Positions 1-64,000 of a stretch of 64,000 bases of DNA are shown here, one piece after another; the first letter of the stretch is position 1, and every line of letters begins with the position of its first letter. The position numbers and the translations under genes were made by a program. This DNA comes from a virus (lineage: Duplodnaviria > Caudoviricetes). Where the stretch lies: the IMG/VR virus record IMGVR_UViG_3300030376_005300, positions 36,987 to 100,986 of that record; one strand, given 5' to 3'. Under the pieces are notes generated by a model. It had not been told where the DNA came from. It did not search any database and was given only the letters and a program-made list of their open reading frames with translations.

Positions 1-1
1 C

Positions 2-181
2 CTTGCGCTTGCGTTCACCCTTGAAGCCGAGTTGGCCGTGGAAGCGCAGGTAGTTGCAGAACGAACACTGGTGGATGACTACCTTCTCGCCGCTGATGTA
101 ACTGCCAGCGATGCAGAGAGGCAGAGCGATACGGTTGCAGTTCTCGCACTTTTGCTTGAACAGGTCTACGAATTGACTCAT
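2..181 (-). CDS. Small zinc-finger protein, 3' end truncated by the window edge
   Basis: Manual translation MSQFVDLFKQKCENCNRIALPLCIAGSYISGEKVVIHQCSFCNYLRFHG...; two CxxC pairs; ATG overlaps the upstream stop (TGATG at 179-183). Confidence 0.6.
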   Translation of the reverse strand, partial: MSQFVDLFKQKCENCNRIALPLCIAGSYISGEKVVIHQCSFCNYLRFHGQLGFKGERKRK

Positions 182-1374
182 CAACTCACCGCGTGCAGGT
201 CTACCTTGTGCCAGTTCGCACCATCGTAGATGAACTTGGCATACTGGTTAATGGCAACATCCACATTGATTTTGGTACTGGTACTGTGCCCACCACTCGT
301 TGAATCAAAGTGAAGCGTATGAGAGCCTGCTTTGTGATAGACTTCAACAACATGACCAGCGCCAAACGCACCGGTCGGGTTGATGGTACGGTTGTTGTCA
401 GTGGTCACAATCCACACATTGGCTTGGTCAAAGGTGAAGGTGACATTCCCACTTGTCGTGACAGTCTCAAGGCGGTTTGGACCGAGGACATAGGTGTTAG
501 TCACAGGTGTAGTGTTGAGATTTCTCGGCACTGACGCATAAATGGCACCATGCTTGGCACCTGCTACATCTTCCCTGTGCGTTTGCCAAATAGCACCGAA
601 TGTACTTCCGCTAAGGTCGCCGTCTTCCGGGCTGGCGAAAAAGCCGTCTACACTGGTCAGTGCATTTGAAGTGGCAACATCGCCAACAGAGCCCTTGGTC
701 ATGGGCGTCAAATACAATGGAGACGAACGAATGTAAGTTCGCCGGTCATGAATAGTTGGCGTTGTGCTGAGAGACGCAGTGACACTACCTGCTCCACCAG
801 TCATAGCGTAGCGTAGCACACCGATGACGGTATGCTGGTGATTGGCATCCGTATTACCAGTGATGCTTGTACTTGAAAGAAAACGGTTGGGAATTAGAGG
901 CGTACCGCTACTGGGTGCGGCTGGCGTTCCCATTTCGTACATCAAGTGAGCCTCGGGTGTACTTCTGCCAACGAGATAGACAACGACAAAGACATCGCTG
1001 TTGCTACCGGGGACGCTCGGCAAATCGCCGCTGTGGTTTGCTCCACTCCCCGTCGTGCCCACGATAAACGACTCGCTTGCACCCGGTCCTCCTGCAAACT
1101 TGTAGAGTACACCGTCAAGTGTACAGAATCCTCCGTAGACCTTGATTTCACCTTGGGATGAACCAATCTCAATGAAACCGGGCGTGTTGGAAACGATGCT
1201 GTTTCTCAGCGAATCGCCTCTTGCTCCGTCACCTAACCTCATAATACCGTTGCCGTGAAGGCCTTCGTAGAGGTTCGTCAGGCTGGGACTCGTAAGGCCG
1301 TCGCCATCTCTCAATCCTTGGGCATTGGTGCCCATTGCACTTGCGCTTGTGTGTCCTGCTTTTGGGTTCGTCAT
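181..1374 (-). CDS. Virion structural protein (baseplate/tail-fibre-associated), 397 aa
   Basis: G/S/T-rich beta-type composition; C-terminal FIYDGANW ending typical of fibre/baseplate proteins; ATGA-coupled at the end of the tail operon. Confidence 0.55.
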   Translation of the reverse strand: MTNPKAGHTSASAMGTNAQGLRDGDGLTSPSLTNLYEGLHGNGIMRLGDGARGDSLRNSIVSNTPGFIEIGSSQGEIKVYGGFCTLDGVLYKFAGGPGASESFIVGTTGSGANHSGDLPSVPGSNSDVFVVVYLVGRSTPEAHLMYEMGTPAAPSSGTPLIPNRFLSSTSITGNTDANHQHTVIGVLRYAMTGGAGSVTASLSTTPTIHDRRTYIRSSPLYLTPMTKGSVGDVATSNALTSVDGFFASPEDGDLSGSTFGAIWQTHREDVAGAKHGAIYASVPRNLNTTPVTNTYVLGPNRLETVTTSGNVTFTFDQANVWIVTTDNNRTINPTGAFGAGHVVEVYHKAGSHTLHFDSTSGGHSTSTKINVDVAINQYAKFIYDGANWHKVDLHAVS

Positions 1375-1727
1375 ACTGTCACCTCAATAATGGCTGAAAA
1401 TTGGAGTTCGTTGTTGCTTGTTTTTTGCACCGAGTTGTAAGTGTAGCGCATAAAGTCGGTAGTGTCGGTAGAATCGCTGGGACTCTTGTACCTGATAACG
1501 ACTTCCCTCAAAGGGCGGGTAAATGAAGTGTCTAAAGCCAGTTTCGCTTCTACGATAAGCGTGCTGTCATCAATGACTCTCACAGTGGGCGTCACCACTA
1601 CGGCAGGACTACCGATGCCTCCGTCCTCTTGCGTGGCTACTGTACCGTCAAAGCCGAAAACGACCTCGTTGATTCGTGCTTTTAGCGTGTCAATCAAAAA
1701 TCTCGTCCCTTCGTTCAATAGCGGCAT
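1371..1727 (-). CDS. Small baseplate/tail protein, 118 aa
   Basis: Position in the tail operon; beta-rich pattern (GFDGTVA...LREVVI...VQKTSNNELQFSAIIEV); SD GAGGA upstream. Confidence 0.55.
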   Translation of the reverse strand: MPLLNEGTRFLIDTLKARINEVVFGFDGTVATQEDGGIGSPAVVVTPTVRVIDDSTLIVEAKLALDTSFTRPLREVVIRYKSPSDSTDTTDFMRYTYNSVQKTSNNELQFSAIIEVTV

Positions 1728-1728
1728 A

Positions 1729-3387
1729 TCATCCTCTCCTATTCCCTAAGAAATAACTGTGTACAGCACCAATTTTCAGGTGATTGTTGAGTGCTTCGGC
1801 TGAGTCAGACAGCAAAAAGAGTTCGTCGTTGTTGGCTACTTTGTGCACGCTGGCCGATTTGATGACAACAGTAGTGGCCCCAACGGAAGCGAGGTGAATA
1901 TGTCCCAGTTTGTTTCCATTGGCGGTATAGACGGCTTGGTTGTCAGTGGCAAAAGCGGAAGACGCCGAGGTACCGTCTACGGTGAATGAAGTTGTCCCAA
2001 TAGCATAGCCACCGCCGTTGTTGATGAGCACACCTGTACCTTGTAACTGTTGAGAGCCGTTGATAGTGTTCCGACGAGTCAATCCGATGGTGTAGCCCAC
2101 GCCACGATTCATGTCCTCGCGCTCAGACAATTGCCAACTGACTCGTACCTTGAAGCCAAACGAAGTAGAGAACTCCTCTACGGCAAACTGCCTGTTACGC
2201 TCTTCGCTGGCGTCAGTGTTGCCGCTGACATCAATTTCTTGGAAGCGTTGCAATACATCTTCCAGCGTCACATCTACTGAGTTTACATGCAGTTCGCTGG
2301 TTTTGTCGTTGAGATTGATGCGACTGCCGAGGACGATGTAACGCTCATTGTCTGTTCTCGTTTGATACGACACCATGTCGCCGGGGTGCATGTGGCTGGC
2401 GGCAGTGACATCCACCAGTCTGCGACTGCCCGTGGCGTTCTTCGCCATCTTGAGCATACGCCTTCCTATCGTCTTAGCACTCGCCTTGGTCACTGCCGTA
2501 GGTGCGTGGATGCCACCCGGTACCTCGTTAATACCGTTCTGCTGTCTGCCAAAGTCGTCAACTTGCACGGCGTTGTTTTGGTTGTTCGCTCTTGCTTTAC
2601 CACGCACAACGACACGGTTTGGTGTATTCTCACTTATCTCTGTTATAGAACCACCAAGAACTCTGTTCTCACCTACGAAGTGTTCACGCTCAATGTGATT
2701 CTGAGGGAAATAGCACACATTTCCAAAGCGGTCGGATTTGGGACTGTAGCCGTCATGCTTGGACAGATAACGCAGTGCTGTGTACGCTTCTACGCCTAAG
2801 AAGTCTTGAGCCAAGAAAGTCAGGCTGGGCGTGCGAGCCCGCACACCGTTGATGCTACTGGTGTTCGCTTTGGCGACACGGTGAGCCAAATCAGAAGTCC
2901 GCAAGCCTACGCCAACTTTCTGAGCAAAATGGATGGTTTTGTCGGTGAAGCCGATGGACTTGAGATTGCGACCCTTGAGGTTCTCCAGCCTGAACCGTGT
3001 ACCTTTGGTAGCGTCTTGGATTTGCGATACGACGAGGGCTTGGTCGTTGTTCTCAGCGCCCACCACGAGCGCAGGTAGCGTGCTGGCAGTCGTCACCTTG
3101 TCCCCGTCAAGGAACAACGCCCCTTCGTAGCGAACACTGTCCGATGGGTTGTGAAGCAAACGAATGGTATCTTCCTCTTCAATCAACTTGTAACGCTTCT
3201 CCGTGGTCGGCATAAAGTCCGATTGCGTAGGAGCGTTGACGACAAAGCCAGCGGCAGTCTTGGTGTACTCACCGTGTCGCACAGCGTTGTCAACGAACCG
3301 TGGTTTGCGGATAACCTTCATGACGGAATCCTGAGCGGCATCAAAACGACCCGTTGAGAGATTCTTGCCCAATGCCATGTTGCTCAC
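1729..3387 (-). CDS. Baseplate hub / tail-tip (Tal/gp27-like) protein, 552 aa
   Basis: Hub-like pattern AYTALRYL...DRFGNVCYFP...PNRVVVRG...HPGDMV; located downstream of the giant tail protein. Confidence 0.55.
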   Translation of the reverse strand: MSNMALGKNLSTGRFDAAQDSVMKVIRKPRFVDNAVRHGEYTKTAAGFVVNAPTQSDFMPTTEKRYKLIEEEDTIRLLHNPSDSVRYEGALFLDGDKVTTASTLPALVVGAENNDQALVVSQIQDATKGTRFRLENLKGRNLKSIGFTDKTIHFAQKVGVGLRTSDLAHRVAKANTSSINGVRARTPSLTFLAQDFLGVEAYTALRYLSKHDGYSPKSDRFGNVCYFPQNHIEREHFVGENRVLGGSITEISENTPNRVVVRGKARANNQNNAVQVDDFGRQQNGINEVPGGIHAPTAVTKASAKTIGRRMLKMAKNATGSRRLVDVTAASHMHPGDMVSYQTRTDNERYIVLGSRINLNDKTSELHVNSVDVTLEDVLQRFQEIDVSGNTDASEERNRQFAVEEFSTSFGFKVRVSWQLSEREDMNRGVGYTIGLTRRNTINGSQQLQGTGVLINNGGGYAIGTTSFTVDGTSASSAFATDNQAVYTANGNKLGHIHLASVGATTVVIKSASVHKVANNDELFLLSDSAEALNNHLKIGAVHSYFLGNRRG

Positions 3388-6300
3388 TCTCCGCTATGGT
3401 CTCCGGTGTTATAACTTGCATCACCCTTGCTACCCTTTGGGTGCAGGGTCTGACTGAATCTCGGCTGAACTTCATAGTCCCCTTCCTCGTCGTCCGTAGA
3501 GCGACGGCTGGCGTCAGAACGGAAGTGTTCCAGCGTGTTCTCTGACATGACCATACGGGCCACTGGAGAGCGCACATCGGCCTTGTCGTAGCCACTGACC
3601 TCAACGCCCTGAATCTTCGGCCCTTGGCTGTCAGGGACGGTCGTACTGCTCGTCGGGACCACGCTGTACACTGGGGCGTACGGAGGACTGCTGGGCGTAC
3701 CTGTACGGGCCGAAGGTACATCGCTCGTGAACATGCCGTACTTTCCGCCGGAAGTAGCCCTGTAGAAGTTTGAGCCAGTCTGCGGACCACCTGTGTTGAG
3801 GAACGCTCGGAACATTTGACTGTGCTTGTGGTCAAGACCGTGAGCAGGTCGGTAAACGAATTGAATTGTACTGTCGGCGTAGTTGATGTTTTCAAGCGCG
3901 GGGTCATGGTTGGCGTCTTGATATGGGTTGGACGAAGAAGACGCTCCTGCCTTGCCCCATCCTTTGACATCAAGGACACCAGCGTGCTTGCTCCATTCCA
4001 TGATGTAAGTGCCACCGAGTGCCCACATAGCGTGAGCGTTGGAGTGCTTGACCACGCCCGTCACAGGCTTGTCTGACCAGTTGAGAGCGGTCATGTCCAA
4101 ATCCTTGAGCGTGCGACTACCAACATCGTACGCACCTCGGATGTTGGTGCGCTGTCCCACTTCCTTGTCGGTGTGAAGACTGTGAGCCTCTGTAGACATG
4201 ACAACATACTCACGAGACACGCCGTCGTTAAGTTCAGCCAGTGTGTCCACATCCAGTCCGATACGAACATCGTTGCGAGACACGGGTTCTGCTCCTCTGT
4301 CGTCAGCGTTGACCGTTTCGGTCGCTTCGCCAACATGTGCAGATGACTTGAGCAGACCGTCGTCTGCGTTGAGGTCAACACGGTCACTGATACCGCGCTC
4401 AACCTCACCATCTTGCAGAGCAAGATTACTAGGTCTGACGAGCCCTTGTCCAAGGATTGGTTCGGCGGTGCTGTGACTGAGGACGAGGCCAGTAGCGTCG
4501 TGCTTTTCGCTGACGGCCATGAGTAGACTTTCGTTGAACACTGTCGGCCAGCGTACACCGCGACCATCACCACGGTCACCAACTCTGAGGGCGCTCGCTG
4601 GGTTGAACCAGTCCACTTTGCTCATATTGGATGCGTTGTTGTTGTCGCTGTTGGTGTTCCCGCTGTAGCGGTCGGTACCGTCTCCGCCAAACAAATCATG
4701 AGCGGCAGGGCGATGCGTGACATTCGTATCGGCATAAGCGTCTTCGGGGTCCCAAGAAGGTCGCAGGCCGAATCCACGCACAGGGAAACGCCTGACATCT
4801 TCGCCACGGGTATTGCCCCACCAGTCAACCATGTAGTGGCGATGAGCCTTGGCTAACTCTTCTACACCTTGTCCAGCCTCGTCATTAGGGTACATGCGCG
4901 TCGTCGTAGACGCATTTCTCAGTGTCCGTACAGGGCACCCGAACGGACCCGTCATACGACGACCGTCGCTGTAGCGCACTTGCCTGCCAATTTGGTCTTG
5001 CCCGAGGAGGCTGGAAACCTGTGTGATGCGTTCTAAAATGCCGATGTTCATAGCGACAATATCTTCATCGCTTTCTCCTGAATCGCTTCCGACATAATCC
5101 CATCCGTTTGTCTTGGAGTCGTGTTGGATAAGAGGTCCGTGATAGTAGCCAAGCATAGCATTGCTGTTGGCCACTTCAAGCCAGCCACGGACATATGGTG
5201 ACCAGCGCGGACGGTTGTACAGTTGGCGCACGCCCATACGGTACCCGAAGCACCGGTTTCTGTCGTTGGGCAAAGACAGCGTAGCGACCCCTGTAGAATC
5301 CTGATAAGTCTCGCAGTCCATGCCAAAGGTATCACTGCCCCACCCAATCAGTGAGTGACCATAGGACTCCAGTCGGCTAACAGCACCGCCACCATGGCTA
5401 CCCCCTCCCCAAAAGCCGAAGAAGTTGTATTTGTTTGAACCAAGTGTACCTCCTTGGTGACTGAGTGTGCCCGCACCGTCAAGTAAAGCATCTATTTCAG
5501 CGGCTGTGTATACTTTACCAGTATCACTCGCTTCGGCAACATACTCTGCTACTCGGACTTGGTTGATGTCTTTGTCAGTGTGTATGCTACAGGCGTACAA
5601 TTTGGTTCCGTCCGAGTTCCAATCAAAGCCTGCAATTGAAGCATTGACAGTGCTTCCCCCGTCTATTCGTTGTCCGAGGACGGTTCCGATATTGACACTT
5701 GACACAAATGACTTAGTAGTCATATCAAAAGGAGTAGACAACGCAAACTCGGCTAACTTAGGACTGGAGCCAGCGTAATAGGAAATGAAAACCTTTGTAC
5801 CGCCGGGTTTGAATCGTATGCATGTCATTTGCTCTATTGTATCTCCATCGTCATCGGATACCGCCAACGACACCGTACTTGTTGAAATGGAAGAAGTGAT
5901 GTCGTAATTTGTACTAAGGGTGCTCACCTTTACATCAGCGCCAGCACTCGTCACTATGTACATCACGCTACCGTCATCGTTGAACGCTATTCCTTGAGTA
6001 GCACCAAAGGAAACGATGTTCAGTGTAGTGGTTGCCGAAACAGAAGTAATGTCAAAAGGTGTAGAAAGAGTCTTCCTTTGTAAATAAGGAGAAGCCTGTC
6101 CTACGATATACACAGAATTGCCACCGTCACCGAAGCAATTTCCTCTTGGACTTTGGTTGTTGACTGAAAGTTCATCCGGCGTTGCTGTAAAATCGGGCAA
6201 AGAATTTTGGTCAAAGGTATAAGCCTTTAATTTCTCACCACTTCCGGGTTCTGTCGTAAGTATCATCTTGGTCGGAGAAATCATCAATTCAACCAATGGG

Positions 6301-9300
6301 TCGGTTCCAGCACTGGTCACAGCGTTACTGCTGAGTTCCGAAAGAGTGTACGAGTTGTCTACGGCAGGGGCTATCCACTCCATTCCCAACGCAAACGGTC
6401 CTTTGCTGGCAACATAATTGAAATCGTGATAGTGAACTGTTTCAAAATGCTCAGGCACATGGTTGTACGGTTTTTGATTGACAGGTGCATCGGCCACACC
6501 CGTGTTAGCGTAAAACCCTCTGCTATTGTCGTCGCTGTACCAAGTGAACGGACGACCGAGATTAGGATGCCACATGCAAAGGAACGCGTCAGCCGCCTGT
6601 AAGGAGTTCGTATCGCGACTTCCGTTCGCTAACTGTGGTAAGTTCCTTGTCATTGCACTACTTTCAGAACTCAAAAACAGTGAATCAGCATCGTCGTTAT
6701 CATAAGGCGTAGTGAGCCGTAGGATAGTTCCTGCGCCTAAGTTGGCCCAAAACTCAGCAGTACCTGACACTCCCGAGAAGGTGTCACTCTCACCAAGCGT
6801 AGCGTGAGCAAGCGTCCCTGTACGGTTGGTGTAAGTAGCCGTGTAGCGTATACCGTTTTTGAAGTACACCAAGTTTTCACCGTAGTAGGGTTGCACAGGG
6901 AACAAGGCGTTGTCGTCAACGACGATGGTATTGGAATCGTTGTCACTGATAACGATGCAGTTTGGATTAAGGCTCCGTACTCGCTTATGTGGTTCGTAAA
7001 TGTCAAGGAAACTTGTAGGGTAGCCAGCGAGTGTCAATTGTGCTCCGACAGAACCGTAGTTGGCTCTGCACAGTTGGTAATAGTTGTCAGGCTTGTGCCA
7101 CTCAAGGTGCTTGAACTTGTCAGCACTGGAAGAGGTAGCACCATCTTTGTGCAATATACCCCACCAAGGTATAGTCAATGTTCGGCCCGGAGTTGACGAC
7201 TCAAACATACCGGGGCGATATGGCAGACTTCGCCGTGTAAGCGAAGGACTTGTACTTTCTTGTACACCCAGTGGATTGTACAAAGCGAGCGGTGCCAAGT
7301 TGGTAAACTGACTACCAGCATCCGGCTCAATATCCAAAATGACTTCGTTGAGTATGACTTCGCATCCTCGTACATCGGCCATCATGGCCTCTGCAAGAAT
7401 GAGAGCATAAGCCCCTCTCGTACTCATGTCCTTTTCAATGGCAATTACAGTGTTGACTTGTTGACCGGTAAGTTCTGTGACTTTAGTTCCACCTTCGCTT
7501 GGTGCTTTATTTTCAGTGCTGTGATTAAGATGGAAACCTTGTAGTTGTTGCTTGAACACATTCGGCTGAATGATAATTTGATATGCACCTACTTCAAGAG
7601 GGTCGGGGAAATGATTGTTCAAGGTATAAGTGTTAGCCGCTTCAAGGACAAGCGTGTGACCTCCTTGCGAGTTGATGGTACCTGCGTTTGAACCTGCACT
7701 GGCGGCTATACCGTAACCCTCGTACTTTACCTTGGTCTCTGTCAGCAGTGTAAATCCTCCGCCGTGAATGTCGCTGGGACCAAACGGTGCTGATGGAGTA
7801 GAGAACCAAATAAGCGGACCTCTGCCATATCCGTTATTTTGCAATGTAGAGGTGGTAGATGTTCTCGTACCCTCCAACGGACCAATAAGCCCTGTGTCAA
7901 CGGACTTATGATTGGAACTCTGACAAGCGGTGTTGAGGTCGTACAGTCGCTGGTAAGCAGGGTGAGCGTAGTGTCCGGGCATCAACGCCATGGTAGCGTT
8001 GACATGGTGATGTCCCATTCTTGGTATAGGCATTGGCGTCATTTTTGGTTTGGTCAGGTTGGTGTAGGCTGTGGATGTTGCCGCCATGGCACCAGTGTTC
8101 GCAGGTAAATTGCTGTAAAGCGTGAACCAATCAATGGATTTCATGTCAGGACTGGCACCGCTGTACTCTGCGTGGTCTCGTAAGCGCCTTGCCGCAAACA
8201 GCCTTGTTGAACCTGCGGGCATGTAGTACGATGGGACAACCTTGAGTCCAGTCTTTCCAGTCACGAATGACACAAAGTCGGGACTGTAGACGACACCTGT
8301 GAACTTGTTTGTACCTATTCCTGTGTACGAAGCGATAACACCTTTATCGGTCGCCGGGTCGTAGACGCGTAAGAAATAACGACCTCCACTTTGTTCGTTT
8401 GAATCTGTCCAAGTAGCGGCTTCGGGCGTAGACCCGACTGTAATTTCAGTACCACTGTAACTGGTGTAGTTCAGTTCGTCAACATCGTACCGATGCGTCA
8501 TAGACACGCCCATGCGAGTGACATGGAAGAAGAGACTTCGGTCGTGTGGCTCATAGGCAGAGTCAAGAGGAGCGTTATCGGTATGGTCAGCCCACCCCTC
8601 AGATGTAGACGCTGGGAACTTCAAACGACTGTGACTGGTATCAGACGAAATGTCGGACGCGTCTTGACTGAGATGCTCCCATCCGTTGTTCTCCCATGTT
8701 GGAAACAGTCTCGGTCCCGGCTGTAAGTTGCCGAACATTGACTGGAGTTGAGCACTCGCTTGAGCAGGGTGTTGCAAGCCTCCGCTACCTACAGTTTCGT
8801 TTTGATAAGCCTGCAAGCGGTCAAACCCTGACCTGACTACGATGTTGCCGGGAATTTCATCAGGATTAGGCAAGCGGATTTTGAGGTTTGGATTTACACC
8901 TGCACCTGCGAGAGCAGGAGCGAGGCCTTCAATGTCACGGTCACTGATATGTCGGAAGTCCATAATCACTGTTCCGAGCGGGCTACCACCCTCCAATCGG
9001 TGTTCTTGTCCAGTGTCGTCAATGACGCTGACGCTTTGAAATTGAATGTGTTCATTGGGAATCAACAGAGCGTTTCTAATTTCAAGCGGGTGCTGTTCTG
9101 CTAATTGAGGATGCGCCAACTCCTGTGCCTGAATGATAGGGAACATGGCGGCGTTGGTTGTCTCAAACGAAAACCGGTTGTTGCCAAGGATTTTTTCTCC
9201 AACTAATTTGTATTCACTGTTGTCCTTGCGCTTCGTCCACGGTATCATTCCGAGTCCACGAGCGTTGACAGCGGGCATGGTCACACTGCCGCCGTCCATG

Positions 9301-12300
9301 CGTTTCCACACGACATGCTCCGGCAAGAAATTACGAGCCGCACTGCGCTCGTTGTAGTAGTTGTACAGACCTTTGTAGGGCGTTGCGGCGATGTCCAAGT
9401 AGTCGTATTGGTCACTAATTCCTATACATTCAACACCGTATGTACCCCTGTCCTCGTGGAAAGCCGAGTTCTTCACAACAGACTCGTCCCAAAACAAATC
9501 ACCGGTTGGATAATTACAAGCGTTTGCTCGTACCATGTCACCGCTTTGGATGGTGCGATGAAGTTGCGCGTCAGTAGGGGCACTGCCGACAGCAGGGTAG
9601 TCACTGCTGGTCGTAGGTAATGAAAAACCAGTGTGAACTTGCGCTTCTACATGCGGACCAGCAGTAGCCGTACCGACATACCGGTCTTTATTGTGTACCT
9701 TCCCAGTATCCCAAGCCACTGTACCAGCGTGTTCAATGTTACCCGTCTGCCCAACATGCAACCAGTCTCCCATACCACTTACACCATTTTTGTCAGCCTT
9801 CGCAATCAACGGTAGTTCGCTTTCATGAGTGATGGCTACGAGGTGACGACTGGCAAGACCGTCTACACAGTAGTCTTCGTAGAACGAAACAACAGCACTC
9901 TCTCCTGTGAGTTTACTGGCGGGACTTGAGCCGCCAACGCAAGTCTCTGCGGCTCCGTAAGGGTTGAAACCTAAGAACGGATGCCACGCTCCTAAACCAG
10001 CAGGGTGTAAGTTGGCACCGATGTCATTGGTAGCCTCGTACGAGTTGAGATAAGAATATGCTTCACCATGCCAACCGACAGCGCCGACCGGCTTAGTTCT
10101 ATCAACTGCATCTTGGAATCCACCAAAGTGAACCTGAGTCATGTGGTCTCTTCCCGTTCCCGACGCCGCGTTATTGAAACGATGAGTGCCAGCCTTGGCC
10201 CAAACATACGCTTTGAAACTTGTATCAGGAGTGATTGCACTGCGCGTTTGAGGATTCACAATGTTGGTGTTAGAAGTGATGGCGTTCTTTGCGAGCGTAA
10301 ATGTGGTGTTTGGTGCCGATATACTCTGTGAAATGTAAGGTGCGAAGCCAGCGTTAGCACCGTCGCTGACTCTTAACCAGCCATAATCAGGGAGCGTTGT
10401 TGCTGTACTGGTGACTCTCAAAGAAGCAGGTGTCCCGCTGTTTTCGGCTGTGTACTGGTTTACCTCTAACTCTACCCAACCGTAGCGGTCTTGCTTGTGA
10501 GCGTTCTGCATGCTGGGCATAAAGGTACCACCTATTGCCTTCAATGGGTCTTTACCGGGGAAGGTATTGATAGCGCCGCTGAGGACTGCGCCCAGTTCTT
10601 CGGCGTTCTGACATCTTGTAGCATCTACGACGACAACATTATCATCCAAGATTTGGTTGTCGGGTGAGCCTCCGTAATAAGTGAGGTAAGCCTTAGCGAG
10701 AAGACCAGCAGGGCGGAAAGCACTTGTGTTGTGCTTCGCACCGCTACCAGTTGACAAGAACGCACTCGCCGCATGGTTCTTGGGGTTCTTCCGTACATGG
10801 TCGTCAAGGAAGTGACCGCCGGGATGGTACCCTCCGTCCATGTGCCAAACGACAGAAGACTTCCTTGTAGTCGCATGACTCCCACTCCCAACAGCGTTTC
10901 CGCTAATGTCGTCAAAGACATGACTGAACGGGTGATAGTTTTTCGGAAGGCCAGTTATGGCACCTGCTGTACCTTCGTAGAAAAAGGCCATGGATTTAGT
11001 TTGCGAGTATGTGCGAGAACTGGAAGCGTTGACATTTGGGAAACCCTTTGTCGGTTGCCAATTCATAACATAGTTGAAGCCTTGAACATTGTTCTTTTGG
11101 AAGAAAGTAGTCATAGGTAAATACGCTAACGCTCCGCCTCTGTTGAAACCACTGTGCTCTGTAGTGTCCCCGTTGGCCAATTGATTTGGCAAAAATGAAT
11201 CTTTGGCAGTGTTCCCTCCAAGGTAAATTGGTACAGCACTGTAACCGTTACCAGCAGTGACTATGTTTGCACCTTGCGGTTCGGTCGTTGCTGTATTATG
11301 CGGAAAGGCCTGCCCCGGTCCGAAAATCATGTAAGTAGTCGCATCGCCTGTACTACCGTCATGCCTGTAACGAGCATGGGCATGGGCGAAACGCAAGATG
11401 ACAGGGCTCGGGACATTAGCATGAACAGAATTACTACCATCGGTGTAATCCAAGCCTGTCACCTTGCTGTTAGCACCTTTGGTCATATCAAACGGTAGTA
11501 TGGCATCTTGATTGAAAAACGGAGGATGGTTTTGTCCTTTGTGCTGGTCAAGGTACACTGTTCCGGGGAACATGGCCATCATGGCATTGGTATCAAGCAG
11601 TGCGAATGACCCAGCGATTTCTCCTACATTTTGGAAACCAGCAGAGCCAGTGGGTCCATTGGCGTAAGGATGTGTGTAGAAATCAGAATAATCGTTCTGT
11701 GTACCGTCATTGATGTCCGTTACCACGCCGCTAAAACCGCCACCGAAATAGAGTGGGACATAATGGTCAGGACTGTCTCGTCCGCCTCGGAAATACAGGA
11801 ATGGGCTGGAGTTTTTACTACCGGCTATTCTTACACCATCTATTTGAGAAAAGTCGCGATAAGTAGAGTTCCGCTTCCAAAGTATGTCTCCGCCTGCTGG
11901 GTTAGGGAACGCTACAGGATTGGTGCTCTTACTTTCAATCGTGACTACTTCTTCGGGGTCGGCTACACCTGCCTTGCTCCTCACTCTTGCCCAAGCGTTA
12001 CTGCTGTGCCAAACAATAAACGGCTCGCCCCAACTGTTAGCAGTATCAGACGCAGGCTTACCAAGCAACGCCCACGATTCGTTTGTGGCTACACTGATGT
12101 CAGGGTCAGAGAAGGAGTGTACTTCAACACAAGGAGAGTCCACTCGTGGAATGATGTGGTCACCTGCAATGTCGGTGAAATTCTCCCCTCTCAGATTTTT
12201 CTGCCAGTCAATGATGTCTACTGTGTTATTCTGACTATCAACAAGTACAGGGGTCGCTGTATTTGCATTGGTCCCTCTGTATTTTGTACTAATATGCAAG

Positions 12301-15300
12301 ACTGTCTTTGGTATGTAACCGATGTCCAGCCTCACTCCATCATCCTTGTCGCCGTCTGCTAAGCCTTGCAAATGCGTTCCGCTGTCTACTGCTTCTGTAG
12401 AAACACCATCTAACAGCCCGAAGTCTTTTGCCACATTTGCTTCAAATAGACGACTGAGTGGTACTTTAGCGTCGGCCCGTACCTTGATGCGTATAGCCGT
12501 TGGACTCACTCCCCATTCTCCTAATGTACGACCGTCAGGTGCGAACATATCAGTGCAGTCAAATGAAGTTGCGTCAATGTTGTCTTGCGTACTATCTTCC
12601 GTATTGATAGCGTGAGCCACTGCCGCCGCAATCACTTCATCAGTCAAAAGACTGGTAAAGTTGATTCTTGGACTCATAAACCAATCACCGTTACTGTGGC
12701 TGGAAGAGCCCCCTATAACTCCAAAGAACTTGTGAGTGCCGCTGTAATTGTTATGCGTTCTGCTGGTATAGTAAAATGTCAACCCTTGGTGGTCACTACC
12801 GCCCGTGCCGTGCTTTGACAGTTGGAACATTCCGCTCTTTGGTAAACCAAGGTAGCCAAGGATGTCAGGGTGAGACTGCATCACGGCAGGTGCACTGGTG
12901 TCGTATGGTGCGTCCAGCGTCATCGTCATGGTGCCACTGGACAGTGATGTAGCGACTTTGACCCCAACGATTGGAGACGGGTAGGTGTTCCAAAGGTTTC
13001 CTTTGAACTTCTTGGCACTGCCTCCAGTCTTTTCGCCGCAAACTTCACCTGTTCCGACAATGTGCCGACCTATGGTGAATCCACCTTGACCTACATCTCG
13101 GTCGTCAAAGTGAACGATGACCTCTTCGTCCAGTGTTGGAGGCAGATAGGTGTTTTCGCCTGAAAAGGACTTGCCAAATTGCTTGTACAGTAGGCGAATG
13201 GTGTGGTTGTTTCCTCGGTGGTCTTCAAATCTTAACCCGTACAATGGGCGATTGCCGATGTTCTCCGCTAACATGTCTGCTTTCGGAATGTATCCGTCAT
13301 CGCTACTTTCTGTCGTTAAAGTCATGAGGTCAGCGGCATTGGACGCGTTGCCGTACCTCGTGGCGTTGGCCGTACCGTCGTTGGTGTAACCCCACTTACT
13401 CAAATCAGGCGACCAACCGGGTATGCCAGCCATGGTCATTCCGCCAAAGTTGATTCTTGACTTGGCTTTCGTACCCACTCTTAATCCATCAACGAGAACA
13501 GAAGCAGGGCTTTTGGTTTCAAACGACTCATTGAGAAGCGTATTGCTGATTCTTCCCGAAGCAAGTTCTCTGTTAGCGAAGGACATATTTCCGTTACTGT
13601 CAACCGTATCAGCGCCAAAGTTGATGTTGTTCGTGACTTCATCGTCTACATTTTCAGGCGGCAGATACTCCTTAAGTGTCGTGATAGGAGCAAATGGTCT
13701 ACCGAATCTGTTGATAGGCATAGGGGCAGGGTGCATGTTTTCACCACTGATTTCGTCAGGCTGACACCAGTAGTTTCGGAATCGCCCACCATGCCCGATA
13801 AGGTACTGTGGTCGGTATGGCATTTGCGCCCGACTGGCGTCAAGCCAAGCGCAGAAATTGCGACCGCTTGCTCCGGGGATTGTGGAATGTATAATGATTG
13901 AATATCCAGCACTGGTGCCCTCTACGACTCTACCTAAGTGAGCGCGAACATACCCCATGTGAGTGCCTCGGTCATGACTGGCAAAGGCTTTCTTCACTTC
14001 CCAAAACGGAGCAGGGTCATGAGTTGAGGCAGTGGCGGCAAAGTCAGCCTTTTGATGGACAGTTGCAGGGTCAAAGTTATCGTTCTTACCAAGAAACTGG
14101 TCATTAGGTCGCCGAGCATGGGTTTTGCCGTTCTTAGCACCTGCTTGGTTGATGAGGCGGACAACTTCTCTTGCCGCCGATTCAATGTTATCTACTCCTT
14201 CTCGGATGGCCACTTCTCCTAAATCAACAGTGAGGCGACGAACAAAGTCCATCTTTGTCCAATGGTCAAGATTCTTCATTCTCGCATCATCAAGAGCAAG
14301 AGTGCTATTGCGTATACCTTTCATAGCCAAAAAGGCCGGAATGATACGAGTACCGTCGGGCGTGTCAAAGAAAGTAGAACGCTCTCGTGTAGATGCTTCA
14401 ATCTCTTGATGCTTAATGAGAGCATCTCTGCCAATCGCTACAGCGTGATTTGTTCTCGTTGAATAACCATCAGTTGCAGTATTATCAACACCGCCAACAT
14501 GGTGCTTACTTATTCCACCTGCCACGCTCTGATTGTGACTGGAACTGTGAGCGTAAGCCGATTCAATGAAATCGGATTTAACAGTAGTGTTGAGGTTTTT
14601 GTTTTGACTTAGGAAACCAGCGGCGACATCCAGCGGAGAGCCGCTATCAGTGCTGTTGTCTATGACTCCTGTTTTCAAACCGGATTGATTTCCAATCGTA
14701 GCGGCGGCAGGGCTGGATTGGACTTGCATGTGGATGTCTTGAAAAGCAATGAACTCACGGTCGTTTTCTACATCGTACAACAGCACTCGCACAAAGCCTT
14801 CGGTGCACTGGTAAGGGTCAAGATAAGCAACGACAGGTGGTGTTTCATCCAAACCAAGAGTGTCATAATTGACCTCAACTGTTTTGTTAATGTGCTGAAC
14901 AAGATTCTGTGCCGTTTCAATACAACTGTCACCGATGAGAAAGTTTTCCATTGGAATACTGTCTCTTGGACTGGCGTTAAAACTACCAACTCCACCGTTG
15001 AAACCTTTCCATACCTCCGCTTCGTTGAGCGTACCCCGACTTTTGCAGAACATCCCTTCAATTGCGTGAGGGTTGGTGTAGTGCATGTTCATCCACACCG
15101 TGTCACCTTGCCGTAGCCCTCCAACACAGAAGGGATGAGCCCACGCTCTGTTGAGGAATGTTTCTTTGACTTTCGGGAAGGTGCCGGAAGCAGTGGCGTG
15201 CAAGTCTTCAATGTAGACTTCATCGCCTACGGATGGAGTGAAGCCCGAATCTGAACTGGATATGGTGAGTGTGTTACTTGTTCGCCCGGTGTAAAAACCT

Positions 15301-18300
15301 CTGAATACCGTGCCACTTGCATTTCGCCACGCCACCCTGAACTTGTAATCGCTATCAGGGCTGTCTTTTGGAAAGAGACTGGCATCGTCCAGTGTGATAG
15401 ATGTGGCAGGACTACCAGTTACTGAGACAACCTTGGCTCTTGGTCGTTTGGATTTGATTTTCGGCAAGTGAGGGTTGTTCCTTGGACCTGCGCGCAGTTC
15501 AATTGCACTGACATACTGCTTTAGTCCGTAATCTGTGTTGCCGCCTTGTGTCATAACATTTGAACGGTCAAAGTAGAATGAACGGCGATTTTCGTAACCT
15601 GCACTGATAAGACTTGGGTTGTCAGCGATACCGCTGTAGTTCATGTCTTGGTAGCCGGATGTTGGAAGAATGAATGCGCCGACTTTGAGGTCTCGGAAGA
15701 AATTTTCACTTGTGATGAAATCATCACCGGCCGAGCCCGCAACTGTAAGGAAGTTGTTCGTGGTGTCTCGTGCGGAATAGATAATCCACTCTCCGCTGGC
15801 TAAAAATGCTCGCCGGTACCTTGCACTGCCACCAAGTCCTGCGACTGAAACAGGAGGCGCTGAGGGTATAGGGAATAGACTTGCATCTTCAACATAAATC
15901 TTATGACCGCTGGTAGTGTAAGGCTGAGTAACCTTTGTCCCGCTACGGTGAGTATCGTTTTGAATAGCATAAGAGAAAGGACCGAAAATCTCAGGGTCTT
16001 GTGGAGACACTGACGATACTCTTCTACCAACAGGACTTGGAGCCCAAGAATGAGCGGTATGAGTAGCGTCAATGTGTATTTTCATAGCGTTGTCCGGGCC
16101 AACCAAATCGTTGAAAAATTGGTCATGGAATAATGGGATTTCAACAAGAGCGCGTGTGCTGGCATATTGCGTACCTAACTGATAGTCGTGCTGTACCGTG
16201 TCCAGTGTTTGGAACAAGCGGTCGTTGATGGTCGTACCGTCGTTGCACATCGTTTCTTGACTGAACTTGTCGTCTACATGTAGAACTCTACCTGCCGTAA
16301 TGCCAGTGGCAGTAATCCAAGCCGCCAGTGAGTCTGCCTCGGTACCGTCTGCAAGTACAAACTTACCCGTACCCTCGTGACCAGTGCCGGATGCAAAAGT
16401 AAAGGTATCACCTGTTTTGCTGGTGTATTCAGCCTTAGCAAACTTGATGCTTTCACCTTCGTTGCTGACAACCTCAAGGTATACCGTACCGACCTTTGGA
16501 AAGCAGTATGTACCCCACGATTGCAAATCGGTTGCTCTATTGTTTAGCGGACTAACAACTACAGTGGTACTTGTCGTACTATCCACTCGTGTTTGGCAGT
16601 CGTGACGAGTATTCCAAGCCAAACGAGCAAGGGGACTCGGGTCATAAGTCTCTTTGGTGTTAATTGCACCTTGTCCGACGCCACCAAGCGTCATAGTGAC
16701 AACAGGTGCACCGGGCATGATTTCTTTGACAATATGACTGTCAGGTGCGGCGGAACCCTTGATGTAGACACTGGACGAAGCGAGGTCGCTGGATATACCA
16801 TGTGCCGTTAAGACAGAGTTCCCATCGGTACCGTCTGCAAACGACAGCACTCTACCTTTAGCGACAAGGCTCTCAATTGATATGAAATTGGCTCTGTCCG
16901 AACTGTCAGACATTTTGCTGAGAATGTTCAAGCGGTTTCGGTCGCTTGGCTGAACGACAAGAGAGGTTATACCACTCACAGAAGTATGCTCAATGATGTC
17001 AAAGTACTCGTTGACACAGGTACTTTGATTTGTCGTACCGAGCCCAAAGACCTGTGGCTGATTAAACAGTTCGTCATTGTCAACGACGGCGGCGGTAGTT
17101 CCTCCTCCCACTGTGACGCTGGTCGTCGTGACTGCTGTGATAGCACCGAGGTCCGTACCATCTGCTTTGTAGAGGCGGTCTCCTGCTTCAAAGAAAGTAG
17201 TGGCATCCGCTCCGTCCACTGTCATAGCACCAGTGGTACTGGCGGCATAGCCTGAACCATTGTTGACAAGTATTCCAGTTCTTGGCCTGTTACCGTTGAA
17301 GGCAAGTTGGGTTGTAGCACCCGCTAATTCTTCAACATCGGCCACCTCGCTCTTGTTACTCCTGACAAGTACTCTATGAAACACAGATTTGCGAGTGGAC
17401 AGTTCGCTGGTTGCAAGAGCGATGGCTTGTGGAGTCGTAGAGGTCGGGTCAGTAGAAGTAAGTGGTAAGTAGTTTTCAGGACACAGGTCAAGGTTCAGCA
17501 ACTTTTCTGCAACTAAGCCCTCTGCATTATCGCCTTCCAAATCACCATCGGATAAGCCGAGCATGCTCGGAGTTTCAAAGTCAATGACACCGCCGGGAGA
17601 AAAGACGGTGAGTGGGTTAATCGCCATAGAGTCGTGAATCAAATCAAGAATAGAGTAGGACCCTGTGAGAATTGTACTGACGCTGGGCAATGACTTTTCA
17701 ACCAATAGTTTAGGAGACAAGTCTACTTTCTGTACAATGGCTCCAGTCGTGGCGGCGGTTGCAAACGCTGATGCAACAGCGGCAGAAAAGGTAAGCGTCT
17801 TGGCACTGTAGTTGATGGTTGCGAACACTTGACTATTGGTCGTGGCAGAAGTGTTTCCAATGCGTATATCCATACCCAGTATCGTTTGCCCGTCATGACC
17901 GAACGACTTGATGCTTTGAAGTGTAAGCACTTTGTTACTACCACTGATATTTCCGGTCAAGCGACTTGTGGCACCGACTGAAAATTCAGTACCTTCGTAA
18001 TCAAGGGCGTTGTAATGAAGTTGTACAAACGGAGCATAGCCGTATGCTGAAAGTGCAGGTAGTGAAAGAGTGGCTATGCGACTTTCTGTGGAAGGAATAG
18101 CGTGACGAGTGTTGCTGGTCTCTTCATGAGAAGGTACTGATTTGAGAAGGAATGGCACAGGATTGAAGCCTTCTCCACCAATGGCCAATAACTCACGCTT
18201 GGAATCGGCAATGTCAGACATACCGTTCTCAACCAAAGAAGAGACTACACTGGATGATGTGACACTTTGCACTTTGATGGGTGAGTGTATATCATAACTG

Positions 18301-19853
18301 GAGATGATGCTGTTGATGGGTACAGTGGAGCGAATCTCGGAAAACTGCGAAGGGAACACTGCCGTAATGATGTCACTGCTCATGTCCAACTTTTTGTCAA
18401 CGCTATGTTGACTGGTAGGAGGGAGCAGGCCCATAAACGAATGACTGGTGACATGGTTGAGCGCGTGGCGACCACAATGTCCAGCAAGTAAGTCGGAACC
18501 CATGTTGGTCGTGCTGGCAGAGAACTTGTTGTACTCGTGGCTGTCAACGGCCATACTCTGCGAAAAAACAACCCCGTGATTTTCATAATCACTCTCGTCA
18601 ATGCAGACCTGCCCCTGTCGCTGAGAAAATTGCGTACCACTTCCATACGGTTGGAACTCATTTCCTTTACCTGTGTCAACGATACAATCACCTGTGATGA
18701 TGACGAAGCGCCCTGCATCGTGAGCCATTAACGCTCCTCGGCGTCCAGTGGAAGCGTTGGCTTCAAAGTCAAGGTGAATGGACTCAACGACGATAGTGCC
18801 CGCACTTGCGTCAACGGACATCAGTCTCATGCGTTCGGGTGCCTTGTTTGTCGGCTTACCTGTCGTTTGACTGAAACCCAGCGGATTGACAAGGATGTTA
18901 TATGGCACTTTGGGAATCGTTGCTGTACTGGTAGACGACACAGCGTGTACCGTAACAGAGTATGCTCCGGCACTCCACGGGCTCGTTGTGAAGTCAGCCG
19001 AGGTCAAACCACTCTGTCCTGTCAATTCGTCAACAAGTGCTTGCGCCGCCGTTGCACCTATGTTGATAGTAGAACTGACACCAGTTGACGCTGATATGGA
19101 CGGTGTAGTGGTGATGAGGCTGATGGGTTCAATAGGTTCTTCAAATCGCCAAAGACCAAGCGTGTTGTCGCTTTTGACAGGAGCATACTGTTGGTAGCCT
19201 GATGGTAGTGCTCCTTTTGACCAGTGAATTGATTCAAGTGTACCTCGGAAGTCGCCACCTCTGCCGCCCAAGTAAATGTGATTTTGTTGAGTGACAAGTT
19301 CGTGAGGCTCTTCTAAAGTCTGAGAGACAGCCAAATCTCCGTTGACAAAGAGACTAATGACGCGTCGGTCAAACATGACTGTCACATTGAGTAGTTCACG
19401 ATGGCCTGAGTTGAAGGCAGTGACATCGTCTTTACCTGCATCAGTCGCTAAGTAACTGTCGTGGACTTCATTGACTGCGGGGTACAACACGCCGTCCCAG
19501 TAGGCAACCCTTCCGTTGGCTTTGGTCACCGGTTTTGCTGTAGACAAAGAGTAGACTGCTTCTCTACCACTGGCAGGGTTTTGCAGACGCACTTCAAAGG
19601 TCGCAGGAGCAGGACTGCTGGGACTGCCGACCGTCAAGCGCATGACATTCTCTTGCTCAAAAACAACACCGCCACAGTCGGGAATGAACCATGTCTCCAG
19701 CGTAAACGCATTGAGTGCCGCTGGCAACGCTTGCCTGCCTTCGTCTTGAATGCCGTGAATTTTTTTGCTGTTCACAGGAACGAGAACGCTATCACTGATA
19801 CCGTTGAACTTGAGTCCAAATCCGGGTTCAGTTAGTAGACTCATATCAGACAC
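3384..19853 (-). CDS. Giant tail-associated adhesin/structural protein, 5489 aa, with N-terminal LamG/ConA-like domain and internal beta-propeller-like insert
   Basis: Uninterrupted 16.5-kb ORF; N-terminal LamG signature (LKFNG, FTLETW, LFVNG, IYLGG, FRGTLESI, LWRFEE); F-x-x-D-G...LSTPFDI repeats near 5520-6360. Confidence 0.75.
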   Translation of the reverse strand: MSDMSLLTEPGFGLKFNGISDSVLVPVNSKKIHGIQDEGRQALPAALNAFTLETWFIPDCGGVVFEQENVMRLTVGSPSSPAPATFEVRLQNPASGREAVYSLSTAKPVTKANGRVAYWDGVLYPAVNEVHDSYLATDAGKDDVTAFNSGHRELLNVTVMFDRRVISLFVNGDLAVSQTLEEPHELVTQQNHIYLGGRGGDFRGTLESIHWSKGALPSGYQQYAPVKSDNTLGLWRFEEPIEPISLITTTPSISASTGVSSTINIGATAAQALVDELTGQSGLTSADFTTSPWSAGAYSVTVHAVSSTSTATIPKVPYNILVNPLGFSQTTGKPTNKAPERMRLMSVDASAGTIVVESIHLDFEANASTGRRGALMAHDAGRFVIITGDCIVDTGKGNEFQPYGSGTQFSQRQGQVCIDESDYENHGVVFSQSMAVDSHEYNKFSASTTNMGSDLLAGHCGRHALNHVTSHSFMGLLPPTSQHSVDKKLDMSSDIITAVFPSQFSEIRSTVPINSIISSYDIHSPIKVQSVTSSSVVSSLVENGMSDIADSKRELLAIGGEGFNPVPFLLKSVPSHEETSNTRHAIPSTESRIATLSLPALSAYGYAPFVQLHYNALDYEGTEFSVGATSRLTGNISGSNKVLTLQSIKSFGHDGQTILGMDIRIGNTSATTNSQVFATINYSAKTLTFSAAVASAFATAATTGAIVQKVDLSPKLLVEKSLPSVSTILTGSYSILDLIHDSMAINPLTVFSPGGVIDFETPSMLGLSDGDLEGDNAEGLVAEKLLNLDLCPENYLPLTSTDPTSTTPQAIALATSELSTRKSVFHRVLVRSNKSEVADVEELAGATTQLAFNGNRPRTGILVNNGSGYAASTTGAMTVDGADATTFFEAGDRLYKADGTDLGAITAVTTTSVTVGGGTTAAVVDNDELFNQPQVFGLGTTNQSTCVNEYFDIIEHTSVSGITSLVVQPSDRNRLNILSKMSDSSDRANFISIESLVAKGRVLSFADGTDGNSVLTAHGISSDLASSSVYIKGSAAPDSHIVKEIMPGAPVVTMTLGGVGQGAINTKETYDPSPLARLAWNTRHDCQTRVDSTTSTTVVVSPLNNRATDLQSWGTYCFPKVGTVYLEVVSNEGESIKFAKAEYTSKTGDTFTFASGTGHEGTGKFVLADGTEADSLAAWITATGITAGRVLHVDDKFSQETMCNDGTTINDRLFQTLDTVQHDYQLGTQYASTRALVEIPLFHDQFFNDLVGPDNAMKIHIDATHTAHSWAPSPVGRRVSSVSPQDPEIFGPFSYAIQNDTHRSGTKVTQPYTTSGHKIYVEDASLFPIPSAPPVSVAGLGGSARYRRAFLASGEWIIYSARDTTNNFLTVAGSAGDDFITSENFFRDLKVGAFILPTSGYQDMNYSGIADNPSLISAGYENRRSFYFDRSNVMTQGGNTDYGLKQYVSAIELRAGPRNNPHLPKIKSKRPRAKVVSVTGSPATSITLDDASLFPKDSPDSDYKFRVAWRNASGTVFRGFYTGRTSNTLTISSSDSGFTPSVGDEVYIEDLHATASGTFPKVKETFLNRAWAHPFCVGGLRQGDTVWMNMHYTNPHAIEGMFCKSRGTLNEAEVWKGFNGGVGSFNASPRDSIPMENFLIGDSCIETAQNLVQHINKTVEVNYDTLGLDETPPVVAYLDPYQCTEGFVRVLLYDVENDREFIAFQDIHMQVQSSPAAATIGNQSGLKTGVIDNSTDSGSPLDVAAGFLSQNKNLNTTVKSDFIESAYAHSSSHNQSVAGGISKHHVGGVDNTATDGYSTRTNHAVAIGRDALIKHQEIEASTRERSTFFDTPDGTRIIPAFLAMKGIRNSTLALDDARMKNLDHWTKMDFVRRLTVDLGEVAIREGVDNIESAAREVVRLINQAGAKNGKTHARRPNDQFLGKNDNFDPATVHQKADFAATASTHDPAPFWEVKKAFASHDRGTHMGYVRAHLGRVVEGTSAGYSIIIHSTIPGASGRNFCAWLDASRAQMPYRPQYLIGHGGRFRNYWCQPDEISGENMHPAPMPINRFGRPFAPITTLKEYLPPENVDDEVTNNINFGADTVDSNGNMSFANRELASGRISNTLLNESFETKSPASVLVDGLRVGTKAKSRINFGGMTMAGIPGWSPDLSKWGYTNDGTANATRYGNASNAADLMTLTTESSDDGYIPKADMLAENIGNRPLYGLRFEDHRGNNHTIRLLYKQFGKSFSGENTYLPPTLDEEVIVHFDDRDVGQGGFTIGRHIVGTGEVCGEKTGGSAKKFKGNLWNTYPSPIVGVKVATSLSSGTMTMTLDAPYDTSAPAVMQSHPDILGYLGLPKSGMFQLSKHGTGGSDHQGLTFYYTSRTHNNYSGTHKFFGVIGGSSSHSNGDWFMSPRINFTSLLTDEVIAAAVAHAINTEDSTQDNIDATSFDCTDMFAPDGRTLGEWGVSPTAIRIKVRADAKVPLSRLFEANVAKDFGLLDGVSTEAVDSGTHLQGLADGDKDDGVRLDIGYIPKTVLHISTKYRGTNANTATPVLVDSQNNTVDIIDWQKNLRGENFTDIAGDHIIPRVDSPCVEVHSFSDPDISVATNESWALLGKPASDTANSWGEPFIVWHSSNAWARVRSKAGVADPEEVVTIESKSTNPVAFPNPAGGDILWKRNSTYRDFSQIDGVRIAGSKNSSPFLYFRGGRDSPDHYVPLYFGGGFSGVVTDINDGTQNDYSDFYTHPYANGPTGSAGFQNVGEIAGSFALLDTNAMMAMFPGTVYLDQHKGQNHPPFFNQDAILPFDMTKGANSKVTGLDYTDGSNSVHANVPSPVILRFAHAHARYRHDGSTGDATTYMIFGPGQAFPHNTATTEPQGANIVTAGNGYSAVPIYLGGNTAKDSFLPNQLANGDTTEHSGFNRGGALAYLPMTTFFQKNNVQGFNYVMNWQPTKGFPNVNASSSRTYSQTKSMAFFYEGTAGAITGLPKNYHPFSHVFDDISGNAVGSGSHATTRKSSVVWHMDGGYHPGGHFLDDHVRKNPKNHAASAFLSTGSGAKHNTSAFRPAGLLAKAYLTYYGGSPDNQILDDNVVVVDATRCQNAEELGAVLSGAINTFPGKDPLKAIGGTFMPSMQNAHKQDRYGWVELEVNQYTAENSGTPASLRVTSTATTLPDYGWLRVSDGANAGFAPYISQSISAPNTTFTLAKNAITSNTNIVNPQTRSAITPDTSFKAYVWAKAGTHRFNNAASGTGRDHMTQVHFGGFQDAVDRTKPVGAVGWHGEAYSYLNSYEATNDIGANLHPAGLGAWHPFLGFNPYGAAETCVGGSSPASKLTGESAVVSFYEDYCVDGLASRHLVAITHESELPLIAKADKNGVSGMGDWLHVGQTGNIEHAGTVAWDTGKVHNKDRYVGTATAGPHVEAQVHTGFSLPTTSSDYPAVGSAPTDAQLHRTIQSGDMVRANACNYPTGDLFWDESVVKNSAFHEDRGTYGVECIGISDQYDYLDIAATPYKGLYNYYNERSAARNFLPEHVVWKRMDGGSVTMPAVNARGLGMIPWTKRKDNSEYKLVGEKILGNNRFSFETTNAAMFPIIQAQELAHPQLAEQHPLEIRNALLIPNEHIQFQSVSVIDDTGQEHRLEGGSPLGTVIMDFRHISDRDIEGLAPALAGAGVNPNLKIRLPNPDEIPGNIVVRSGFDRLQAYQNETVGSGGLQHPAQASAQLQSMFGNLQPGPRLFPTWENNGWEHLSQDASDISSDTSHSRLKFPASTSEGWADHTDNAPLDSAYEPHDRSLFFHVTRMGVSMTHRYDVDELNYTSYSGTEITVGSTPEAATWTDSNEQSGGRYFLRVYDPATDKGVIASYTGIGTNKFTGVVYSPDFVSFVTGKTGLKVVPSYYMPAGSTRLFAARRLRDHAEYSGASPDMKSIDWFTLYSNLPANTGAMAATSTAYTNLTKPKMTPMPIPRMGHHHVNATMALMPGHYAHPAYQRLYDLNTACQSSNHKSVDTGLIGPLEGTRTSTTSTLQNNGYGRGPLIWFSTPSAPFGPSDIHGGGFTLLTETKVKYEGYGIAASAGSNAGTINSQGGHTLVLEAANTYTLNNHFPDPLEVGAYQIIIQPNVFKQQLQGFHLNHSTENKAPSEGGTKVTELTGQQVNTVIAIEKDMSTRGAYALILAEAMMADVRGCEVILNEVILDIEPDAGSQFTNLAPLALYNPLGVQESTSPSLTRRSLPYRPGMFESSTPGRTLTIPWWGILHKDGATSSSADKFKHLEWHKPDNYYQLCRANYGSVGAQLTLAGYPTSFLDIYEPHKRVRSLNPNCIVISDNDSNTIVVDDNALFPVQPYYGENLVYFKNGIRYTATYTNRTGTLAHATLGESDTFSGVSGTAEFWANLGAGTILRLTTPYDNDDADSLFLSSESSAMTRNLPQLANGSRDTNSLQAADAFLCMWHPNLGRPFTWYSDDNSRGFYANTGVADAPVNQKPYNHVPEHFETVHYHDFNYVASKGPFALGMEWIAPAVDNSYTLSELSSNAVTSAGTDPLVELMISPTKMILTTEPGSGEKLKAYTFDQNSLPDFTATPDELSVNNQSPRGNCFGDGGNSVYIVGQASPYLQRKTLSTPFDITSVSATTTLNIVSFGATQGIAFNDDGSVMYIVTSAGADVKVSTLSTNYDITSSISTSTVSLAVSDDDGDTIEQMTCIRFKPGGTKVFISYYAGSSPKLAEFALSTPFDMTTKSFVSSVNIGTVLGQRIDGGSTVNASIAGFDWNSDGTKLYACSIHTDKDINQVRVAEYVAEASDTGKVYTAAEIDALLDGAGTLSHQGGTLGSNKYNFFGFWGGGSHGGGAVSRLESYGHSLIGWGSDTFGMDCETYQDSTGVATLSLPNDRNRCFGYRMGVRQLYNRPRWSPYVRGWLEVANSNAMLGYYHGPLIQHDSKTNGWDYVGSDSGESDEDIVAMNIGILERITQVSSLLGQDQIGRQVRYSDGRRMTGPFGCPVRTLRNASTTTRMYPNDEAGQGVEELAKAHRHYMVDWWGNTRGEDVRRFPVRGFGLRPSWDPEDAYADTNVTHRPAAHDLFGGDGTDRYSGNTNSDNNNASNMSKVDWFNPASALRVGDRGDGRGVRWPTVFNESLLMAVSEKHDATGLVLSHSTAEPILGQGLVRPSNLALQDGEVERGISDRVDLNADDGLLKSSAHVGEATETVNADDRGAEPVSRNDVRIGLDVDTLAELNDGVSREYVVMSTEAHSLHTDKEVGQRTNIRGAYDVGSRTLKDLDMTALNWSDKPVTGVVKHSNAHAMWALGGTYIMEWSKHAGVLDVKGWGKAGASSSSNPYQDANHDPALENINYADSTIQFVYRPAHGLDHKHSQMFRAFLNTGGPQTGSNFYRATSGGKYGMFTSDVPSARTGTPSSPPYAPVYSVVPTSSTTVPDSQGPKIQGVEVSGYDKADVRSPVARMVMSENTLEHFRSDASRRSTDDEEGDYEVQPRFSQTLHPKGSKGDASYNTGDHSGE

Positions 19854-21882
19854 CTATTACAAAGTCCGTTGCGACGAGCAACAGAGTGAATGCGTAGTAG
19901 TTGTTCCCAGCATCATATCGCACATGAAGTTTTTCCGGCATAATACGGATACCACCGTCGTTGCCATGCGCTGGTGTATTAAGCGTAACGAATAAGTCTT
20001 CTACAGCGTTGGTCAAGAAACCGACAAGAGACTGCACAGTCTCAGGTACAACTGCGTCTATTACTTGGTCAAAGAAACCCTCTTTTGTGGACTCGTCTGT
20101 ATTGCCACCGGCATCGCTTGACAAAATCATCTGCCTCATCAATTCCGAAGCCGAACGAGTATTGCTTGCCGAACCCTTTTCGGATGTCGGAATGTCGCCA
20201 AAGGTTAAGAAAAAGTTCCTCGCTGTTCCTGACACACCTGAACTGGTGATGAGACTGTCGTAGGGAATCTGAATGCCTCGGAACATGTCAATATCCTTAT
20301 GTGAATTGGAAACCAACCCAACCAAGTCTTGTACTTTATCACCGGCTGACTTATTTGCACTGTTGCTTTTTGTACCGCCGCCCTGAAACACTTGCGGAGA
20401 GAAATTTTTACGAATACCTGTAGACAACACTTGAGGGTGGGTAATGTCCCTATTCGGTTTGTGAATCTGCTGTATAACCACGATGGACTGGTGCCTTGAT
20501 ACTGTAAACGCATCTGCCAGTGTTTTGCCTGTTGTGCTAACATTTGATTTGCTGATATTCCCTGAAATCTCCAAAGCGTCTTCAAAGAGTTCGGCCATGA
20601 TAACGGCAGGGTTTTTACCAGCAGTTGTCGCTATACCCTTGATAGGAATGTCAATTACAGCGTCGTAGTAGTAGGCATCTCCAACAGGGGCAGTCAAGTT
20701 GGTATGGTTGATTGCGCGAGAGATTCTCCCCGCTACATGTACGATAGATATGCTGTCACTCCCTCCAAGAAGAGAGGGAGTCTTGTTGGCATTGAATCGG
20801 AAACGAATACCGAGGTCGCAGTTGCCTTTTCCTACCATGACATCCGATTGACACAGTGAACCTTTAGAATTACGAGATGGTGATTCAAGCCAGTATGAAG
20901 GGACGAGTTTGATAAATTCGTTGTGCAGTGCCGCTTCTACACCGCTGTAACTTTGGTTGATACTCAGCGTATCGCCGTTTTGGACATTGGCTTCAATGTT
21001 CCCTGTGAACTCAATGTACCACTGTGCTTCACTTCCTTGACTTACGCTGGAGTCGTCGTACAGACCTGTAACAAATCCGACAAACTGGTTTCTGTCGTTG
21101 AAGCATCTTGGTGTGACATAAAGTTCATCGTTGGCAGTGATAGCAGAAGTCAACGCTACTTTGAATGTTACAGTAGCGTCAGCCAATGCTGAGACTTCTC
21201 CTAAAAAAGTACCATCGTTCTTGACCACTCTGTCTCCTATGTTTAACAGAGCGGCGGCTCCAAGTTCGTCCGGGTTGGTTGATATAGCGATAGCAGAGCC
21301 TGCTACTGACAGCGTGGTACTGACCGCCAAAGCACCTGTCGCTCCTATACTGTGCCCACCTGTAAATTTCAACTGAGTTTGAATTTTAGGTGCAAGGTTG
21401 GTAGAAGACGGCCAACCTTTGATACGCCAATGACCCGAAGCACTGGTTCCGCTGATGATGTTTGTTGAACCAATGGTAAATTGCTGATTTGTTGTAAAAG
21501 TAGGGAACTGTTTGGTACGATTACCAGTAGCGTACGAATAACTGGTCAAGTGAAGTGCGGCAAAACTTGTCGGCTTGAATGAACTAAAGGGTTCGCTGGG
21601 CAACATGCTACCGAAATTGATGAGTGTACGGAGTGGTAGAGAGCCGTCCGCAATGGTACTGCCTCCTTGCTGTACATCAACTCCCTCGTCACCAATGATA
21701 ATACCGTTCATCTCAAGCATCACTCTCGGCGTGTTCGTATCAATAGCGAACCGCTTAAGGATGTTATTTGGAGTTGGGAAATGTGAAGCGTTTCTGTCAA
21801 CGGTAATGTCAATACTTTGAGCAAGTAAGTCCATTTGCAGTTCGTTCTGCAAGCCGCCCAAGAGTCTGATTGGAGTTGCCAT
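19846..21882 (-). CDS. Distal-tail/baseplate-like protein, 678 aa (paralog of 21892-24435)
   Basis: Shares N-terminal (PIRL..A.SIDI.V.R..S.F..P...KR..ID.N) and C-terminal (KS.GDK.QDL.G...RGIQIPY...RNFFLT) blocks with the neighbouring gene. Confidence 0.6.
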   Translation of the reverse strand: MATPIRLLGGLQNELQMDLLAQSIDITVDRNASHFPTPNNILKRFAIDTNTPRVMLEMNGIIIGDEGVDVQQGGSTIADGSLPLRTLINFGSMLPSEPFSSFKPTSFAALHLTSYSYATGNRTKQFPTFTTNQQFTIGSTNIISGTSASGHWRIKGWPSSTNLAPKIQTQLKFTGGHSIGATGALAVSTTLSVAGSAIAISTNPDELGAAALLNIGDRVVKNDGTFLGEVSALADATVTFKVALTSAITANDELYVTPRCFNDRNQFVGFVTGLYDDSSVSQGSEAQWYIEFTGNIEANVQNGDTLSINQSYSGVEAALHNEFIKLVPSYWLESPSRNSKGSLCQSDVMVGKGNCDLGIRFRFNANKTPSLLGGSDSISIVHVAGRISRAINHTNLTAPVGDAYYYDAVIDIPIKGIATTAGKNPAVIMAELFEDALEISGNISKSNVSTTGKTLADAFTVSRHQSIVVIQQIHKPNRDITHPQVLSTGIRKNFSPQVFQGGGTKSNSANKSAGDKVQDLVGLVSNSHKDIDMFRGIQIPYDSLITSSGVSGTARNFFLTFGDIPTSEKGSASNTRSASELMRQMILSSDAGGNTDESTKEGFFDQVIDAVVPETVQSLVGFLTNAVEDLFVTLNTPAHGNDGGIRIMPEKLHVRYDAGNNYYAFTLLLVATDFVIGV

Positions 21883-21891
21883 GTTTTCACC

Positions 21892-24435
21892 TCACAGTAT
21901 AATGTCAGCGGCTTCAAACCTCAAACTGAACTCATATGCCTTCATCTCGGCTTCTCTACTTACACTAAAGTCTGTCACCAATCCACTGATGCCGTTTTTA
22001 CGATGACCCTCTGCACTGTGCGAAAACAACCTTGAAGCGTGAATTTCGTTGATACTGGACAGTTTGCCGCCAGTTGAACCTTCGGTTGTTAAGAAGAAAT
22101 TACGCTGAGCCACATGCGAATCCAACACATTCTTGCCTTTGGTGACATGGCTAAGGTATGGAATCTGAATGCCCCTGATGTAATCGCCCGTGTGGTCTAC
22201 TGGCTTAATTTGATTCTCCAAGAAGTCAACGCCCATGCTGAGGATTTTTGTGGCGAAGTTGAGGTCAGGATTGCCAGCGTAGTTGTTGCTGTTGGCAAGA
22301 ATACCCAGCAAATCCTGCGCTTTGTCTCCGCCACTCTTCACGCGCTTTCCACTACGACCGCCTGAGAAACCTTGCGTGACAGGCATTTGTCCCACACCAA
22401 GCGTAGTGTTGATGGTGTCCGACAAGGCTCCCAGTGACGATGCGTACTGCTGGGTAATGGTCAAACGACAATCGCGGTCGTGTGCTGACTTTGCAATAGC
22501 GACCGAGAACGCCTTGTCTATAGTAGTGTTACCCAATGCGTCCACGACCTTGCCCAAATCAATGTACGAAGCAGTCAATGCTTTGGAAACTAACGAGGTG
22601 ATGTATTCGTCGGTTCTCGTAAATGTGTTACCGTCCCTCGCCGAACCATCTTGGTGTGTTGGAAACTCCGGTCCGACTGCTTTTTCAGGAGAAGCAAAGT
22701 CGCTGAAGGTGTCAGCGTTTTTGATGGGTAGAATGATGACAGGCGAACCTGTGCGTCCAATCAGTCCGGGGTTAGAATAATTGATGGGAGCAATGTAGAT
22801 TTTGTCACCTGCTTGCAATGTCACGCCTGTGCTGTGCGGGTTGATGGTCAAAGCATCAGCCGTGACGCTGACAACTGAGCCGAAAAAAATGTCATCATTG
22901 GAGTCGGTGACGAAACTTGAATCGCGCAAAAATGCTACACGATTCAGTCGCTCACTTTCTGTAGGCTCAAACCACTGATTCGGCTGTCCACCAGTGACTG
23001 TCAGCGTGTTGCCCGATACGCCTCCCGACGCAATCACCATACTGGTGTCTCTCTGCTTGTTAAAGAATCCATGCGGCTCGTTCTTGCTGGCGACCATATG
23101 CTTGTCAAAAGCCAAACGAACATGCTTGCTGTTATGACTGTACTGTGCTGTACCTGCATATTCGTGGCCCGCAGGTAGATTGATACCGTACTTGTAGGAG
23201 AGATAACCCTCTACATTTTCACGCTCGGAAGTTGTAAGGACACGATTGTAAATAAGAATCTCGTAGATGTCGCCTTGGAAAAAGTTGCTGTTCATTACGC
23301 CTATTTTGAAGTTAGTTGCTGTGTTGGGTACATAATCCACGCCGCTGGTTTTGCTGACCTTTTCATCACCGTTGATGAAGAGTTTTGCTGTGTCTGCCTG
23401 AGCGTTAGCATCTGTATCGTCCATCGTGTAGGTGAGTATGAGAGCGTCTGTGTTTTTAACAGAGTTGGCCGCACTCGTTATAATGTCGTCTGTACTTGCT
23501 TCTCTCCAAATAGCAGAAGCGTCCTTGTTAGAAGCATCGTAAATGAGAGCATAACCAGCGGCATCACCTCCTCCAGTCGTCCCTTCTATAGAACTAAAAA
23601 TAGGATGGTCTCCTCCGATTGCACTGTGCTTGGCAACCGTAAACACAGTGAACTCTTCTGTGTTGAGGAAAGCAGAAAAAGCAACTTCCATAAATTCGTC
23701 TGAGCCGTTGAAGCGGACATACGGATGACCATTGACACCTTCTGTACGGTATCTTGGTTGCTTGGAACTATCAGGTTGAGAAGCAATTCTACCATTACCA
23801 CTACTGTCTACCCATGAAGGGATAGATGTACCCGAAGCGTGGGTCAATGCGTCTGCTTTGAGCCACAACTGTAGACCACTGGAAACCGGATTGAGGAGGG
23901 CACCGCTCTCTTCTATCCAGTATGCTATAGGAAAATCAATGTACTTTTCATTCCAGTATTGTAGAATGCGGTTGCCGAGGTCGTTAATGTCTATCACCGT
24001 ACCGCCGAGCGAGCCGCCCATGCCGCCTGAAAACGAACCACTGTTGCCGGTTGTACCGCCCAACCCAGTTGTACCTCCAAGGAGTGCACCTGTTGAGACT
24101 TGAGTGTTAAAACCCGAAGTTACAGGTCCGCTCGGACCGCCGCCCCCTGCACTGGGTCGGCCCCAAGTGACCATTTGCTGAGGTTGATAGAAATCAAGTA
24201 TAGCAGTGGCTTGGGCTGTCACCTCTTGTCCACCATCGTCGGCCAACACGCCTTGTATTTCAATCTGTACAGACGACTGGTTAAGGTCAATTCCCATGCG
24301 CTTAGCATCCATGAGGGGCATAGCGAAGTTTGACTGTACTCGTTCTACCACGATGTCTACGCTGGTCGCATCAAGGGAGATGGTATCGCCGTTCTCTTGT
24401 ACGAGACGGACAGGTAACCTCTCCCCTTCATCCAC
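21892..24435 (-). CDS. Distal-tail-like protein with inserted LamG/ConA-like lectin domain, 847 aa
   Basis: LQLWLKAD...WVDSSGNG...VRFNG...FQGDIYEILIYNRVL...VEGYLSYKYGI is a LamG-type signature; follows the tape-measure-like gene. Confidence 0.65.
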   Translation of the reverse strand: MDEGERLPVRLVQENGDTISLDATSVDIVVERVQSNFAMPLMDAKRMGIDLNQSSVQIEIQGVLADDGGQEVTAQATAILDFYQPQQMVTWGRPSAGGGGPSGPVTSGFNTQVSTGALLGGTTGLGGTTGNSGSFSGGMGGSLGGTVIDINDLGNRILQYWNEKYIDFPIAYWIEESGALLNPVSSGLQLWLKADALTHASGTSIPSWVDSSGNGRIASQPDSSKQPRYRTEGVNGHPYVRFNGSDEFMEVAFSAFLNTEEFTVFTVAKHSAIGGDHPIFSSIEGTTGGGDAAGYALIYDASNKDASAIWREASTDDIITSAANSVKNTDALILTYTMDDTDANAQADTAKLFINGDEKVSKTSGVDYVPNTATNFKIGVMNSNFFQGDIYEILIYNRVLTTSERENVEGYLSYKYGINLPAGHEYAGTAQYSHNSKHVRLAFDKHMVASKNEPHGFFNKQRDTSMVIASGGVSGNTLTVTGGQPNQWFEPTESERLNRVAFLRDSSFVTDSNDDIFFGSVVSVTADALTINPHSTGVTLQAGDKIYIAPINYSNPGLIGRTGSPVIILPIKNADTFSDFASPEKAVGPEFPTHQDGSARDGNTFTRTDEYITSLVSKALTASYIDLGKVVDALGNTTIDKAFSVAIAKSAHDRDCRLTITQQYASSLGALSDTINTTLGVGQMPVTQGFSGGRSGKRVKSGGDKAQDLLGILANSNNYAGNPDLNFATKILSMGVDFLENQIKPVDHTGDYIRGIQIPYLSHVTKGKNVLDSHVAQRNFFLTTEGSTGGKLSSINEIHASRLFSHSAEGHRKNGISGLVTDFSVSREAEMKAYEFSLRFEAADIIL

Positions 24436-24437
24436 AC

Positions 24438-24857
24438 TCAGCCACTCCTGTTGAATCCACTCTGCGTAAGCGAGCCGCCCATTTTACTTCGCAACTCCTT
24501 GGTCACCATAGTGCTGATTTCCTTAGCAAGTTTTTGTTTGTCAGTCTTGTCTGTGACGCCACTGACATCAATCCTGAGATTAACCGTTACATTGCTGGAC
24601 TGGCTTCCTCCGCCCCCACCTGCGAGTTGACCTTGTTGGGCTGGCCCCTCCATCATCTGTTGGAACGGCTGAGACTTTTCCATGTTCTTAAGCGAGGCAG
24701 TGAGGTCAGTGCTGTTCACCTTGGTCATTTCCATGGACTTGCTGAACTTGTCCATTTGAGCCTGCAAGGCTTTCATGTTCTCACCTGCTTCTTTGCTGTA
24801 CTTCTTGAATTTCTCCATCGCTTCTACAGAGCGGGGGTCAATGTCGCCGTCAATCAT
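24438..24857 (-). CDS. Very short tape-measure-like protein, 139 aa
   Basis: Occupies the tape-measure slot after the tail chaperones; helical N-half; C-terminal GGGG..NVTVNLRIDVSG...LAKEI...V..EL resembles tape-measure C-termini. Confidence 0.5.
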   Translation of the reverse strand: MIDGDIDPRSVEAMEKFKKYSKEAGENMKALQAQMDKFSKSMEMTKVNSTDLTASLKNMEKSQPFQQMMEGPAQQGQLAGGGGGSQSSNVTVNLRIDVSGVTDKTDKQKLAKEISTMVTKELRSKMGGSLTQSGFNRSG

Positions 24858-25126
24858 TCCGAGCCCTCCAGTGGAGGCACATGGTCATAGCCCAAATACA
24901 CTGCGTCTTTGGGCACCTCTTCTTCACTCTGCATGGCCTGTGCCCAGTACAGAAGTTGTTTCGCATCATCAATTGACAAACCCCTAACCTCCCGTAAATT
25001 CATCCCGTAGTGCGTCATCAAAAGGTACTCCATCCCTTCTCGTTGGTAGCGAAGTCGGTCGTTGACACCTCGGTTATGGAGGTATCGTTTGATGTTGCCG
25101 ACTTCGCCTCCCGAAAAACCAACCAT
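24854..25126 (-). CDS. Tail assembly chaperone extension (lambda gpT-like), probably expressed by -1 frameshift from 25018-25380
   Basis: In the -1 frame relative to the overlapping upstream ORF; LMTHYGMNLREVRGLSIDD resembles gpT-type segments; ATGA-coupled to the next gene. Confidence 0.6.
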   Translation of the reverse strand: MVGFSGGEVGNIKRYLHNRGVNDRLRYQREGMEYLLMTHYGMNLREVRGLSIDDAKQLLYWAQAMQSEEEVPKDAVYLGYDHVPPLEGSE

Positions 25127-25380
25127 TCCATGACCTGAGAAGGCTCAGGGAGAAGGTCAGCCAGTGCTTTTCCTTCTTCGGGAGTCAGAGACTCAACCTC
25201 TATAGAAGGGTTATAGCGAAGCCAGTTGTAAAATGCGTAACGCCAGTAGTTGGAAAAATCCATGTCACCGCTTGCAAACAGCGGTGCAATTGCTTGAACA
25301 TCAAAGAATGTCAGCCGTTTGGCTGAAACTTGCACGGGGTTTCCGTTGATGTTAATTTTATTCGTCTTCTCCTCCAACAT
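25018..25380 (-). CDS. Tail assembly chaperone (lambda gpG-like), 120 aa
   Basis: Between tail tube and tape-measure-like gene; S/T-rich low-complexity tail after an in-frame G_GTT_TTT. Confidence 0.6.
   Translation of the reverse strand: MLEEKTNKININGNPVQVSAKRLTFFDVQAIAPLFASGDMDFSNYWRYAFYNWLRYNPSIEVESLTPEEGKALADLLPEPSQVMEWLVFREAKSATSNDTSITEVSTTDFATNEKGWSTF
25114..25120 (-). other. Putative -1 ribosomal frameshift slippery site G_GUU_UUU
   Basis: GGTTTTT in the correct codon phase (GTT TTT = V-F) where the -1 ORF is open. Confidence 0.55.
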
Positions 25381-25576
25381 ACTTACTCACTCGTGTCGCT
25401 GAGTCTGCCGAATCGGGAGACTCGTCCTCTTGCTGGTGAGCGAATGGATTATCACTGGCTCTTCCTGCTTCGGGATTGAAGAGGTACTCTCCGCCCTCTT
25501 CTTCTTCATCATTGACGGTAACCGTACCGTCAAATGATTGGAATGGATTCAGGGACTTGATTATTCTTAGCGGCAA
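25358..25576 (-). CDS. Small acidic hypothetical protein, 72 aa
   Basis: TTG start after a G-rich SD; fills the gap between tail tube and chaperone. Confidence 0.45.
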   Translation of the reverse strand: MPLRIIKSLNPFQSFDGTVTVNDEEEEGGEYLFNPEAGRASDNPFAHQQEDESPDSADSATRVSKYVGGEDE

Positions 25577-25588
25577 TCCGGTCCCCCC

Positions 25589-27682
25589 TCAACAATGGTA
25601 ATCGGTGTCAATACTTATCACTTTCACATTCTGTGGCTTGAGTTTCATAGTGGTGAACAGCAAACCTTTGTCGTCGGGCATGGGTATTGGAAGTTCGGTG
25701 ATGTAGTAATCGTCAATGATAACGCGAAGAGAAGGAGCAGTGCCACTGGCGGCTATCGGTTTAGTGAAGTGAAGCATGATGGTTCCTCCAGTGGCTCCGA
25801 CAGTGCCGCCTCGTTCTACATGCGACCTGAGTTCATGGAAGAGATTTGCATCCTCCAATGCAAGTACAATCTCCATTTCAAACTCTTCACGGCCTTCTCG
25901 GATGATGCTGGCGTTTCTCGTGCCGCCGTAAGGAACTTGCTTCAGGCTTAGGTTGGACGCGTTGACAGACTCGGGGACCGGGTTACCTTGGATGGTATGA
26001 AACAGTTCTACGCCTGTCTTGCCTCTAAGTTCAAAGGCACTAACGAAAGCCAAGTTTTGGTCAAAGGCCGATACAGTACCGTTGTAAAACATAAATGGCT
26101 TCTCTGAGTTCTCTGCTATACCGCTGGCCTTTCTGCCTTTCTTCGTGTCGGCTGTATTTTGAAACATACGATGAGCCGTATAGCGGTCGCCAGCATTGCT
26201 GGATTCAAGGCGACCTGTGTCAGTGTAGCAAGCAAGTGCATTGAAAATGCAACGATACTTGAGTTCAGCATCCACCGTAGATGACATTTCCCACTCAACG
26301 ACTTTGCACCCCTTGAACACTCTCGTCAACTGCTTGCTATCGTTAGCAGAACCCGGCGAGACGGTAGACTCACCTGTGGCGTTAAATGAGCCAATGTCTC
26401 TCGTTCTGACACTGTGCTCTATGCAAAAACTGGGAATGGTTTCGGCAGAAAACAAGAGGCGCTTGACATGATTGTTGATGGTCCTTGATGTGTTGGCATG
26501 TGGGCTGTTACTGGCATTGTCTGCATATTTGCGAAGTTCAATGGTGTCATCTGTCGTGTGAGGGAATTGCCAACCGTCGTCTACATACACCCTGTACACA
26601 TAACGATGAGTACCTGAGCCCAAATCGCTAAGGTATTCAATGGCAGAAATACGGCGGCATTCACTGGACTCGGACCATTCAAAGTGCACAGCATCGCTGG
26701 CAAGGCCCGACCCCGAGGATTCAGCAGGAAAGTATTTGTTTGTGTCTTTGTTTGGTGTTTTGTAAGTCGTTGTTGGAATCAAAGTTGTGTCCTCTATGAG
26801 TAGGTAATCACCTACTGCGGCATCGGTACCTGAACCAAAGCGAACACTGCCGCTCTGACTACTTGTCACATCAATGTAACCTTGCCCCGGTTCAATATCG
26901 GACCGAATAATAGCATCACTGGAAAGCCCCGTGTAAGGCTTTGACCCACAATTGTCTTTGCTAACCGTCTCTCTACCGAGGCTGTAGTACAACCACTTGG
27001 CACTGTGCATAGGCATTTCCAACGCACCGCCTACATGGTGCACTTTACCTGTCTGCTGGACAGCGACTTGGCGACCAAGACCGACGACATGGTAACTGTG
27101 CAAGTCAACCTTGGTATCAGGAAGCGTCATGAAACTTGCCAGCCCGATAAACTGGTCAACAAGGCTGACCTCCTTTGATGAACTTGCGGCGCTCGTCATA
27201 GCGGAATTGGTATCACCCTGCACAGTCGGCATGCCAATTGCATGAATGAGAATAGAGTCTCCGGTATCGCTGTTCAGTGAAGTCGTTGTAGGAAAGGCCG
27301 GAACGATTTTAAGGTGCGTAGCGTCAGCGCCGTCACTGTTACTCTCCAGCGTGTGGTCTACGATTGTATACACTCTGCTTTTGAGTGTGCTGTTGTAAAA
27401 GTTGGAGAACGCATTGTTGCCAGCAGAGATGGCGTGGAAAGTTAGTTTCTGCCCGATGAGCATACCGAGAGGGGCTTTGAGAATAGGTTTGCTTTGTTCA
27501 AAGATACTGGTATTGGTGATTGAAGTAGTCCCTCTGAACTCAATGGTTGTAAAGTCACGAGTTGAATCTGTTGTTTTAGCCGTCCATGTCCTCGGCTGAT
27601 TATGCTCAATGACAAGGCTTGTTTCGTGACCCATGGTGACTTCGGAAACATCACCTTTGTAGTGTGCTCCAAAACCACTCAC
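25589..27682 (-). CDS. Major tail tube protein with large insertions, 697 aa
   Basis: Tube-like motifs (GGALEM...WLYYSLG; IPSFCIEH; RVFKGCKVVEWEMS; PFMFYNG; REGREEFEMEI); position after the tail terminator. Confidence 0.65.
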   Translation of the reverse strand: MSGFGAHYKGDVSEVTMGHETSLVIEHNQPRTWTAKTTDSTRDFTTIEFRGTTSITNTSIFEQSKPILKAPLGMLIGQKLTFHAISAGNNAFSNFYNSTLKSRVYTIVDHTLESNSDGADATHLKIVPAFPTTTSLNSDTGDSILIHAIGMPTVQGDTNSAMTSAASSSKEVSLVDQFIGLASFMTLPDTKVDLHSYHVVGLGRQVAVQQTGKVHHVGGALEMPMHSAKWLYYSLGRETVSKDNCGSKPYTGLSSDAIIRSDIEPGQGYIDVTSSQSGSVRFGSGTDAAVGDYLLIEDTTLIPTTTYKTPNKDTNKYFPAESSGSGLASDAVHFEWSESSECRRISAIEYLSDLGSGTHRYVYRVYVDDGWQFPHTTDDTIELRKYADNASNSPHANTSRTINNHVKRLLFSAETIPSFCIEHSVRTRDIGSFNATGESTVSPGSANDSKQLTRVFKGCKVVEWEMSSTVDAELKYRCIFNALACYTDTGRLESSNAGDRYTAHRMFQNTADTKKGRKASGIAENSEKPFMFYNGTVSAFDQNLAFVSAFELRGKTGVELFHTIQGNPVPESVNASNLSLKQVPYGGTRNASIIREGREEFEMEIVLALEDANLFHELRSHVERGGTVGATGGTIMLHFTKPIAASGTAPSLRVIIDDYYITELPIPMPDDKGLLFTTMKLKPQNVKVISIDTDYHC

Positions 27683-28152
27683 GGTATCAACTCCGCAAGA
27701 ATGACAACCTCAACTTGGAAAGTGTGCCTGAACAGTTTCTTTGTACGGTCGCTGAGGTCAGTCCTGACCTTGAGAATCATACGGTCAAAGTTCGCACCGT
27801 CACCTTTGCGATTCACATGGATGATTCTTCGCATCTCGTTTTCCATTTTTCGCAAACGACTGCGACCTCTTGATGTACGCATGTCAACGGTGATGTTGAC
27901 TCGTGTTGTGACGAAGTTGTACAAGAGGTCAGGGACTTCTTCGTTGAGTGCGGTCTCGTAGCACAAGATGTAATCATGCCGTTGAAGGTCAAGTCGCTTA
28001 CCTCGCTCCGGCCCCTCCGAAGCAATGTCAAGAATTACGGGCTTGATGTTGTCCGAGTTGGCTCTGTTCCAACCCAAGCCTGTACCTGCATCGTGGTCAG
28101 CCTTGAGAATATCAATGACCGTATCAAGCGGCTCTTTCCAGTCAGCCGTCAT
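27679..28152 (-). CDS. Tail terminator / tail completion protein, 157 aa
   Basis: Size, position and pattern (VNITVDMRT...MENEMRRII...FRHTFQVEV). Confidence 0.55.
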   Translation of the reverse strand: MTADWKEPLDTVIDILKADHDAGTGLGWNRANSDNIKPVILDIASEGPERGKRLDLQRHDYILCYETALNEEVPDLLYNFVTTRVNITVDMRTSRGRSRLRKMENEMRRIIHVNRKGDGANFDRMILKVRTDLSDRTKKLFRHTFQVEVVILAELIP

Positions 28153-29792
28153 GAGAAGACCACCACTTCCTTGTAGCGAGCAATGATGTCCATGGCTTCT
28201 CTGCGAAACAATTGTGCCTTAGAACCGAGGTCTATGTTTTGACTCCCTTCGGGTATAAGCACACTTCGGTCGTCAGACATCAGCAGTTCGCTCGCTACAA
28301 GTTTTGTGGCGGCTTCTTCAATCGCTTTCTCAAGGTATCGCTCACCGTAGATGTAAGCCACTTTGACAGAGTTGTACTCAAAAAACGGGTAAGAGTTGTT
28401 GAAGTAAATGATGCCCATCTCGTGGTCAAGCCACCAATCTCGCAAACGAGCACTGTCTCCACTGCTACTCCTGTCCACTGTGGTTTCACCAGTGATGGCG
28501 TCAACGACTGTACTCTGTGAGCCTGCTTGTAAAGACAGAGAGAATTTGTGTTGAGTTATCGTTCCGGTGATTGCTCCCAAACTACCGACGAGGGCTACAC
28601 AACCTGTGAAGGATGTAGCGGTCTTTCCTGTGTAGCGAAACACATCACCGCTTGCATCTATGGCTACACCTGTATTCACAAAGTCTGTTGTAGAAGCCAC
28701 ATTGACAGTCGTACTGTCAAGACTGACGAAAGTAGTGGTGTTGCGGGAGGCATGGTCTATGGCGATGTCAGATGATGTCGTGACGATACTGCACTCTTCA
28801 CCTGCCTTGACAGGTCGCATTGAAGTTATTTTGACAATGCCCGTACCGTAGTCTGCGTTGGCCGAAGCCAAGAACTCATTGTGGACTGCCACGGCATCTG
28901 TACTACCTTCCAAAGTAAATGTGGTACTGGCGTCGGCAAGGTTGGTGAGAAAGTTCACAGCCGCCTTGTTCACCCTGTCTTCTTTGTTAATGAGGTCGGC
29001 GATGTTTTGAGCGACGGTCGTAGCATCAAAGTCGTCACGCCATTGATTGCTCGCAGTGCCTTGTGCGAGTTCAGCAACGCTACCGTTGCCGGGAGACAAG
29101 AACACCTTTGCTGATGCAAGGTTTGACACATCGCTGAAATTGAGGCGAGCCTCTGCACCGCAAATCTCCCGGTAGTCTTCACCTTGCCATAACTCAATAC
29201 GCAGAATCTGCTGAACATTGCGGAATAACAAAGGAGCCGTGCCCACATAATCGGTAAAGTATCGGCGTCGGTAGGGCTTGTAGGTGTCAAAGTTAATGTA
29301 CTCTGCTGACACGAGATAAGGTCTCCAAGCGTTGTGTGTGATGTTGTCAATCCTGTCTTGGATTCTCTTGATGTGGTCATTGACGATGTTCTTCGTCACA
29401 CCTCTTCGCTTGCCGTTGGTGAAGATTGTTTTGTTTTGAATTTCGGTGTTTGCCGTCGTCGTGTAGTTGGCGTGAGTGACGCTGGTTGTTGGGAGTTTGA
29501 CATACTTTGTGCCGCTGACATCCACGACCGCTGGGGCCGTAATGACAAACTCAGTGCCGAGCGGGTCAAGGTCGCTGTGAACGAGGATGGTATCTCCACT
29601 CTCAAACCCATGCTCTCTGAAATCAGTGCCTGAAATAAAGAAGCCGTCGGACACAGCGTTGGCCGCTCCAAGCACAGGCTCGCCTGCGGCGATGCCGAGA
29701 AGTTGCCCTACCTTGTCCCCAGTCGTGTAGACGATAGCCTCCGGGTCAAGAGGTCGTGTTTCGGGCTCACCGGGGCTGAACACTACGGGCAT
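28149..29792 (-). CDS. Head-tail adaptor/neck protein with inserted beta domains, 547 aa
   Basis: Adaptor-like helices (YTT...V; HIKRIQDRIDN; VAYIYG...IEEAATKLVA) interrupted by beta-rich inserts. Confidence 0.55.
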   Translation of the reverse strand: MPVVFSPGEPETRPLDPEAIVYTTGDKVGQLLGIAAGEPVLGAANAVSDGFFISGTDFREHGFESGDTILVHSDLDPLGTEFVITAPAVVDVSGTKYVKLPTTSVTHANYTTTANTEIQNKTIFTNGKRRGVTKNIVNDHIKRIQDRIDNITHNAWRPYLVSAEYINFDTYKPYRRRYFTDYVGTAPLLFRNVQQILRIELWQGEDYREICGAEARLNFSDVSNLASAKVFLSPGNGSVAELAQGTASNQWRDDFDATTVAQNIADLINKEDRVNKAAVNFLTNLADASTTFTLEGSTDAVAVHNEFLASANADYGTGIVKITSMRPVKAGEECSIVTTSSDIAIDHASRNTTTFVSLDSTTVNVASTTDFVNTGVAIDASGDVFRYTGKTATSFTGCVALVGSLGAITGTITQHKFSLSLQAGSQSTVVDAITGETTVDRSSSGDSARLRDWWLDHEMGIIYFNNSYPFFEYNSVKVAYIYGERYLEKAIEEAATKLVASELLMSDDRSVLIPEGSQNIDLGSKAQLFRREAMDIIARYKEVVVFS

Positions 29793-29805
29793 TCATGGTC
29801 CTCCC

Positions 29806-29994
29806 TCAAGCATTTCCGGCGGCTGATGGAAAACGACCGGAGGGTCTTAGTGGTTCTTGTGGTAAAGCACCGTGCCTACGCAGGGCATCCAACATTTGAC
29901 TAAGTTCGTACTGCCGCTTTTCCTCTTCTGTCATAAAGGACAAATCCTGCGTGCGACCTTTCAAAAAAATCCAAGACTCGCTGAATGCACTCAT
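29806..29994 (-). CDS. Small protein with SWIFLK leader (MSAFSESWIFLKGRTQ...), 62 aa
   Basis: ATG at 29994 preceded by SD AGGAGTGAAGGA inside the 67-bp repeat. Confidence 0.6.
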   Translation of the reverse strand: MSAFSESWIFLKGRTQDLSFMTEEEKRQYELSQMLDALRRHGALPQEPLRPSGRFPSAAGNA

Positions 29995-30024
29995 TGTTCC
30001 TTCACTCCTAAATTGAAATCCATT
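29958..30024. repeat. 67-bp direct repeat, copy 1 (RBS plus leader-coding module)
   Basis: 63/67 identical to 30271-30337. Confidence 0.9.
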
Positions 30025-30025
30025 C

Positions 30026-30307
30026 TTAATCTTCAAGAGGCCTACCCGTCTGCTGTTGATATTGAGTGGCGAACTCTTCCGCTTGTCGGTCCATTTCGGC
30101 CATTCCTTGCCTTCTCTTTTCCTCTCGGAGTTGGATGGTGCGGGGGTCATTTTCATACGCTTCTTCTTGGAGTTGCCTTATGGCCATCTCCTTCCTTTCC
30201 TTTTCACCGGGACTGTCGTAATGACCTGCCCGAAGTTCATCGGGAATAGCCGCACGAGTTGCGGTCATTTCTTTCAAAAAAATCCAAGACTCATTAAACG
30301 CACTCAT
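30026..30307 (-). CDS. Small protein with SWIFLK leader (MSAFNESWIFLKEMTA...), 93 aa
   Basis: ATG overlaps the stop of the upstream gene (ATGA 30304-30307); same leader as the next gene. Confidence 0.65.
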   Translation of the reverse strand: MSAFNESWIFLKEMTATRAAIPDELRAGHYDSPGEKERKEMAIRQLQEEAYENDPRTIQLREEKRRQGMAEMDRQAEEFATQYQQQTGRPLED

Positions 30308-30337
30308 TGTTCCTTCACTCCTAAATTGAAATCCATT
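30271..30337. repeat. 67-bp direct repeat, copy 2
   Basis: 63/67 identical to 29958-30024. Confidence 0.9.
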
Positions 30338-30591
30338 TGTTTGCCGCATGTCCTGCACTTGTCAACCCAGCAGAAGTACAACATTCCACAATGCTTGCAC
30401 CTCGTACCGGAGCCGATGTTGAGAACATCACCTGCATTCTTATTACGGTTGCGCTGTTTGAGCGTCAAGCCACCGAGTGGATTGTCGTCGTCCGTCCTCA
30501 CCGAAGCCCCGTAGGACTCGTTAAGGCGGATGCCACGCTTCTGTAGACGAGCGATGTCATCAAGACCAAGGCTACCATACTCCTTCACCAT
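30304..30591 (-). CDS. Zinc-ribbon protein, ~95 aa
   Basis: CKHC...CRTC; SD GAGGTGG upstream. Confidence 0.65.
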   Translation of the reverse strand: MVKEYGSLGLDDIARLQKRGIRLNESYGASVRTDDDNPLGGLTLKQRNRNKNAGDVLNIGSGTRCKHCGMLYFCWVDKCRTCGKQMDFNLGVKEQ

Positions 30592-30598
30592 AACCACC

Positions 30599-30772
30599 TC
30601 AACTGGTAGTCACGATAATGAAGATGTTCCCAAGGACGATATGAGGGTCAGCCGTAGTACAGGTGTTGGAACCTATAGCCGTGCTGATAGCCGTTGCTAT
30701 CGCCGTACGAGCAGTGGAGTCTTGGAAATCCTTTGGAGGATATGGACCAAGAATGGTGACGCTCTTTGCCAT
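30599..30772 (-). CDS. Small virion-associated hypothetical protein, 57 aa (below the ORF-track cutoff)
   Basis: Manual translation MAKSVTILGPYPPKDFQDSTARTAIATAISTAIGSNTCTTADPHIVLGNIFIIVTTS; SD GAGGTGG; fills an operon gap exactly. Confidence 0.65.
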   Translation of the reverse strand: MAKSVTILGPYPPKDFQDSTARTAIATAISTAIGSNTCTTADPHIVLGNIFIIVTTS

Positions 30773-30782
30773 TTAAGCCACC

Positions 30783-31109
30783 TCATCGGCGACCAATAGC
30801 GAAGAAAGTTCCAGCCTGTGCAGGTGCTGTGTTTGCAACATCACCGGGGTCTTGCAGACCAGCCGCCAAACGAATGGTTGTACCGTCAATACGAGCATCT
30901 ACTCCAAAGTGTACAGTTTGAAGTGGTGGCGATGCACCAGTGTCGGTAATTGCTCGTCCTGCGATAGCACCGCTTGAGTTTGCGCCAGCGAAATCAATGC
31001 TTGACAATAGACTACTCAAGTCAATAGCGTTATCACCTGCGGCATAAGTACCTGTGATTATCATTCGGTCGCCAAAGTAGGTTGGTCGGGGGTCAATTGT
31101 TACTGCCAT
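30783..31109 (-). CDS. Putative head decoration/structural protein, 108 aa
   Basis: In the head operon downstream of the MCP; TAATG coupling. Confidence 0.5.
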   Translation of the reverse strand: MAVTIDPRPTYFGDRMIITGTYAAGDNAIDLSSLLSSIDFAGANSSGAIAGRAITDTGASPPLQTVHFGVDARIDGTTIRLAAGLQDPGDVANTAPAQAGTFFAIGRR

Positions 31110-31510
31110 TATTCTTCATCTCCTGTTGGGGTTTCTGTGGGTTCCTCTGCCGTTGCAGGTTCCTCTACTACAGGCTCAGGGGCTGAGGGATTTAGATGTT
31201 CCTCAACCAAAGCCAGTAATTTGGACTTTGTTGCGTAGCCGGGAAGGTCAATGTTTCGCTCGTCAAGCCATGCGCCAATCTCTTTCTTGGTCCAGCCTGA
31301 ATCGGGGATACCGTCGTTGCCTTCGTCTACAGAGACTTCGGCACTGGCATCGCCTTCAACAAGGAAGGCCGTAGGGTTGGAGCAAATAGGAACTCGGTAT
31401 CGGTCAAGCCATTCTTGGCTAACCTCTACAGGTTCCTTGCGGACCCAAGTATCTGCGCTGTCAGGTCGCTTGCGGTAGACCGCAGACCCGATGTAGGTGA
31501 TTGTAGGCAA
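31109..31510 (-). CDS. Protein with HeH/LEM/SAP-like helical motif, 133 aa
   Basis: PDSGWTKKEIGAWLDERNIDLPGYATKSKLLALV; such proteins often follow the MCP; acidic P/E tail. Confidence 0.55.
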   Translation of the reverse strand: MPTITYIGSAVYRKRPDSADTWVRKEPVEVSQEWLDRYRVPICSNPTAFLVEGDASAEVSVDEGNDGIPDSGWTKKEIGAWLDERNIDLPGYATKSKLLALVEEHLNPSAPEPVVEEPATAEEPTETPTGDEE

Positions 31511-31521
31511 GCCTACTCACC

Positions 31522-32010
31522 TCAAGCGCCAAGCAGTAGAACAGTGACTTGGCAAACTTGGTTTGCGCTTTCCGATTCCAAGATAAGACAAGGCAAGTCG
31601 CCACCTGTGGCGAGAGGTGCGACTGTTGCGTCTGCACCCACTTTACCTGTGTTGGTCATCGTTGCTGTGACATCTTTTGCAGAGGTTGCCGAAGCAAGTC
31701 CGACAATTCCAAGAATCTTTGAAGCGCCTGCTGAAAACAATAGGGGCTCAACGGTTGTCGCTTGAACAATGTTTACCGTGAAGGTCACCATTCTGAGTCC
31801 GCCCACTGCGCCGCCATCGGCGTTGCTTGCAGTGAAACCAGTGAGGCTACCGGGGTAAGAGCCGCCGGAATTGCCGTTCAACCAGCCAGTTTCATCAACT
31901 GGTGTACCTTGTCGCATATCAATATCAGCAAGAATGTCCACGAGCGTGAAATCGCTGTCGGCCACTTTGATGCTAAGTCCTTTTTCTGTCGTTGTGGTTG
32001 TTGCTACCAT
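31522..32010 (-). CDS. Putative capsid decoration/minor capsid protein, 162 aa
   Basis: Immediately downstream of the MCP; T/G/A-rich beta composition; SD GGAGATGA. Confidence 0.5.
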   Translation of the reverse strand: MVATTTTTEKGLSIKVADSDFTLVDILADIDMRQGTPVDETGWLNGNSGGSYPGSLTGFTASNADGGAVGGLRMVTFTVNIVQATTVEPLLFSAGASKILGIVGLASATSAKDVTATMTNTGKVGADATVAPLATGGDLPCLILESESANQVCQVTVLLLGA

Positions 32011-32046
32011 AATTCATCATCTCCTGTATTTTTTCTCCATGAAACC

Positions 32047-33174
32047 TCATTGAAGGTCGCGGATTGAACCTTGACCCCCGAAGAAAGTAGTCCACACCTC
32101 ACCCATGGTTCGGTAAAGACCTTCTTGACCGAGGCGGTTGATGGCGAATGGGTCGCCAGTTTCAATTCCGCTCTCAAAGTACTGCGTAGGCTTTGCGGTG
32201 GAGAAGTACACATAGTCCGTGTCCAACATGTAGATACGGCTGATACCGTCGCCAGCCATCTCCTTGGTAGGGATGATTGGAACACCGTTGTAGGTAGCCA
32301 CGATGAATCCGGCTTCAACACCGGGAACACCCTTGACACCGTTGAAGGTGGGGACGACTCGCTTCTCTTCCATAAATCGCTGTTGTGCTTGGAGGAGTTG
32401 CTGGATTCGCATCAAAGTGTCGTATCCAGTGAGCATAACCTTGGGGTTGCCTCCTCTCTGCCAAATGAGGCGGAAGATTTCATCCAAGTGGTCAAGCGAA
32501 AGAGTACGGTTGGCAGATGAACTGTCAGCCGAATCCTCAGCAAACGACCAAGTGTTGGCACTGCGGTCAATGCTGTACATGTCTTCGTCGTTGGTGTCGT
32601 AGTGCGTACCGGAAGTCATGCTGTTGTTTCCAGTGGTGATTCGGTCAAGCGACTCAATGTCGTTTCCTGCAACCGTGGTGACATCCGTGGTCAACATGTC
32701 ATTGATGTGCTCTGCGTGGTGCTTACCCATCTCTTCCTTGAGGACAGAGCGGATGTCGCCAAGTCCATCGTCCTTGTCGTTAAGGAAGATGGCCGTTTCG
32801 CTCATGTCAAAAGAGTGAGCAACGGTCTTTGGCTTTGCGGCCACATTTTGGAATGTTGGCTTGGTGGTGTCAGGTAGAGTACCGTTTTCTGCGATACCGC
32901 CGCCGACCGTCTTGGAAGGCTTAGCGGTGACGACACGCCATCCACTTCGGTCCCAAGGCTTCTTGGGGAGGATGGAGAAAGCGTTGAACTCTTGGTTCAA
33001 TTGCGACCAAACTTTGCGTCCGTAGATGGCTTGGTAGGTACCAGCCGTTGTAGACAACAAAGGTGCGTCTGCTTTCAAAAGTTCACTACCACTGTAGGAG
33101 TAGCCCATGCTTGAGCCTGCACCATAGTAGTATCGTTCCATGTCGTTGATTGTTCTCATGTAATTTCTTGCCAT
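32047..33174 (-). CDS. Major capsid protein (HK97 fold), 375 aa
   Basis: Follows the protease; HK97-type pattern (GGGIAENGTLP, KPKTVAHSFDMSE, YNGVPIIP, IYMLDT, GLYRTMGE..QGSIRDL); resembles magrovirus/halovirus MCPs from memory. Confidence 0.9.
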   Translation of the reverse strand: MARNYMRTINDMERYYYGAGSSMGYSYSGSELLKADAPLLSTTAGTYQAIYGRKVWSQLNQEFNAFSILPKKPWDRSGWRVVTAKPSKTVGGGIAENGTLPDTTKPTFQNVAAKPKTVAHSFDMSETAIFLNDKDDGLGDIRSVLKEEMGKHHAEHINDMLTTDVTTVAGNDIESLDRITTGNNSMTSGTHYDTNDEDMYSIDRSANTWSFAEDSADSSSANRTLSLDHLDEIFRLIWQRGGNPKVMLTGYDTLMRIQQLLQAQQRFMEEKRVVPTFNGVKGVPGVEAGFIVATYNGVPIIPTKEMAGDGISRIYMLDTDYVYFSTAKPTQYFESGIETGDPFAINRLGQEGLYRTMGEVWTTFFGGQGSIRDLQ

Positions 33175-33189
33175 TCTTCATCACTCCTT

Positions 33190-34593
33190 TCATTGTTGGT
33201 GGAAAACACTGCCAGCAAGTCTGTGGACATCTGACCAATCCATGTTTCCAAGTTCTGCCGTTGATGGGATTTCAACGGTGGAGGTTGATTTGCGAAGTTC
33301 CGTGCCGGTGGAGGACGAACCAATGTTGTCAATTCGTGTGCTCAGGTCGGACAGAGCCTTCTCAATGTTTGCGAGAGGGGTGCGTGCATCAAAGGAATGT
33401 GCGGCTCGTGCGTCAGCATCGGCTCGCATTTCCTTGGCGAGTCTGTCAGCGAAGACAGAGCCAAGGTTGCCCTTGAATTGCTCCTCAAGTGAAGCGGCCT
33501 TGTAGACCTCGTAAGCGGCCTCAAGGTCAGCGGCACTCACATCAGATGGAGCGAGGTATCCCTTAGCGACTGCGCCGCTACCGCCGGAGTTGATTTTGCC
33601 GATTGCGTTGGTGGAAGGAGAGCCGCCCTCTTGGGCACGGCCCTTGACTTGACCAGCGAAGTAGTCAGCACCGTCTCCGATTTGCTCAGGAGTGGAGCCG
33701 AGGTTGGCTTTGGAAACGCTGTCAAAGTGGTTGCGAGCACCACTGATGTCAACGCCTTGAGATTTCAAGGTGTTTTCCATCCAGTTCAGGTAGTCAGTGG
33801 TGATAACATCGCTGTATTCACCTTTGGCCATGTCGCCACCGCCGTACATTCCTTCTTTCTTGTCTTCGTCAGCCATTTCTTTCGCCTCGTCTTTTTCTTC
33901 GTCTTTTGGCTTGTCGCCTTTTGGCTTGTCGCCTTTCTTGTCAGCCATGTGCTCTTTCAAGCCTTCGGGCATTTCACCCTTTTCCATAGCATCAAGTCGT
34001 CCGTTCAATCTGTCCAAAACACTGGACAAATCGCCCAATACATTTTCATCACTCATAGTTGTGTCCTCCTTCAATATACGGAATGTCGCCTCCGGGTTTA
34101 TACCTTTTTCACAAATGGTAACTTCGTGCAGTTCCAGTTTGGAGATTTCGGTGTAATCACCGTGTTGCTGGTCACTCTTACGCATGCGCTTGAATGCCTG
34201 CCCTCCAATACTGAACCCACGAAGAGCCCCTTTGCGAATTTCATTAGCCACTTCACGGGCCTTTTCAATGTCGTCTCTCAACTGAATAACGACAAACATA
34301 CCAGCGTCATCAACGCCGGATTTCCAAACACGACCGTCAGAATCAGTGTAGGCAGGTATAACTTCTCCAACTTGAATGTTAGAGTGTGCGAGTTGTACAT
34401 TTCGGTAGCCATCGGCTTTCATGAAACCGTTGAAAGCATTCTTGAGAGCCCCTCTCGTAATGAGGTCGCCCTGCTTGTCAACCATCTCTACCGAAGCATA
34501 TCCGGCAATAACGAGGTCATTGTCCGCCTTGACGATGCTAATGTTCCCACTGTGCTGGACAGGGGAAGTTCGCAGAGTCAGTGCAGAAGCCAT
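33190..34593 (-). CDS. Prohead (capsid maturation) protease fused to a scaffold-like region, 467 aa
   Basis: HK97-family protease motifs IAGYASVEMVDKQGD, LAHSN..VG, GFSIGG, LHEVTI..GINPEA; charged/coiled-coil C-terminal half; start reassigned to ATG 34593. Confidence 0.88.
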   Translation of the reverse strand: MASALTLRTSPVQHSGNISIVKADNDLVIAGYASVEMVDKQGDLITRGALKNAFNGFMKADGYRNVQLAHSNIQVGEVIPAYTDSDGRVWKSGVDDAGMFVVIQLRDDIEKAREVANEIRKGALRGFSIGGQAFKRMRKSDQQHGDYTEISKLELHEVTICEKGINPEATFRILKEDTTMSDENVLGDLSSVLDRLNGRLDAMEKGEMPEGLKEHMADKKGDKPKGDKPKDEEKDEAKEMADEDKKEGMYGGGDMAKGEYSDVITTDYLNWMENTLKSQGVDISGARNHFDSVSKANLGSTPEQIGDGADYFAGQVKGRAQEGGSPSTNAIGKINSGGSGAVAKGYLAPSDVSAADLEAAYEVYKAASLEEQFKGNLGSVFADRLAKEMRADADARAAHSFDARTPLANIEKALSDLSTRIDNIGSSSTGTELRKSTSTVEIPSTAELGNMDWSDVHRLAGSVFHQQ

Positions 34594-34617
34594 TGAACCA
34601 AGAGACAACGCTCTTTG

Positions 34618-34624
34618 TATATAA
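34618..34624 (-). promoter_or_regulatory. Archaeal TATA box for a leaderless protease-MCP transcript
   Basis: TTATATA 25 nt upstream of ATG 34593, with no SD before that ATG. Confidence 0.6.
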
Positions 34625-37600
34625 TTAAGTACGGAAGACAGCCTTGTCAGATGAGACCTCAAGAACACCCTCTTCCATAGGCACAGTCATGCGTTTTTCA
34701 GACTCTTCGTCGTCTTCTTTTGGCTCAATGGTGAAATCTTCTCCGGGCCGCTTGCGATTGTCGTAGTCAGGCATAGTTTTCTCATCGTTGAGATTGGTTG
34801 GACCCGATGGAGATTCAATCGGAGTAGCGTAATCTATCCCTAAGCCCATTGTACCAGTGCTTGATTGGCCAACGGCTCCTGCTCCACTCTTCAAAAATTT
34901 GTCAATGAGCATCAAGCCTTTGACCAAGACCTTCTTTTTCTGTTTCTCTTCCCACCAGTTCGTATCTTCTTCCTTGTGAGGTTCAATGAGCGGTTCGGCC
35001 TCACCTTCGGATTCGTGAATCTCTTCTTTCTCTGCTATCTCAAGTCCAGCCTTCAACAGCGCACCTGCTACTGGACTCCAATACGGTCGCTGACTTTCAG
35101 CAAGACGAATCAGATAGTCGTTATTGGCCAGTGGGGAATGCACCGTCCACATATTACCTCGCTGTGTACACTTGTAGAGAACATCGCCTTGAGGCATGGT
35201 AATACGAACACCCGACTTGGCTCTGCTGATTTCGCACAACCACTGGTCGCTTTCGGACTTAGCCAGCATACCAAGTGTTTCCCTACTAACCAACCCCTCG
35301 CCTTCGGCTTCTCCGATGATTTTGGAACCTGTTAGCGTGTACACATCATCACCACCGGTCGTTTCCACCTTGCCGACATTGGCAACATTAACTCTAACAT
35401 GGTCACCTTCGTTGAATTTCTCAGGACTGTTGAACGCCACACCGACATCCATGTACATCTCACCTTCGGATTCTACAGCCCTGTCACCAATCTCTTCGTC
35501 TTTTGTAATCGGTCCAGTGCCAAGTCGGTAGGTGTAGGGGTCAGAACCTCGGCGCTCCAACACTCGCAAGACAACATCGCTACCGGGTTTGAGCATGACC
35601 CACTTCGGATGGCGCAATTCGCCAACCATGTAAACTGATTTGGCATCCCTGAGCAAAAGCGACTCGTGTGTCTCCATCAAACTCTTTACCGTGACTTTGA
35701 GTCCTTCATCATCGGTTAGTCTTGTATCGCTGGCACTGGGAACATGAATGTTCTCAACACCCTCCAACCCACCTCGTACAATCTTGATACGGTCGTTGAG
35801 CGGTACATCGTGAACTGCTTTCTCAGCAAACTCAATCACATCAAAGATGTAGTAGCCTTCTTCGGTCTTGATGACATCGGCATGGAAGTCCTCGTCTGTG
35901 ACTTTCTTGAAGTTCTCTTTGTCTTCATCGCTGAGACTGAACGACTTGGACGACACTTCGTCATCCTCTTTCTTGACAAAGCCTCGCTCACCTTCGGGCA
36001 TGTGAGAAACAATCCAGTCGCCTGTGAATCCTCGCAGGTCTTCAAGGTCGTCCAGTTCAAAAATACGGTGCATGGGTTGGAGTATAGGTACTTTCTTGCC
36101 CAAGTCTTTGCGGATGATGTCAGGGTTGGTCAAGTCGGCCAATCCAATTTCAGCCTTGGTAGTGGAATGCTTGTCACCGTGACGAGTGAGGCCTCGTTCG
36201 TCCGGCTTGAACTGCGCGCCCATACGGTCCAGTCTGTTGAGCCCGTCACGATGAACTTGGTGGTCAGGGTGTCTCAGCATCTCCATCCATTCGGAAGGTG
36301 CAACTCTGTCCCAAAACTTACCGAGCGGTTGAATCAAACGCTGTGCGTGCCCTTCGGGTACAGGCGTGATACTGACATTCCCGTTTCTTGAGATGCGGTA
36401 CTTGAAGTTGGGGCGAAACTCATCGCCGAACTCGTGACGCAGACCTGTGGAATTGTACACGCTGTGAACAGAGTGAGCGTTGGGTCCGAACTGGTCAACG
36501 GGTACATCGGTCATTTCGTCAGAAGTCTCGGTGACGCTTTCAGGCATAGGTACACTGGGGTCGTTGGTCAGAATGCTGTCCAACTTCTGCATGACATTCC
36601 AATAGTCGTTTTGGTACCTCAATGTCTTCTTTCCGCCGAACTTCACATTTTTCGGAGTAGAGGGTTTGGTCTCGTGAACAATTTCACCCTGCTTACTTTC
36701 CTTGCGCTGACGACGAGGGTCACTGTTGAACGCCAAGTGGTGATGAAGGCCAAGTTGTGAGTTGCGTTCTTCGGCTCTGTGGCCGACGGTGTTGTAAATT
36801 CCGTTGACCAATCTCAAGAAGTCCATATTTCTACTTCTTGGGTCTTTCTTCAACGATTCATGCTCTTTCTCAATATCAAGGTCGGGGTGTAATTGTTGAA
36901 GGAACTGGCGCATGGTCATGATAGGCGCTGAATACGAGGGGTCTTGCTGATAATTTGGAAGGAAGGTGTTTTGGATGTAATCAAGGAAGGTGGCGTTGTG
37001 GTATTCGTTGTTGGGGTCAAGTCCCAACTGTTGCATCAGTGCCTCGTTGTCGCCCAAGGTCTCGGCACTCATCATCGTCTCGTGACCTTGAAACGCCTGC
37101 TTGACCTGCGAGCCAATGTCAAGTTGCCCACTCAATCCCTCTTTGGTGACTCGGTTATGACCTCGTGTGCGAATACCGTGCTGGTCGTGCGGTACAGTGT
37201 TGAGATAGTCGTTGGCCATCATGGCGAACATTCGCATGTTCGCTTCCACTGTTTCGTGGTCCAAGTTGGGATTGAAAATGTGGTTGAAGAGTTCAGGGTC
37301 GGACTGGAGTAGATTTTTGAGATGCACTCCTGCACTGGTCATGGCGTTGGTATCGGCCACCAACTTGTCTTGCAGAATGCCGTCGTGACCATCAACAGAA
37401 AACCTTTGACCGCGCTTTTCACTCGCCGCTTCCAACCGAGCCTCCAAGTCGTCCAATCGTTGGTTGTTTTCAACCATGCGTCTACGGATGTCTTCCATTC
37501 CGGCTTCGTCTTTGATTTCCCGATGAACCTCCATTGATTCTTGTAAAAGTGACATCTCTGCAATCGCGTTTTCATACTCTTCCGTCGCAGGTGACGGTGG

Positions 37601-40318
37601 CTGTCTTGATAAAATCGGGTCAACCAACCCTTGCGGACCCATGATTGTACGGTAACCAAAGTCCTGCATGGTAGGTATGTGGTGTCTTTGTCTATGTTCT
37701 TCTTTCAAACGCTCCAAAGTGCGCTCGTATTCCTTATCCAACATGTCGTGCTGTTCATCAGTGACGGCCTTACCTTTGTCCGAAGAATACCGTTGCTCAA
37801 GTGCTTCTATTTCTGCGTCCAAATCACCCATTGCTAACTCATCAGGATGTCGGCGGAGTGACATAAAGTCCTCTTCGTGGTTTCGCAAAGTTGGCTGAAT
37901 CCGACGGTCCTTGATGTGCAGAACATCCTGATGCGGATTCATCGGAGCATTGGCGGCACCGAGCATGGTACCGAGAAGTGCGTAACTGTGCGCTCCGTGC
38001 GACATCATTCTTTCGTCACTGAGCGAGCCGCCTACGGCAAAGAATGGCTGGGCTACGCTCAACACACCTCTGCCGAGCAACTTTTGGTGACTGGTATCAG
38101 CCGCTTCAGCATCACCTGTACGACGGCCTTGATGGTAGTCCGAAAGTACTCGGTTATTGTACGCAGAATCCACCGTCGCACCGTGCCGTGCGAACTGAGT
38201 GTTGTAGCCGCCCGTACCTGCGATACTGGACGACATGGAAATGTTGTGAGGATTGAGATTGGTGGCCGAATCTTCCATGTGGCCTCGCACATTTGTACGA
38301 ATGAGTTTTTTCCCTTGCCGCATCTCAAACATTTGATTCTCTTTCTGACCAAACGGTGCAATAAACGACATCATCCCGTAATCTGTAACTTCCCCCAGTG
38401 GACTGTACTCATGCCGACCCTCAATGCCTGCCTTGGTTCGTGAGAACAAAAGGCTGTGTTCTCTGACGCCCTCGGTTTCAGGCTCGTACTCTACCTGTGC
38501 TTGTTCTTCTTCGGGCAGATAACCTTCGGCAAATCCACTTAAAAAATTGTTTTCGTTTGACTGTTGTGCTATTTCTTTGTACGACAGCGTGTGATGGTGA
38601 ATTTTGTCAAACAATTCGTTCGGGTGTTTATGAAGGCCGCCCTTGCCCTTGAACGGCAGTTGCCAATAAGTAGAGAGCGTTTCATGACCCTGCTCAGGGT
38701 TCATGTAATCGTACGCTTCATTGTCCATGGCAAAACCGTAGTGCATCGGAGCATGGTTTCTCGCCATTCTACCAACGCTGACTACATGCTTCGCATCAAT
38801 GGTCCTTTTTTCAAAAATCTTGTCAATCTCTTCTTGTGTGAACTCCCCACCGTCCCACAACTCGCCGTAGGTGGGATGCTCACCGGCAGGGTACAGTTGG
38901 TGATTTTCATCTACGCCGAGAAGCATTCGCATGGTTTGGTAGCCGGGGTAGTATTCCTCCTTTCTACCCGATTTGTCCGTGCCTTGAAGTTTCTTGTAGC
39001 CCACAACTTGCAGACTTTCTCTTCCGAACTCGTCTTTGACTTTCTGCATAACAGGTACTTCTGCGTTGCTCATGGGCTCGTAAGGGCCGAGCCCTTCAAC
39101 GATGTATCGGTCCGCCTCCATCTTGTTGTGATGAGCGACGGCACGGTCGTACGCATTCGGTTTACCCGGCGTTTGTGTTTCTCTCATCGCTTCATAGTTT
39201 TGAGACGGGTTGACTTCACTGGCCGAACTCGGCAGTGCTTTGGGACGAATCATCAGACCTTCACCGGGCCGTCCGGGGTCTCTTATCCAATGGTTGTAGA
39301 GTCCCGAAAATCGCTGATGAAAGTTTCTGATGAACCGTGGCATCCAGTTGGGGTTACCGTTGTGTGTGTTGGTGCGGAAGGGTTCATCGGGATTTGCCCC
39401 GTTCTTTTTCATATGGTCGTAAGCGGCGTTGCGTTGTTCGGGCGTGAGCCATTCCATACCGAAGAAGTAATCCATGAAACCAAGGTTATCCTTCCACTCC
39501 GCCTTTTTCTCGTTGATGTGACGCTTCCTCAACTCGTGCGCTACTTGGTCTTCATCCATACCTTGTTCTTCTAACGAAGCAGTCAATCTGTCTATGGACT
39601 GCTGATTGCGCTTCGTCCACTCACGATAATCATGTTCGTAAAATGCGTGATTAGTACCGTGTTCAGTATCAAGTTGGCCGTAATGAAACTTGTTGTGCAA
39701 AAAGCCGTGGTCTTCGTTATCCCTCACCCACTGCTCCCATCTACCTTCCCTATGATGGGCTTTCTGACTTTCTGACTCTGCATACGGGTCGTCAGGATGT
39801 GCATAATAATCACCGACTATGTTGTGATACTCCCCGTGAAGTGGGTTCATGTCGGAGCCAAGGTAGTTGTGCGTGCGGTACGGGTCGTTTTTGTCACCGT
39901 CTACCATCTGCCACGGTCGTCCAGCGAGTCCTTGTCCGGGGTCGGGCGGAACAATACGACTCTTGTCGTAACTGGGATTGTCGGCGAGGTTCATTCCTGC
40001 ACCGTGCCCCATGTAATACGACATCTGACTTTGTTGCATACCACCGGAGGACTCCATACCCTCACCCTCAGTGTTAAGGTCGTATGAAGACGAAGGACCA
40101 GTCACCTGTTGCTCGTCCGCCTTTTTGATGACGGAGTTGAACATTTTCAACAGGGCTTCGTCTTCGTTACTGAGGATGTAGCCTCTGCGTTCTGCACTGA
40201 TAGCAGAGAAGTAGAAGTCAGCACCAGCGTCAAACTTACCAATGCCGTCAATCAACGACTTGTAGAAGACTTGACGGTTCCTATCAAGGGTGTCCAGTGG
40301 GCCTTCTCGCATTCGCAT
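34625..40318 (-). CDS. Large (~1900 aa) head-module protein with a C-terminal degenerate ATP-dependent DNA ligase-like domain
   Basis: Ligase-like motif order (WIVSHMPEGER, YYIFDVI, PLNDRI, ESLLLRD..SVY..G...KWVMLKP, OB-like region); motif-I Lys absent; start uncertain (40312-40357). Confidence 0.65.
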   Translation of the reverse strand: MRMREGPLDTLDRNRQVFYKSLIDGIGKFDAGADFYFSAISAERRGYILSNEDEALLKMFNSVIKKADEQQVTGPSSSYDLNTEGEGMESSGGMQQSQMSYYMGHGAGMNLADNPSYDKSRIVPPDPGQGLAGRPWQMVDGDKNDPYRTHNYLGSDMNPLHGEYHNIVGDYYAHPDDPYAESESQKAHHREGRWEQWVRDNEDHGFLHNKFHYGQLDTEHGTNHAFYEHDYREWTKRNQQSIDRLTASLEEQGMDEDQVAHELRKRHINEKKAEWKDNLGFMDYFFGMEWLTPEQRNAAYDHMKKNGANPDEPFRTNTHNGNPNWMPRFIRNFHQRFSGLYNHWIRDPGRPGEGLMIRPKALPSSASEVNPSQNYEAMRETQTPGKPNAYDRAVAHHNKMEADRYIVEGLGPYEPMSNAEVPVMQKVKDEFGRESLQVVGYKKLQGTDKSGRKEEYYPGYQTMRMLLGVDENHQLYPAGEHPTYGELWDGGEFTQEEIDKIFEKRTIDAKHVVSVGRMARNHAPMHYGFAMDNEAYDYMNPEQGHETLSTYWQLPFKGKGGLHKHPNELFDKIHHHTLSYKEIAQQSNENNFLSGFAEGYLPEEEQAQVEYEPETEGVREHSLLFSRTKAGIEGRHEYSPLGEVTDYGMMSFIAPFGQKENQMFEMRQGKKLIRTNVRGHMEDSATNLNPHNISMSSSIAGTGGYNTQFARHGATVDSAYNNRVLSDYHQGRRTGDAEAADTSHQKLLGRGVLSVAQPFFAVGGSLSDERMMSHGAHSYALLGTMLGAANAPMNPHQDVLHIKDRRIQPTLRNHEEDFMSLRRHPDELAMGDLDAEIEALEQRYSSDKGKAVTDEQHDMLDKEYERTLERLKEEHRQRHHIPTMQDFGYRTIMGPQGLVDPILSRQPPSPATEEYENAIAEMSLLQESMEVHREIKDEAGMEDIRRRMVENNQRLDDLEARLEAASEKRGQRFSVDGHDGILQDKLVADTNAMTSAGVHLKNLLQSDPELFNHIFNPNLDHETVEANMRMFAMMANDYLNTVPHDQHGIRTRGHNRVTKEGLSGQLDIGSQVKQAFQGHETMMSAETLGDNEALMQQLGLDPNNEYHNATFLDYIQNTFLPNYQQDPSYSAPIMTMRQFLQQLHPDLDIEKEHESLKKDPRSRNMDFLRLVNGIYNTVGHRAEERNSQLGLHHHLAFNSDPRRQRKESKQGEIVHETKPSTPKNVKFGGKKTLRYQNDYWNVMQKLDSILTNDPSVPMPESVTETSDEMTDVPVDQFGPNAHSVHSVYNSTGLRHEFGDEFRPNFKYRISRNGNVSITPVPEGHAQRLIQPLGKFWDRVAPSEWMEMLRHPDHQVHRDGLNRLDRMGAQFKPDERGLTRHGDKHSTTKAEIGLADLTNPDIIRKDLGKKVPILQPMHRIFELDDLEDLRGFTGDWIVSHMPEGERGFVKKEDDEVSSKSFSLSDEDKENFKKVTDEDFHADVIKTEEGYYIFDVIEFAEKAVHDVPLNDRIKIVRGGLEGVENIHVPSASDTRLTDDEGLKVTVKSLMETHESLLLRDAKSVYMVGELRHPKWVMLKPGSDVVLRVLERRGSDPYTYRLGTGPITKDEEIGDRAVESEGEMYMDVGVAFNSPEKFNEGDHVRVNVANVGKVETTGGDDVYTLTGSKIIGEAEGEGLVSRETLGMLAKSESDQWLCEISRAKSGVRITMPQGDVLYKCTQRGNMWTVHSPLANNDYLIRLAESQRPYWSPVAGALLKAGLEIAEKEEIHESEGEAEPLIEPHKEEDTNWWEEKQKKKVLVKGLMLIDKFLKSGAGAVGQSSTGTMGLGIDYATPIESPSGPTNLNDEKTMPDYDNRKRPGEDFTIEPKEDDEESEKRMTVPMEEGVLEVSSDKAVFRT

Positions 40319-40328
40319 CACCAGCCGT

Positions 40329-40730
40329 TCAAAGAATACGGCTGGAGATTCGGTCAACGGACTTCTTTAAATCACTCATTTTTGGCCCGTCGCCGCCTGT
40401 GAAGTTTTCAAGAGCGCCTGTCGTACTGAAAGCCGTCGGGTAGTAAGGGGAGGTCCGCGTCAATACATCGCTGTTTTCGGAAATGGCACCTTTGTTAGCG
40501 ACATCCTCAACCTTAGGGACGGTGTTGTTGGTGTTGTAGAAAGCATTGGGAATACCAGCAGGTTGAATTTCAAAGCGAGCATGGCCCACATCAGAGCCTT
40601 CTTCTTGACCGGAGTAGTCAGGCATGCTACCTTCTTTCTTAGCAATGCGGGCTTCAAGAGCCTTGGCGGCTTTGAGAAGTTCGTATGCTTTGTCGTTCGC
40701 TTGTACAAATCTCGGTTTCATCGTATTCAC
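40329..40730 (-). CDS. Hypothetical head-module protein, 133 aa (AYELLKA motif)
   Basis: GTGA-coupled to the upstream gene; variant of the AWxLLK leader near the N-terminus. Confidence 0.65.
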   Translation of the reverse strand: MNTMKPRFVQANDKAYELLKAAKALEARIAKKEGSMPDYSGQEEGSDVGHARFEIQPAGIPNAFYNTNNTVPKVEDVANKGAISENSDVLTRTSPYYPTAFSTTGALENFTGGDGPKMSDLKKSVDRISSRIL

Positions 40731-41101
40731 TCCATACCCATTTGGTTGCCTAAAGAACCTGCATCCTTGGATTGTTCAGCCAAGGCGTGAATCTCTGACC
40801 ACTCCATGTTGTGGAAGTCAGCGTTGGTCTGTGGCATATTCAAATCACTACCGTCCTGTGCTTTGAGAACCATAGCGTCAGAAATTTCACCTCTAAAGCC
40901 ATCAACAAGAACATCTTCCGGTCGCTGAGTACGGGCCTGCACAAAACCTGCTTTCCTCAACATCAACGAAGGGTCACTCATTATTTTTTTGAGTTGGCGA
41001 TTTTCGGCTTTCAAATCACGAAGGCCTGCATCCATAGATTCCATTTTTGTAATCAACGCACTCATCAGGCGCTCTGCAACATTTTCTCTCTCTTCTGCCA
41101 C
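40727..41101 (-). CDS. Coiled-coil scaffold-like protein, 124 aa
   Basis: N-terminal coiled coil; C-terminal NMEWSEIHALA matches the protease C-terminus NMDWSDVHRLA; SD GAGGTGA. Confidence 0.65.
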   Translation of the reverse strand: MAEERENVAERLMSALITKMESMDAGLRDLKAENRQLKKIMSDPSLMLRKAGFVQARTQRPEDVLVDGFRGEISDAMVLKAQDGSDLNMPQTNADFHNMEWSEIHALAEQSKDAGSLGNQMGME

Positions 41102-41110
41102 AGTCTCACC

Positions 41111-41464
41111 TCACAGAGTTCGGTTGTTCAATCTGCGGTTAAGAGTTCCGAATCGGTTGGTTCGGATAGTACCGGGGAGAATGTTGGAAGTAGTAGTGTG
41201 CACAGACTGTACTTCGTTTATCTTTTGTACAGGGACACCACCTGCGTAGATGTCGTTGATACCAGCACTTGATGTCATCTCACTCTTCATGACTGTGGTT
41301 TCAATGTCCTTGTTGATGTAATCGGCGTACTTCATTATTTCGTGAATGTGCGTTCTCGCAGTGATGCCGTCTTGCTTTGATAGAGCGTCATAGAACGCAT
41401 CTACATGAGAGCGCATTTTTCGTGCCATAGGGTCAAGTTTCACCAAGTCCATACCCATGTCCAA
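41111..41464 (-). CDS. Hypothetical head-module protein, ~115 aa
   Basis: ORF directly downstream of the portal; CTTAAAG TATA-like element upstream. Confidence 0.6.
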   Translation of the reverse strand: MDMGMDLVKLDPMARKMRSHVDAFYDALSKQDGITARTHIHEIMKYADYINKDIETTVMKSEMTSSAGINDIYAGGVPVQKINEVQSVHTTTSNILPGTIRTNRFGTLNRRLNNRTL

Positions 41465-41487
41465 TACACCACTTGACTTTAAGTTTC

Positions 41488-43266
41488 CTAAGCCCCTCTC
41501 GGGTTCCTTGCATTAAGAATACCTTGACTGGCTTGCTCTACGCCGCCGGGTGTGGAGCCCCTCTGCTGAACACTGGACATAGGACTACCGGACCCCATGC
41601 TGGTTCTGTTCTGCGGACTCGCAGGCCCTCGGTTTCTCAACCCCATACCTTCGCCGCCGGGGTTAGGCATACCGGCCTGCGCCTGTTGGGCCATACGAGC
41701 GGCCAACTGTGGAGGAATGTTGCGACTTGGTAGTGCTCCGGGCGTTCCCATACCGCCACCCATTCGCATACCGCCCATAGGTACGCCACCGGGAGGCATA
41801 CCGCCGGGAGGCATACCGCCGGGTGGTGCACCCTGTTGTGGTTGCTCAGCAGGGTCAGGTTGCTTGTAGATGAAACGAATGTCCCGATTAGCGTCTTCTT
41901 TGAGTTCAGGCTTATAGCCCAGCATCATCATGCGCTGAGCGATGTTGACTTCCATCTCATCTCTGCGTAGACGAGTGACTTCATCCTCTTCTTCATTTGG
42001 ATAAAGCGTGAGTTTCCAATCAGTAACATCCATTTGGGAAACCATTCTTGGGAATAAATGGTCAATGTATACTTTGTGACCAAACTCTACAGCACGGTTG
42101 GTTACAAGAATCTGCATACCTTCGTTGTTCAATCCGCCGGATTTACCAGTGTCCATCATGAACACATTGGAAACGCCGTAGAACGCCGCAATGCGCTGTC
42201 GCATTTCGTCACGGGCGGGTATGTACTGCATTTCTTCAAGGCTGTCCATGAGTTTAACCCAGTTGACACCACCTTTGCCGCTACCTTCTGTTGCAATTTT
42301 AGGAATGTAATGCGGGTCTCTCTCCAACTTTTCATCAGTGGCTTTCCAAAATGCTTTCATTGATTCAAGATTGTCGGTGTTGATACTGAGTATACCTCGC
42401 GGAATCCTACGCTTTGAATAGGCAGTGTACATGTAGTTGTCCATAGCCGTCAAAGTCATGGCCTGTCGCCACAGCGTGGACACAGGCGACCTTCCGTACA
42501 ACTTGGAAGGCTGATACTTACTTACATGGATGACTTCACCCTTGAGATAATACTGAGTTTTGCCGCTACCAGCAGTGTTGACATGGTGTACATCTTCCAT
42601 TTCAGTACCGCAAGTAGGACAGGATTTGTTGTCATCTGAATACGACTTTACTTCGTTTCGGTGAATTGGACAAACACGGAAACGCCCTCCTCTTACACCA
42701 CGCTTGTCGGCAATAATACGCATGAAAATGGGGTCGCCACGCACGATTTCTTTAATGCGATAGAACGCCATTTCATTGGTTTCAGGGTCAATGAAATACT
42801 CTTTGATGAGGATTAAAAAGGCATCATCAGTGATGTTAAGGTCGTACTCAATTTCTCTCATGACATCCATAAAAGTCTGTTCCATAGAGTTGCGCTGTTC
42901 AAGAAGCCACCTTGGATACATCAACTGATTAGGGTCAGGCTCAATCAAATCCATGCTTCCGCATTCTTTGCATTCTTCTACATCGTGCTGATATTCCTTG
43001 TCACAAGCAGTACACTTCTTGTGAAACTTTTTGTCCCAATAGTAGCCTCGGCGAAAAATTTCTTGTTGAAGTGTGCTGAGAACCGTTCTCAAAATGAGGT
43101 TCTCAGTAGCAACTGCGTACAGAGCAGGAATGGTGATACCTTGTGCAAGAACAGGTTCTTGGATGCCCGTTGTCCACAAAGGCATCTGCGGCTCAGGAGT
43201 GCTTCTCCTACGGAACGGATTACCGATAGATTCCAACAGTCTGCCAACTCTTCCTTTCTCTGCCAT
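41488..43266 (-). CDS. Portal protein, 592 aa, with zinc-ribbon insertions and a G/P/M-rich tail
   Basis: Portal motifs (DLNITDDAF, EVIHV...LYGRSPV, IPRGIL, RIAAFYGV); TAATG coupling with the upstream gene. Confidence 0.85.
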   Translation of the reverse strand: MAEKGRVGRLLESIGNPFRRRSTPEPQMPLWTTGIQEPVLAQGITIPALYAVATENLILRTVLSTLQQEIFRRGYYWDKKFHKKCTACDKEYQHDVEECKECGSMDLIEPDPNQLMYPRWLLEQRNSMEQTFMDVMREIEYDLNITDDAFLILIKEYFIDPETNEMAFYRIKEIVRGDPIFMRIIADKRGVRGGRFRVCPIHRNEVKSYSDDNKSCPTCGTEMEDVHHVNTAGSGKTQYYLKGEVIHVSKYQPSKLYGRSPVSTLWRQAMTLTAMDNYMYTAYSKRRIPRGILSINTDNLESMKAFWKATDEKLERDPHYIPKIATEGSGKGGVNWVKLMDSLEEMQYIPARDEMRQRIAAFYGVSNVFMMDTGKSGGLNNEGMQILVTNRAVEFGHKVYIDHLFPRMVSQMDVTDWKLTLYPNEEEDEVTRLRRDEMEVNIAQRMMMLGYKPELKEDANRDIRFIYKQPDPAEQPQQGAPPGGMPPGGMPPGGVPMGGMRMGGGMGTPGALPSRNIPPQLAARMAQQAQAGMPNPGGEGMGLRNRGPASPQNRTSMGSGSPMSSVQQRGSTPGGVEQASQGILNARNPRGA

Positions 43267-44573
43267 TACAATCCCTCCGCCCAACTCATGACAGTTTCAC
43301 GGTCTACTCCCCATTCTCGCAAAGAGTCCTTGCCTTTAACGGTTCCATCTCTGTTAGAGAACTGTACAAACCGCTTCAACTGTGTTTTTCGCACGGGGTC
43401 TTTCTCTCCGATGTACGCCAATACTGCCTTTGCCTGCATGTCTTTCATTCTAAGATGAGGAGTTAAGTTGTCAAGGAGTTTGTTTAAATCATCCTTGGCA
43501 TAAAAACTAACACGGTGCTGACTCCGTTGGTTGTCCGAGTACACTTTTTGGTCAAGTTGTAAAACGCCTGCACCAATATGCTTGTGCAACTCTTCACAGT
43601 GCATACGACCTCGGTCACCTGTGGCAATGAAGCCTGCTCTTGGCTCACCTCGTTCGGTGATGGTAATGTAACCGTCAGCGTCAAGGAAGCCAGCGGCATA
43701 AGCCCAAGCGTCTTTGAGAATTAAACCTGAACGGTCAACGCACATGTATTCTCCTTTGCGATGCGATTTGATGATGTTGATTTCTTCACCGTACATGTTC
43801 AACAACTTTGACAAGCGTGTGGAGTTAAGCCGTGGTACCCCTTTTTCTATAAGGTTCTGCGCTATCGTCCTTCCTTTCATCGCTCCTTTTTCTTTGAGTT
43901 CTTCTTTGGCAAGGTTCATCCACTTCTGTTGTTCTTTGGACAGATTATCAAACTGGTGAAGAGCGTTTCTCCAAACCTTTCTTGCGTCCTGCTTTTGTTT
44001 CATAGCACCAACCCAAGCGTTCTTTTCTTCTTCGCCCCACACATCATCAAACTCATCCAACTTAGCCAACGAGCCCTCGGCACTGTCCCAAATATGACAG
44101 GCTCTGAGTAGACTGGATTTTCTCGTGTTACCAAACAAACGCAAGGCTCGTAGGTCTTTGTTGCCCAATCCCATTTTTCGCATGGTGTCTTGATGACCGT
44201 CGGCCCAGTTCAACTTGGCCAGTGTCGCCTCTACTTCCAAACTTTTCAACGCTCGGACGCTGGCAATAATACTGTCAATTTCACCCTTGTCTTCTTTGAA
44301 AACACGACGCGCTTTTCGCAAATTGCGAATTACGGCATTAGCACTCTTGCCCAATTTATCTTCAAACCAACCTTCTCCGGTTGGACTGAAAGGAGCATAC
44401 TGCGGAACTGGTAAACTCTCTTCGCTAACCAACAAAGACTGCGATGCAATGGACTTGGCGATGGTTTCGTCTACCATTGGATGGCCAAGAAGATTACTGG
44501 CGATGGTGTTGAGAATCTCATGTCCCATGTCCACCGAATGAACGGCGTTTCCTACACTCAAACTGGGCCACAT
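43266..44573 (-). CDS. LAGLIDADG endonuclease-domain protein with a long N-terminal helical region
   Basis: WAYAAGFLDADGYITI motif and downstream LTPHLRMKDMQAKAVL pattern; between terL and portal. Confidence 0.75.
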   Translation of the reverse strand: MWPSLSVGNAVHSVDMGHEILNTIASNLLGHPMVDETIAKSIASQSLLVSEESLPVPQYAPFSPTGEGWFEDKLGKSANAVIRNLRKARRVFKEDKGEIDSIIASVRALKSLEVEATLAKLNWADGHQDTMRKMGLGNKDLRALRLFGNTRKSSLLRACHIWDSAEGSLAKLDEFDDVWGEEEKNAWVGAMKQKQDARKVWRNALHQFDNLSKEQQKWMNLAKEELKEKGAMKGRTIAQNLIEKGVPRLNSTRLSKLLNMYGEEINIIKSHRKGEYMCVDRSGLILKDAWAYAAGFLDADGYITITERGEPRAGFIATGDRGRMHCEELHKHIGAGVLQLDQKVYSDNQRSQHRVSFYAKDDLNKLLDNLTPHLRMKDMQAKAVLAYIGEKDPVRKTQLKRFVQFSNRDGTVKGKDSLREWGVDRETVMSWAEGL

Positions 44574-44603
44574 AGTATCGTCCAACTTTTGGTATCACAT
44601 AAA

Positions 44604-46088
44604 TCATGCTGTGTACCAAGTTGCTCCTGCGACATTTCGTTGAGGTACATCGCCAAACCAACTATCTACACCTTCAAGGTAGTCGTCCAGTAGAACAATC
44701 GTACCTCTGAACTCCTTTGTTGCCCAGTTTGCTAACGCTACGCTGACAGCCAAGTCGTCGTGACTGCCGACTGATTCCAATCTACCGTTCTTCTGCATGC
44801 CGAACCGACTAAGTTCGGTCTCAAGTGTCCTTGTGAACTCTTTGCTTCTCTCGTCGCCCCAAGGTGTCTTGATGTGCCCTTGCTCAAAAGCAAGAAGTAG
44901 ACTCATGAACATGGACTCTTTCTTGGCCCTTGTCGTCATAAAAATTTTGATAGGCATGTCTGCCGCCATCTCTCGCATCTCGGCTTCAAGCATACGCTGG
45001 AAGTTGTTGCCTTCCAATTCAATGAGGTCGGGTTGGAACTTGCTGTTGAGTGCAACCATCATACGCTTCTGTGCCATAGACGACAATCCCTTTTCGTGAA
45101 CACTGTGAATCAACTGCTTCACATCTTCACCGGGCAACATACGCATGACCGTCATGGCCGTGTAGTCAGCGTTTTTGTCCGAGGAGATAGCAGGGTCGTA
45201 GCCAATGAAGTGCTGTCCGAAAATACCCGTAGACTCTCCTTTGTCGTCATACTCGTACTCGGCTTTGTCCATGAGTCGGATACTGGGGTCACGAGCCTTT
45301 TCAAGCAGACTCATGGGGAACATACTGGACATGTCGTGAATAGGTTCACAGAGGTATTCACGAGCGAACTTGATAGCAGGCATGGATTCTTCACGCTGTT
45401 TAAGAGCCGCAAGGTCCCATCGCTGAGGCCAAAGTGCTTCTCCTTTGGTGTTGATAGCAGGGTAAGTCTCTACAGTGAAGGTGTCTTTGTCCTCCAGTTC
45501 GGCGTACAAATCGTTGTACGAAAACGGCGTACCGACCATCATCAGACGACCAGTGTGGTGAAGGACAGGAAGAAGAACGGTGTAAAACCAGTCAGCCGCT
45601 CGTTGCAGTTCACCGGAAGTGGTACCCCACAAGATGTCATCGCAAACAACGACATCAGGGTGGAAACCACGAGTAGCACCACCAACCGACTTAGCCATAA
45701 TACGACTGCCGTTGGTGAACTCAAAGTAAGATTTAGCCCAAGGCTTCCCTTGAGGCTTGAGTCCTGTGAGTATGTCAGCAGACTCAATGTTGTTTCGGAT
45801 GAAGCGCATGTGTTCCAAGGTCTGCTCAAGGCTGTGACTAAACACCATGACATGCGTGTTAGGATTAAACGCCGCCAGCCACAGAGCGTAAGACATGAAG
45901 AACACGGACTTACCGTGGTCACGAGATGCCTTGACGCAGTAGTATTTGTTCTCATTCAAACCCTTGAGCCACTGTTCGTGATGGTGTGACAGTTCAAAGT
46001 CAAGAATCTCAGTGAAGAAATAAGCGAACGACTTCTTTGACATTTGCGTGTCCATCTCATGAACGAGGTCATTGATGTCAGCCATCAA
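44604..46088 (-). CDS. terL: Terminase large subunit
   Basis: Walker A ASRDHGKS, Walker B VVVCDD, VGTP coupling motif, RNase H-like GYDPA...DYTA and HDDLAVS. Confidence 0.92.
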   Translation of the reverse strand: MMADINDLVHEMDTQMSKKSFAYFFTEILDFELSHHHEQWLKGLNENKYYCVKASRDHGKSVFFMSYALWLAAFNPNTHVMVFSHSLEQTLEHMRFIRNNIESADILTGLKPQGKPWAKSYFEFTNGSRIMAKSVGGATRGFHPDVVVCDDILWGTTSGELQRAADWFYTVLLPVLHHTGRLMMVGTPFSYNDLYAELEDKDTFTVETYPAINTKGEALWPQRWDLAALKQREESMPAIKFAREYLCEPIHDMSSMFPMSLLEKARDPSIRLMDKAEYEYDDKGESTGIFGQHFIGYDPAISSDKNADYTAMTVMRMLPGEDVKQLIHSVHEKGLSSMAQKRMMVALNSKFQPDLIELEGNNFQRMLEAEMREMAADMPIKIFMTTRAKKESMFMSLLLAFEQGHIKTPWGDERSKEFTRTLETELSRFGMQKNGRLESVGSHDDLAVSVALANWATKEFRGTIVLLDDYLEGVDSWFGDVPQRNVAGATWYTA

Positions 46089-47092
46089 TTACCACCTTGT
46101 TGTTGTCGTTCAAGTGCTTCTTGTTCTTGAATGCGCTGAAGGCTTGTGTCAACTACGCCCACAACACCCGGATTCGTGCCCGGATTTGGCATCTCGTCTT
46201 CTTCTTCCTCTGTATCTTCGTCTCTATCGGTGACGGCTACCTTATTGCGATTAAGTGCACTGTTCGTAGCATTCGTATTAAATTGAGTACCCCTATTGTT
46301 ATCCTTGTCGTTTTCAGCACCTGCACCTTCGGCTGGTGGTTGGGTAGGTGGCGGTAACATAAGTTGCGGAGGTACAGGTAAACCGGCGGCGTTGGTAGGT
46401 GCCACTGCGCCGGAGTGGTCTACCGGGTCTTCTTCAAACTGGGCAGGCTCAACTCTGACAACATTTCCGGCTCTTTGATTAAACATGTTTTGCTTTTCGG
46501 GGTCAAATGCACCTTGGAAGGCCTCTTCCATCTGTGCCATTCGGTCAGCACGGCCTTTGTCTTCTTTACCCCGCTTTATACCAAATGCTTTCGCCCTTGC
46601 CATCCTTTCTGCCTGTGCTTCTTTTGCTTGTTGAGCGGCAAGTTCGTCTTCTTGGTTCACTTCTTCAACCCGACGACGCATTGTTGCGGGATTTATACGG
46701 TCGTTGACATCGTATCGTCTGTTTTCAAAACGACCCCTTGCGCTCATACGAGCATAATCCCTTTTTGCTTCTTCGTCATAATCAGCACGAGCCTGTCGTT
46801 GACGACCTACGCCTACGAGTTTGCTTCTGCCGAGTGCTCCACCGAGTGCTTTGCCTTGGGCTCCGCCGCTTATCATTGCTTGAACGAGGCCACCAAGACT
46901 ACGATGTTTTCCAGCAAGTGCGCCAAGTACACCGACAGTGCCTCCAGCGAGGCCACCTAATCGTTCTCGCTTCGTTCTACCCACGGCTGGTCCGCCGCTA
47001 CTACGACCGCCGCCCACCATCATAATAGGCGGACCGCCACTAACCGTGTTGTAATTTGGCTCAATGGCCTTTACAACGAGAACCTTGTCCAT
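46085..47092 (-). CDS. Putative internal virion/ejection protein, 335 aa
   Basis: N-terminal VLVVK-A; glycine-zipper hydrophobic segment; charged low-complexity remainder. Confidence 0.5.
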   Translation of the reverse strand: MDKVLVVKAIEPNYNTVSGGPPIMMVGGGRSSGGPAVGRTKRERLGGLAGGTVGVLGALAGKHRSLGGLVQAMISGGAQGKALGGALGRSKLVGVGRQRQARADYDEEAKRDYARMSARGRFENRRYDVNDRINPATMRRRVEEVNQEDELAAQQAKEAQAERMARAKAFGIKRGKEDKGRADRMAQMEEAFQGAFDPEKQNMFNQRAGNVVRVEPAQFEEDPVDHSGAVAPTNAAGLPVPPQLMLPPPTQPPAEGAGAENDKDNNRGTQFNTNATNSALNRNKVAVTDRDEDTEEEEDEMPNPGTNPGVVGVVDTSLQRIQEQEALERQQQGGN

Positions 47093-48987
47093 CAGAACTC
47101 ACCTCGTAGGAAGCCATCAAAGTAGCCCATCTTCTTCCGAATCAAATCAATGTCGCTCACGACATCACGGCTGGTACGGATGTCAGGATTCTGTTGCACC
47201 ATCTCGCCTGTGACTGTGTCAAAGAATCGTTGACGAGGGTCAAGGCTCTGCTGTTGCTGAAACGCTTGTTCAGCAGGCGATGCCATGCGAGTTGCCATAG
47301 GTCTTGGCGCAACACCGACCGTGCCGCCAGCCATGGGTGCAGGTGCCGCACGAGGAGCGGGGTCAGGCTCAGGTGCCATACCACCACCCATGCCACCGCC
47401 CATACCGCCACCCATACCGCCGCCCATCATAGGCTCTTCTCGCACTGTAGAGCCTTCGGGAGCAAGCATGTGGTTGCCGTGATAAACGCGAGATTGCCAG
47501 TGTTCGGGAGCATCGTGTCGCCCAAAGTCAGGCACGGGCGTTTCAAGGTTATGGTCTTCATAACTGGTCGGGATGTCGCCGAAACTGAAACGCTTGTGCT
47601 CACTGGCTCCGAGTAACTTGTCAATGATACCTTGCACTTTATCCCTGTACTCATCAGAAACATCGGATTCTGCATCAGAGGCTCGCAGTTGTGTCAAAAC
47701 ACGCTCAAGTGCCTCGTCTTGCGATGCGCCGTCAGCCATCAATTTACCTGCGGCGTTGCTCAAATGCGCTACCATTTGCTTTGCTCTGTTATTGGCAGAA
47801 CGAGCGAACGGTGTCCTTTCGTCCGTCTTTGCACCTGCGGCATGCTGTGCATGGAGGCGATAAGTTTCATCGTTGTGATGAGACCCAATGTTTCGGAAAA
47901 TCGTACGAAAACGCTTGGCTACTCCTTCTCCGCTGTCAGAATTTAAGTTATGCGTTCCACCTTGAAAGAGTAACCGAAGCATAGACGACCTTGCGATTTG
48001 ATTGAGTTCTTCGGGTTTGTGCCCGTGGTCCAACCCCAACTGGTCAAATATGGCCTGCAATTTTTGTCCGTTGAATCCTGCACCTACACCTTTACCGCCA
48101 GCACCCATCATCCTGAACGCATCGTTTGGCATCAACTCAGCGAGTTGGTGAGCGTGGACTTCAGGGTGCATTCTTTGGTCTGACATGGACTGACGCTGGT
48201 CGCCTGTCAAGTAATGGTCAGGCAACTGACCTGTGTTTTGGTACTTTTCAAAATCTTGGGTTGCAATAGACTGAACAATGCCACCGCTGAGGTCGCCGGG
48301 AAGCAAGCGGTTGAACTTTACATACCGTAGATTGTTGACCATTTTTGGGTCAGCACCATAGTTTCTCAGGACTTCGCCCAACTCTCGGTTAAAATGAGTG
48401 TACCCGCCATCAATCCAAGTACCCTCTGCTCCGCCGGGGACATTTCCGACATTCAGTGAATAAGTCATGAGTGGGCGTGGTCCGCCTTCGTGAACAGGGT
48501 CAGCACCTCTAACGAGTCTTCTGTGAGTATCTGTGTTGTTATCGTAGTACTTTGAAGCATGCACCTTGCGCCACTGTGGGCTATCAAAGTTGGGAAGTGT
48601 GTGATTGGACTGTCCTTTTCCATGAGCAACATCGTGCCGACGATTGTAAAGGTCAATGGCTTCCTGCATGACAGTCTGAGCCGACCTTGGGTCAAGTCCG
48701 AAGTCTCGCATCATTTCACGGTGCATCCAATCAATGGGATGAAGGCCACCTTCCAGTAGTTCACCCGTCTTAGGGTGATGATTGAATGGCGGATGGTCGT
48801 GTTCTTCGTGGTCATCACTGAGTCCGGCAGGCGTCGGAGCCCAACCGTGTGCAAGTTCACCATCAAAAGTAAGCCCTGCGGACTTCAAAAGAGGCTTGTT
48901 GAGAGCCTTAAGAAAATGATTCGTCCCGAAAAACGGAGTCTGCTTGAGTAGATAACTGGTCGCAGGCAGGTGAACTTTCCACATCAA
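47092..48987 (-). CDS. Putative internal virion protein, ~631 aa
   Basis: Long coupled ORF; N-terminal LLK/FLK motifs; MGGG repeats near the C-terminus. Confidence 0.55.
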   Translation of the reverse strand: MMWKVHLPATSYLLKQTPFFGTNHFLKALNKPLLKSAGLTFDGELAHGWAPTPAGLSDDHEEHDHPPFNHHPKTGELLEGGLHPIDWMHREMMRDFGLDPRSAQTVMQEAIDLYNRRHDVAHGKGQSNHTLPNFDSPQWRKVHASKYYDNNTDTHRRLVRGADPVHEGGPRPLMTYSLNVGNVPGGAEGTWIDGGYTHFNRELGEVLRNYGADPKMVNNLRYVKFNRLLPGDLSGGIVQSIATQDFEKYQNTGQLPDHYLTGDQRQSMSDQRMHPEVHAHQLAELMPNDAFRMMGAGGKGVGAGFNGQKLQAIFDQLGLDHGHKPEELNQIARSSMLRLLFQGGTHNLNSDSGEGVAKRFRTIFRNIGSHHNDETYRLHAQHAAGAKTDERTPFARSANNRAKQMVAHLSNAAGKLMADGASQDEALERVLTQLRASDAESDVSDEYRDKVQGIIDKLLGASEHKRFSFGDIPTSYEDHNLETPVPDFGRHDAPEHWQSRVYHGNHMLAPEGSTVREEPMMGGGMGGGMGGGMGGGMAPEPDPAPRAAPAPMAGGTVGVAPRPMATRMASPAEQAFQQQQSLDPRQRFFDTVTGEMVQQNPDIRTSRDVVSDIDLIRKKMGYFDGFLRGEF

Positions 48988-50444
48988 CCAACCCTCCCGC
49001 TACCGGGGGCGGCAAACAGAGTTGATGGTGCGCCCCAGTTCTTGGGGTCGTTCTCCAAGTCTTCTGTTGCACCTTCGTTTCTCGTGGTACTGTCCTGCCC
49101 TTCACGATGACCTGCCTTTCCTTTCTCACCGGGACCGCTGGAGACTGCTCCTTTCTTGCTTTTGTCTTTGCGTTCCAAAGCATCCTTGAGGTCTCGCATG
49201 AGTCTTCGCATCTGCGTGAACTGCATGTAGTTCATTTTCTTTCGCACTTCTTCCATGTCGGAACGAATACCTTCTATGGATTTAGCGAAACCTTTGCCTC
49301 TTTCTCGGATTGCCTGTGGCTCCTTTATTTGACCCGAGCCGCCCACCTTGGGAACGCGTGGGTTGTAATCGGTTTCTGCACCAATACCGTGCCCTGTGGG
49401 GATTTGCGGAACATTCCCCATGAGTTTTCGTCGTGCTTGGGTCGCCTGTTGCTGTCCATACTTCTGTGCGTCCAATCGCAGAGGCTGTTTGGTCTCAACA
49501 CCCAAGTGCGTTCGGTGAACAGCCAATGGGGCTCGGTCCAGTCCCTGCTTCTTGCCGGGACTGACGGTTCGTGATTGTTGCTTTGAACGACGAGAGGTAG
49601 CAGTTTCAATACGAGCACCACCCGGTTGAATCTCAAACTGAGGCTGTCGCCATGACTTGTCCTTGCTTCGCCCTGCTTCGTCCAACTTGGACTTCATCAA
49701 CGAGGACCAAGCGTCGTTCATTGGCTCGCTTCTATGAATATCTTGAAAAGTAGGGTGAAATCCCGCATCGCTTACAGCACTACCTTGTGCGTTAAGGTCA
49801 TTTTCAACCAATCGGTAATTGTACTCATTGAGTATCTCTTCGTCATATTCAAGAATACCTTCAAGCATCCTTTGTACTTGTGTGTCCAAAACACCATTAT
49901 CCATTGTTGCATATGGCCTTGGGGTGTCGGGATTCATCACTTCGGGCCTTACTTCTTCGTCAAAATACCGCTGAGTGTCTTCATCCGAGCCATCTCCAAC
50001 ATCGTGTACATGGGGGTCTTGCTTTAGCAAACTACTCCAAGCATCCTCCATCGGCTCACCCGTAGCGAGCATACCGCCGGGTGCTGGCATTGTACCAGTA
50101 GCGGCACCAAGACTGAGATTGCCCATGTCAGGCATACCCGTCATGGCACCGAACTGTTGACCCTCGTTGAACTGGTCGTCCATCTCAAGTGGCTCTTCTT
50201 CTTCCTCGTTCATCATCGGAGGCATCATCGGAGGTTCGGGCTTGGGTGTAGTAATCTGTAAGTGAGGAAGTTCTTCACTCATCACAGGCTTTTCTTTTTC
50301 TGCCTGCTTTTGGTCACGAACCTGCTCCATCTCCTCAGGGTCGCCATAGCCATGCTTGTAGTCGTCATCGTCCTTGGAATAACCAAGGTTGGACTCACTA
50401 CGAGGCGAGTACATGCGAGTGTCGGAACCTGTAGCCATTGGCAC
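48984..50444 (-). CDS. Low-complexity putative internal virion polyprotein, 486 aa, with two internal EPMxDAWSSLxK motifs
   Basis: EPMEDAWSSLLK and EPMNDAWSSLMK 110 aa apart; SD GAGGTGA. Confidence 0.65.
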   Translation of the reverse strand: MPMATGSDTRMYSPRSESNLGYSKDDDDYKHGYGDPEEMEQVRDQKQAEKEKPVMSEELPHLQITTPKPEPPMMPPMMNEEEEEPLEMDDQFNEGQQFGAMTGMPDMGNLSLGAATGTMPAPGGMLATGEPMEDAWSSLLKQDPHVHDVGDGSDEDTQRYFDEEVRPEVMNPDTPRPYATMDNGVLDTQVQRMLEGILEYDEEILNEYNYRLVENDLNAQGSAVSDAGFHPTFQDIHRSEPMNDAWSSLMKSKLDEAGRSKDKSWRQPQFEIQPGGARIETATSRRSKQQSRTVSPGKKQGLDRAPLAVHRTHLGVETKQPLRLDAQKYGQQQATQARRKLMGNVPQIPTGHGIGAETDYNPRVPKVGGSGQIKEPQAIRERGKGFAKSIEGIRSDMEEVRKKMNYMQFTQMRRLMRDLKDALERKDKSKKGAVSSGPGEKGKAGHREGQDSTTRNEGATEDLENDPKNWGAPSTLFAAPGSGRVG

Positions 50445-50454
50445 TCATCTCACC

Positions 50455-51156
50455 TCACAATATGTCAAGGATGTCGTCATCCACTGTTCCGTCTGCGTTG
50501 GCGAGTAGGCTGGCCTTGACTCGCTTCCAAACATCGGGACTCTCTTTGCCTAATTCAACTTTGAGGACATTGATGGTATTATTGGCGACATTGGTCGTTG
50601 GTTCGGCCCACTTCTCTTGGTAAGCACTGAGGTCTTTCAGCGTCTCTCTAACTTCCTTGTGAAGTCGTACCATGTCGCTGATAACGCCATCATCGTGGAT
50701 ATTGGTTTCTAACATGTACTGAGCCAGTTTACCATTGAGTCCTTGGACATTGTTTCGCAGGATGTCAACTTCTTCGCCGACTTTGATAGCGACCACTGCC
50801 GCCGAACTCTTCTTGACAAGCGGTTGAAAGTGATGCTTCATGTGTCGGTATACCGAATCTTCACTGCATTCTAACTCATCAGCGATACTCTCACTGGTAC
50901 GGTCGCCTTCAAAGTAAGCAACTTCCAATGCACTGCGATGGTCACTGGTGCAAACTGCACAGGAATGGTTCGCAGTGCTGTGGTATTCACCAACATGGTT
51001 TTTCATATGACGCTCCGCAGTATTGGTTCGCCAACCCATATCCTTGTCCATCACTTGAGGGTTAGCGATACCGTCAATGATACTCTGTTCCAAGGCATCT
51101 CGGTCAGGATGTTGACAAAAAGGACAACTTCGCTTTGTCTGACGAACCCCTCCCAT
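50455..51156 (-). CDS. Tandem zinc-finger/HTH protein with a coiled coil (terminase small subunit candidate), 233 aa
   Basis: Two CxxC...RHMKxH repeats followed by a helical oligomerisation-like region; heads the transcription unit leading to terL. Confidence 0.5.
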   Translation of the reverse strand: MGGVRQTKRSCPFCQHPDRDALEQSIIDGIANPQVMDKDMGWRTNTAERHMKNHVGEYHSTANHSCAVCTSDHRSALEVAYFEGDRTSESIADELECSEDSVYRHMKHHFQPLVKKSSAAVVAIKVGEEVDILRNNVQGLNGKLAQYMLETNIHDDGVISDMVRLHKEVRETLKDLSAYQEKWAEPTTNVANNTINVLKVELGKESPDVWKRVKASLLANADGTVDDDILDIL

Positions 51157-51216
51157 ACCATATCGCAGGAGGCTGACATGAATAACCTTTTTGAACAAAG
51201 TGCCCTACGAACACTG

Positions 51217-51543
51217 ATGAAACTTCCTCGTATCAAGCCCAAAATCATGGGTGTTCCTGTGTCTATAGAGACTGTGAGAAACTTGTCAAGAGCAGGAAGA
51301 GACATTGCTATGATGAGATATGTTCCTGATGATGTTAAGCAGATTCGGCTTGACATTTGTAAAGGATGCCCCAGTTGGAAAAACTACCGCTGTACCGAAT
51401 GCGGCTGTCAAATGAGGGTCAAGGTCAGCCTAACATCAAGCGAGTGCCCCCTCAAGAAATGGGGCAGGCATGTCCCGTCGTTAAATCTCGGAGATGCGGG
51501 AATAGATACCAGTGAGCATGAAAAACGCTCCAAACAGTCCTAA
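51217..51543 (+). CDS. Small Cys-rich protein (R..IC..C...C..CGC...K......CP..KW), 108 aa; only credible plus-strand gene
   Basis: Six-Cys pattern typical of a widespread small viral family (DUF6171-like from memory); divergent from 51156. Confidence 0.65.
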   Translation: MKLPRIKPKIMGVPVSIETVRNLSRAGRDIAMMRYVPDDVKQIRLDICKGCPSWKNYRCTECGCQMRVKVSLTSSECPLKKWGRHVPSLNLGDAGIDTSEHEKRSKQS

Positions 51544-51723
51544 CACAAGATAAGCCATGCTGTTGCTGTCCATTTTACTACTGGAAGTTAGCAACAACAT
51601 AGACAGCGTGACAATAATAGTCAAGAGTTGAACCATTATCATGTCAACGATGACACTCTTTCTTGGAGCAAAAATCTCCATCGCTGTGTTGGATAAGCCC
51701 GTAAATCCGTAATCTCTCATCAT
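51481..51723 (-). CDS. Small two-TM membrane protein, 80 aa
   Basis: Two hydrophobic helices; SD GGTGA; last gene of the GTPase operon. Confidence 0.65.
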   Translation of the reverse strand: MMRDYGFTGLSNTAMEIFAPRKSVIVDMIMVQLLTIIVTLSMLLLTSSSKMDSNSMAYLVLGLFGAFFMLTGIYSRISEI

Positions 51724-51727
51724 GTTA

Positions 51728-52366
51728 TCACCGTGTCCCCATCATTCTGCCCATAAAACTACCAGCGGCAGAGCCCGCTTTGTCCATGAATCCGTCATTT
51801 GCCAAAGCCGCGTTCAAAGCCCCTCCCATCATGGACTGCTGTGCAAATGCCGCAATCTGCTGTTGTTGCATTTCTGCCTGTTGAATACTTTGTTGACTGG
51901 CCATTTGCAGTGAACTAAATTGATTTTTGACATTCTCGGCACTCATGGTTTGAAGATTGTCAGGAAGTGAAGTGACATCCATTTTCATTTTACCTTCCTT
52001 TTCGTCAATGATGAACTCAGCGTTTTTGAGAACTTCCAACACTGAAAAACTCACGAGGTCGTTGAACATCTGCAAGAAAGTTGCCATCTGTGCTCCAACG
52101 ACAAAACGGTCAATGGGTGCAAGTGTACGCATCATGGCCAGTTGAATCTCCATTTCGCTGGGAGGTGCCATTGGTTGTTGCATCATACCTTGTTGCATAC
52201 CTGCTCCTCCCATCATGCCGCCCATAAACGCGTTGTTTTGGGCTTGTTGCATCATGCCATTTTGCTGTGCAAATGGGTTCATTTGAGAGTTCATAGGAGG
52301 AGCGTTAGATTGCGCTCCAAGGTTAAGTGCACCGTTTTGTTGTTGTCCATTGTTGCCAAATAACAT
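51728..52366 (-). CDS. Q/M/G-rich protein, 212 aa
   Basis: SD GAGGTGA; low-complexity N-terminus, helical core. Confidence 0.7.
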   Translation of the reverse strand: MLFGNNGQQQNGALNLGAQSNAPPMNSQMNPFAQQNGMMQQAQNNAFMGGMMGGAGMQQGMMQQPMAPPSEMEIQLAMMRTLAPIDRFVVGAQMATFLQMFNDLVSFSVLEVLKNAEFIIDEKEGKMKMDVTSLPDNLQTMSAENVKNQFSSLQMASQQSIQQAEMQQQQIAAFAQQSMMGGALNAALANDGFMDKAGSAAGSFMGRMMGTR

Positions 52367-52375
52367 TTTCTCACC

Positions 52376-53386
52376 TCACTGTGTAAATAGCCCTTGCTCT
52401 GTTTGTGGGAGGGCACCTTGATTCATAACACCATTGGTCACCTCTTGGGGTAAATTTTGAGCCACGCTGGGTGGCGGGTGTTGCATAATACCGAGATTAC
52501 CGATAGCATCGGAAAGAGTCGGCGTCATGTTGGTCATTTCCTGTTGAAACAATCTTAGGTCAAAGACAATCATAGTCACATCGTTGATGCCGGTTTCCGG
52601 GTTTTTGTAGTGAAGGAGGTTAATACCGTTGTAAGCCTTGGAGTCTTTTTCCAACTGCATAAAGAACGGCTCATACTTCTTGAGGAGTTCAGGAGTATTG
52701 TCTTTCTTTCGGACTATGGATATTGGCACTGCTACTGTAGAAACCCCTTTCTTAACCATTTCTCGCATACCTGTTTTGGTCTTGTTGTGGTCTTTGTCAG
52801 CCTCGGATTCCCACTTGCACAACAAATGATACAAGTGAAGATGTTCAGGGCAGTAGGTACCCTTCATTTTGCGACCGTTCGTAACTTGTTCCCGTGCCAC
52901 AAACGGCTCCGGCGTACCTGTTACTGGATTTTGCCAATACATTTCCCACAAACTCTTACCGCTTTCCTCATCGGTAATTTTAGCGTACAAGTTGTCGTAC
53001 TTGATGAGTTCTTCGCAGTCGCACCCGTCAATGACGCATAGGTTGCTTTGACGATTGTAGCGATATTTCCGTCCCCAAACCCAGCGGAGAGGGTTAAACA
53101 AACTTCGCTTTGTAGGAGTTAGCAACTTACGAGCCTGCTTGATGTCCTGTTTGCGAGCCTTTCTTGGGTCAGGATGACGACTTGGGTAGAAGTTCACTTT
53201 AGGTACCTCAATGTTCTGCTTGGCTATTTCTTGCATACCTTGCTGTGCGGCTTGCATTTCCATCAACTGTTCATGACTTGCGTTCCCTTGCTGGCCCAAG
53301 GCCACCAAATGAGACTGACTCATGTTTGCCAAATTGGCGTCACTCTGCGGTACTCCATATCCTCGTAATCTCATCATTTTCTTCAC
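52376..53386 (-). CDS. Hypothetical protein with Cys/His cluster, 336 aa
   Basis: CVIDGCDC...YCPEH; directly downstream of the GTPase. Confidence 0.7.
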   Translation of the reverse strand: MKKMMRLRGYGVPQSDANLANMSQSHLVALGQQGNASHEQLMEMQAAQQGMQEIAKQNIEVPKVNFYPSRHPDPRKARKQDIKQARKLLTPTKRSLFNPLRWVWGRKYRYNRQSNLCVIDGCDCEELIKYDNLYAKITDEESGKSLWEMYWQNPVTGTPEPFVAREQVTNGRKMKGTYCPEHLHLYHLLCKWESEADKDHNKTKTGMREMVKKGVSTVAVPISIVRKKDNTPELLKKYEPFFMQLEKDSKAYNGINLLHYKNPETGINDVTMIVFDLRLFQQEMTNMTPTLSDAIGNLGIMQHPPPSVAQNLPQEVTNGVMNQGALPQTEQGLFTQ

Positions 53387-53387
53387 C

Positions 53388-54104
53388 TTAACTTAACAAA
53401 TCCAACATTGTATTTTCTACATTCCAACCAATTTTCGTAGCCATCATTCCCCTCTTCGTAGGAACACCCGCTTTTTGGAGGCGTACGAGGTCTTCTCGGA
53501 ACGGGTCAAACATTCTGTGTTCACCAAGGCGTTGCTGTTGCCACAGTATGTTTGCTTGCTCATCCCACCATTCATCCGCTTTGTTTGCCACCAACATAAC
53601 CATTTTCGGAACATATCTCTTACCTTTCCAGCGACTTTTCAAATTACGATAGCGATACTGCCTATGAACGATTGCATCTACAAGAAATTTAAATCCTCCT
53701 ACGGCTTGCACAGCAGGGTCTCCTCCTTGTGTACAGCGATGGTCAAACAAAAATATGATGGCCTCTACTTGTCTCGCTACCATGTCGTCCGTCCAAAGAT
53801 TCCAAAAGCGTTCTTCTCCAGCAATGTCAGAGGAATATACCACACGCTTGTCGCCTTTCCAAGAAACACGCTTCCGAGTCGCACCGGGAAGTAAAAAGCG
53901 ATTGAAACCGGGTACTTTGAAGTGCTTGGTACGCTCGTCAAGTGGAATGTCCTCCATCTCTCCGGGCGTTGTCATGTAGCGGTCAAGCGTAGTTTTACCA
54001 ACCATTGTCGGACCGTATACGCCTACTCGCCTTGGTTTCCAGTAGTGGTACAACTCTTTGGCGAACACCACGCCGCCAACAAGTGCGCTACCTCCCAGTG
54101 ACAT
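53388..54104 (-). CDS. Small Ras/Arf-superfamily-like GTPase with an N-terminal hydrophobic helix, 238 aa
   Basis: G1 GPTMVGKTT, candidate G2 Thr (ERT), G3 DIAGEERF, G4 NKAD; TGATG coupling at 54102-54106. Confidence 0.8.
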   Translation of the reverse strand: MSLGGSALVGGVVFAKELYHYWKPRRVGVYGPTMVGKTTLDRYMTTPGEMEDIPLDERTKHFKVPGFNRFLLPGATRKRVSWKGDKRVVYSSDIAGEERFWNLWTDDMVARQVEAIIFLFDHRCTQGGDPAVQAVGGFKFLVDAIVHRQYRYRNLKSRWKGKRYVPKMVMLVANKADEWWDEQANILWQQQRLGEHRMFDPFREDLVRLQKAGVPTKRGMMATKIGWNVENTMLDLLS

Positions 54105-54361
54105 CAGTCTCTCCCCGAAAAAATAGCGTTTGACCAACTCTGCAACTTACCTTTGAGCCAATCACCTGAAGATTCCCACAGATTCCAATCAGTGTAAAAT
54201 TCAAAAGCACTGACAACAAATGCAGTTGTCGTTGAAAATATCACCACTTTCAACCAACCCCAGCCGCGTTCGTAAGCAACATCCACCGTGTTGGCGATGT
54301 GCATGCTACGAAGGGTTTCCTCCACAGCGTCGTCGCTGGGGGTCTTGAAAATGCGACCCAT
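54104..54361 (-). CDS. Small single-TM membrane protein, 85 aa
   Basis: Hydrophobic segment WLKVVIFSTTTAFVVSAF; translationally coupled to the GTPase. Confidence 0.65.
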   Translation of the reverse strand: MGRIFKTPSDDAVEETLRSMHIANTVDVAYERGWGWLKVVIFSTTTAFVVSAFEFYTDWNLWESSGDWLKGKLQSWSNAIFSGRD

Positions 54362-54367
54362 GTGGCA

Positions 54368-54958
54368 TCACTTGTCCTTTTTCTTGAATGTCCCGTCAGC
54401 GTTTCGCTGAGGTTCCTTGCCATCGTCAAAGTCAAATCCGAGAGAAAGAGGTGCAGAGGTCTTAGCAGGTACGAAGTCAACAGTACCGGTACCAGCACCC
54501 TTCATGCGTTGCTCAATCCAAGGTGGTGTTTTACCGGGGTTATGTTCCATCCAGTTAAGTTCGGACTCCAATTGTGCCTCTTGCATGCGGATTTCCATGT
54601 CTTGTCGGCGTCGGTCAAATGACATTTCCATGCTACGGTAGCGTGTACGGCGTTGCTTTTCCTGAGAAGCAATCCTTGCCCGTTCGTCCATACCTTGCTG
54701 GAAGAACATTTTGAACAAGTAGTAGGCTACACCTTGTACTGCAAATGCGGCCATAGCGTAAGTGATTCCGTTGACTGTCGGGTCATCCAATTTAAGCCAG
54801 TAACCTGCATCAAAAACAGCAATGGCTATCCCTATTGACACGGCTTGGGTGAGAATCAAACCCATCAATCTTATCTCTGCTTGGTCAGCGTCTCTCATTG
54901 GCTCTCTACCGCTCTGCACAACAATCCCTCTCGGTGTTCGCACCACTGTTGTACTCAT
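54368..54958 (-). CDS. Two-TM membrane protein with a coiled coil, up to 196 aa
   Basis: Two hydrophobic helices followed by a charged heptad region; start uncertain. Confidence 0.7.
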   Translation of the reverse strand: MSTTVVRTPRGIVVQSGREPMRDADQAEIRLMGLILTQAVSIGIAIAVFDAGYWLKLDDPTVNGITYAMAAFAVQGVAYYLFKMFFQQGMDERARIASQEKQRRTRYRSMEMSFDRRRQDMEIRMQEAQLESELNWMEHNPGKTPPWIEQRMKGAGTGTVDFVPAKTSAPLSLGFDFDDGKEPQRNADGTFKKKDK

Positions 54959-54970
54959 AAAGGTATCACA

Positions 54971-55017
54971 AAAATATGAAAGGAGGGCCGAAGAGGGAGA
55001 GAGTGCCCCTCCGACCC
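54971..55017 (-). terminator. Stem-loop plus U-rich tract (putative terminator/structured RNA)
   Basis: GGGUCGGAGGGG-9nt-CCUCUUCGGCCC (12 bp including 3 G-U pairs) followed by UCCUUUCAUAUUUUU. Confidence 0.5.
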
Positions 55018-55036
55018 GGTCACTGCGAAGCAGTCA

Positions 55037-56236
55037 TCACTCTTCTTTCTTTTCAGAGTCAAGTTTTTCCCGCTTGCCGTCCTTTGAGGGACCGGGGCCT
55101 GCTTTAGAGCCGATAACAATGACCATACCGTGGGCTGGTTTCTTGCTTTTTTTGTCATCTGCCTTTTTCTTGTCATCGCACTTACAGTTTTTACCACATT
55201 TAGGGCACTCTGCTTTATTCATACTACAGTGCATTTTACCGATGCAGTCTTCTTTATCGCACTCGGAGCACTTTGCTTTGTACATCATTTCTTCTACTTG
55301 CTTTCTGATTTCTTCACCTGTGTTATTCACAAACATATTCTCACCTTTCGTTGTTCCAAATCCACCGAACTCTTGCTGTGCTTCAAAGCCAGTGGCCCTT
55401 GGGTCGCTACGATAAGCGTCCGGGTTCCATATCTGACGGTCAGCAACAGTGTTGCCCTGTACATTGGAAATATCATTGATGCCGAGTCCTCCTGACCCGA
55501 ATCCTTGGGTTTGGCCTTGCATACCAAAGCCGCTATCTTGGTCGTTGTCTTGTCCAAGTAGTGATTGTGCGCCGTAAGCACCCATGAGCGTAGCGGCAAC
55601 GGGGCCTAACTGCTCTTCTGCTTGTCCGAGTGCTTGGAAACCACGACCAAGTGTACGGTTGAATCTGCTGTCGCCAACTCTCCGTAGACCTGTGGCACCT
55701 GCATCAAAGCCTCGCCCCGCTGATTGTCGCGCCGCACCAAAAGGCGTCATGGTGGAATCAATGTAGCCTTCGGGCGTCACCTTACTACGCAAACCGGGGT
55801 ACAGCATGTCCTGCTGACGAGCAACGGCCTCTGCGGTATCGCTACCAACTCGGCTGGCCGCTCTCGCTCTGTTCGCTTGCCGACCTGCTCTGACTGCCTG
55901 TGCTCCTCTCCCTGCCCCACTGACATAAGCCAAAGGATTCAAACCCTGTAATGCACCAGTAGCGAATCCAAGTGCCCGTTGACCGCCTGTAGCATCTTCA
56001 ATTTCTTTTTCTGCAAGTAGACCACCTGTAAAAGGGTCTTGGAAAGTAGCACCGCCATGAAAGCCGGGGTCAAGTTTTCCTGTCTCGGGATTGAAAACCC
56101 TACCCCCTGCGCCTGTGAATCCACCCAATAAACCGAAAGCGGCGGGAACGGCCAAAGGTAAAATCTTCTCAACCTTGTCAGGGTCACCTTTCACGACCGA
56201 CCAAGCGTGGTCAATCGGTAAAGAAGACTCCGACAT
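55037..56236 (-). CDS. Leader-bearing (PIDHAWSVVK) glycine-rich protein with a Cys/Lys-rich C-terminus, 399 aa
   Basis: Start reassigned to ATG 56236; glycine-zipper hydrophobic segments; CSEC..C..C..CPKC..CKC tail. Confidence 0.7.
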   Translation of the reverse strand: MSESSLPIDHAWSVVKGDPDKVEKILPLAVPAAFGLLGGFTGAGGRVFNPETGKLDPGFHGGATFQDPFTGGLLAEKEIEDATGGQRALGFATGALQGLNPLAYVSGAGRGAQAVRAGRQANRARAASRVGSDTAEAVARQQDMLYPGLRSKVTPEGYIDSTMTPFGAARQSAGRGFDAGATGLRRVGDSRFNRTLGRGFQALGQAEEQLGPVAATLMGAYGAQSLLGQDNDQDSGFGMQGQTQGFGSGGLGINDISNVQGNTVADRQIWNPDAYRSDPRATGFEAQQEFGGFGTTKGENMFVNNTGEEIRKQVEEMMYKAKCSECDKEDCIGKMHCSMNKAECPKCGKNCKCDDKKKADDKKSKKPAHGMVIVIGSKAGPGPSKDGKREKLDSEKKEE

Positions 56237-56414
56237 GTATGCTGGCAGGCCTTTTATCGTGATAAGCCTGTTGGAGATACGAATAATGCTCAGAAGCCTC
56301 AATCAGCAGACACAGAGCCTCGTCGCTACCGTCCTGCAACTCTTGGATTTTCTGCAAATTCCACTTGCTGACCTTTAGAATCTCAACAAACAGGTCGTCC
56401 CAAATGCGTTGCAA
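56211..56414 (-). CDS. Small hypothetical protein, 67 aa
   Basis: TTG start with SD GAGGAG; fills the gap between two genes. Confidence 0.45.
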   Translation of the reverse strand: MQRIWDDLFVEILKVSKWNLQKIQELQDGSDEALCLLIEASEHYSYLQQAYHDKRPASIHVGVFFTD

Positions 56415-56425
56415 GTCGTTCTCCT

Positions 56426-56986
56426 CTATCTGACCAGCACGACATCCGACTTAAGTGTGCCTCGCTCTTTAAAGTGGCGGGCTCTATTGGCGTGAGGGTC
56501 TTCGGCTACCAGCGTGTGGTCCTTCGTGTGGCTCATGTCAGGTCCACCCTTGCCGTCAATGCCACGGTGTCGGCGCTCTCGTCGGAGTTCACTGCGATAC
56601 TTGACACGCTCCGGTGTAGACTCGTACTTCTTGTCGTACTCCAACTTGTGCCGCTTGGCTTCGGGGCTGATAGGGTTCTTGAGGACAAGAACCGATTTGA
56701 CAATTGTCGGCTTCCCACCAACACCCTGCTTCTTGCTACGCTTACGCTTAGTCGCCGCACGCTTCTGCCCTTCGCTCATGGAGCCACTGGTCTTAGGAGT
56801 CTTGCTGGACACCTTAACTGATGGGCGACACTTGGGGTAGCCTTTGCTACCTTTCTTGGCCTTGCTCCTTCCGCACGGCGGGTGCTTACCGTCCTTGTCC
56901 TTGCGTGATACATCCACCCACTTCTCCTTGAACCAACGATTCAAGTCCTTAACGACGAGTGTATCGTGGCAAGTACAAGTGGACAT
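56426..56986 (-). CDS. Basic two-domain protein: RWFKEKWVD/YPKCRP domain plus an HNH-like domain, 186 aa
   Basis: First domain resembles a widespread small basic phage family; second has D-M-S-H...N-R-A-R (HNH-like); domains bounded by LVVK, IVK, LVLK. Confidence 0.65.
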   Translation of the reverse strand: MSTCTCHDTLVVKDLNRWFKEKWVDVSRKDKDGKHPPCGRSKAKKGSKGYPKCRPSVKVSSKTPKTSGSMSEGQKRAATKRKRSKKQGVGGKPTIVKSVLVLKNPISPEAKRHKLEYDKKYESTPERVKYRSELRRERRHRGIDGKGGPDMSHTKDHTLVAEDPHANRARHFKERGTLKSDVVLVR

Positions 56987-56990
56987 CTAT

Positions 56991-57398
56991 TCAGCCTCTT
57001 TTCTCTTGATTCTGCTGAGATGTTTTGTCATCATCTATAGGACCGCCTGCGGCCCAAGTGTAGCATGTTCTGTCCTTGTGACACTTGAAATCATGCATCC
57101 AACAATAACCTAAGTCACCTTCTAACGGCATACATTCTTTCATACGAGGACTAATGTCAAAAGCAATACAGTTACTACAATTTGACTCTTTGGCCACTTC
57201 GGGTGTAGTGTTCCAATGCTTTGCCGCATCAACCCAGTAACCTTCATCTGTTAAGTTCAAAGGTCCGTACTTTATATGCTCGGACTTAATAGCAGTGTTT
57301 CTATTCTTCGTATTCAACTTCAAGTCTCTTGTAGCCATAGGGCAAGTTGACCTCTGCTTGATAATGGCCCAAGCCTGTTCCATTAGTAGCATATTCAT
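56991..57398 (-). CDS. Leader-bearing (MEQAWAIIK) Cys-rich protein, ~133 aa
   Basis: CPMAT...YGPLN...CSNC...GYC...FKC...RTC..W metal-binding pattern. Confidence 0.7.
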   Translation of the reverse strand: MNMLLMEQAWAIIKQRSTCPMATRDLKLNTKNRNTAIKSEHIKYGPLNLTDEGYWVDAAKHWNTTPEVAKESNCSNCIAFDISPRMKECMPLEGDLGYCWMHDFKCHKDRTCYTWAAGGPIDDDKTSQQNQEKRG

Positions 57399-57820
57399 TT
57401 CTTCTTCCCCTTTTTGCCTTTGAACTTACCTTTGCAGTATTGCACGGCCCATCCATTGGCGTAGGCTGAGGGATACACCTTGAACTTACGCTTCGCCGCC
57501 GCTTTACCAGCGGGGCACAGTTTCTTTTCTAAGAAGTCAAACGCACTGCCTATGCCGACGCAATGTCCGCACTCGCAACCTTTAGCCACATCTCTTTCCG
57601 GCTCGTGTGTGTAAATGTCTCCGTCTTCATGAATGAATACTTTACCACTTCGCACCATACTGTCAAGAGTTGATTTCAAATCCTGCTCATCTGATATAAC
57701 CTTTCTAAGGTTCTTCATACCAAGAGCACCGCCTTCTTTCTCAATCTCACGCAAAATAATCTGCTCTGTGCTGTCTGCTGACTTCTTCAACAAAGTCCAT
57801 GCAGTTTCAAGCGAAGTCAT
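57395..57820 (-). CDS. Leader-bearing (LETAWTLLK) modular protein: winged-helix-like, CxCxxC and basic KFKVYPSAYAN segments, 141 aa
   Basis: ATGA coupling; wHTH-like EQIILREI...LDSMVRSGKVFIH. Confidence 0.7.
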   Translation of the reverse strand: MTSLETAWTLLKKSADSTEQIILREIEKEGGALGMKNLRKVISDEQDLKSTLDSMVRSGKVFIHEDGDIYTHEPERDVAKGCECGHCVGIGSAFDFLEKKLCPAGKAAAKRKFKVYPSAYANGWAVQYCKGKFKGKKGKKK

Positions 57821-58266
57821 GCTCGCTCACTCCTTGCGTCTATCAAATCTTGAAGAGTAGGCCCTCTGTACGGGCGACCCATGGTGCTTTCGCCCGAATC
57901 GGGGTCACTGACATAAAAGGAAGAAGGCATTCCTATCCCTCGTTCCTTTTCTGTTTTATAAGGCAGGTATTGATGAGGTAACCTGTGTTCGGGAGCCATA
58001 TCCGATATAGAATGAGCACTTTGTCTAAACATACCCGGTGCGAAAGGAGCGTACTCGCCAGTCAACCCAGCAGGAACAACGCCCACCCGCTCCAAAGCCT
58101 CGTTGACATCTCTCAATTCTTCTTCTTCGTACACCGAAGAATAGCCGCCCTTGTCAAACCCTTCATCTGTTCTATGTTTCGGAACAGCAGGCAAGAACCC
58201 GTGCTTCTCTGCAAAAGCAAAGTTTTCCCGCTTTAAAAGAAGCCACGCTTGGTCCATTGGGTTCAA
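57817..58266 (-). CDS. Leader-bearing (PMDQAWLLLK) hypothetical protein, 149 aa
   Basis: TTG start overlapping the upstream stop (TTGA) with SD GAGGTGG. Confidence 0.65.
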   Translation of the reverse strand: MNPMDQAWLLLKRENFAFAEKHGFLPAVPKHRTDEGFDKGGYSSVYEEEELRDVNEALERVGVVPAGLTGEYAPFAPGMFRQSAHSISDMAPEHRLPHQYLPYKTEKERGIGMPSSFYVSDPDSGESTMGRPYRGPTLQDLIDARSERA

Positions 58267-58655
58267 CAGTTCCACCTCTTGAGTGATGCTCCCTTGGGGG
58301 TGAGTTTGCCTTTCTTGCTGGTCGGACCTTTGACACCCGACATGCGAGCGCAAAACGATTTACGACGCTTGGCAGATTTACTACCGGGTTTCAACTTACT
58401 TGGCTTTTTGGTGACGGGTGGCTTGAGGTTTGCACCCGTCTTACGCTTAGCGGCGGCACGACCTTTGGCGTTCAGCCCGCCTTTCTTGTTATGCTTGTTA
58501 GGGTTGTAGCCATGGAATGGCTTGGACTTTTTTTTGGCTTTGAGAACAGCAAGGCTGAGTTCCATCGGACTGCAACAATCACAGAACGAGACATCAGACC
58601 AATCAGTCTTACCGACGACATCCGCCTCGGTCAACCAGTCTATAGCGTCCGCCAT
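58263..58655 (-). CDS. Very basic small protein (GGLNAKGRA...RRKSFCARM...LKRWNC) behind an acidic leader ending PMELSLAVLK, 130 aa
   Basis: Resembles a widespread small basic phage family (DUF6321-like from memory). Confidence 0.7.
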   Translation of the reverse strand: MADAIDWLTEADVVGKTDWSDVSFCDCCSPMELSLAVLKAKKKSKPFHGYNPNKHNKKGGLNAKGRAAAKRKTGANLKPPVTKKPSKLKPGSKSAKRRKSFCARMSGVKGPTSKKGKLTPKGASLKRWNC

Positions 58656-58681
58656 GTGGTTTGTGACAGCAATTCTCTACA

Positions 58682-60022
58682 TCAAGGTTTCTTCAACAGT
58701 CGCCAAGCCATGTTCATCGGCTCACCGGTTATGATGCGGTCGTCTGTAATGTCGTACTGATAGTCGGGGCTATTTTCAGGTAGAACGAAATCGTTCGTAC
58801 CTTGGTCATAAAAGCGGTCCCGAGCAAGTTGATGCGCCTTTGGCAAAATTGGTTGAGGAGAGTAGCCTTGCCTCCCGTGCATGGCTTCTCTCGTTGCCTG
58901 CTCAAGAACATGGGCTGGCATCTCGGTTTGAAACTCTGAGCCGCGTCCCTGCTGTGCATCAAGTGCGTGACCAACTTCATGCGCCATGACGGGAGCGAGA
59001 CGATTCGTAAAGCGACCGACCGTTTTTTCTCCGAAGTCTTGGTCTGCTGGGGCCAACATACCTTGGTCGTCAGTACGAAACATGGCCGAATCGCCGTGAA
59101 ACTTGAGGCCGTAAGGTGTCAAAGCCACCATTTGATTCGTGTCTCCTTGTTCATCAGGAGCCGTATAGCCTTGCCACGCAGGGGTCAGCGAAGGCCCAGT
59201 AGGTAAATCACGAATGTCGTACATGAGTTTGCGGTCGGCTTTGAGCATTTTGTTCGCTTCATCTCGTGACCTTGCCATTTCTCTCCACGCTTCGGGAAGG
59301 TTGGAGTAGTCTTTCTCTTGAGGTATGAGTGACTGCGGCACGGTCTGTTCAGGCTCTTCGGGTTCCTGTTGCATCTCGGCAGGTACTTGGCGCTCCAAGA
59401 AATCAAACCGCTCCGGTAAGTCTTCATGAATATCCGTATTATCGTATGCACTTTCCAAACTCGTGGTAGGCGTGACCTTGATGGTCTGCCGTCTGCGGTC
59501 ACTTAACGGGCGATGTCCGACTGTCGCCAAGACCAGTTTACCGGTTTTCTTGTCCAGCACAAAGTGCGGCGTCATGACCGTACCAAGTCCCATCTGCTTT
59601 TCACTTGAATCAACTTTCGGCATGTCGGTTGTGAATGCGTTAAACGCTACACTGGGTTGGTTGTGAGGCAAATCTGAATTTTGGTCACCGGGTGGCAACT
59701 TTTGGCCCATTACCTCTTTCAATTCAGGGTGATTCTCAATCAGGTCGTTCGCCATCATCGCCATGATGGCTTCAATGGTAAAGCCATACTGACCCAACCC
59801 TCTCCGTTGAAACTGATGAGGAAGGTCTTGGTCGGGGTGATACCGGTCCCGTTTGCGGTCAAGGTAGTGTTGAGTGGGTCGCACACTCACATGCTCCATA
59901 CCGCCTTCTTCTATAGCGCGAATCATGCGGTCAGGGAGTGTCTTGTAGTAATCAGGAGTGAGGTCGCCGTAGAAATCAAAATCTTTGAGCAGAATCCAAG
60001 CCTGCTCAAACGGTGCGACCAT
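58682..60022 (-). CDS. Leader-bearing (PFEQAWILLK) protein with an HExxH metallopeptidase-like motif and a C-terminal second leader copy, 446 aa
   Basis: AHEVGH...E; ends TGEPMNMAWRLLKKP. Confidence 0.7.
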   Translation of the reverse strand: MVAPFEQAWILLKDFDFYGDLTPDYYKTLPDRMIRAIEEGGMEHVSVRPTQHYLDRKRDRYHPDQDLPHQFQRRGLGQYGFTIEAIMAMMANDLIENHPELKEVMGQKLPPGDQNSDLPHNQPSVAFNAFTTDMPKVDSSEKQMGLGTVMTPHFVLDKKTGKLVLATVGHRPLSDRRRQTIKVTPTTSLESAYDNTDIHEDLPERFDFLERQVPAEMQQEPEEPEQTVPQSLIPQEKDYSNLPEAWREMARSRDEANKMLKADRKLMYDIRDLPTGPSLTPAWQGYTAPDEQGDTNQMVALTPYGLKFHGDSAMFRTDDQGMLAPADQDFGEKTVGRFTNRLAPVMAHEVGHALDAQQGRGSEFQTEMPAHVLEQATREAMHGRQGYSPQPILPKAHQLARDRFYDQGTNDFVLPENSPDYQYDITDDRIITGEPMNMAWRLLKKP

Positions 60023-60079
60023 AGTTGACCCATGCTACGCTACATGAAAAGCGTTGAGGTGGCTGGCAAATACCGTGAA

Positions 60080-60220
60080 TTACTCGTCCATGGTAAATGA
60101 TTTACACATCTCGCAATACCAAGCGATGCCGCGAAATACTCCTTGCAATTTCAAATACACCCGCCTTGTCGGATGGTGATGGCAATGTTCGCAACGCTTA
60201 CTCTTCTTCTTTCCAGCCAA
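60080..60220 (-). CDS. Zinc-finger microprotein, 46 aa (below the ORF-track cutoff)
   Basis: Manual translation MAGKKKSKRCEHCHHHPTRRVYLKLQGVFRGIAWYCEMCKSFTMDE; TTG start after SD AGGTG. Confidence 0.55.
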   Translation of the reverse strand: MAGKKKSKRCEHCHHHPTRRVYLKLQGVFRGIAWYCEMCKSFTMDE

Positions 60221-60386
60221 AGTAAACACCTTGCTCCATTCCTCTTAGCGCACGGAAGCGCATGGTATGGTTGAACGACTTGAGTGCTCTAACATCGTGT
60301 TCCAAGTCGCGTAAGCGTTCCCTTACCATCTTAGCGTAGACGGTTAAGACGAACAAAGCGCCGATAAACACGATGTCCCATACCAT
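60198..60386 (-). CDS. Small single-TM protein, 62 aa
   Basis: N-terminal hydrophobic helix followed by a short coiled coil. Confidence 0.55.
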   Translation of the reverse strand: MVWDIVFIGALFVLTVYAKMVRERLRDLEHDVRALKSFNHTMRFRALRGMEQGVYFGWKEEE

Positions 60387-60430
60387 GAATCCCCGATTGG
60401 GGCTCAATACTTGAAGTTTGGTGTACCAAA

Positions 60431-61489
60431 TCAAGCGGCTCGGTCAATTTGGTTCTGCTGAGTAGAGCCGTCTGAACGACCTCGCTGACCCGCAAATTGC
60501 ATCAGACGCTGACGAATGGCTTGAGATTCATCTTCGCCGGGGTCTTGGAACATAGCCATGGTCTCTTCGTCCATAGGTACATTGAGGTCAGGCTTCTCGC
60601 CTTGTCGCACACGCTCAAGGTTTTCTCGGTAGCGGTTGCTCATTTGTCGCATCGGACGCTCTTTGCTCTCTTTGGGTTCGGTTGGCTCCCTTACGGTTTG
60701 GTCTTCAAAGGTACCGCCAGCGGCTGTAGCCATACCGGAGAGAATGTCAGCGATTTTTTCTTGCTGAGTTGGCCTGCGTTGCTCTTGAGGGTCGTCTACA
60801 AACTCACGGCTTGCACCACCGAGGCGTGCACCTGCACCCACACCTTCAACATTTTGAAGCGTGGTGGCTCGTCGTCGGCGACCACCTTGCCTCAATCGCT
60901 TTCCTTCGTCGTCCACGCCACGCAATGGTAAGTTCATACCTGCACCGGAACCGCCACGGATGTTGGTTCGTCCGCCACGCTGTCCACCGGTCAATTGACG
61001 ACCAGCCGTTTGCTCCATACCTTCACGAGCCAGTCGTTGTTCCCTTGGAGAAAAGAATGATTCTTCGGGCATAAGTTCGTACCCCGGAACACGAGCCATA
61101 CTGGTACCGCCACTGCCAGCCATTTCACCTACAGTGCCTCTTGGAGTGTGAGCAATCATCGTCTCAGTCATTTCTTGCAGAGGCGACAAGTCTCGCTGAA
61201 CTCGGCGGTCGGTAGCAGGAAGTGCTTCGGGCGCAAATTCTTCGCCGGGGCGCATGTCGCCAGCCTCAGAAGGCATGTCCACCTTCCGAGAAGGTGTTAC
61301 CATTTGGTCTCCTTCATACTCAGCGGGCATGGTTCGTCGCATGTGCATAACATCACCAAGGCCTTCTTCCCCGGCTTCGGCTCTGCGCCGTGCAAGCATC
61401 TGCAAAACAGCAGGAGGAAGCGTTCCCGTGTAGCCCTGTTGACCGGGGATGGCTTTCAGTAAATTCCAAGCGTGCATAAATGCGCTCAT
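60431..61489 (-). CDS. Leader-bearing (AFMHAWNLLK) low-complexity protein, 352 aa
   Basis: ATGA-coupled to the HMG-CoA lyase stop; charged, probably disordered. Confidence 0.7.
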   Translation of the reverse strand: MSAFMHAWNLLKAIPGQQGYTGTLPPAVLQMLARRRAEAGEEGLGDVMHMRRTMPAEYEGDQMVTPSRKVDMPSEAGDMRPGEEFAPEALPATDRRVQRDLSPLQEMTETMIAHTPRGTVGEMAGSGGTSMARVPGYELMPEESFFSPREQRLAREGMEQTAGRQLTGGQRGGRTNIRGGSGAGMNLPLRGVDDEGKRLRQGGRRRRATTLQNVEGVGAGARLGGASREFVDDPQEQRRPTQQEKIADILSGMATAAGGTFEDQTVREPTEPKESKERPMRQMSNRYRENLERVRQGEKPDLNVPMDEETMAMFQDPGEDESQAIRQRLMQFAGQRGRSDGSTQQNQIDRAA

Positions 61490-62328
61490 GCACTGGGGAT
61501 AGCGTCATTGGTTAAAGACATACTGATGCGCTCGGCCAGTCGTTCGGCCAACCCAAGTCGCTTTTCGTCAACACCAGTGTGAAAGCCCCATGCGTGCAGG
61601 TGCCTGACGAGCGTGGTGGTGTTGATGTTGGCTCCACTGCCCTCGGCAAAAGGACAACCGCCGAGCCCACCGATGCTGGAATCAAACTGGCGTATGCCAT
61701 TAAGTAAGCCACTTCTTACTAAGGCCACTGCTCGGCCTTCGTCGTCTTTATGGTGCAAGTGAAGCGCCGCTTTGATGCCCTCGTTCTTCGCCAGTTCGGC
61801 CAGTTCAGCGACTTCTTTCGCCGTCCCGACGCCCACGGTATCGGAAAACACAACAGTGTGGCCGAACATCTTGGCATCTCGGATGCACGAAATAAGTGTG
61901 GAAATTGAAGGCATTCCGCTGTAAGGCGAACCGAAAGCCATGCTGATGTAGACTCGGACATTTTTCTTGGGCACCTTGTCCATGAAGGTCTTGTACATCA
62001 GCACAATCTCACTGCGGGTCTTGCCCATGTTCTTCATGTTGAAAGTCTCGCAGGGTGAAAATACAATGTTGAACTTTTCTACACCAGCGGCTACGCCCCT
62101 GTCGTAGCCACGCTTGTTCATCACCAATGCACTGCCACGGTCAAACACCTGCTCAGCGTCTGCCATTTGCGGCACAAGGCGAGGGTGAGCAAAACTCACT
62201 TCCTCAATGTCAGCAAGCCCGCTGTCGTACAGAAGGCTGATGAGTTCCCGTTTTGTCTCGGTAGGTACGAAGGGCTTGATGTACTGGAGTCCATCACGAG
62301 GGCCAACCTCGTAGATGGAGATGTTCAC
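61486..62328 (-). CDS. hmgL: Hydroxymethylglutaryl-CoA lyase (DRE-TIM family), 280 aa
   Basis: IYEVGPRDGLQ, SFAHPRLVPQMAD, DTVG, HLHH, FDSSIGGLGGCPFA motifs. Confidence 0.9.
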   Translation of the reverse strand: MNISIYEVGPRDGLQYIKPFVPTETKRELISLLYDSGLADIEEVSFAHPRLVPQMADAEQVFDRGSALVMNKRGYDRGVAAGVEKFNIVFSPCETFNMKNMGKTRSEIVLMYKTFMDKVPKKNVRVYISMAFGSPYSGMPSISTLISCIRDAKMFGHTVVFSDTVGVGTAKEVAELAELAKNEGIKAALHLHHKDDEGRAVALVRSGLLNGIRQFDSSIGGLGGCPFAEGSGANINTTTLVRHLHAWGFHTGVDEKRLGLAERLAERISMSLTNDAIPSA

Positions 62329-62531
62329 TGGATTCCTCTCCGCATGCCGTTGAAGCAGGCTTGGTGAAAAGCCTCCTCGTCTTCAATGTAAATCACGGTG
62401 TCCATGGGGTCGGGCGTTGCCAGCCAAATGGTCACAAACCCTGCGATAAATGAGAGGATGAAGAGTGTCGGCAACAGCATGTGCAGACCGAGCGCGGTGT
62501 AGAAATTAAACTTGTCGGCCAACGCCTTCAT
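62325..62531 (-). CDS. Small single-TM membrane protein, 68 aa
   Basis: Long hydrophobic stretch; coupled at both ends (ATGA/GTGA). Confidence 0.6.
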   Translation of the reverse strand: MKALADKFNFYTALGLHMLLPTLFILSFIAGFVTIWLATPDPMDTVIYIEDEEAFHQACFNGMRRGIQ

Positions 62532-63154
62532 GGCAAGTAGCCCAAGTCACTAAAAGGCGACGGGGGATAAAGTCGCCTTAACTCTTCATCAGTCGGGTCG
62601 CGACCTTCGTCCCGAGTAAACTGGTTAATTCTACCTTGAGGTGTGTTTCGTCCTGCTGACACGCGGATGGGGTAAGACGGCCTTGGTTGTCTTGAAATGC
62701 CCATGGGTTGGGACAATTCATCCTTATCTTGGTGGGGGTTTACAAAGCCACCTTCCAAATAGGTTGGCGCTTCTTGAATGCGGTCTTCTGCATTGTATTC
62801 GGGCATAGACACAGGTCGGCCTCGGTATGGCAACGAGCGGAGATTAACTGGCCCGCCCATAAAACTACGCTCACGGCCTGAGTTTTCCGAAGGGTCCATG
62901 AGTCTCTGCATTGTTCTCATACGCTCTCGTGAGTCTTGTGTTGGGAACGGGCTTACTCCGGCGATATTCTGCGGCTTTCGTAGAGCCATTGAGTAGGCAT
63001 TGGGGTCAATGGTTCCGAGATTAGACACTGGTCGTTGGAGTCCATGGGCTTCGGCAAGGTCAGGGTGAGTGTCATAGTCACGGTATTGACTGTACGCCTG
63101 CATGCGGGGGTCTGATTTGAGAAGCGACCAAGCCTGTTCCAGTGGCGTCATCAT
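62528..63154 (-). CDS. Leader-bearing (PLEQAWSLLK) protein, 208 aa; paralog of 63177-63698
   Basis: Shared KSDPRMQA, HPDLAE, NLGT.DPNAYSMAL, LMDP, PTDEEL. Confidence 0.75.
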   Translation of the reverse strand: MMTPLEQAWSLLKSDPRMQAYSQYRDYDTHPDLAEAHGLQRPVSNLGTIDPNAYSMALRKPQNIAGVSPFPTQDSRERMRTMQRLMDPSENSGRERSFMGGPVNLRSLPYRGRPVSMPEYNAEDRIQEAPTYLEGGFVNPHQDKDELSQPMGISRQPRPSYPIRVSAGRNTPQGRINQFTRDEGRDPTDEELRRLYPPSPFSDLGYLP

Positions 63155-63176
63155 GGTATCATCTCGTGGTGTAGAC

Positions 63177-63698
63177 TCAGCCGAGTAGTGCCATCAACTC
63201 TTCATCGGTTGGCTGTCTTGCATTATCATAGTAGAAGCGGTCAATACTTGCTTGAGGTGAACTTGATGGTGGTTGGCTGAGCGCAAACCCACGCTCTTCC
63301 GGCCTACTCATTCTACTTATCTTCGGCCCTTCAAAACCCCCTACCAAATCAGTGCGTGGGATGGATGGGTCCTCAGCATAAGCGGTGCTTCGGTAATTGG
63401 GCTTTCCTGTTAAATTGATTGGCGAAAGGCTATCAAATTTGCTCTCATAACCTAAATTCTTTGTCGGGTCCATGAGACTTTGCATTACCGCATGGCGTTG
63501 AGCAGGGGTAAGGTACTGCGATAGTGCCATTGAGTAGGCATTGGGGTCAACGGTCCCGAGGTTTCCGACTCTACCTTCCAAATCATGGTGCTCTGCAAGG
63601 TCGGGATGCCTTCTTCCAAACCTCGTCCTCGCCGTGTGCGCTTGCATGCGAGGGTCAGACTTGAGCACGCTCCAAGCGATGTCAATAGGCCGACCCAT
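63177..63698 (-). CDS. Leader-bearing (PIDIAWSVLK) protein, 173 aa; paralog of 62528-63154
   Basis: Start reassigned to ATG 63698; T-rich TATA-like CTTTTTTA ~25 nt upstream. Confidence 0.75.
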   Translation of the reverse strand: MGRPIDIAWSVLKSDPRMQAHTARTRFGRRHPDLAEHHDLEGRVGNLGTVDPNAYSMALSQYLTPAQRHAVMQSLMDPTKNLGYESKFDSLSPINLTGKPNYRSTAYAEDPSIPRTDLVGGFEGPKISRMSRPEERGFALSQPPSSSPQASIDRFYYDNARQPTDEELMALLG

Positions 63699-63800
63699 GA
63701 CTATCGGAGGCGGGCTTAGGTAAAAAAGCCAGTGGTCTCTTTGTGATACCAAAACTTTTGTCACAATTTTTTTTGTGGAGCGCCGTGTGGGGTTAAAGGA

Positions 63801-63910
63801 GGCTAAACTCCCGTCTAAACTCCATCTCTCCGTCTAAACTGGGGCGTCTAAACTGGCCGTCTAAACCGCAGTAGCCCGTTCTATAGACCGTGGCACGGCG
63901 TCGTCTAAAC
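63801..63910 (+). repeat. Cluster of CGTCTAAAC direct repeats in non-coding DNA
   Basis: Exact copies at 63812, 63831, 63845, 63858 and 63902; degenerate GGCTAAAC at 63801. Confidence 0.9.
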
Positions 63911-64000
63911 TGCCTCGTGTCATGCGTACGCCTATAGGTGGTAGCGAGCCCGCTCCCGTTTGCGTAAGCCACCCGTCCCTCTCGTATGCGGGCGGGCCTG

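Follow-up and report, generated by a model that had tools for sequence, protein, structure and literature searches.

A short helical tag on unrelated proteins of a magrovirus, a candidate signal for capsid targeting and cleavage

Known address peptides and the tag described here

In bacteriophage T4 the capsid-targeting sequence (CTS) is an N-terminal peptide of 10–19 residues that combines targeting and processing residues, and in the T4 protein Alt both termini are trimmed (PMC9026906). Here we describe a tag with the motif P-h-[DE]-x-A-W-x-h-L-K (h, hydrophobic) in a stretch of 64,000 nucleotides (the window) from a viral record of 100,986 bp that is 98% complete. Like the CTS, which is carried by IPI-III and Alt and removed by gp21, the tag is a short peptide common to unrelated, fast-evolving proteins, and in both cases the cargo genes vary between relatives. 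Targeting residues come first and the protease site stands at the end in both peptides, these two roles being proposed ones for the tag, and the processing of both termini of Alt is paralleled by the doubly tagged product of gene D. The peptides differ in that the tag shows no sequence similarity to MKTYQEFIAE, that the T4 gp21-type (S77) protease cuts after L/I-x-E whereas the protease encoded here is of the HK97 type (S78) and the motif ends in Lys, that there are 12–14 tags per genome compared to about four in T4, and that magrovirus tags are also placed between domains or at the C-terminus and the host is archaeal. The likeness to T4 internal proteins drawn in a preliminary description of this DNA thus stands as an analogy, that is, as a shared N-terminal peptide on unrelated proteins, but does not extend to homology, since the protease is S78 and not gp21-type and the CTS is dissimilar.

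Encapsulins and microcompartments likewise use a short peptide on unrelated cargo, and theirs binds the inner surface of the shell. Encapsulin cargo-loading peptides can occupy either end of the cargo. The encapsulin shell shares the HK97 fold with the capsid protein of this virus, and encapsulin shells were among the structural matches of the latter. Encapsulin and microcompartment shells, however, hold no DNA and have neither a portal nor a maturation protease; the peptides are uncleaved and follow a different consensus. Moreover, this virus has genes for terminase, portal, protease and tail, unlike encapsulin systems, which are recognized by an HK97-fold shell that lacks a portal, DNA packaging and a maturation protease.

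Capsid-binding C-terminal helices are found in scaffolding proteins and in the HK97 protease (P22, 80alpha, HK97), and the HK97 protease tail is said to play such a role, as Duda et al. reportedly described in 2013. In this virus the protease-scaffold (NMDWSDVHRLAG, about 33211–33246) and a coiled-coil protein of 124 residues (Table 1) both end in a conserved Trp helix (consensus in the scaffold, M-[DS]-W-[SD]-[DE]-V-H-x-L-A), which is likely to be the capsid-binding element. This helix loosely resembles the tag, in particular that of gene K (W-S-x-h-x-K/R), but unlike the tag it has an invariant His, and the C-terminal helix of the scaffold gave no score with the tag matrix. Finally, the polyproteins of eukaryotic viruses likewise have a short conserved motif recurring between the modules of one ORF; unlike in polyproteins, most tags here stand at the N-terminus of a single-domain protein, and conservation covers seven residues ahead of the putative cut.

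The tag and the genes that carry it

The window holds 13 strict copies of the motif, the number given in the preliminary description, and its placements (N-terminal, twice internal, once C-terminal) and all of its coordinates were correct when re-derived (Table 1). A 14th strict copy lies outside the window, in a minus-strand gene at 13602–14426 of the 100,986-bp genome. Ten of the window copies start 2–6 residues downstream of the start codon, and in all sequences fetched an ATG stands 2–3 codons ahead of the Pro in 202 of 214 N-terminal tag contexts. Every strict match is in frame with a minus-strand gene, and the sole plus-strand match to the pattern contains stops. The motif is enriched over shuffled controls: 2000 within-protein shuffles of the called genes gave a mean of 0.42 and a maximum of 5 strict copies, and none reached 13. 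An unbiased search for gapped 4-mers ranked D.AW...K and AW..LK at the top of the proteome. With a position matrix derived from 253 tags, true single-spacing tags scored 20–34 bits, compared to 11 bits for the best other site in the proteome. Trp is commonly replaced by Met, Phe or Leu in internal tags. Two variants had also been proposed; PMELSLAVLK in gene M is credible, as orthologues have a normal tag at this place before the same DUF6321 domain (in one relative an N-terminal tag), whereas AYELLK in gene 40329–40730 scored 7.8 bits, is conserved only in the closest relative, and was dropped. A literature search returned no description of the motif.

All synonymous codons are used at the Pro, Ala, Leu and Lys positions of the tag; with codon choice thus unconstrained, it is the peptide that is under selection. 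This freedom, along with the internal and C-terminal copies, led us to reject a nucleotide element or translation signal. The hydrophobic face of the tag helix has the spacing F/M...W..L that is typical of a groove-docking helix.

Table 1 Tagged genes and head-gene landmarks in the window; the arrow marks a predicted cut
Gene or product	Position	Strand	Tag or other element	Further features
A, 173 aa	63177..63698	-	PIDIAWSVLK, 63660–63689, 27.6 bits	paralogue of B
B, 208 aa	62528..63154	-	PLEQAWSLLK, 63116–63145, 29.8 bits	
C, 352 aa	60431..61489	-	AFMHAWNLLK, 61454–61483, 24.7 bits	hydrophilic, low complexity
D, 446 aa	58682..60022	-	N-terminal PFEQAWILLK, 59984–60013; C-terminal PMNMAWRLLK, 58691–58720	
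M, 130 aa	58263..58655	-	degenerate internal PMELSLAVLK, 58539–58568	Cys-rich N-terminus; DUF6321 domain after the tag
E, 149 aa	57817..58266	-	PMDQAWLLLK, 58231–58260, 32.9 bits	TTG start
F, 141 aa	57395..57820	-	SLETAWTLLK, 57785–57814	
G, 135 aa	56991..57398	-	LMEQAWAIIK, 57357–57386, 20.2 bits	Cys-rich
H, 399 aa	55037..56236	-	PIDHAWSVVK, 56189–56218	Gly-rich, Cys-rich; Lys-rich tail
K, 486 aa	48984..50444	-	two internal PMxDAWSSL[LM]K, 50022–50054 and 49692–49724	
Large terminase	44604..46088	-		untagged; reference point for strand and module
Portal protein	41488..43284	-		untagged
Coiled-coil protein, 124 aa	40727..41101	-	scaffold-type helix NMEWSEIHALAE near C-terminus, 40775–40810	after portal gene
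Prohead serine protease (S78)	33190..34668	-		Peptidase_S78, 1.3e-10; scaffold-like C-terminal half
HK97-fold major capsid protein	32047..33174	-	predicted maturation site SELLK↓ADAP after residue 34	
I, 93 aa	30026..30307	-	AFNESWIFLK, 30272–30301	head-tail region
J, 62 aa	29806..29994	-	AFSESWIFLK, 29959–29988	

The sequences after the Lys are unrelated except in the one paralogue pair that had been noted, genes A and B, which share 40% identity there; A had no Pfam or PHROG match. The product of gene D contains a zincin-like HEVGH motif at about residue 348 and had no PDB relative. Only 9 homologues of it were found in 5.8 billion proteins, all of them domain mosaics with tags between the modules, and the tag always follows the HExxH module directly. 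Gene M matches Pfam DUF6321 (1.1e-17), a domain annotated as hypothetical protein in marine podophages, for which no tie to virion proteins was found. The TTG start of gene E is preceded by the Shine-Dalgarno sequence GAGGTGG. Tagged orthologues exist for gene E (89% identical, in relative G003) and for gene H (in G001 and G004), and the Lys-rich C-terminus of gene F resembles the first part of DUF5872. Genes I and J sit among head-tail genes, where a direct repeat of 67 nt (29958–30024 and 30271–30337, 94% identical) comprises Shine-Dalgarno sequence and tag and ends at the Lys codon; the cargo part of I shares 75% identity with the C-terminus of an untagged 856-aa protein of G003.

Gene K is a conserved core gene; here and in about 80 relatives the large terminase lies three genes downstream of it. 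K and its relatives carry 1–3 tags, the two of K being one residue longer than the usual tag. Its product is predicted to be mostly disordered (AlphaFold2 mean pLDDT 52.5), with short helices at both tags and a long C-terminal helix at 387–433. For the neighbouring genes 47092–48987 and 46085–47092, no match turned up in Pfam, PHROGs, the ESM Atlas or PDB sequences. The first of these two genes has low-complexity stretches rich in Gly and Met, as does the portal tail.

Related viruses and shared properties of tagged proteins

Magroviruses are recognized by a linear genome of ~100 kb, a capsid protein ~33% identical to those of haloarchaeal siphoviruses and an association with Poseidoniales (PMC5434244). 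The capsid protein of this virus is 32% identical to those of HVTV-1 and HCTV-1, and a capsid protein 90% identical to it is labelled Candidatus Poseidoniales archaeon. Judged from its sequence, this archaeal tailed virus belongs to the magroviruses (Magrovirales, viruses of Poseidoniales), in agreement with the preliminary description, which took it for an archaeal virus related to magroviruses.

Five full-length relatives have 5–12 tags each, and the 56 tagged proteins of the six genomes sort into about 44 clusters by BLAST. The same domains are found with and without the tag and in differing fusions, as expected for the modular tag on interchangeable, unrelated proteins that had been suggested. 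The exact DNA pattern of the tag was present in 65 viral contigs and absent from 596 Gb of prokaryote genomes, which led us to reject mimicry of a host N-terminal signal; homologues of the six genomes occur in 63 of the 65 contigs. An unbiased motif search over 91 of the 102 kb of the related halovirus HVTV-1 yielded no comparable motif; HVTV-1 is without a shared tag, so its virion data are not transferable. The more distant relative L180 (50% capsid identity) possesses the coiled-coil protein, the scaffold helix and a capsid site of the form K↓S-D, and has no tag within the 21 kb read. The tag is thus restricted to this virus group.

Tagged genes lie on the terminase strand in 55 of 56 cases, compared to about half of all genes, the one exception being in relative G002; even the lone tagged genes, which lie antisense within the early region, share this strand. 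The tag is thus real and modular, is under selection as a peptide and is found almost only on genes of this late strand. The tagged array occupies the far upstream end of a long minus-strand block, beside the genome end, so early rather than late expression is possible. Tagged proteins are more hydrophilic (GRAVY −0.82 versus −0.44, p = 5e-17), and a membrane-like segment was seen in only 2 of the 56. This scarcity, the hydrophilic sequence after the Lys and the lack of Arg-Arg dispose of a Tat or other secretion signal. Of 342 tagged ORFs, 37 have two or three tags, which stand between domains like beads on a string. Pfam domains of replication or metabolism are absent from all tagged proteins, and the tag is missing not only from tail, terminase, GTPase and lyase genes, as already observed, but also from portal, capsid and replication proteins. 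New in the present analysis are this lack of replication and metabolic domains, the hydrophilic bias and terminase-strand bias, the inter-domain tags, and the match to a capsid site.

A proposed route into the capsid and its alternatives

The end of the tag, h-L-K, resembles a predicted maturation site of the capsid protein, h-x-K↓A-D (more broadly, hydrophobic-x-K/R↓A/S/T-D; Lys codon at 33073–33075). The site is conserved in 120 diverse capsid homologues, where it forms the exact border between a variable propeptide and the conserved core, and it is predicted to lie in a flexible linker (pLDDT <50). The protease domain itself terminates in FRILK↓E. After the tag Lys, Ala is enriched 3.6-fold and Ala-Asp 7-fold. 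Together with the inter-domain tags, these features indirectly support cleavage after the Lys. Against it speaks that the position after the Lys is variable, with E, M and Q also common. The protease-scaffold and capsid genes are in the same frame with only TGA codons between them, and the corresponding read-through product (100 C-terminal residues of the scaffold joined to the capsid protein, TGA as G) was folded as one chain with 120 capsid homologues, a model that placed the predicted cut site in the flexible linker; no natural frame places a tag adjoining the capsid protein.

We give a probability of about one half to the reading that the tag is a capsid-targeting helix combined with a cleavage site, working like the T4 CTS and not homologous to it. 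Docking in the capsid, cleavage after the Lys and delivery into the host are inferred steps. The tag, a portable amphipathic helix, would serve as an address label for unrelated hydrophilic viral proteins and dock them onto a common receptor inside the assembling procapsid, candidates being the inner capsid face, the protease-scaffold or the disordered, multiply tagged K. Its end, similar to an HK97-type prohead protease site, would be cut behind the Lys after assembly, freeing N-terminally tagged cargo and splitting beads-on-a-string proteins into pieces, and the cargo would exit with the DNA at the next infection. The C-terminal tag of gene D ends two residues before the stop, so a cut there would remove only two residues, and cleavage alone cannot account for the tag.

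The tag could instead be a short linear motif that docks accessory proteins, as unpackaged host-takeover factors, on a non-capsid hub such as a host protein, a viral chaperone or a viral assembly or replication compartment. We regard this as rather unlikely. The array does lie beside the genome end, a frequent place for early ORFan genes, its cargo is dark matter with an enzyme-like member (the HExxH motif), and docking motifs likewise take N-terminal, internal and C-terminal positions. However, the N-terminal motif is in no host genome, the common terminase strand extends even to lone genes antisense in the early region, and both the capsid-site match and the inter-domain tags are left unexplained.

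These last two observations would fit a tag that is a processing signal only, i.e. a propeptide or polyprotein cut site for S78 or for a zincin like gene D, with no targeting role, and the HExxH module directly before the tag recalls self-cleaving polyprotein proteases. This reading is nevertheless improbable. Similarity to the capsid site is confined to the three C-terminal residues of the tag, whereas the seven residues N-terminal of h-L-K (P, h, D/E, A and W among them) are equally conserved and argue for a binding function. Moreover, a prohead protease acts inside the shell, and its substrates would still need a way in. HExxH proteins are lacking in three of the six genomes, and zincin D was rejected as a universal tag protease for this reason. 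Least probable is a self-associating or membrane-binding helix through which K nucleates a condensate or membrane site: an amphipathic helix with Trp and Lys, the disordered K with its 1–3 tags, the Gly/Met-rich stretches and a possible tie to the neighbouring GTPase and membrane-protein operon favour it, but the genes of that operon are untagged, and the conserved acidic residue, the Pro cap and the very tight sequence suggest binding to a specific pocket of a protein and not to lipid.

Magroviruses count among the most abundant surface-ocean viruses, and most of their genes are without known function; to our knowledge neither they nor their hosts have been cultivated. The shared tag provides a functional handle on ~10% of the proteome at once. 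As a capsid-targeting signal it would predict which of the dark-matter proteins are carried by virions and are the first to act in a new host cell, and would offer a simple cargo-loading code for an HK97-fold capsid. If the S78 protease cuts the tag, the T4 strategy would have arisen a second time, independently, and the beads-on-a-string proteins would have a polyprotein-like arrangement that is unusual in a tailed virus. We tentatively propose that magroviruses may load about a tenth of their gene products, including proteins cut up inside the head, by means of a helix that is both address label and cut separator, and may so deliver into Marine Group II archaea a fast-changing arsenal that includes zincin-like and zinc-finger proteins. 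If true, loading via the tag would amount to a protein delivery far larger than that of T4, independently evolved with an HK97-type protease.

A portable tag on late-strand proteins

The tag is a ten-residue peptide, P-h-[DE]-x-A-W-x-h-L-K (h, hydrophobic). A regular expression for it, [AS]-W-x(1-2)-h-h-K, gave 13 in-frame matches in the window, the same 13 copies that the preliminary description had located, and one at genome position 14405. Ten of the 13 copies are N-terminal; gene K holds two internal ones, and the remaining copy lies two residues from the C-terminus of the gene D protein. The enrichment over shuffled controls is strong: residue shuffles within proteins gave a mean of 0.42 matches and none of 2000 reached 13. 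Moreover, when all gapped four-residue patterns were searched blindly, D.AW...K and AW..LK ranked first in this proteome, and a position matrix derived from 253 distinct tags scored true single-spacing tags at 20-34 bits and no other site above 11 bits. No tag copy is present on terminase, portal, capsid, tail, GTPase, lyase or replication proteins, in line with the earlier remark that it was not seen at the start of tail, terminase, GTPase or lyase genes. Of two variants put forward earlier, PMELSLAVLK is credible as a degenerate tag; AYELLK, with 7.8 bits and conservation only in the closest relative, was dropped. Our data thus confirm the shared tag.

A terminase search of IMG/VR revealed 285 relatives, and five full relative records (92-109 kb) were fetched. 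Each has 5-12 tags at protein N-termini, matching M-x-[PA]-F-[DE]-x-A-W-x-[LVI]-L-K. Together with the record of the window these six genomes encode 56 tagged proteins, which past the Lys fall into ~44 BLAST clusters, so that the tag indeed sits on mostly unrelated genes. Their Pfam matches are limited to DUF6321, DUF5872 and a DnaJ-type zinc finger, and their PHROG matches are without exception to families of unknown function. The exact back-translated pattern matched 65 viral-contig stretches; the six genomes contain homologues of all but two of these stretches, and further tags occur on most of them. The pattern had no match in 596 Gb of prokaryote genomes, and no comparable common motif was found in halovirus HVTV-1. 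At every conserved tag position the choice among synonymous codons is free, and the Shine-Dalgarno sequence upstream is a normal one, indicating selection at the peptide level. The magrovirus literature does not mention such a motif and "capsid targeting" combined with "archaeal virus" was not found in the literature searched; the tag system seems to be unpublished.

With a median GRAVY of -0.82 versus -0.44 (p = 5e-17), the tagged proteins are markedly hydrophilic, and only two of the 56 have membrane-like segments. On the terminase strand, which holds about half of all genes, lie 55 of the 56 tagged genes. This rule extends to a tagged gene lying antisense within the plus-strand early region. 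The main tagged array is tightly packed, and four-base overlaps continue from it via a GTPase/membrane-protein operon and gene K to the packaging and head genes. Domains that are tagged in one genome are found untagged, or joined to a different domain, in another. The tag is a portable helix that is selected as a peptide and is specific to these viruses; the proteins that carry it are hydrophilic and interchangeable, and the late strand encodes them.

Two further tagged genes, I and J, are located among the head-tail genes behind a direct repeat of 67 nt, the copies of which are 94% identical and 313 nt apart. Each copy runs from the end of the upstream gene through the ribosome-binding site and the tag to the Lys codon, and resembles a cassette junction at which cargo would be swapped. 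In the main array, DUF5872 is split: tagged gene F carries its first part C-terminally, and its second part belongs to the untagged gene two positions downstream. Relatives have the same pieces fused, with a tag in between.

The window spans bases 36,987-100,986 of an IMG/VR virus record that is 100,986 bp long and judged 98% complete, and all real genes in the window are on the minus strand. The capsid protein shares 32% identity with its counterparts in the haloarchaeal siphoviruses HVTV-1 and HCTV-1, and a cluster member 90% identical to it bears the label Candidatus Poseidoniales archaeon. The virus agrees with the published description of magroviruses as linear, ~100 kb, with a capsid protein ~33% identical to that of haloviruses (PMC5434244). 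The tail region contains a single ORF of 5489 residues, about one quarter of the window. Long low-complexity stretches rich in Gly/Met/Pro or Gln/Met (e.g., GGM repeats) occur at the portal C-terminus and in two function-unassigned proteins near the packaging genes.

Positions and strands of the features discussed
Feature	Position	Strand	Basis
Tail-region ORF	3384-19853	minus	
Tail tube protein		minus	Pfam + PHROGs
Tagged gene J	29806-29994	minus	
67-nt direct repeat, copies	29958-30024; 30271-30337		
Tagged gene I	30026-30307	minus	
HK97-fold major capsid protein	32047-33174	minus	Pfam + PHROGs
Capsid Lys 34 codon	33073-33075	minus	
Gap between capsid and protease-scaffold genes	33175-33192		
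S78 prohead protease fused to scaffold-like half	33190-34668	minus	Pfam + PHROGs
Second head motif, protease-scaffold C-terminus	33211-33246	minus	
133-aa head-module protein	40329-40730	minus	
124-aa coiled-coil protein	40727-41101	minus	
Second head motif, near coiled-coil protein's C-terminus	40775-40810	minus	
Portal	41488-43284	minus	Pfam + PHROGs
Large terminase	44604-46088	minus	Pfam + PHROGs
HNH protein		minus	Pfam + PHROGs
Head-module protein, 1910 aa		minus	Pfam + PHROGs
Low-complexity proteins	47092-48987; 51728-52366	minus	
Gene K	48984-50444	minus	
Main tagged array	55037-63698	minus	
Untagged gene, second part of DUF5872	56426-56986	minus	
Tagged gene F	57395-57820	minus	
Gene with PMELSLAVLK	58263-58655	minus	
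Gene D	58682-60022	minus	

Predicted cut sites and proteins with several tags

An alignment of 120 representative capsid proteins (30-57% identity) contains a sharp border, gappy and unconserved upstream and conserved downstream. Of the 120 proteins, 88 have Lys and 14 have Arg just before the predicted cut at this border, and 89 are hydrophobic two residues before the cut; Ala, Ser or Thr follows the cut in 84, and the residue after that is Asp in 95. The h-x-K|A-D sequence between variable propeptide and conserved core is a predicted maturation site. In this virus it reads SELLK|ADAP, with the cut after residue 34, and its HVTV-1 counterpart is GGMSK|ADNLL. In the capsid model, which has the HK97 fold, the site falls within a linker of pLDDT below 50, directly ahead of the well-ordered core. 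The HK97 capsid protein itself matures by a cut after Lys. The tags end in the same h-L-K as the capsid site, Ala is enriched 3.6-fold and Ala-Asp 7-fold directly after them, and the protease domain ends in FRILK|E at the start of its scaffold half. All three sites fit cuts predicted for a Lys-directed prohead protease. The protease-scaffold and capsid genes are in one frame, with no more than three TGA and three sense codons between them.

Two or three tags are present in 37 of 342 distinct tagged ORFs among all sequences fetched. Gene D has only nine homologues among 5.8 billion proteins; these are mosaics of HExxH and zinc-ribbon or DUF5872 modules alternating with an N-terminal tag and further tags, and the HExxH module is in every case directly followed by ...GEPMxxAWRLLK. 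Internal tags have their own dialect, G-E-P-M-[DN]-[IL]-A-[WMF]-[RQ]-L-L-K. The zincin was ruled out as a general processing enzyme, since tagged HExxH proteins are missing from three of the six genomes. Recurrence of the tag between domains is expected of a label that doubles as a cut site and is needless for a pure docking label.

Gene K and a second head motif

Some 80 relatives keep gene K, which lies three genes upstream of the large terminase. Its protein has one to three tags of a slightly longer form, PMxDAWSSLMK, the last of which is always ~235 residues from the protein end. An AlphaFold2 model of the gene K protein (31 homologues) is largely disordered, with a mean pLDDT of 52.5; each of the two tags forms a short helix, and a single long helix lies C-terminally. 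Gene K and the 133-aa head-module protein also have the short motif F-E-I-Q-P-x-G in common, retained in relatives as F-x-h-x-P/x-G-G.

A second motif, ...P-[ST]-T...N-M-[DS]-W-[SD]-[DE]-[VI]-H-x-L-A (also written N-M-[DE]-W-S-[DE]-[VI]-H-x-L-A), is found in the C-terminal region of exactly two proteins in each of the six genomes, the protease-scaffold and the coiled-coil protein encoded after the portal. A relative with only 50% capsid identity has this helix too, there on a scaffold that is a protein of its own (131 aa) and on the protein after the portal. The motif probably forms the scaffold's capsid-binding end. Its likeness to the gene K type of tag is loose (W-S-x-h-x-K/R) and it does not score with the tag matrix; the two may possibly share a binding site.

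Proposed route of the tagged proteins

We propose that during procapsid assembly the tag helix would dock into a pocket of a head component; the F/M...W..L face of the tag has the spacing of known groove-binding helices. The S78 protease would then cut behind the tag Lys, freeing the cargo and splitting multi-domain proteins. We give docking and cutting jointly a probability of roughly 0.5. Docking of the tagged proteins to a hub outside the capsid is a less likely reading. A processing signal with no targeting role appears improbable, and self-association or membrane binding by the tag is still less probable.

The earlier interpretation of a T4-like capsid-targeting and cleavage tag is partly supported. 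The tag may be likened to the T4 capsid targeting sequence and is not a member of that family: protease family, cut residue, sequence and copy number all differ, and the internal and C-terminal copies are unlike T4. It is also reminiscent of encapsulin and microcompartment loading peptides. If the tagged proteins are docked and cut as proposed, then by analogy with T4 (PMC9026906) the freed cargo would be expelled with the DNA.

Follow-up and report, generated by a model that had tools for sequence, protein, structure and literature searches.

Why a tailed archaeal virus should carry a small GTPase amid a set of small membrane proteins is the question raised by a block of six ORFs, g1–g6, in a 64,000-nucleotide stretch of viral DNA (hereafter, the window). 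A first-pass annotation had described six co-oriented, closely packed genes at positions 51481–54958, and all six ORFs were reproduced, densely packed on the minus strand. The same annotation had proposed expression tests in Haloferax. The source is not a halovirus but a group-A magrovirus of marine Poseidoniales, belonging to a tailed and abundant virus group, and Haloferax would serve only as a surrogate host. No paper describing the operon was found in the literature.

Between the upstream gene (421 aa) and g1 lies a hairpin with a 12-bp stem (54985–55017, minus strand), followed by a T-rich tract; the 80-nt stretch containing it (54961–55040) had a folding energy of −28.7 kcal/mol (RNAfold), in agreement with the stem-loop noted in the first-pass annotation. 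GC-rich hairpins of similar sequence also occur upstream of g1 in close relatives, and the hairpin is likely a terminator or boundary for the unit upstream of the operon. A T/A-rich, TATA-like box (54971–54982, minus strand) is situated approximately 24 nt ahead of the g1 start codon (ATG), which has no Shine-Dalgarno motif; the box is a candidate archaeal promoter, and the operon mRNA would then be leaderless or have a short leader. In more distant relatives, a clear TTTATAT/GTTATATT box occurs approximately 26 nt before the g1 ATG. Within the block, the genes are connected by GGTGA Shine-Dalgarno motifs and a 1-nt gene overlap. Opposite g6, a convergent gene for a 121-aa Cys-rich protein (51178–51543, plus strand), with a GGAGG ribosome-binding site, marks the 3′ boundary of the transcription unit and is not counted in the module. 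This gene, which had been overlooked in the first-pass annotation, was detected at 51 of the 80 loci compared (tblastn, 33–86% identity), and its match to DUF6171 was below the threshold (E-value 4.9e−4). Because a hairpin and a TATA-like box precede g1, Shine-Dalgarno motifs and an overlap join the genes, and a convergent gene follows g6, these signals define g1–g6 as a single discrete transcription unit; the proposal that the block is set off from its surroundings is strengthened by its own promoter-like region.

The packaging genes g7/TerL follow immediately downstream of the operon. As had been noticed from the sequence, the [AS]W..hhK leader is missing from all six proteins, whereas the flanking genes g0, g8, and 56991–57398 have it. 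The leader bears on the idea that the virion contains the transmembrane (TM) proteins with their partners, which would open a channel through the host envelope during infection in the manner of the T7 or P22 internal virion proteins. The position of the block among morphogenesis and cargo genes would suit such ejection proteins, and one of the 14 g1 homologues showed a weak match to T7_gp14 (E-value 0.0075). However, the leader marks putative packaged proteins and is absent from all six, the operon has its own predicted promoter and is bounded at both ends, and we know of no ejection system containing a small GTPase; a virion-associated entry role is therefore most improbable.

Synteny across related viruses had been set beforehand as a test, and co-conservation proved strong: the gene order g1–g6 was retained in 78–80 of 80 related viral contigs, and also in a second lineage, in which the GTPase is approximately 40% and TerL 46–49% identical. 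A divergent element (L084) retains the module order, and another contig (P0005) retains the gene sizes. Within the block, conservation is highest for the GTPase gene g3; its most distant homologue (L089) is encoded downstream of multi-TM genes and upstream of head genes. Because protein-coding conservation extends across 80 independent viral contigs, the block is far beyond chance, and these comparisons of sequence establish g1–g6 as a core module of magroviruses. Superinfection exclusion was among the roles proposed in the first-pass annotation, and such conservation also bears on whether GTPase-controlled membrane proteins might bar further viruses or alter surface receptors. Small viral inner-membrane proteins frequently act in superinfection exclusion, and the block encodes three of that kind. 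Nevertheless, genes for exclusion or defense are usually variable accessory genes, whereas this block is syntenic even between lineages with TerL proteins 46–49% identical, lies within the late, structural gene arm, and contains a gene whose conservation roughly equals that of TerL. No PADLOC defense model matched, and a SLATT hint in g1 was seen in just one of the 14 relatives and thus was not reproduced. We consider exclusion or envelope modification improbable.

The g3 gene (53388–54104, minus strand) encodes an Arf/Sar-like small GTPase of 238 aa. Although its ORF is open up to 54137, the start is most likely the ATG at 54104, which overlaps the g2 stop (TGATG) and was chosen by gene callers and in most homologues. 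The GPTMVGKTT (G1), DIAG (G3), and NKAD (G4) motifs reported in the first-pass annotation are present, together with a G5-like MAT(K/R) motif, and G2 is likely the Thr or Ser just before strand β2. The single g3 sequence matched no Pfam model, but a profile of 21 family sequences had its best PDB matches in an Asgard Arf (8oun, E-value 5e−7), Arl8, and Arl5. The AlphaFold (AF2) model of g3 (pLDDT 88.8) gave at least 500 Foldseek matches, every one a small GTPase, and in VIA-align it scored Z 16.8–17.4 against ARF6, Arl8b, Arl10B, and the Asgard Arf (17.4 for ARF6 and Arl8b), compared with approximately 15 against Rab5. The profile, Foldseek, and VIA-align results all place g3 among the small GTPases, as the first-pass annotation had claimed; they support a true Ras-superfamily fold, nearest to the Arf/Arl/Sar type. 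Some g3 homologues are annotated automatically by JGI as “GTPase SAR1 family protein.”

Among 91 homologues, G1, G3, G4, and G5 (GKTT, DxxG, NKAD, and MAT) hardly vary, if at all. With the best-matching Arf/Arl/Sar1 proteins (ARF6, 2a5f; Arl8b, 8jc5; Asgard GerdArfR1, 8oum), the family shares a GKTT P-loop, an N-terminal helix preceding the G domain, a Trp located seven positions past the catalytic residue, and a G5 motif of the form xAT. DxGG, an Arf-type feature (PMC11914678), occurs in 81 of the 91, although g3 itself has DIAG. Strict membership of the Arf family was rejected: the g3 family lacks the “LD” that is a criterion for Arf within its G1 motif, GLDxxGK (PMC11914678), and the Pfam Arf model gave matches in 6 of 21 members, all below the threshold. 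Further differences are the three family-specific inserts of about 30, 20, and 17 residues (in switch I, as a basic helix between β4 and β5, and between G4 and G5), the encoding of g3 by a virus of a non-Asgard archaeon, and the position following DxxG, where Ras and Arf have their catalytic Gln and which is not conserved here (Q in 36, E in 35, D in 12, and H in 6 of the 91 sequences). Because this position varies, GTP hydrolysis by g3 may be slow, partner-dependent, or unimportant. MglA–MglB and Rag/Ragulator-type modules likewise combine a small Ras-like GTPase with a regulator in an operon, and the variable catalytic residue suggests that hydrolysis by g3 would also be partner-assisted; however, the neighbors of g3 showed neither a Roadblock/LC7 nor a longin domain, and by the matches obtained g3 is nearer Arf than MglA. 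In BFVD, the only viral structural matches of g3 were the small GTPases of giant eukaryotic viruses, including the mimivirus Rab (5xc5, Z 14.8 in VIA-align). These are also virus-encoded Ras-superfamily proteins, but those of Nucleocytoviricota derive from eukaryotic Rab, Ras, or Ran genes captured recently, whereas the g3 family is deep-branching, virus-specific, Arf-like, and encoded in tailed archaeal viruses within a dedicated conserved operon.

The N-terminal hydrophobic helix ascribed to g3 was borne out in part: there is a hydrophobic stretch of approximately 15 residues, rich in Gly, Ala, and Val and followed by aromatic and basic residues, but it falls short of a full TM helix. With a low hydrophobic moment (0.28–0.5), the segment resembles a short hydrophobic anchor more closely than it does a switchable amphipathic helix of the classical kind. 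The signal recognition particle receptor subunit SR-β is an Arf-like GTPase anchored via an N-terminal hydrophobic helix, and g3 might similarly be a targeting or insertion factor that delivers viral membrane or secreted proteins, or anchors packaging or assembly at the membrane. The block adjoins packaging genes, SR-β chains were among the weak profile matches (5ck4, E-value 0.023), and SRPRB matched one family member; these matches were weaker than those to Arf/Arl, neither an SRX nor a longin-like partner was detected, and few viral membrane proteins outside the block would need such a factor, all of which makes this role very improbable.

Hydropathy and alignments agreed with the TM counts given in the first-pass annotation for the three membrane proteins. 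The g1 protein (54368–54958, minus strand; 196 aa) has a hairpin of two hydrophobic helices (approximately residues 31–52 and 64–86; one passed the hydropathy window scan, and the second is visible in the alignment), then a basic coiled coil, predicted to be cytoplasmic, and a conserved NPGK motif. It was found at 78 of 80 loci and in L084 (E-value 2e−13). The g2 protein (54104–54361, minus strand; 85 aa; 79 of 80 loci) has a single TM helix in its middle and a C-terminal tail rich in Trp, and its positional equivalents in distant lineages are 70–74 aa long. The last gene of the operon, g6 (51481–51723, minus strand; 80 aa; 80 of 80 loci), encodes a two-TM hairpin of holin-like size and topology, with an 81–106-aa two-TM equivalent in the corresponding position in distant lineages. 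Small proteins with one or two TM helices (g2 and g6) and a position just before the terminase genes recall phage holin lysis cassettes; however, the block encodes no endolysin or spanin, the host has no murein, and classical cassettes contain no GTPase. No operon protein matched a holin family, no enzyme against the S-layer or envelope was recognizable within the block, and no alternative lysis gene or endolysin was recognized in the window.

The two soluble proteins are orphans; like g1, g2, and g6, they matched no known family. The g4 protein (52376–53377, minus strand; approximately 333 aa) probably starts at the ATG at 53377, behind an AGGTGA Shine-Dalgarno motif, with a GTG at 53386 as the alternative. 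The alignment shows a basic N-terminal region that is conserved, together with a cluster of Cys and His residues (C117, C122, C179, H182, H184, and H187) that is a probable Zn site. It matched no PDB or Pfam family beyond a weak CxC6 cysteine-cluster match in 11 of 17 members, and its AF2 model was poor (pLDDT 49.7). Present at 80 of 80 loci, g4 has homologues in the second lineage and in L084 (E-value 1e−22), the latter not retaining the Cys/His residues. The g5 protein (51728–52366, minus strand; 212 aa), also at 80 of 80 loci and in the second lineage, has an N-terminus of low complexity, rich in Q, N, G, and M, a PPSE motif that is conserved, a folded central region, and, in the alignment, a Q-rich helix followed by a Gly/Ala/Met-rich C-terminal helix; searches of the PDB, Pfam, and Atlas gave no lead.

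Membrane receptor, GTPase, Zn-containing adaptor, and low-complexity outer component are the parts of Sar1 with COPII, which the operon loosely parallels, in resemblance only. The g3, g4, and g5 proteins could likewise form a minimal coat with the TM proteins as receptors or cargo, producing budded vesicles or an internal or peripheral membrane platform, for example for assembly, receptor-bearing decoys, or the spread of viral material. In Haloferax, the Arf-like GTPase ArvA, with an N-terminal amphipathic helix and two operon partners, one a Zn-ribbon protein, forms vesicles; it drives outward budding in Euryarchaeota, and its overexpression causes hypervesiculation (PMC10927574). In gene content and layout, the viral operon resembles ArvA–ArvB–ArvC (OapABC) of Haloferax and other Euryarchaeota in having an Arf-like GTPase with a predicted N-terminal membrane-binding helix, downstream partners, one probably Zn-binding (g4), and a proposed action on the archaeal cytoplasmic membrane. 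It differs in that g4 and g5 are unrelated orphans, with no homologues of ArvB (PF09846) or ArvC (PF09845) in the viral genome, that three integral membrane proteins are added, that the GTPase has three large inserts, and that ArvB was not found in the 101 genomes searched from the presumed host order. These genomes contained no match to ArvB/OapB or to the Pfam Arf model, so that any vesiculating activity would have to come with the virus. Vesicle formation is nonetheless unlikely: the particles of tailed viruses require no membrane, no coat-like fold (β-propeller, α-solenoid, longin, or roadblock) was detected by family and fold searches in g4 or g5, although neither has a recognizable fold of any kind, and an accessory gain such as decoys poorly suits conservation at the level of a core gene.

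We are confident that g1–g6 constitute a membrane-associated Arf-like GTPase switch operon. As a whole explanation, we favor GTPase-run membrane deformation or permeabilization for timed virion release, with a probability of roughly 40%; the assignment to egress or lysis, taken by itself, is more tentative still. By analogy with ArvA, the vesiculating GTPase of archaea, and with Sar1 and Arf, GTP-bound g3 would free its N-terminal helix onto the cytoplasmic side of the host membrane, assisted by the basic helix insert. There it would contact g2, g6, and the coiled coil that g1 is predicted to expose to the cytoplasm. It would also recruit g4, with its Zn-type Cys/His cluster, and g5, with its low complexity and amphipathic tail; these might act as regulators, adaptors, or coat-like partners. 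To call either of the two a GAP, GEF, adaptor, or coat is a guess because neither has a recognizable fold. The assembly would bend or permeabilize the single membrane of the S-layer-only host, most likely for timed release of virions, with the GTP/GDP switch as the timer or trigger. In lambda-type phages, lysis genes lie just before the terminase genes. The operon would act late in infection, as suggested by this lysis-gene-like position and by one relative (L036), in which g3 and g4 are separated by inserted cargo genes whose leader is capsid-targeting-like. The evidence fits egress and other essential late membrane tasks alike, and nothing separates them. The g3 family profile found no homologue in 301 Poseidoniales genomes, with one P-loop-only match; because the searched genomes gave no g3-family, Arf-model, or ArvB match, the host seems to be without such an activity, and the virus appears to bring it.

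The six co-oriented genes described in the first-pass annotation were all present as tightly packed ORFs on the minus strand, at positions 51481–54958 of the window, and are designated here g1–g6. They encode, in order, a protein with two hydrophobic helices and a basic coiled coil (g1, 54368–54958, 196 aa), a protein with one transmembrane (TM) helix (g2, 54104–54361, 85 aa), the GTPase (g3, 53388–54137, a 249-aa ORF), a Cys/His protein (g4, 52376–53386, 336 aa), a Q/M/G-rich protein (g5, 51728–52366, 212 aa), and a protein with two TM helices (g6, 51481–51723, 80 aa). These TM assignments were backed by hydropathy and by the alignments. The intergenic gaps within the block were 1–9 nt, and Shine–Dalgarno motifs of the (A)GGTGA type preceded g2, g4, g5, and g6. 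Judging from the sequence, g3 almost certainly starts at the ATG at 54104, giving a protein of 238 aa, because this start is shared by most homologues and used by the gene callers; this ATG overlaps the stop codon of g2 as TGATG, behind a GGGGAG motif. No Shine–Dalgarno motif was seen for g1. A T/A-rich box lies ~24 nt upstream of the g1 ATG, and more distant relatives have a clear TTTATAT-type box ~26 nt ahead of it, which would fit an archaeal promoter giving rise to a leaderless transcript. The upstream stem-loop noted earlier proved to be a hairpin with a 12-bp stem (54985–55017) before g1. At the other end, a plus-strand gene encoding a 121-aa Cys-rich protein (51178–51543, with a GGAGG ribosome-binding site) converges with g6 and diverges from the next minus-strand gene, g7. 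Given the hairpin and the promoter-like box before g1 and the convergent gene past g6, g1–g6 constitute a bounded transcription unit. As had also been stated, the leader [AS]W..hhK, seen in flanking genes, occurs in none of the six proteins. Of 80 related contigs, 51 keep the 121-aa Cys-rich gene, which had a DUF6171 match below threshold (E 4.9e−4); the plus strand is otherwise almost empty.

The initial identification of g3 as a small GTPase from its G1, G3, and G4 motifs was borne out by fold matches to small GTPases. As a single sequence, g3 gave nothing meaningful in Pfam, PHROGs, or NCBIfam, only noise against PDB sequences (phmmer), and no tblastn match among GenBank phages, a collection seemingly without any magrovirus (ON649702 is absent). 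Searched exhaustively with phmmer, 1.84 billion cluster representatives yielded only 75 relatives, none of them a canonical GTPase, so the g3 family is narrow and divergent. Across 91 g3 homologues, GxxxxGKTT, DxxG, NKAD, and MAT(K/R) were invariant or nearly invariant and stood in the right order, and the residue at the position of the catalytic Gln was variable (Q in 36, E in 35, D in 12, and H in 6). The AlphaFold (AF2) model of g3 (pLDDT 88.8, pTM 0.83) has the small-G-domain fold: the PDB matches listed by Foldseek, at least 500, were small GTPases without exception, and VIA-align gave Z scores of 14–17.4 across ~160 residues. From its motifs and modelled structure, g3 is a Ras-superfamily small GTPase (TRAFAC class), predicted to bind GTP.

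Arf-family proteins were nearest to g3 by sequence profile and by structure. When a profile of a 21-sequence alignment of the family, with members down to ~25% identity, was searched against the PDB, the best non-RecA match was the Asgard Arf 8oun (E 5e−7), followed by Arl8A/B, Arl10B/C, and Arl5 (E 1e−4 to 1e−3), with Rab33, Arf1, Arl3, KRas, and SR-beta ranking lower. The top four in VIA-align were ARF6, Arl8b, and Arl10B (Z 17.0–17.4) and the Asgard GerdArfR1 (Z 16.8), and Rab5-type proteins scored ~15, ~2 Z units below the Arf-type rows. SR-beta thus appears among the profile matches, behind the Asgard Arf and the Arl proteins, and an SR-beta-like targeting role for the operon is improbable. 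Arf-type traits of the g3 family include a GKTT P-loop, an xAT G5 motif, a predicted helix preceding the G domain, and a conserved Trp seven residues past the catalytic position; the Arf-type G3 motif DxGG was found in 81 of the 91 homologues, with DxAG in the window's own protein (DIAG) and in seven others. The Arf G1 motif is defined by Leu-Asp at positions 2–3, as in GLDxxGK[ST] (PMC11914678). This LD pair was absent from the 91 homologues, which have P, A, or T at position 2 and S, T, A, or P at position 3. The window's g3 gave no match to the Pfam Arf model (PF00025); six of the 21 family members matched it, below the gathering score, at E 0.0048 or worse, with Roc and MMR_HSR1 scoring alike. 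Some of the homologues are auto-labelled "GTPase SAR1 family protein" by the JGI pipeline. Our reading of these profile and model comparisons is that g3 represents an Arf/Sar-like small GTPase of a new family, which would lie outside the Arf family in the strict sense.

The family has three inserts of its own: ~30 residues in switch I that include the conserved TTPGE, a basic helix separating beta4 from beta5, and ~17 additional residues between G4 and G5. The basic insert (residues ~148–167, YRYRNLKSRWKGKRY) resembles a conserved basic stretch of g4 (residues ~95–112, NPLRWVWGRKYRY), and the two could be a common membrane-binding or interaction motif. At its N-terminus, g3 has a ~15-residue hydrophobic stretch rich in Gly, Ala, and Val, followed by LYHYWKPRR. 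In agreement with the N-terminal hydrophobic helix noted in the first-pass annotation, a hydrophobic helix is predicted at residues 12–33 (numbering of the 249-aa ORF; pLDDT 51–80); its hydrophobic moment is modest (0.28–0.50), and the hydrophobic stretch is shorter than a standard TM helix needs. In Arf-family proteins, the N-terminal helix is amphipathic and is freed when GTP binds (the interswitch toggle).

Synteny across related viruses, proposed at the outset as a check on the block, supported its integrity. An IMG/VR scan found 191 contigs encoding a g3 relative, and synteny was counted in the best 80 of these 191 (g3 61–94% identical). In these 80, the gene order g1-g2-g3-g4-g5-g6-g7-g8 was kept, with g4–g8 present in 80/80, g2 in 79/80, and g1 in 78/80; the few missing copies of g1 and g2 are on contigs that end close to the block. 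Among the block genes, g3 was the best conserved in the same 80 contigs. In a second lineage, in which g3 is ~40% and the large terminase (TerL) 46–49% identical, the cassette occupies the same place, flanked by an HMG-CoA lyase region and g7/TerL. Its ORFs encode a 2-TM coiled-coil protein of 145 aa, a 1-TM protein of 74 aa, the GTPase, a g4 of the Cys/His type, a g5 that is rich in Q, N, and M and has a tail rich in Gly and Ala, and a 2-TM protein of 81 aa. The order was also kept in L084, a third and more divergent element (g3 37% identical), which has g1 (E 2e−13), a 70-aa 1-TM gene, g3, g4 (E 1e−22), a g5-like protein, and a 2-TM protein. The most distant g3 homologue (26% identical, on the divergent element L089) is preceded by two multi-TM proteins and followed by head genes.

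Insertions were seen in two of these relatives. In L084, the 1-TM gene and the GTPase gene are separated by an additional gene (positions 6241–6999 of the contig) for an acidic 252-aa protein with a run of ~30 Asp; the contig also encodes large glycosyltransferases and a resolvase. On the related contig L036, three genes are inserted between the GTPase gene and g4 (positions 6721–7774); two have an N-terminal ..AW.LLK leader (MGPFDLAWSLLK and FEYAWALLK), the motif of the genes that flank the block, and the third encodes a 74-aa protein judged by eye to be AbrB/SpoVT-like. This contig shows cassette insertion within the operon, and its leader-bearing inserts suggest that the operon may be expressed alongside proteins needed in capsid assembly. 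The gene g7 (50455–51198, minus strand, probable start ATG 51159) encodes an N-terminal CPFC zinc motif and has weak helix–turn–helix matches (GerE, sigma-70 region 4). It was present in 80/80 loci and in the second lineage, each time right after the cassette and upstream of TerL, and is a candidate small terminase or regulator.

The window covers the final 64 kb of an IMG/VR record of 100,986 bp (CheckV completeness 98%), and the minus strand holds nearly all of its genes, including those for the portal, a T4-type TerL, an HK97/SU10-type major capsid protein, a prohead protease, and a tail tube protein, as well as a 5,489-aa ORF (3384–19853). Another very long minus-strand ORF of the structural arm (34625–40357, 1,910 aa) had a weak match to an ATP-dependent DNA ligase domain (E 5.8e−4). 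The virus carries PolB, an RFC-like protein, SNF2, and Cpn60_TCP1. Such a combination, including SNF2 and a thermosome subunit, has been described for magrovirus group A, which infects Marine Group II (Poseidoniales) archaea (PMC5434244; ICTV profile). As marks of this group (order Magrovirales), we used a tailed-virus head module, an own PolB replisome, a thermosome-type chaperonin, an SNF2 helicase, and a genome of ~90–100 kb; the head module, PolB replisome, chaperonin, SNF2, and size of this virus all correspond. The closest cellular relatives of the chaperonin are in Poseidoniales metagenome-assembled genomes (MAGs), at ~40% identity, and marine metagenomes from 16 studies contain the stretch, with no RNA data set among those listed. 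The gene set, the chaperonin, and the marine occurrence point to a magrovirus of Poseidoniales, so the virus is not a halovirus, and Haloferax, named in the first-pass annotation for expression tests, is a surrogate host at most. A 9.6-kb contig labelled as a Parvibaculum MAG (L090, NZQM01000180.1) encodes a chaperonin 83% identical to that of the virus and is probably a mis-binned magrovirus fragment inside a bacterial MAG. Several contigs with Poseidoniales-like chaperonins are also filed under the bacterial MAG names Chloroflexota, Salipiger, Yoonia, and Rhodobiaceae.

The nearest functional precedent in archaea is the ArvABC (OapABC) operon of Haloferax. Its Arf-like GTPase, ArvA, bears an amphipathic helix at the N-terminus. 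Extracellular vesicle formation depends on ArvA, and ArvA suffices to increase it; ArvA works with two further products of the operon, one SepF-like and the other a Zn-ribbon protein that has been proposed as a GAP (PMC10927574). The likeness to the viral operon is a GTPase that is Arf-like by HMM in both. Neither ArvB (PF09846) nor ArvC (PF09845) was found in the whole 101-kb virus genome (six-frame search, E ≤ 0.1; the Haloferax volcanii control was positive), and the viral operon is therefore no member of the ArvABC system; by analogy, it may work like it. Vesicle or compartment formation is an unlikely role, although the likeliest after the one we prefer below. Among the putative hosts, 301 Poseidoniales genomes searched with the g3 family profile yielded no relative, apart from one P-loop-only match (E 0.007); in 101 Poseidoniales genomes, the Pfam Arf model found nothing, with 12 of 14 control genomes positive, and ArvB/OapB was likewise not found. 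The viral structural relatives of g3 among the best BFVD matches were the Rab, Ras, and Ran proteins of giant eukaryotic viruses only, and the magrovirus literature, as far as accessible, does not mention a GTPase. The small Ras/Arf-type GTPases of giant eukaryotic viruses are gene captures, whereas the g3 family is deep, virus-specific, and Arf-like; because viral small Ras/Arf-type GTPases have so far been represented by such captures alone, a deep Arf-like viral family is unusual.

The conserved partner set matches nothing known. A SLATT reading of g1 was rejected: the matches were below threshold (Pfam E 0.063, NCBIfam E 0.0084) and came from one of 14 homologues, the window's own g1. The g4 profile found nothing in the PDB, no Pfam lead, and no usable Atlas match; there was a weak match to a CxC6 cysteine cluster, and the AF2 model was poor (pLDDT 49.7) and unusable for a fold search. 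The conserved Cys/His cluster of g4 (C117, C122, C179, H182, H184, and H187) is lost in L084. For g5, whose N-terminus is of low complexity, whose central region is conserved, and whose C-terminal helix is rich in Gly, Ala, and Met, the PDB, Pfam, and Atlas gave no lead. None of the six proteins matched a PADLOC defence model, and superinfection exclusion, by way of the membrane proteins of the block, is quite unlikely. Despite the small 1–2-TM proteins, no holin family was matched by Pfam, PHROGs, or NCBIfam, and neither was a cell-wall or envelope hydrolase, in agreement with the earlier statement that the window has no recognisable holin or endolysin.

These viruses possess a core, bounded, virus-specific operon. 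At its centre is an Arf/Sar-like GTPase with intact nucleotide motifs, accompanied by three small membrane proteins and two soluble orphans; the identity and conservation of this GTPase operon are solid. The kind of GTPase, a small Arf-like membrane switch, is already known, and what is new is the virus-specific family and its setting. In the mechanism that we propose, g3 would cycle on and off the host membrane at its cytoplasmic face and, when at the membrane, would organise the TM proteins together with g4 and g5, and this assembly would deform or permeabilise the host membrane. We rank timed egress first among the possible roles, with a probability of about 0.35, because the module shows the conservation of an essential gene, the block heads the packaging and morphogenesis arm, at least one relative seemingly expresses it together with genes for capsid cargo, its TM proteins are holin-sized, and the window has no other recognisable lysis function. 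A virion ejection complex is the least probable of the roles considered. A more elaborate picture, which we regard as speculative and rather unlikely, is that magroviruses have a self-contained, GTP-switched budding/scission machine, in which a Sar1-like GTPase would act with g1, g2, and g6 as membrane receptors, g4 as an adaptor containing Zn, and g5 as an outer component of low complexity to open the cell and free tailed virions. Such a machine would parallel COPII- or ArvA-type vesiculation as an independent viral system, and would work in an archaeal lineage that lacks one of its own.

Should the budding/scission reading hold, archaeal tailed viruses would have their first defined egress mechanism, and prokaryotic viruses their first functional small GTPase system. 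The g3 family, which approximately matches the terminase in conservation and comes with five orphan partners, adds a data point on the pre-eukaryotic history of Arf/Sar-type switches, beside ArvA and the Asgard Arfs, and the operon is a compact, experimentally tractable model for GTPase-driven membrane remodelling in archaea. It also bears on the release of archaeal tailed viruses from cells bounded by just a membrane and an S-layer. In the surface ocean, magroviruses rank among the most abundant viruses of archaea, and their release mechanism therefore bears on the carbon turnover of Poseidoniales.
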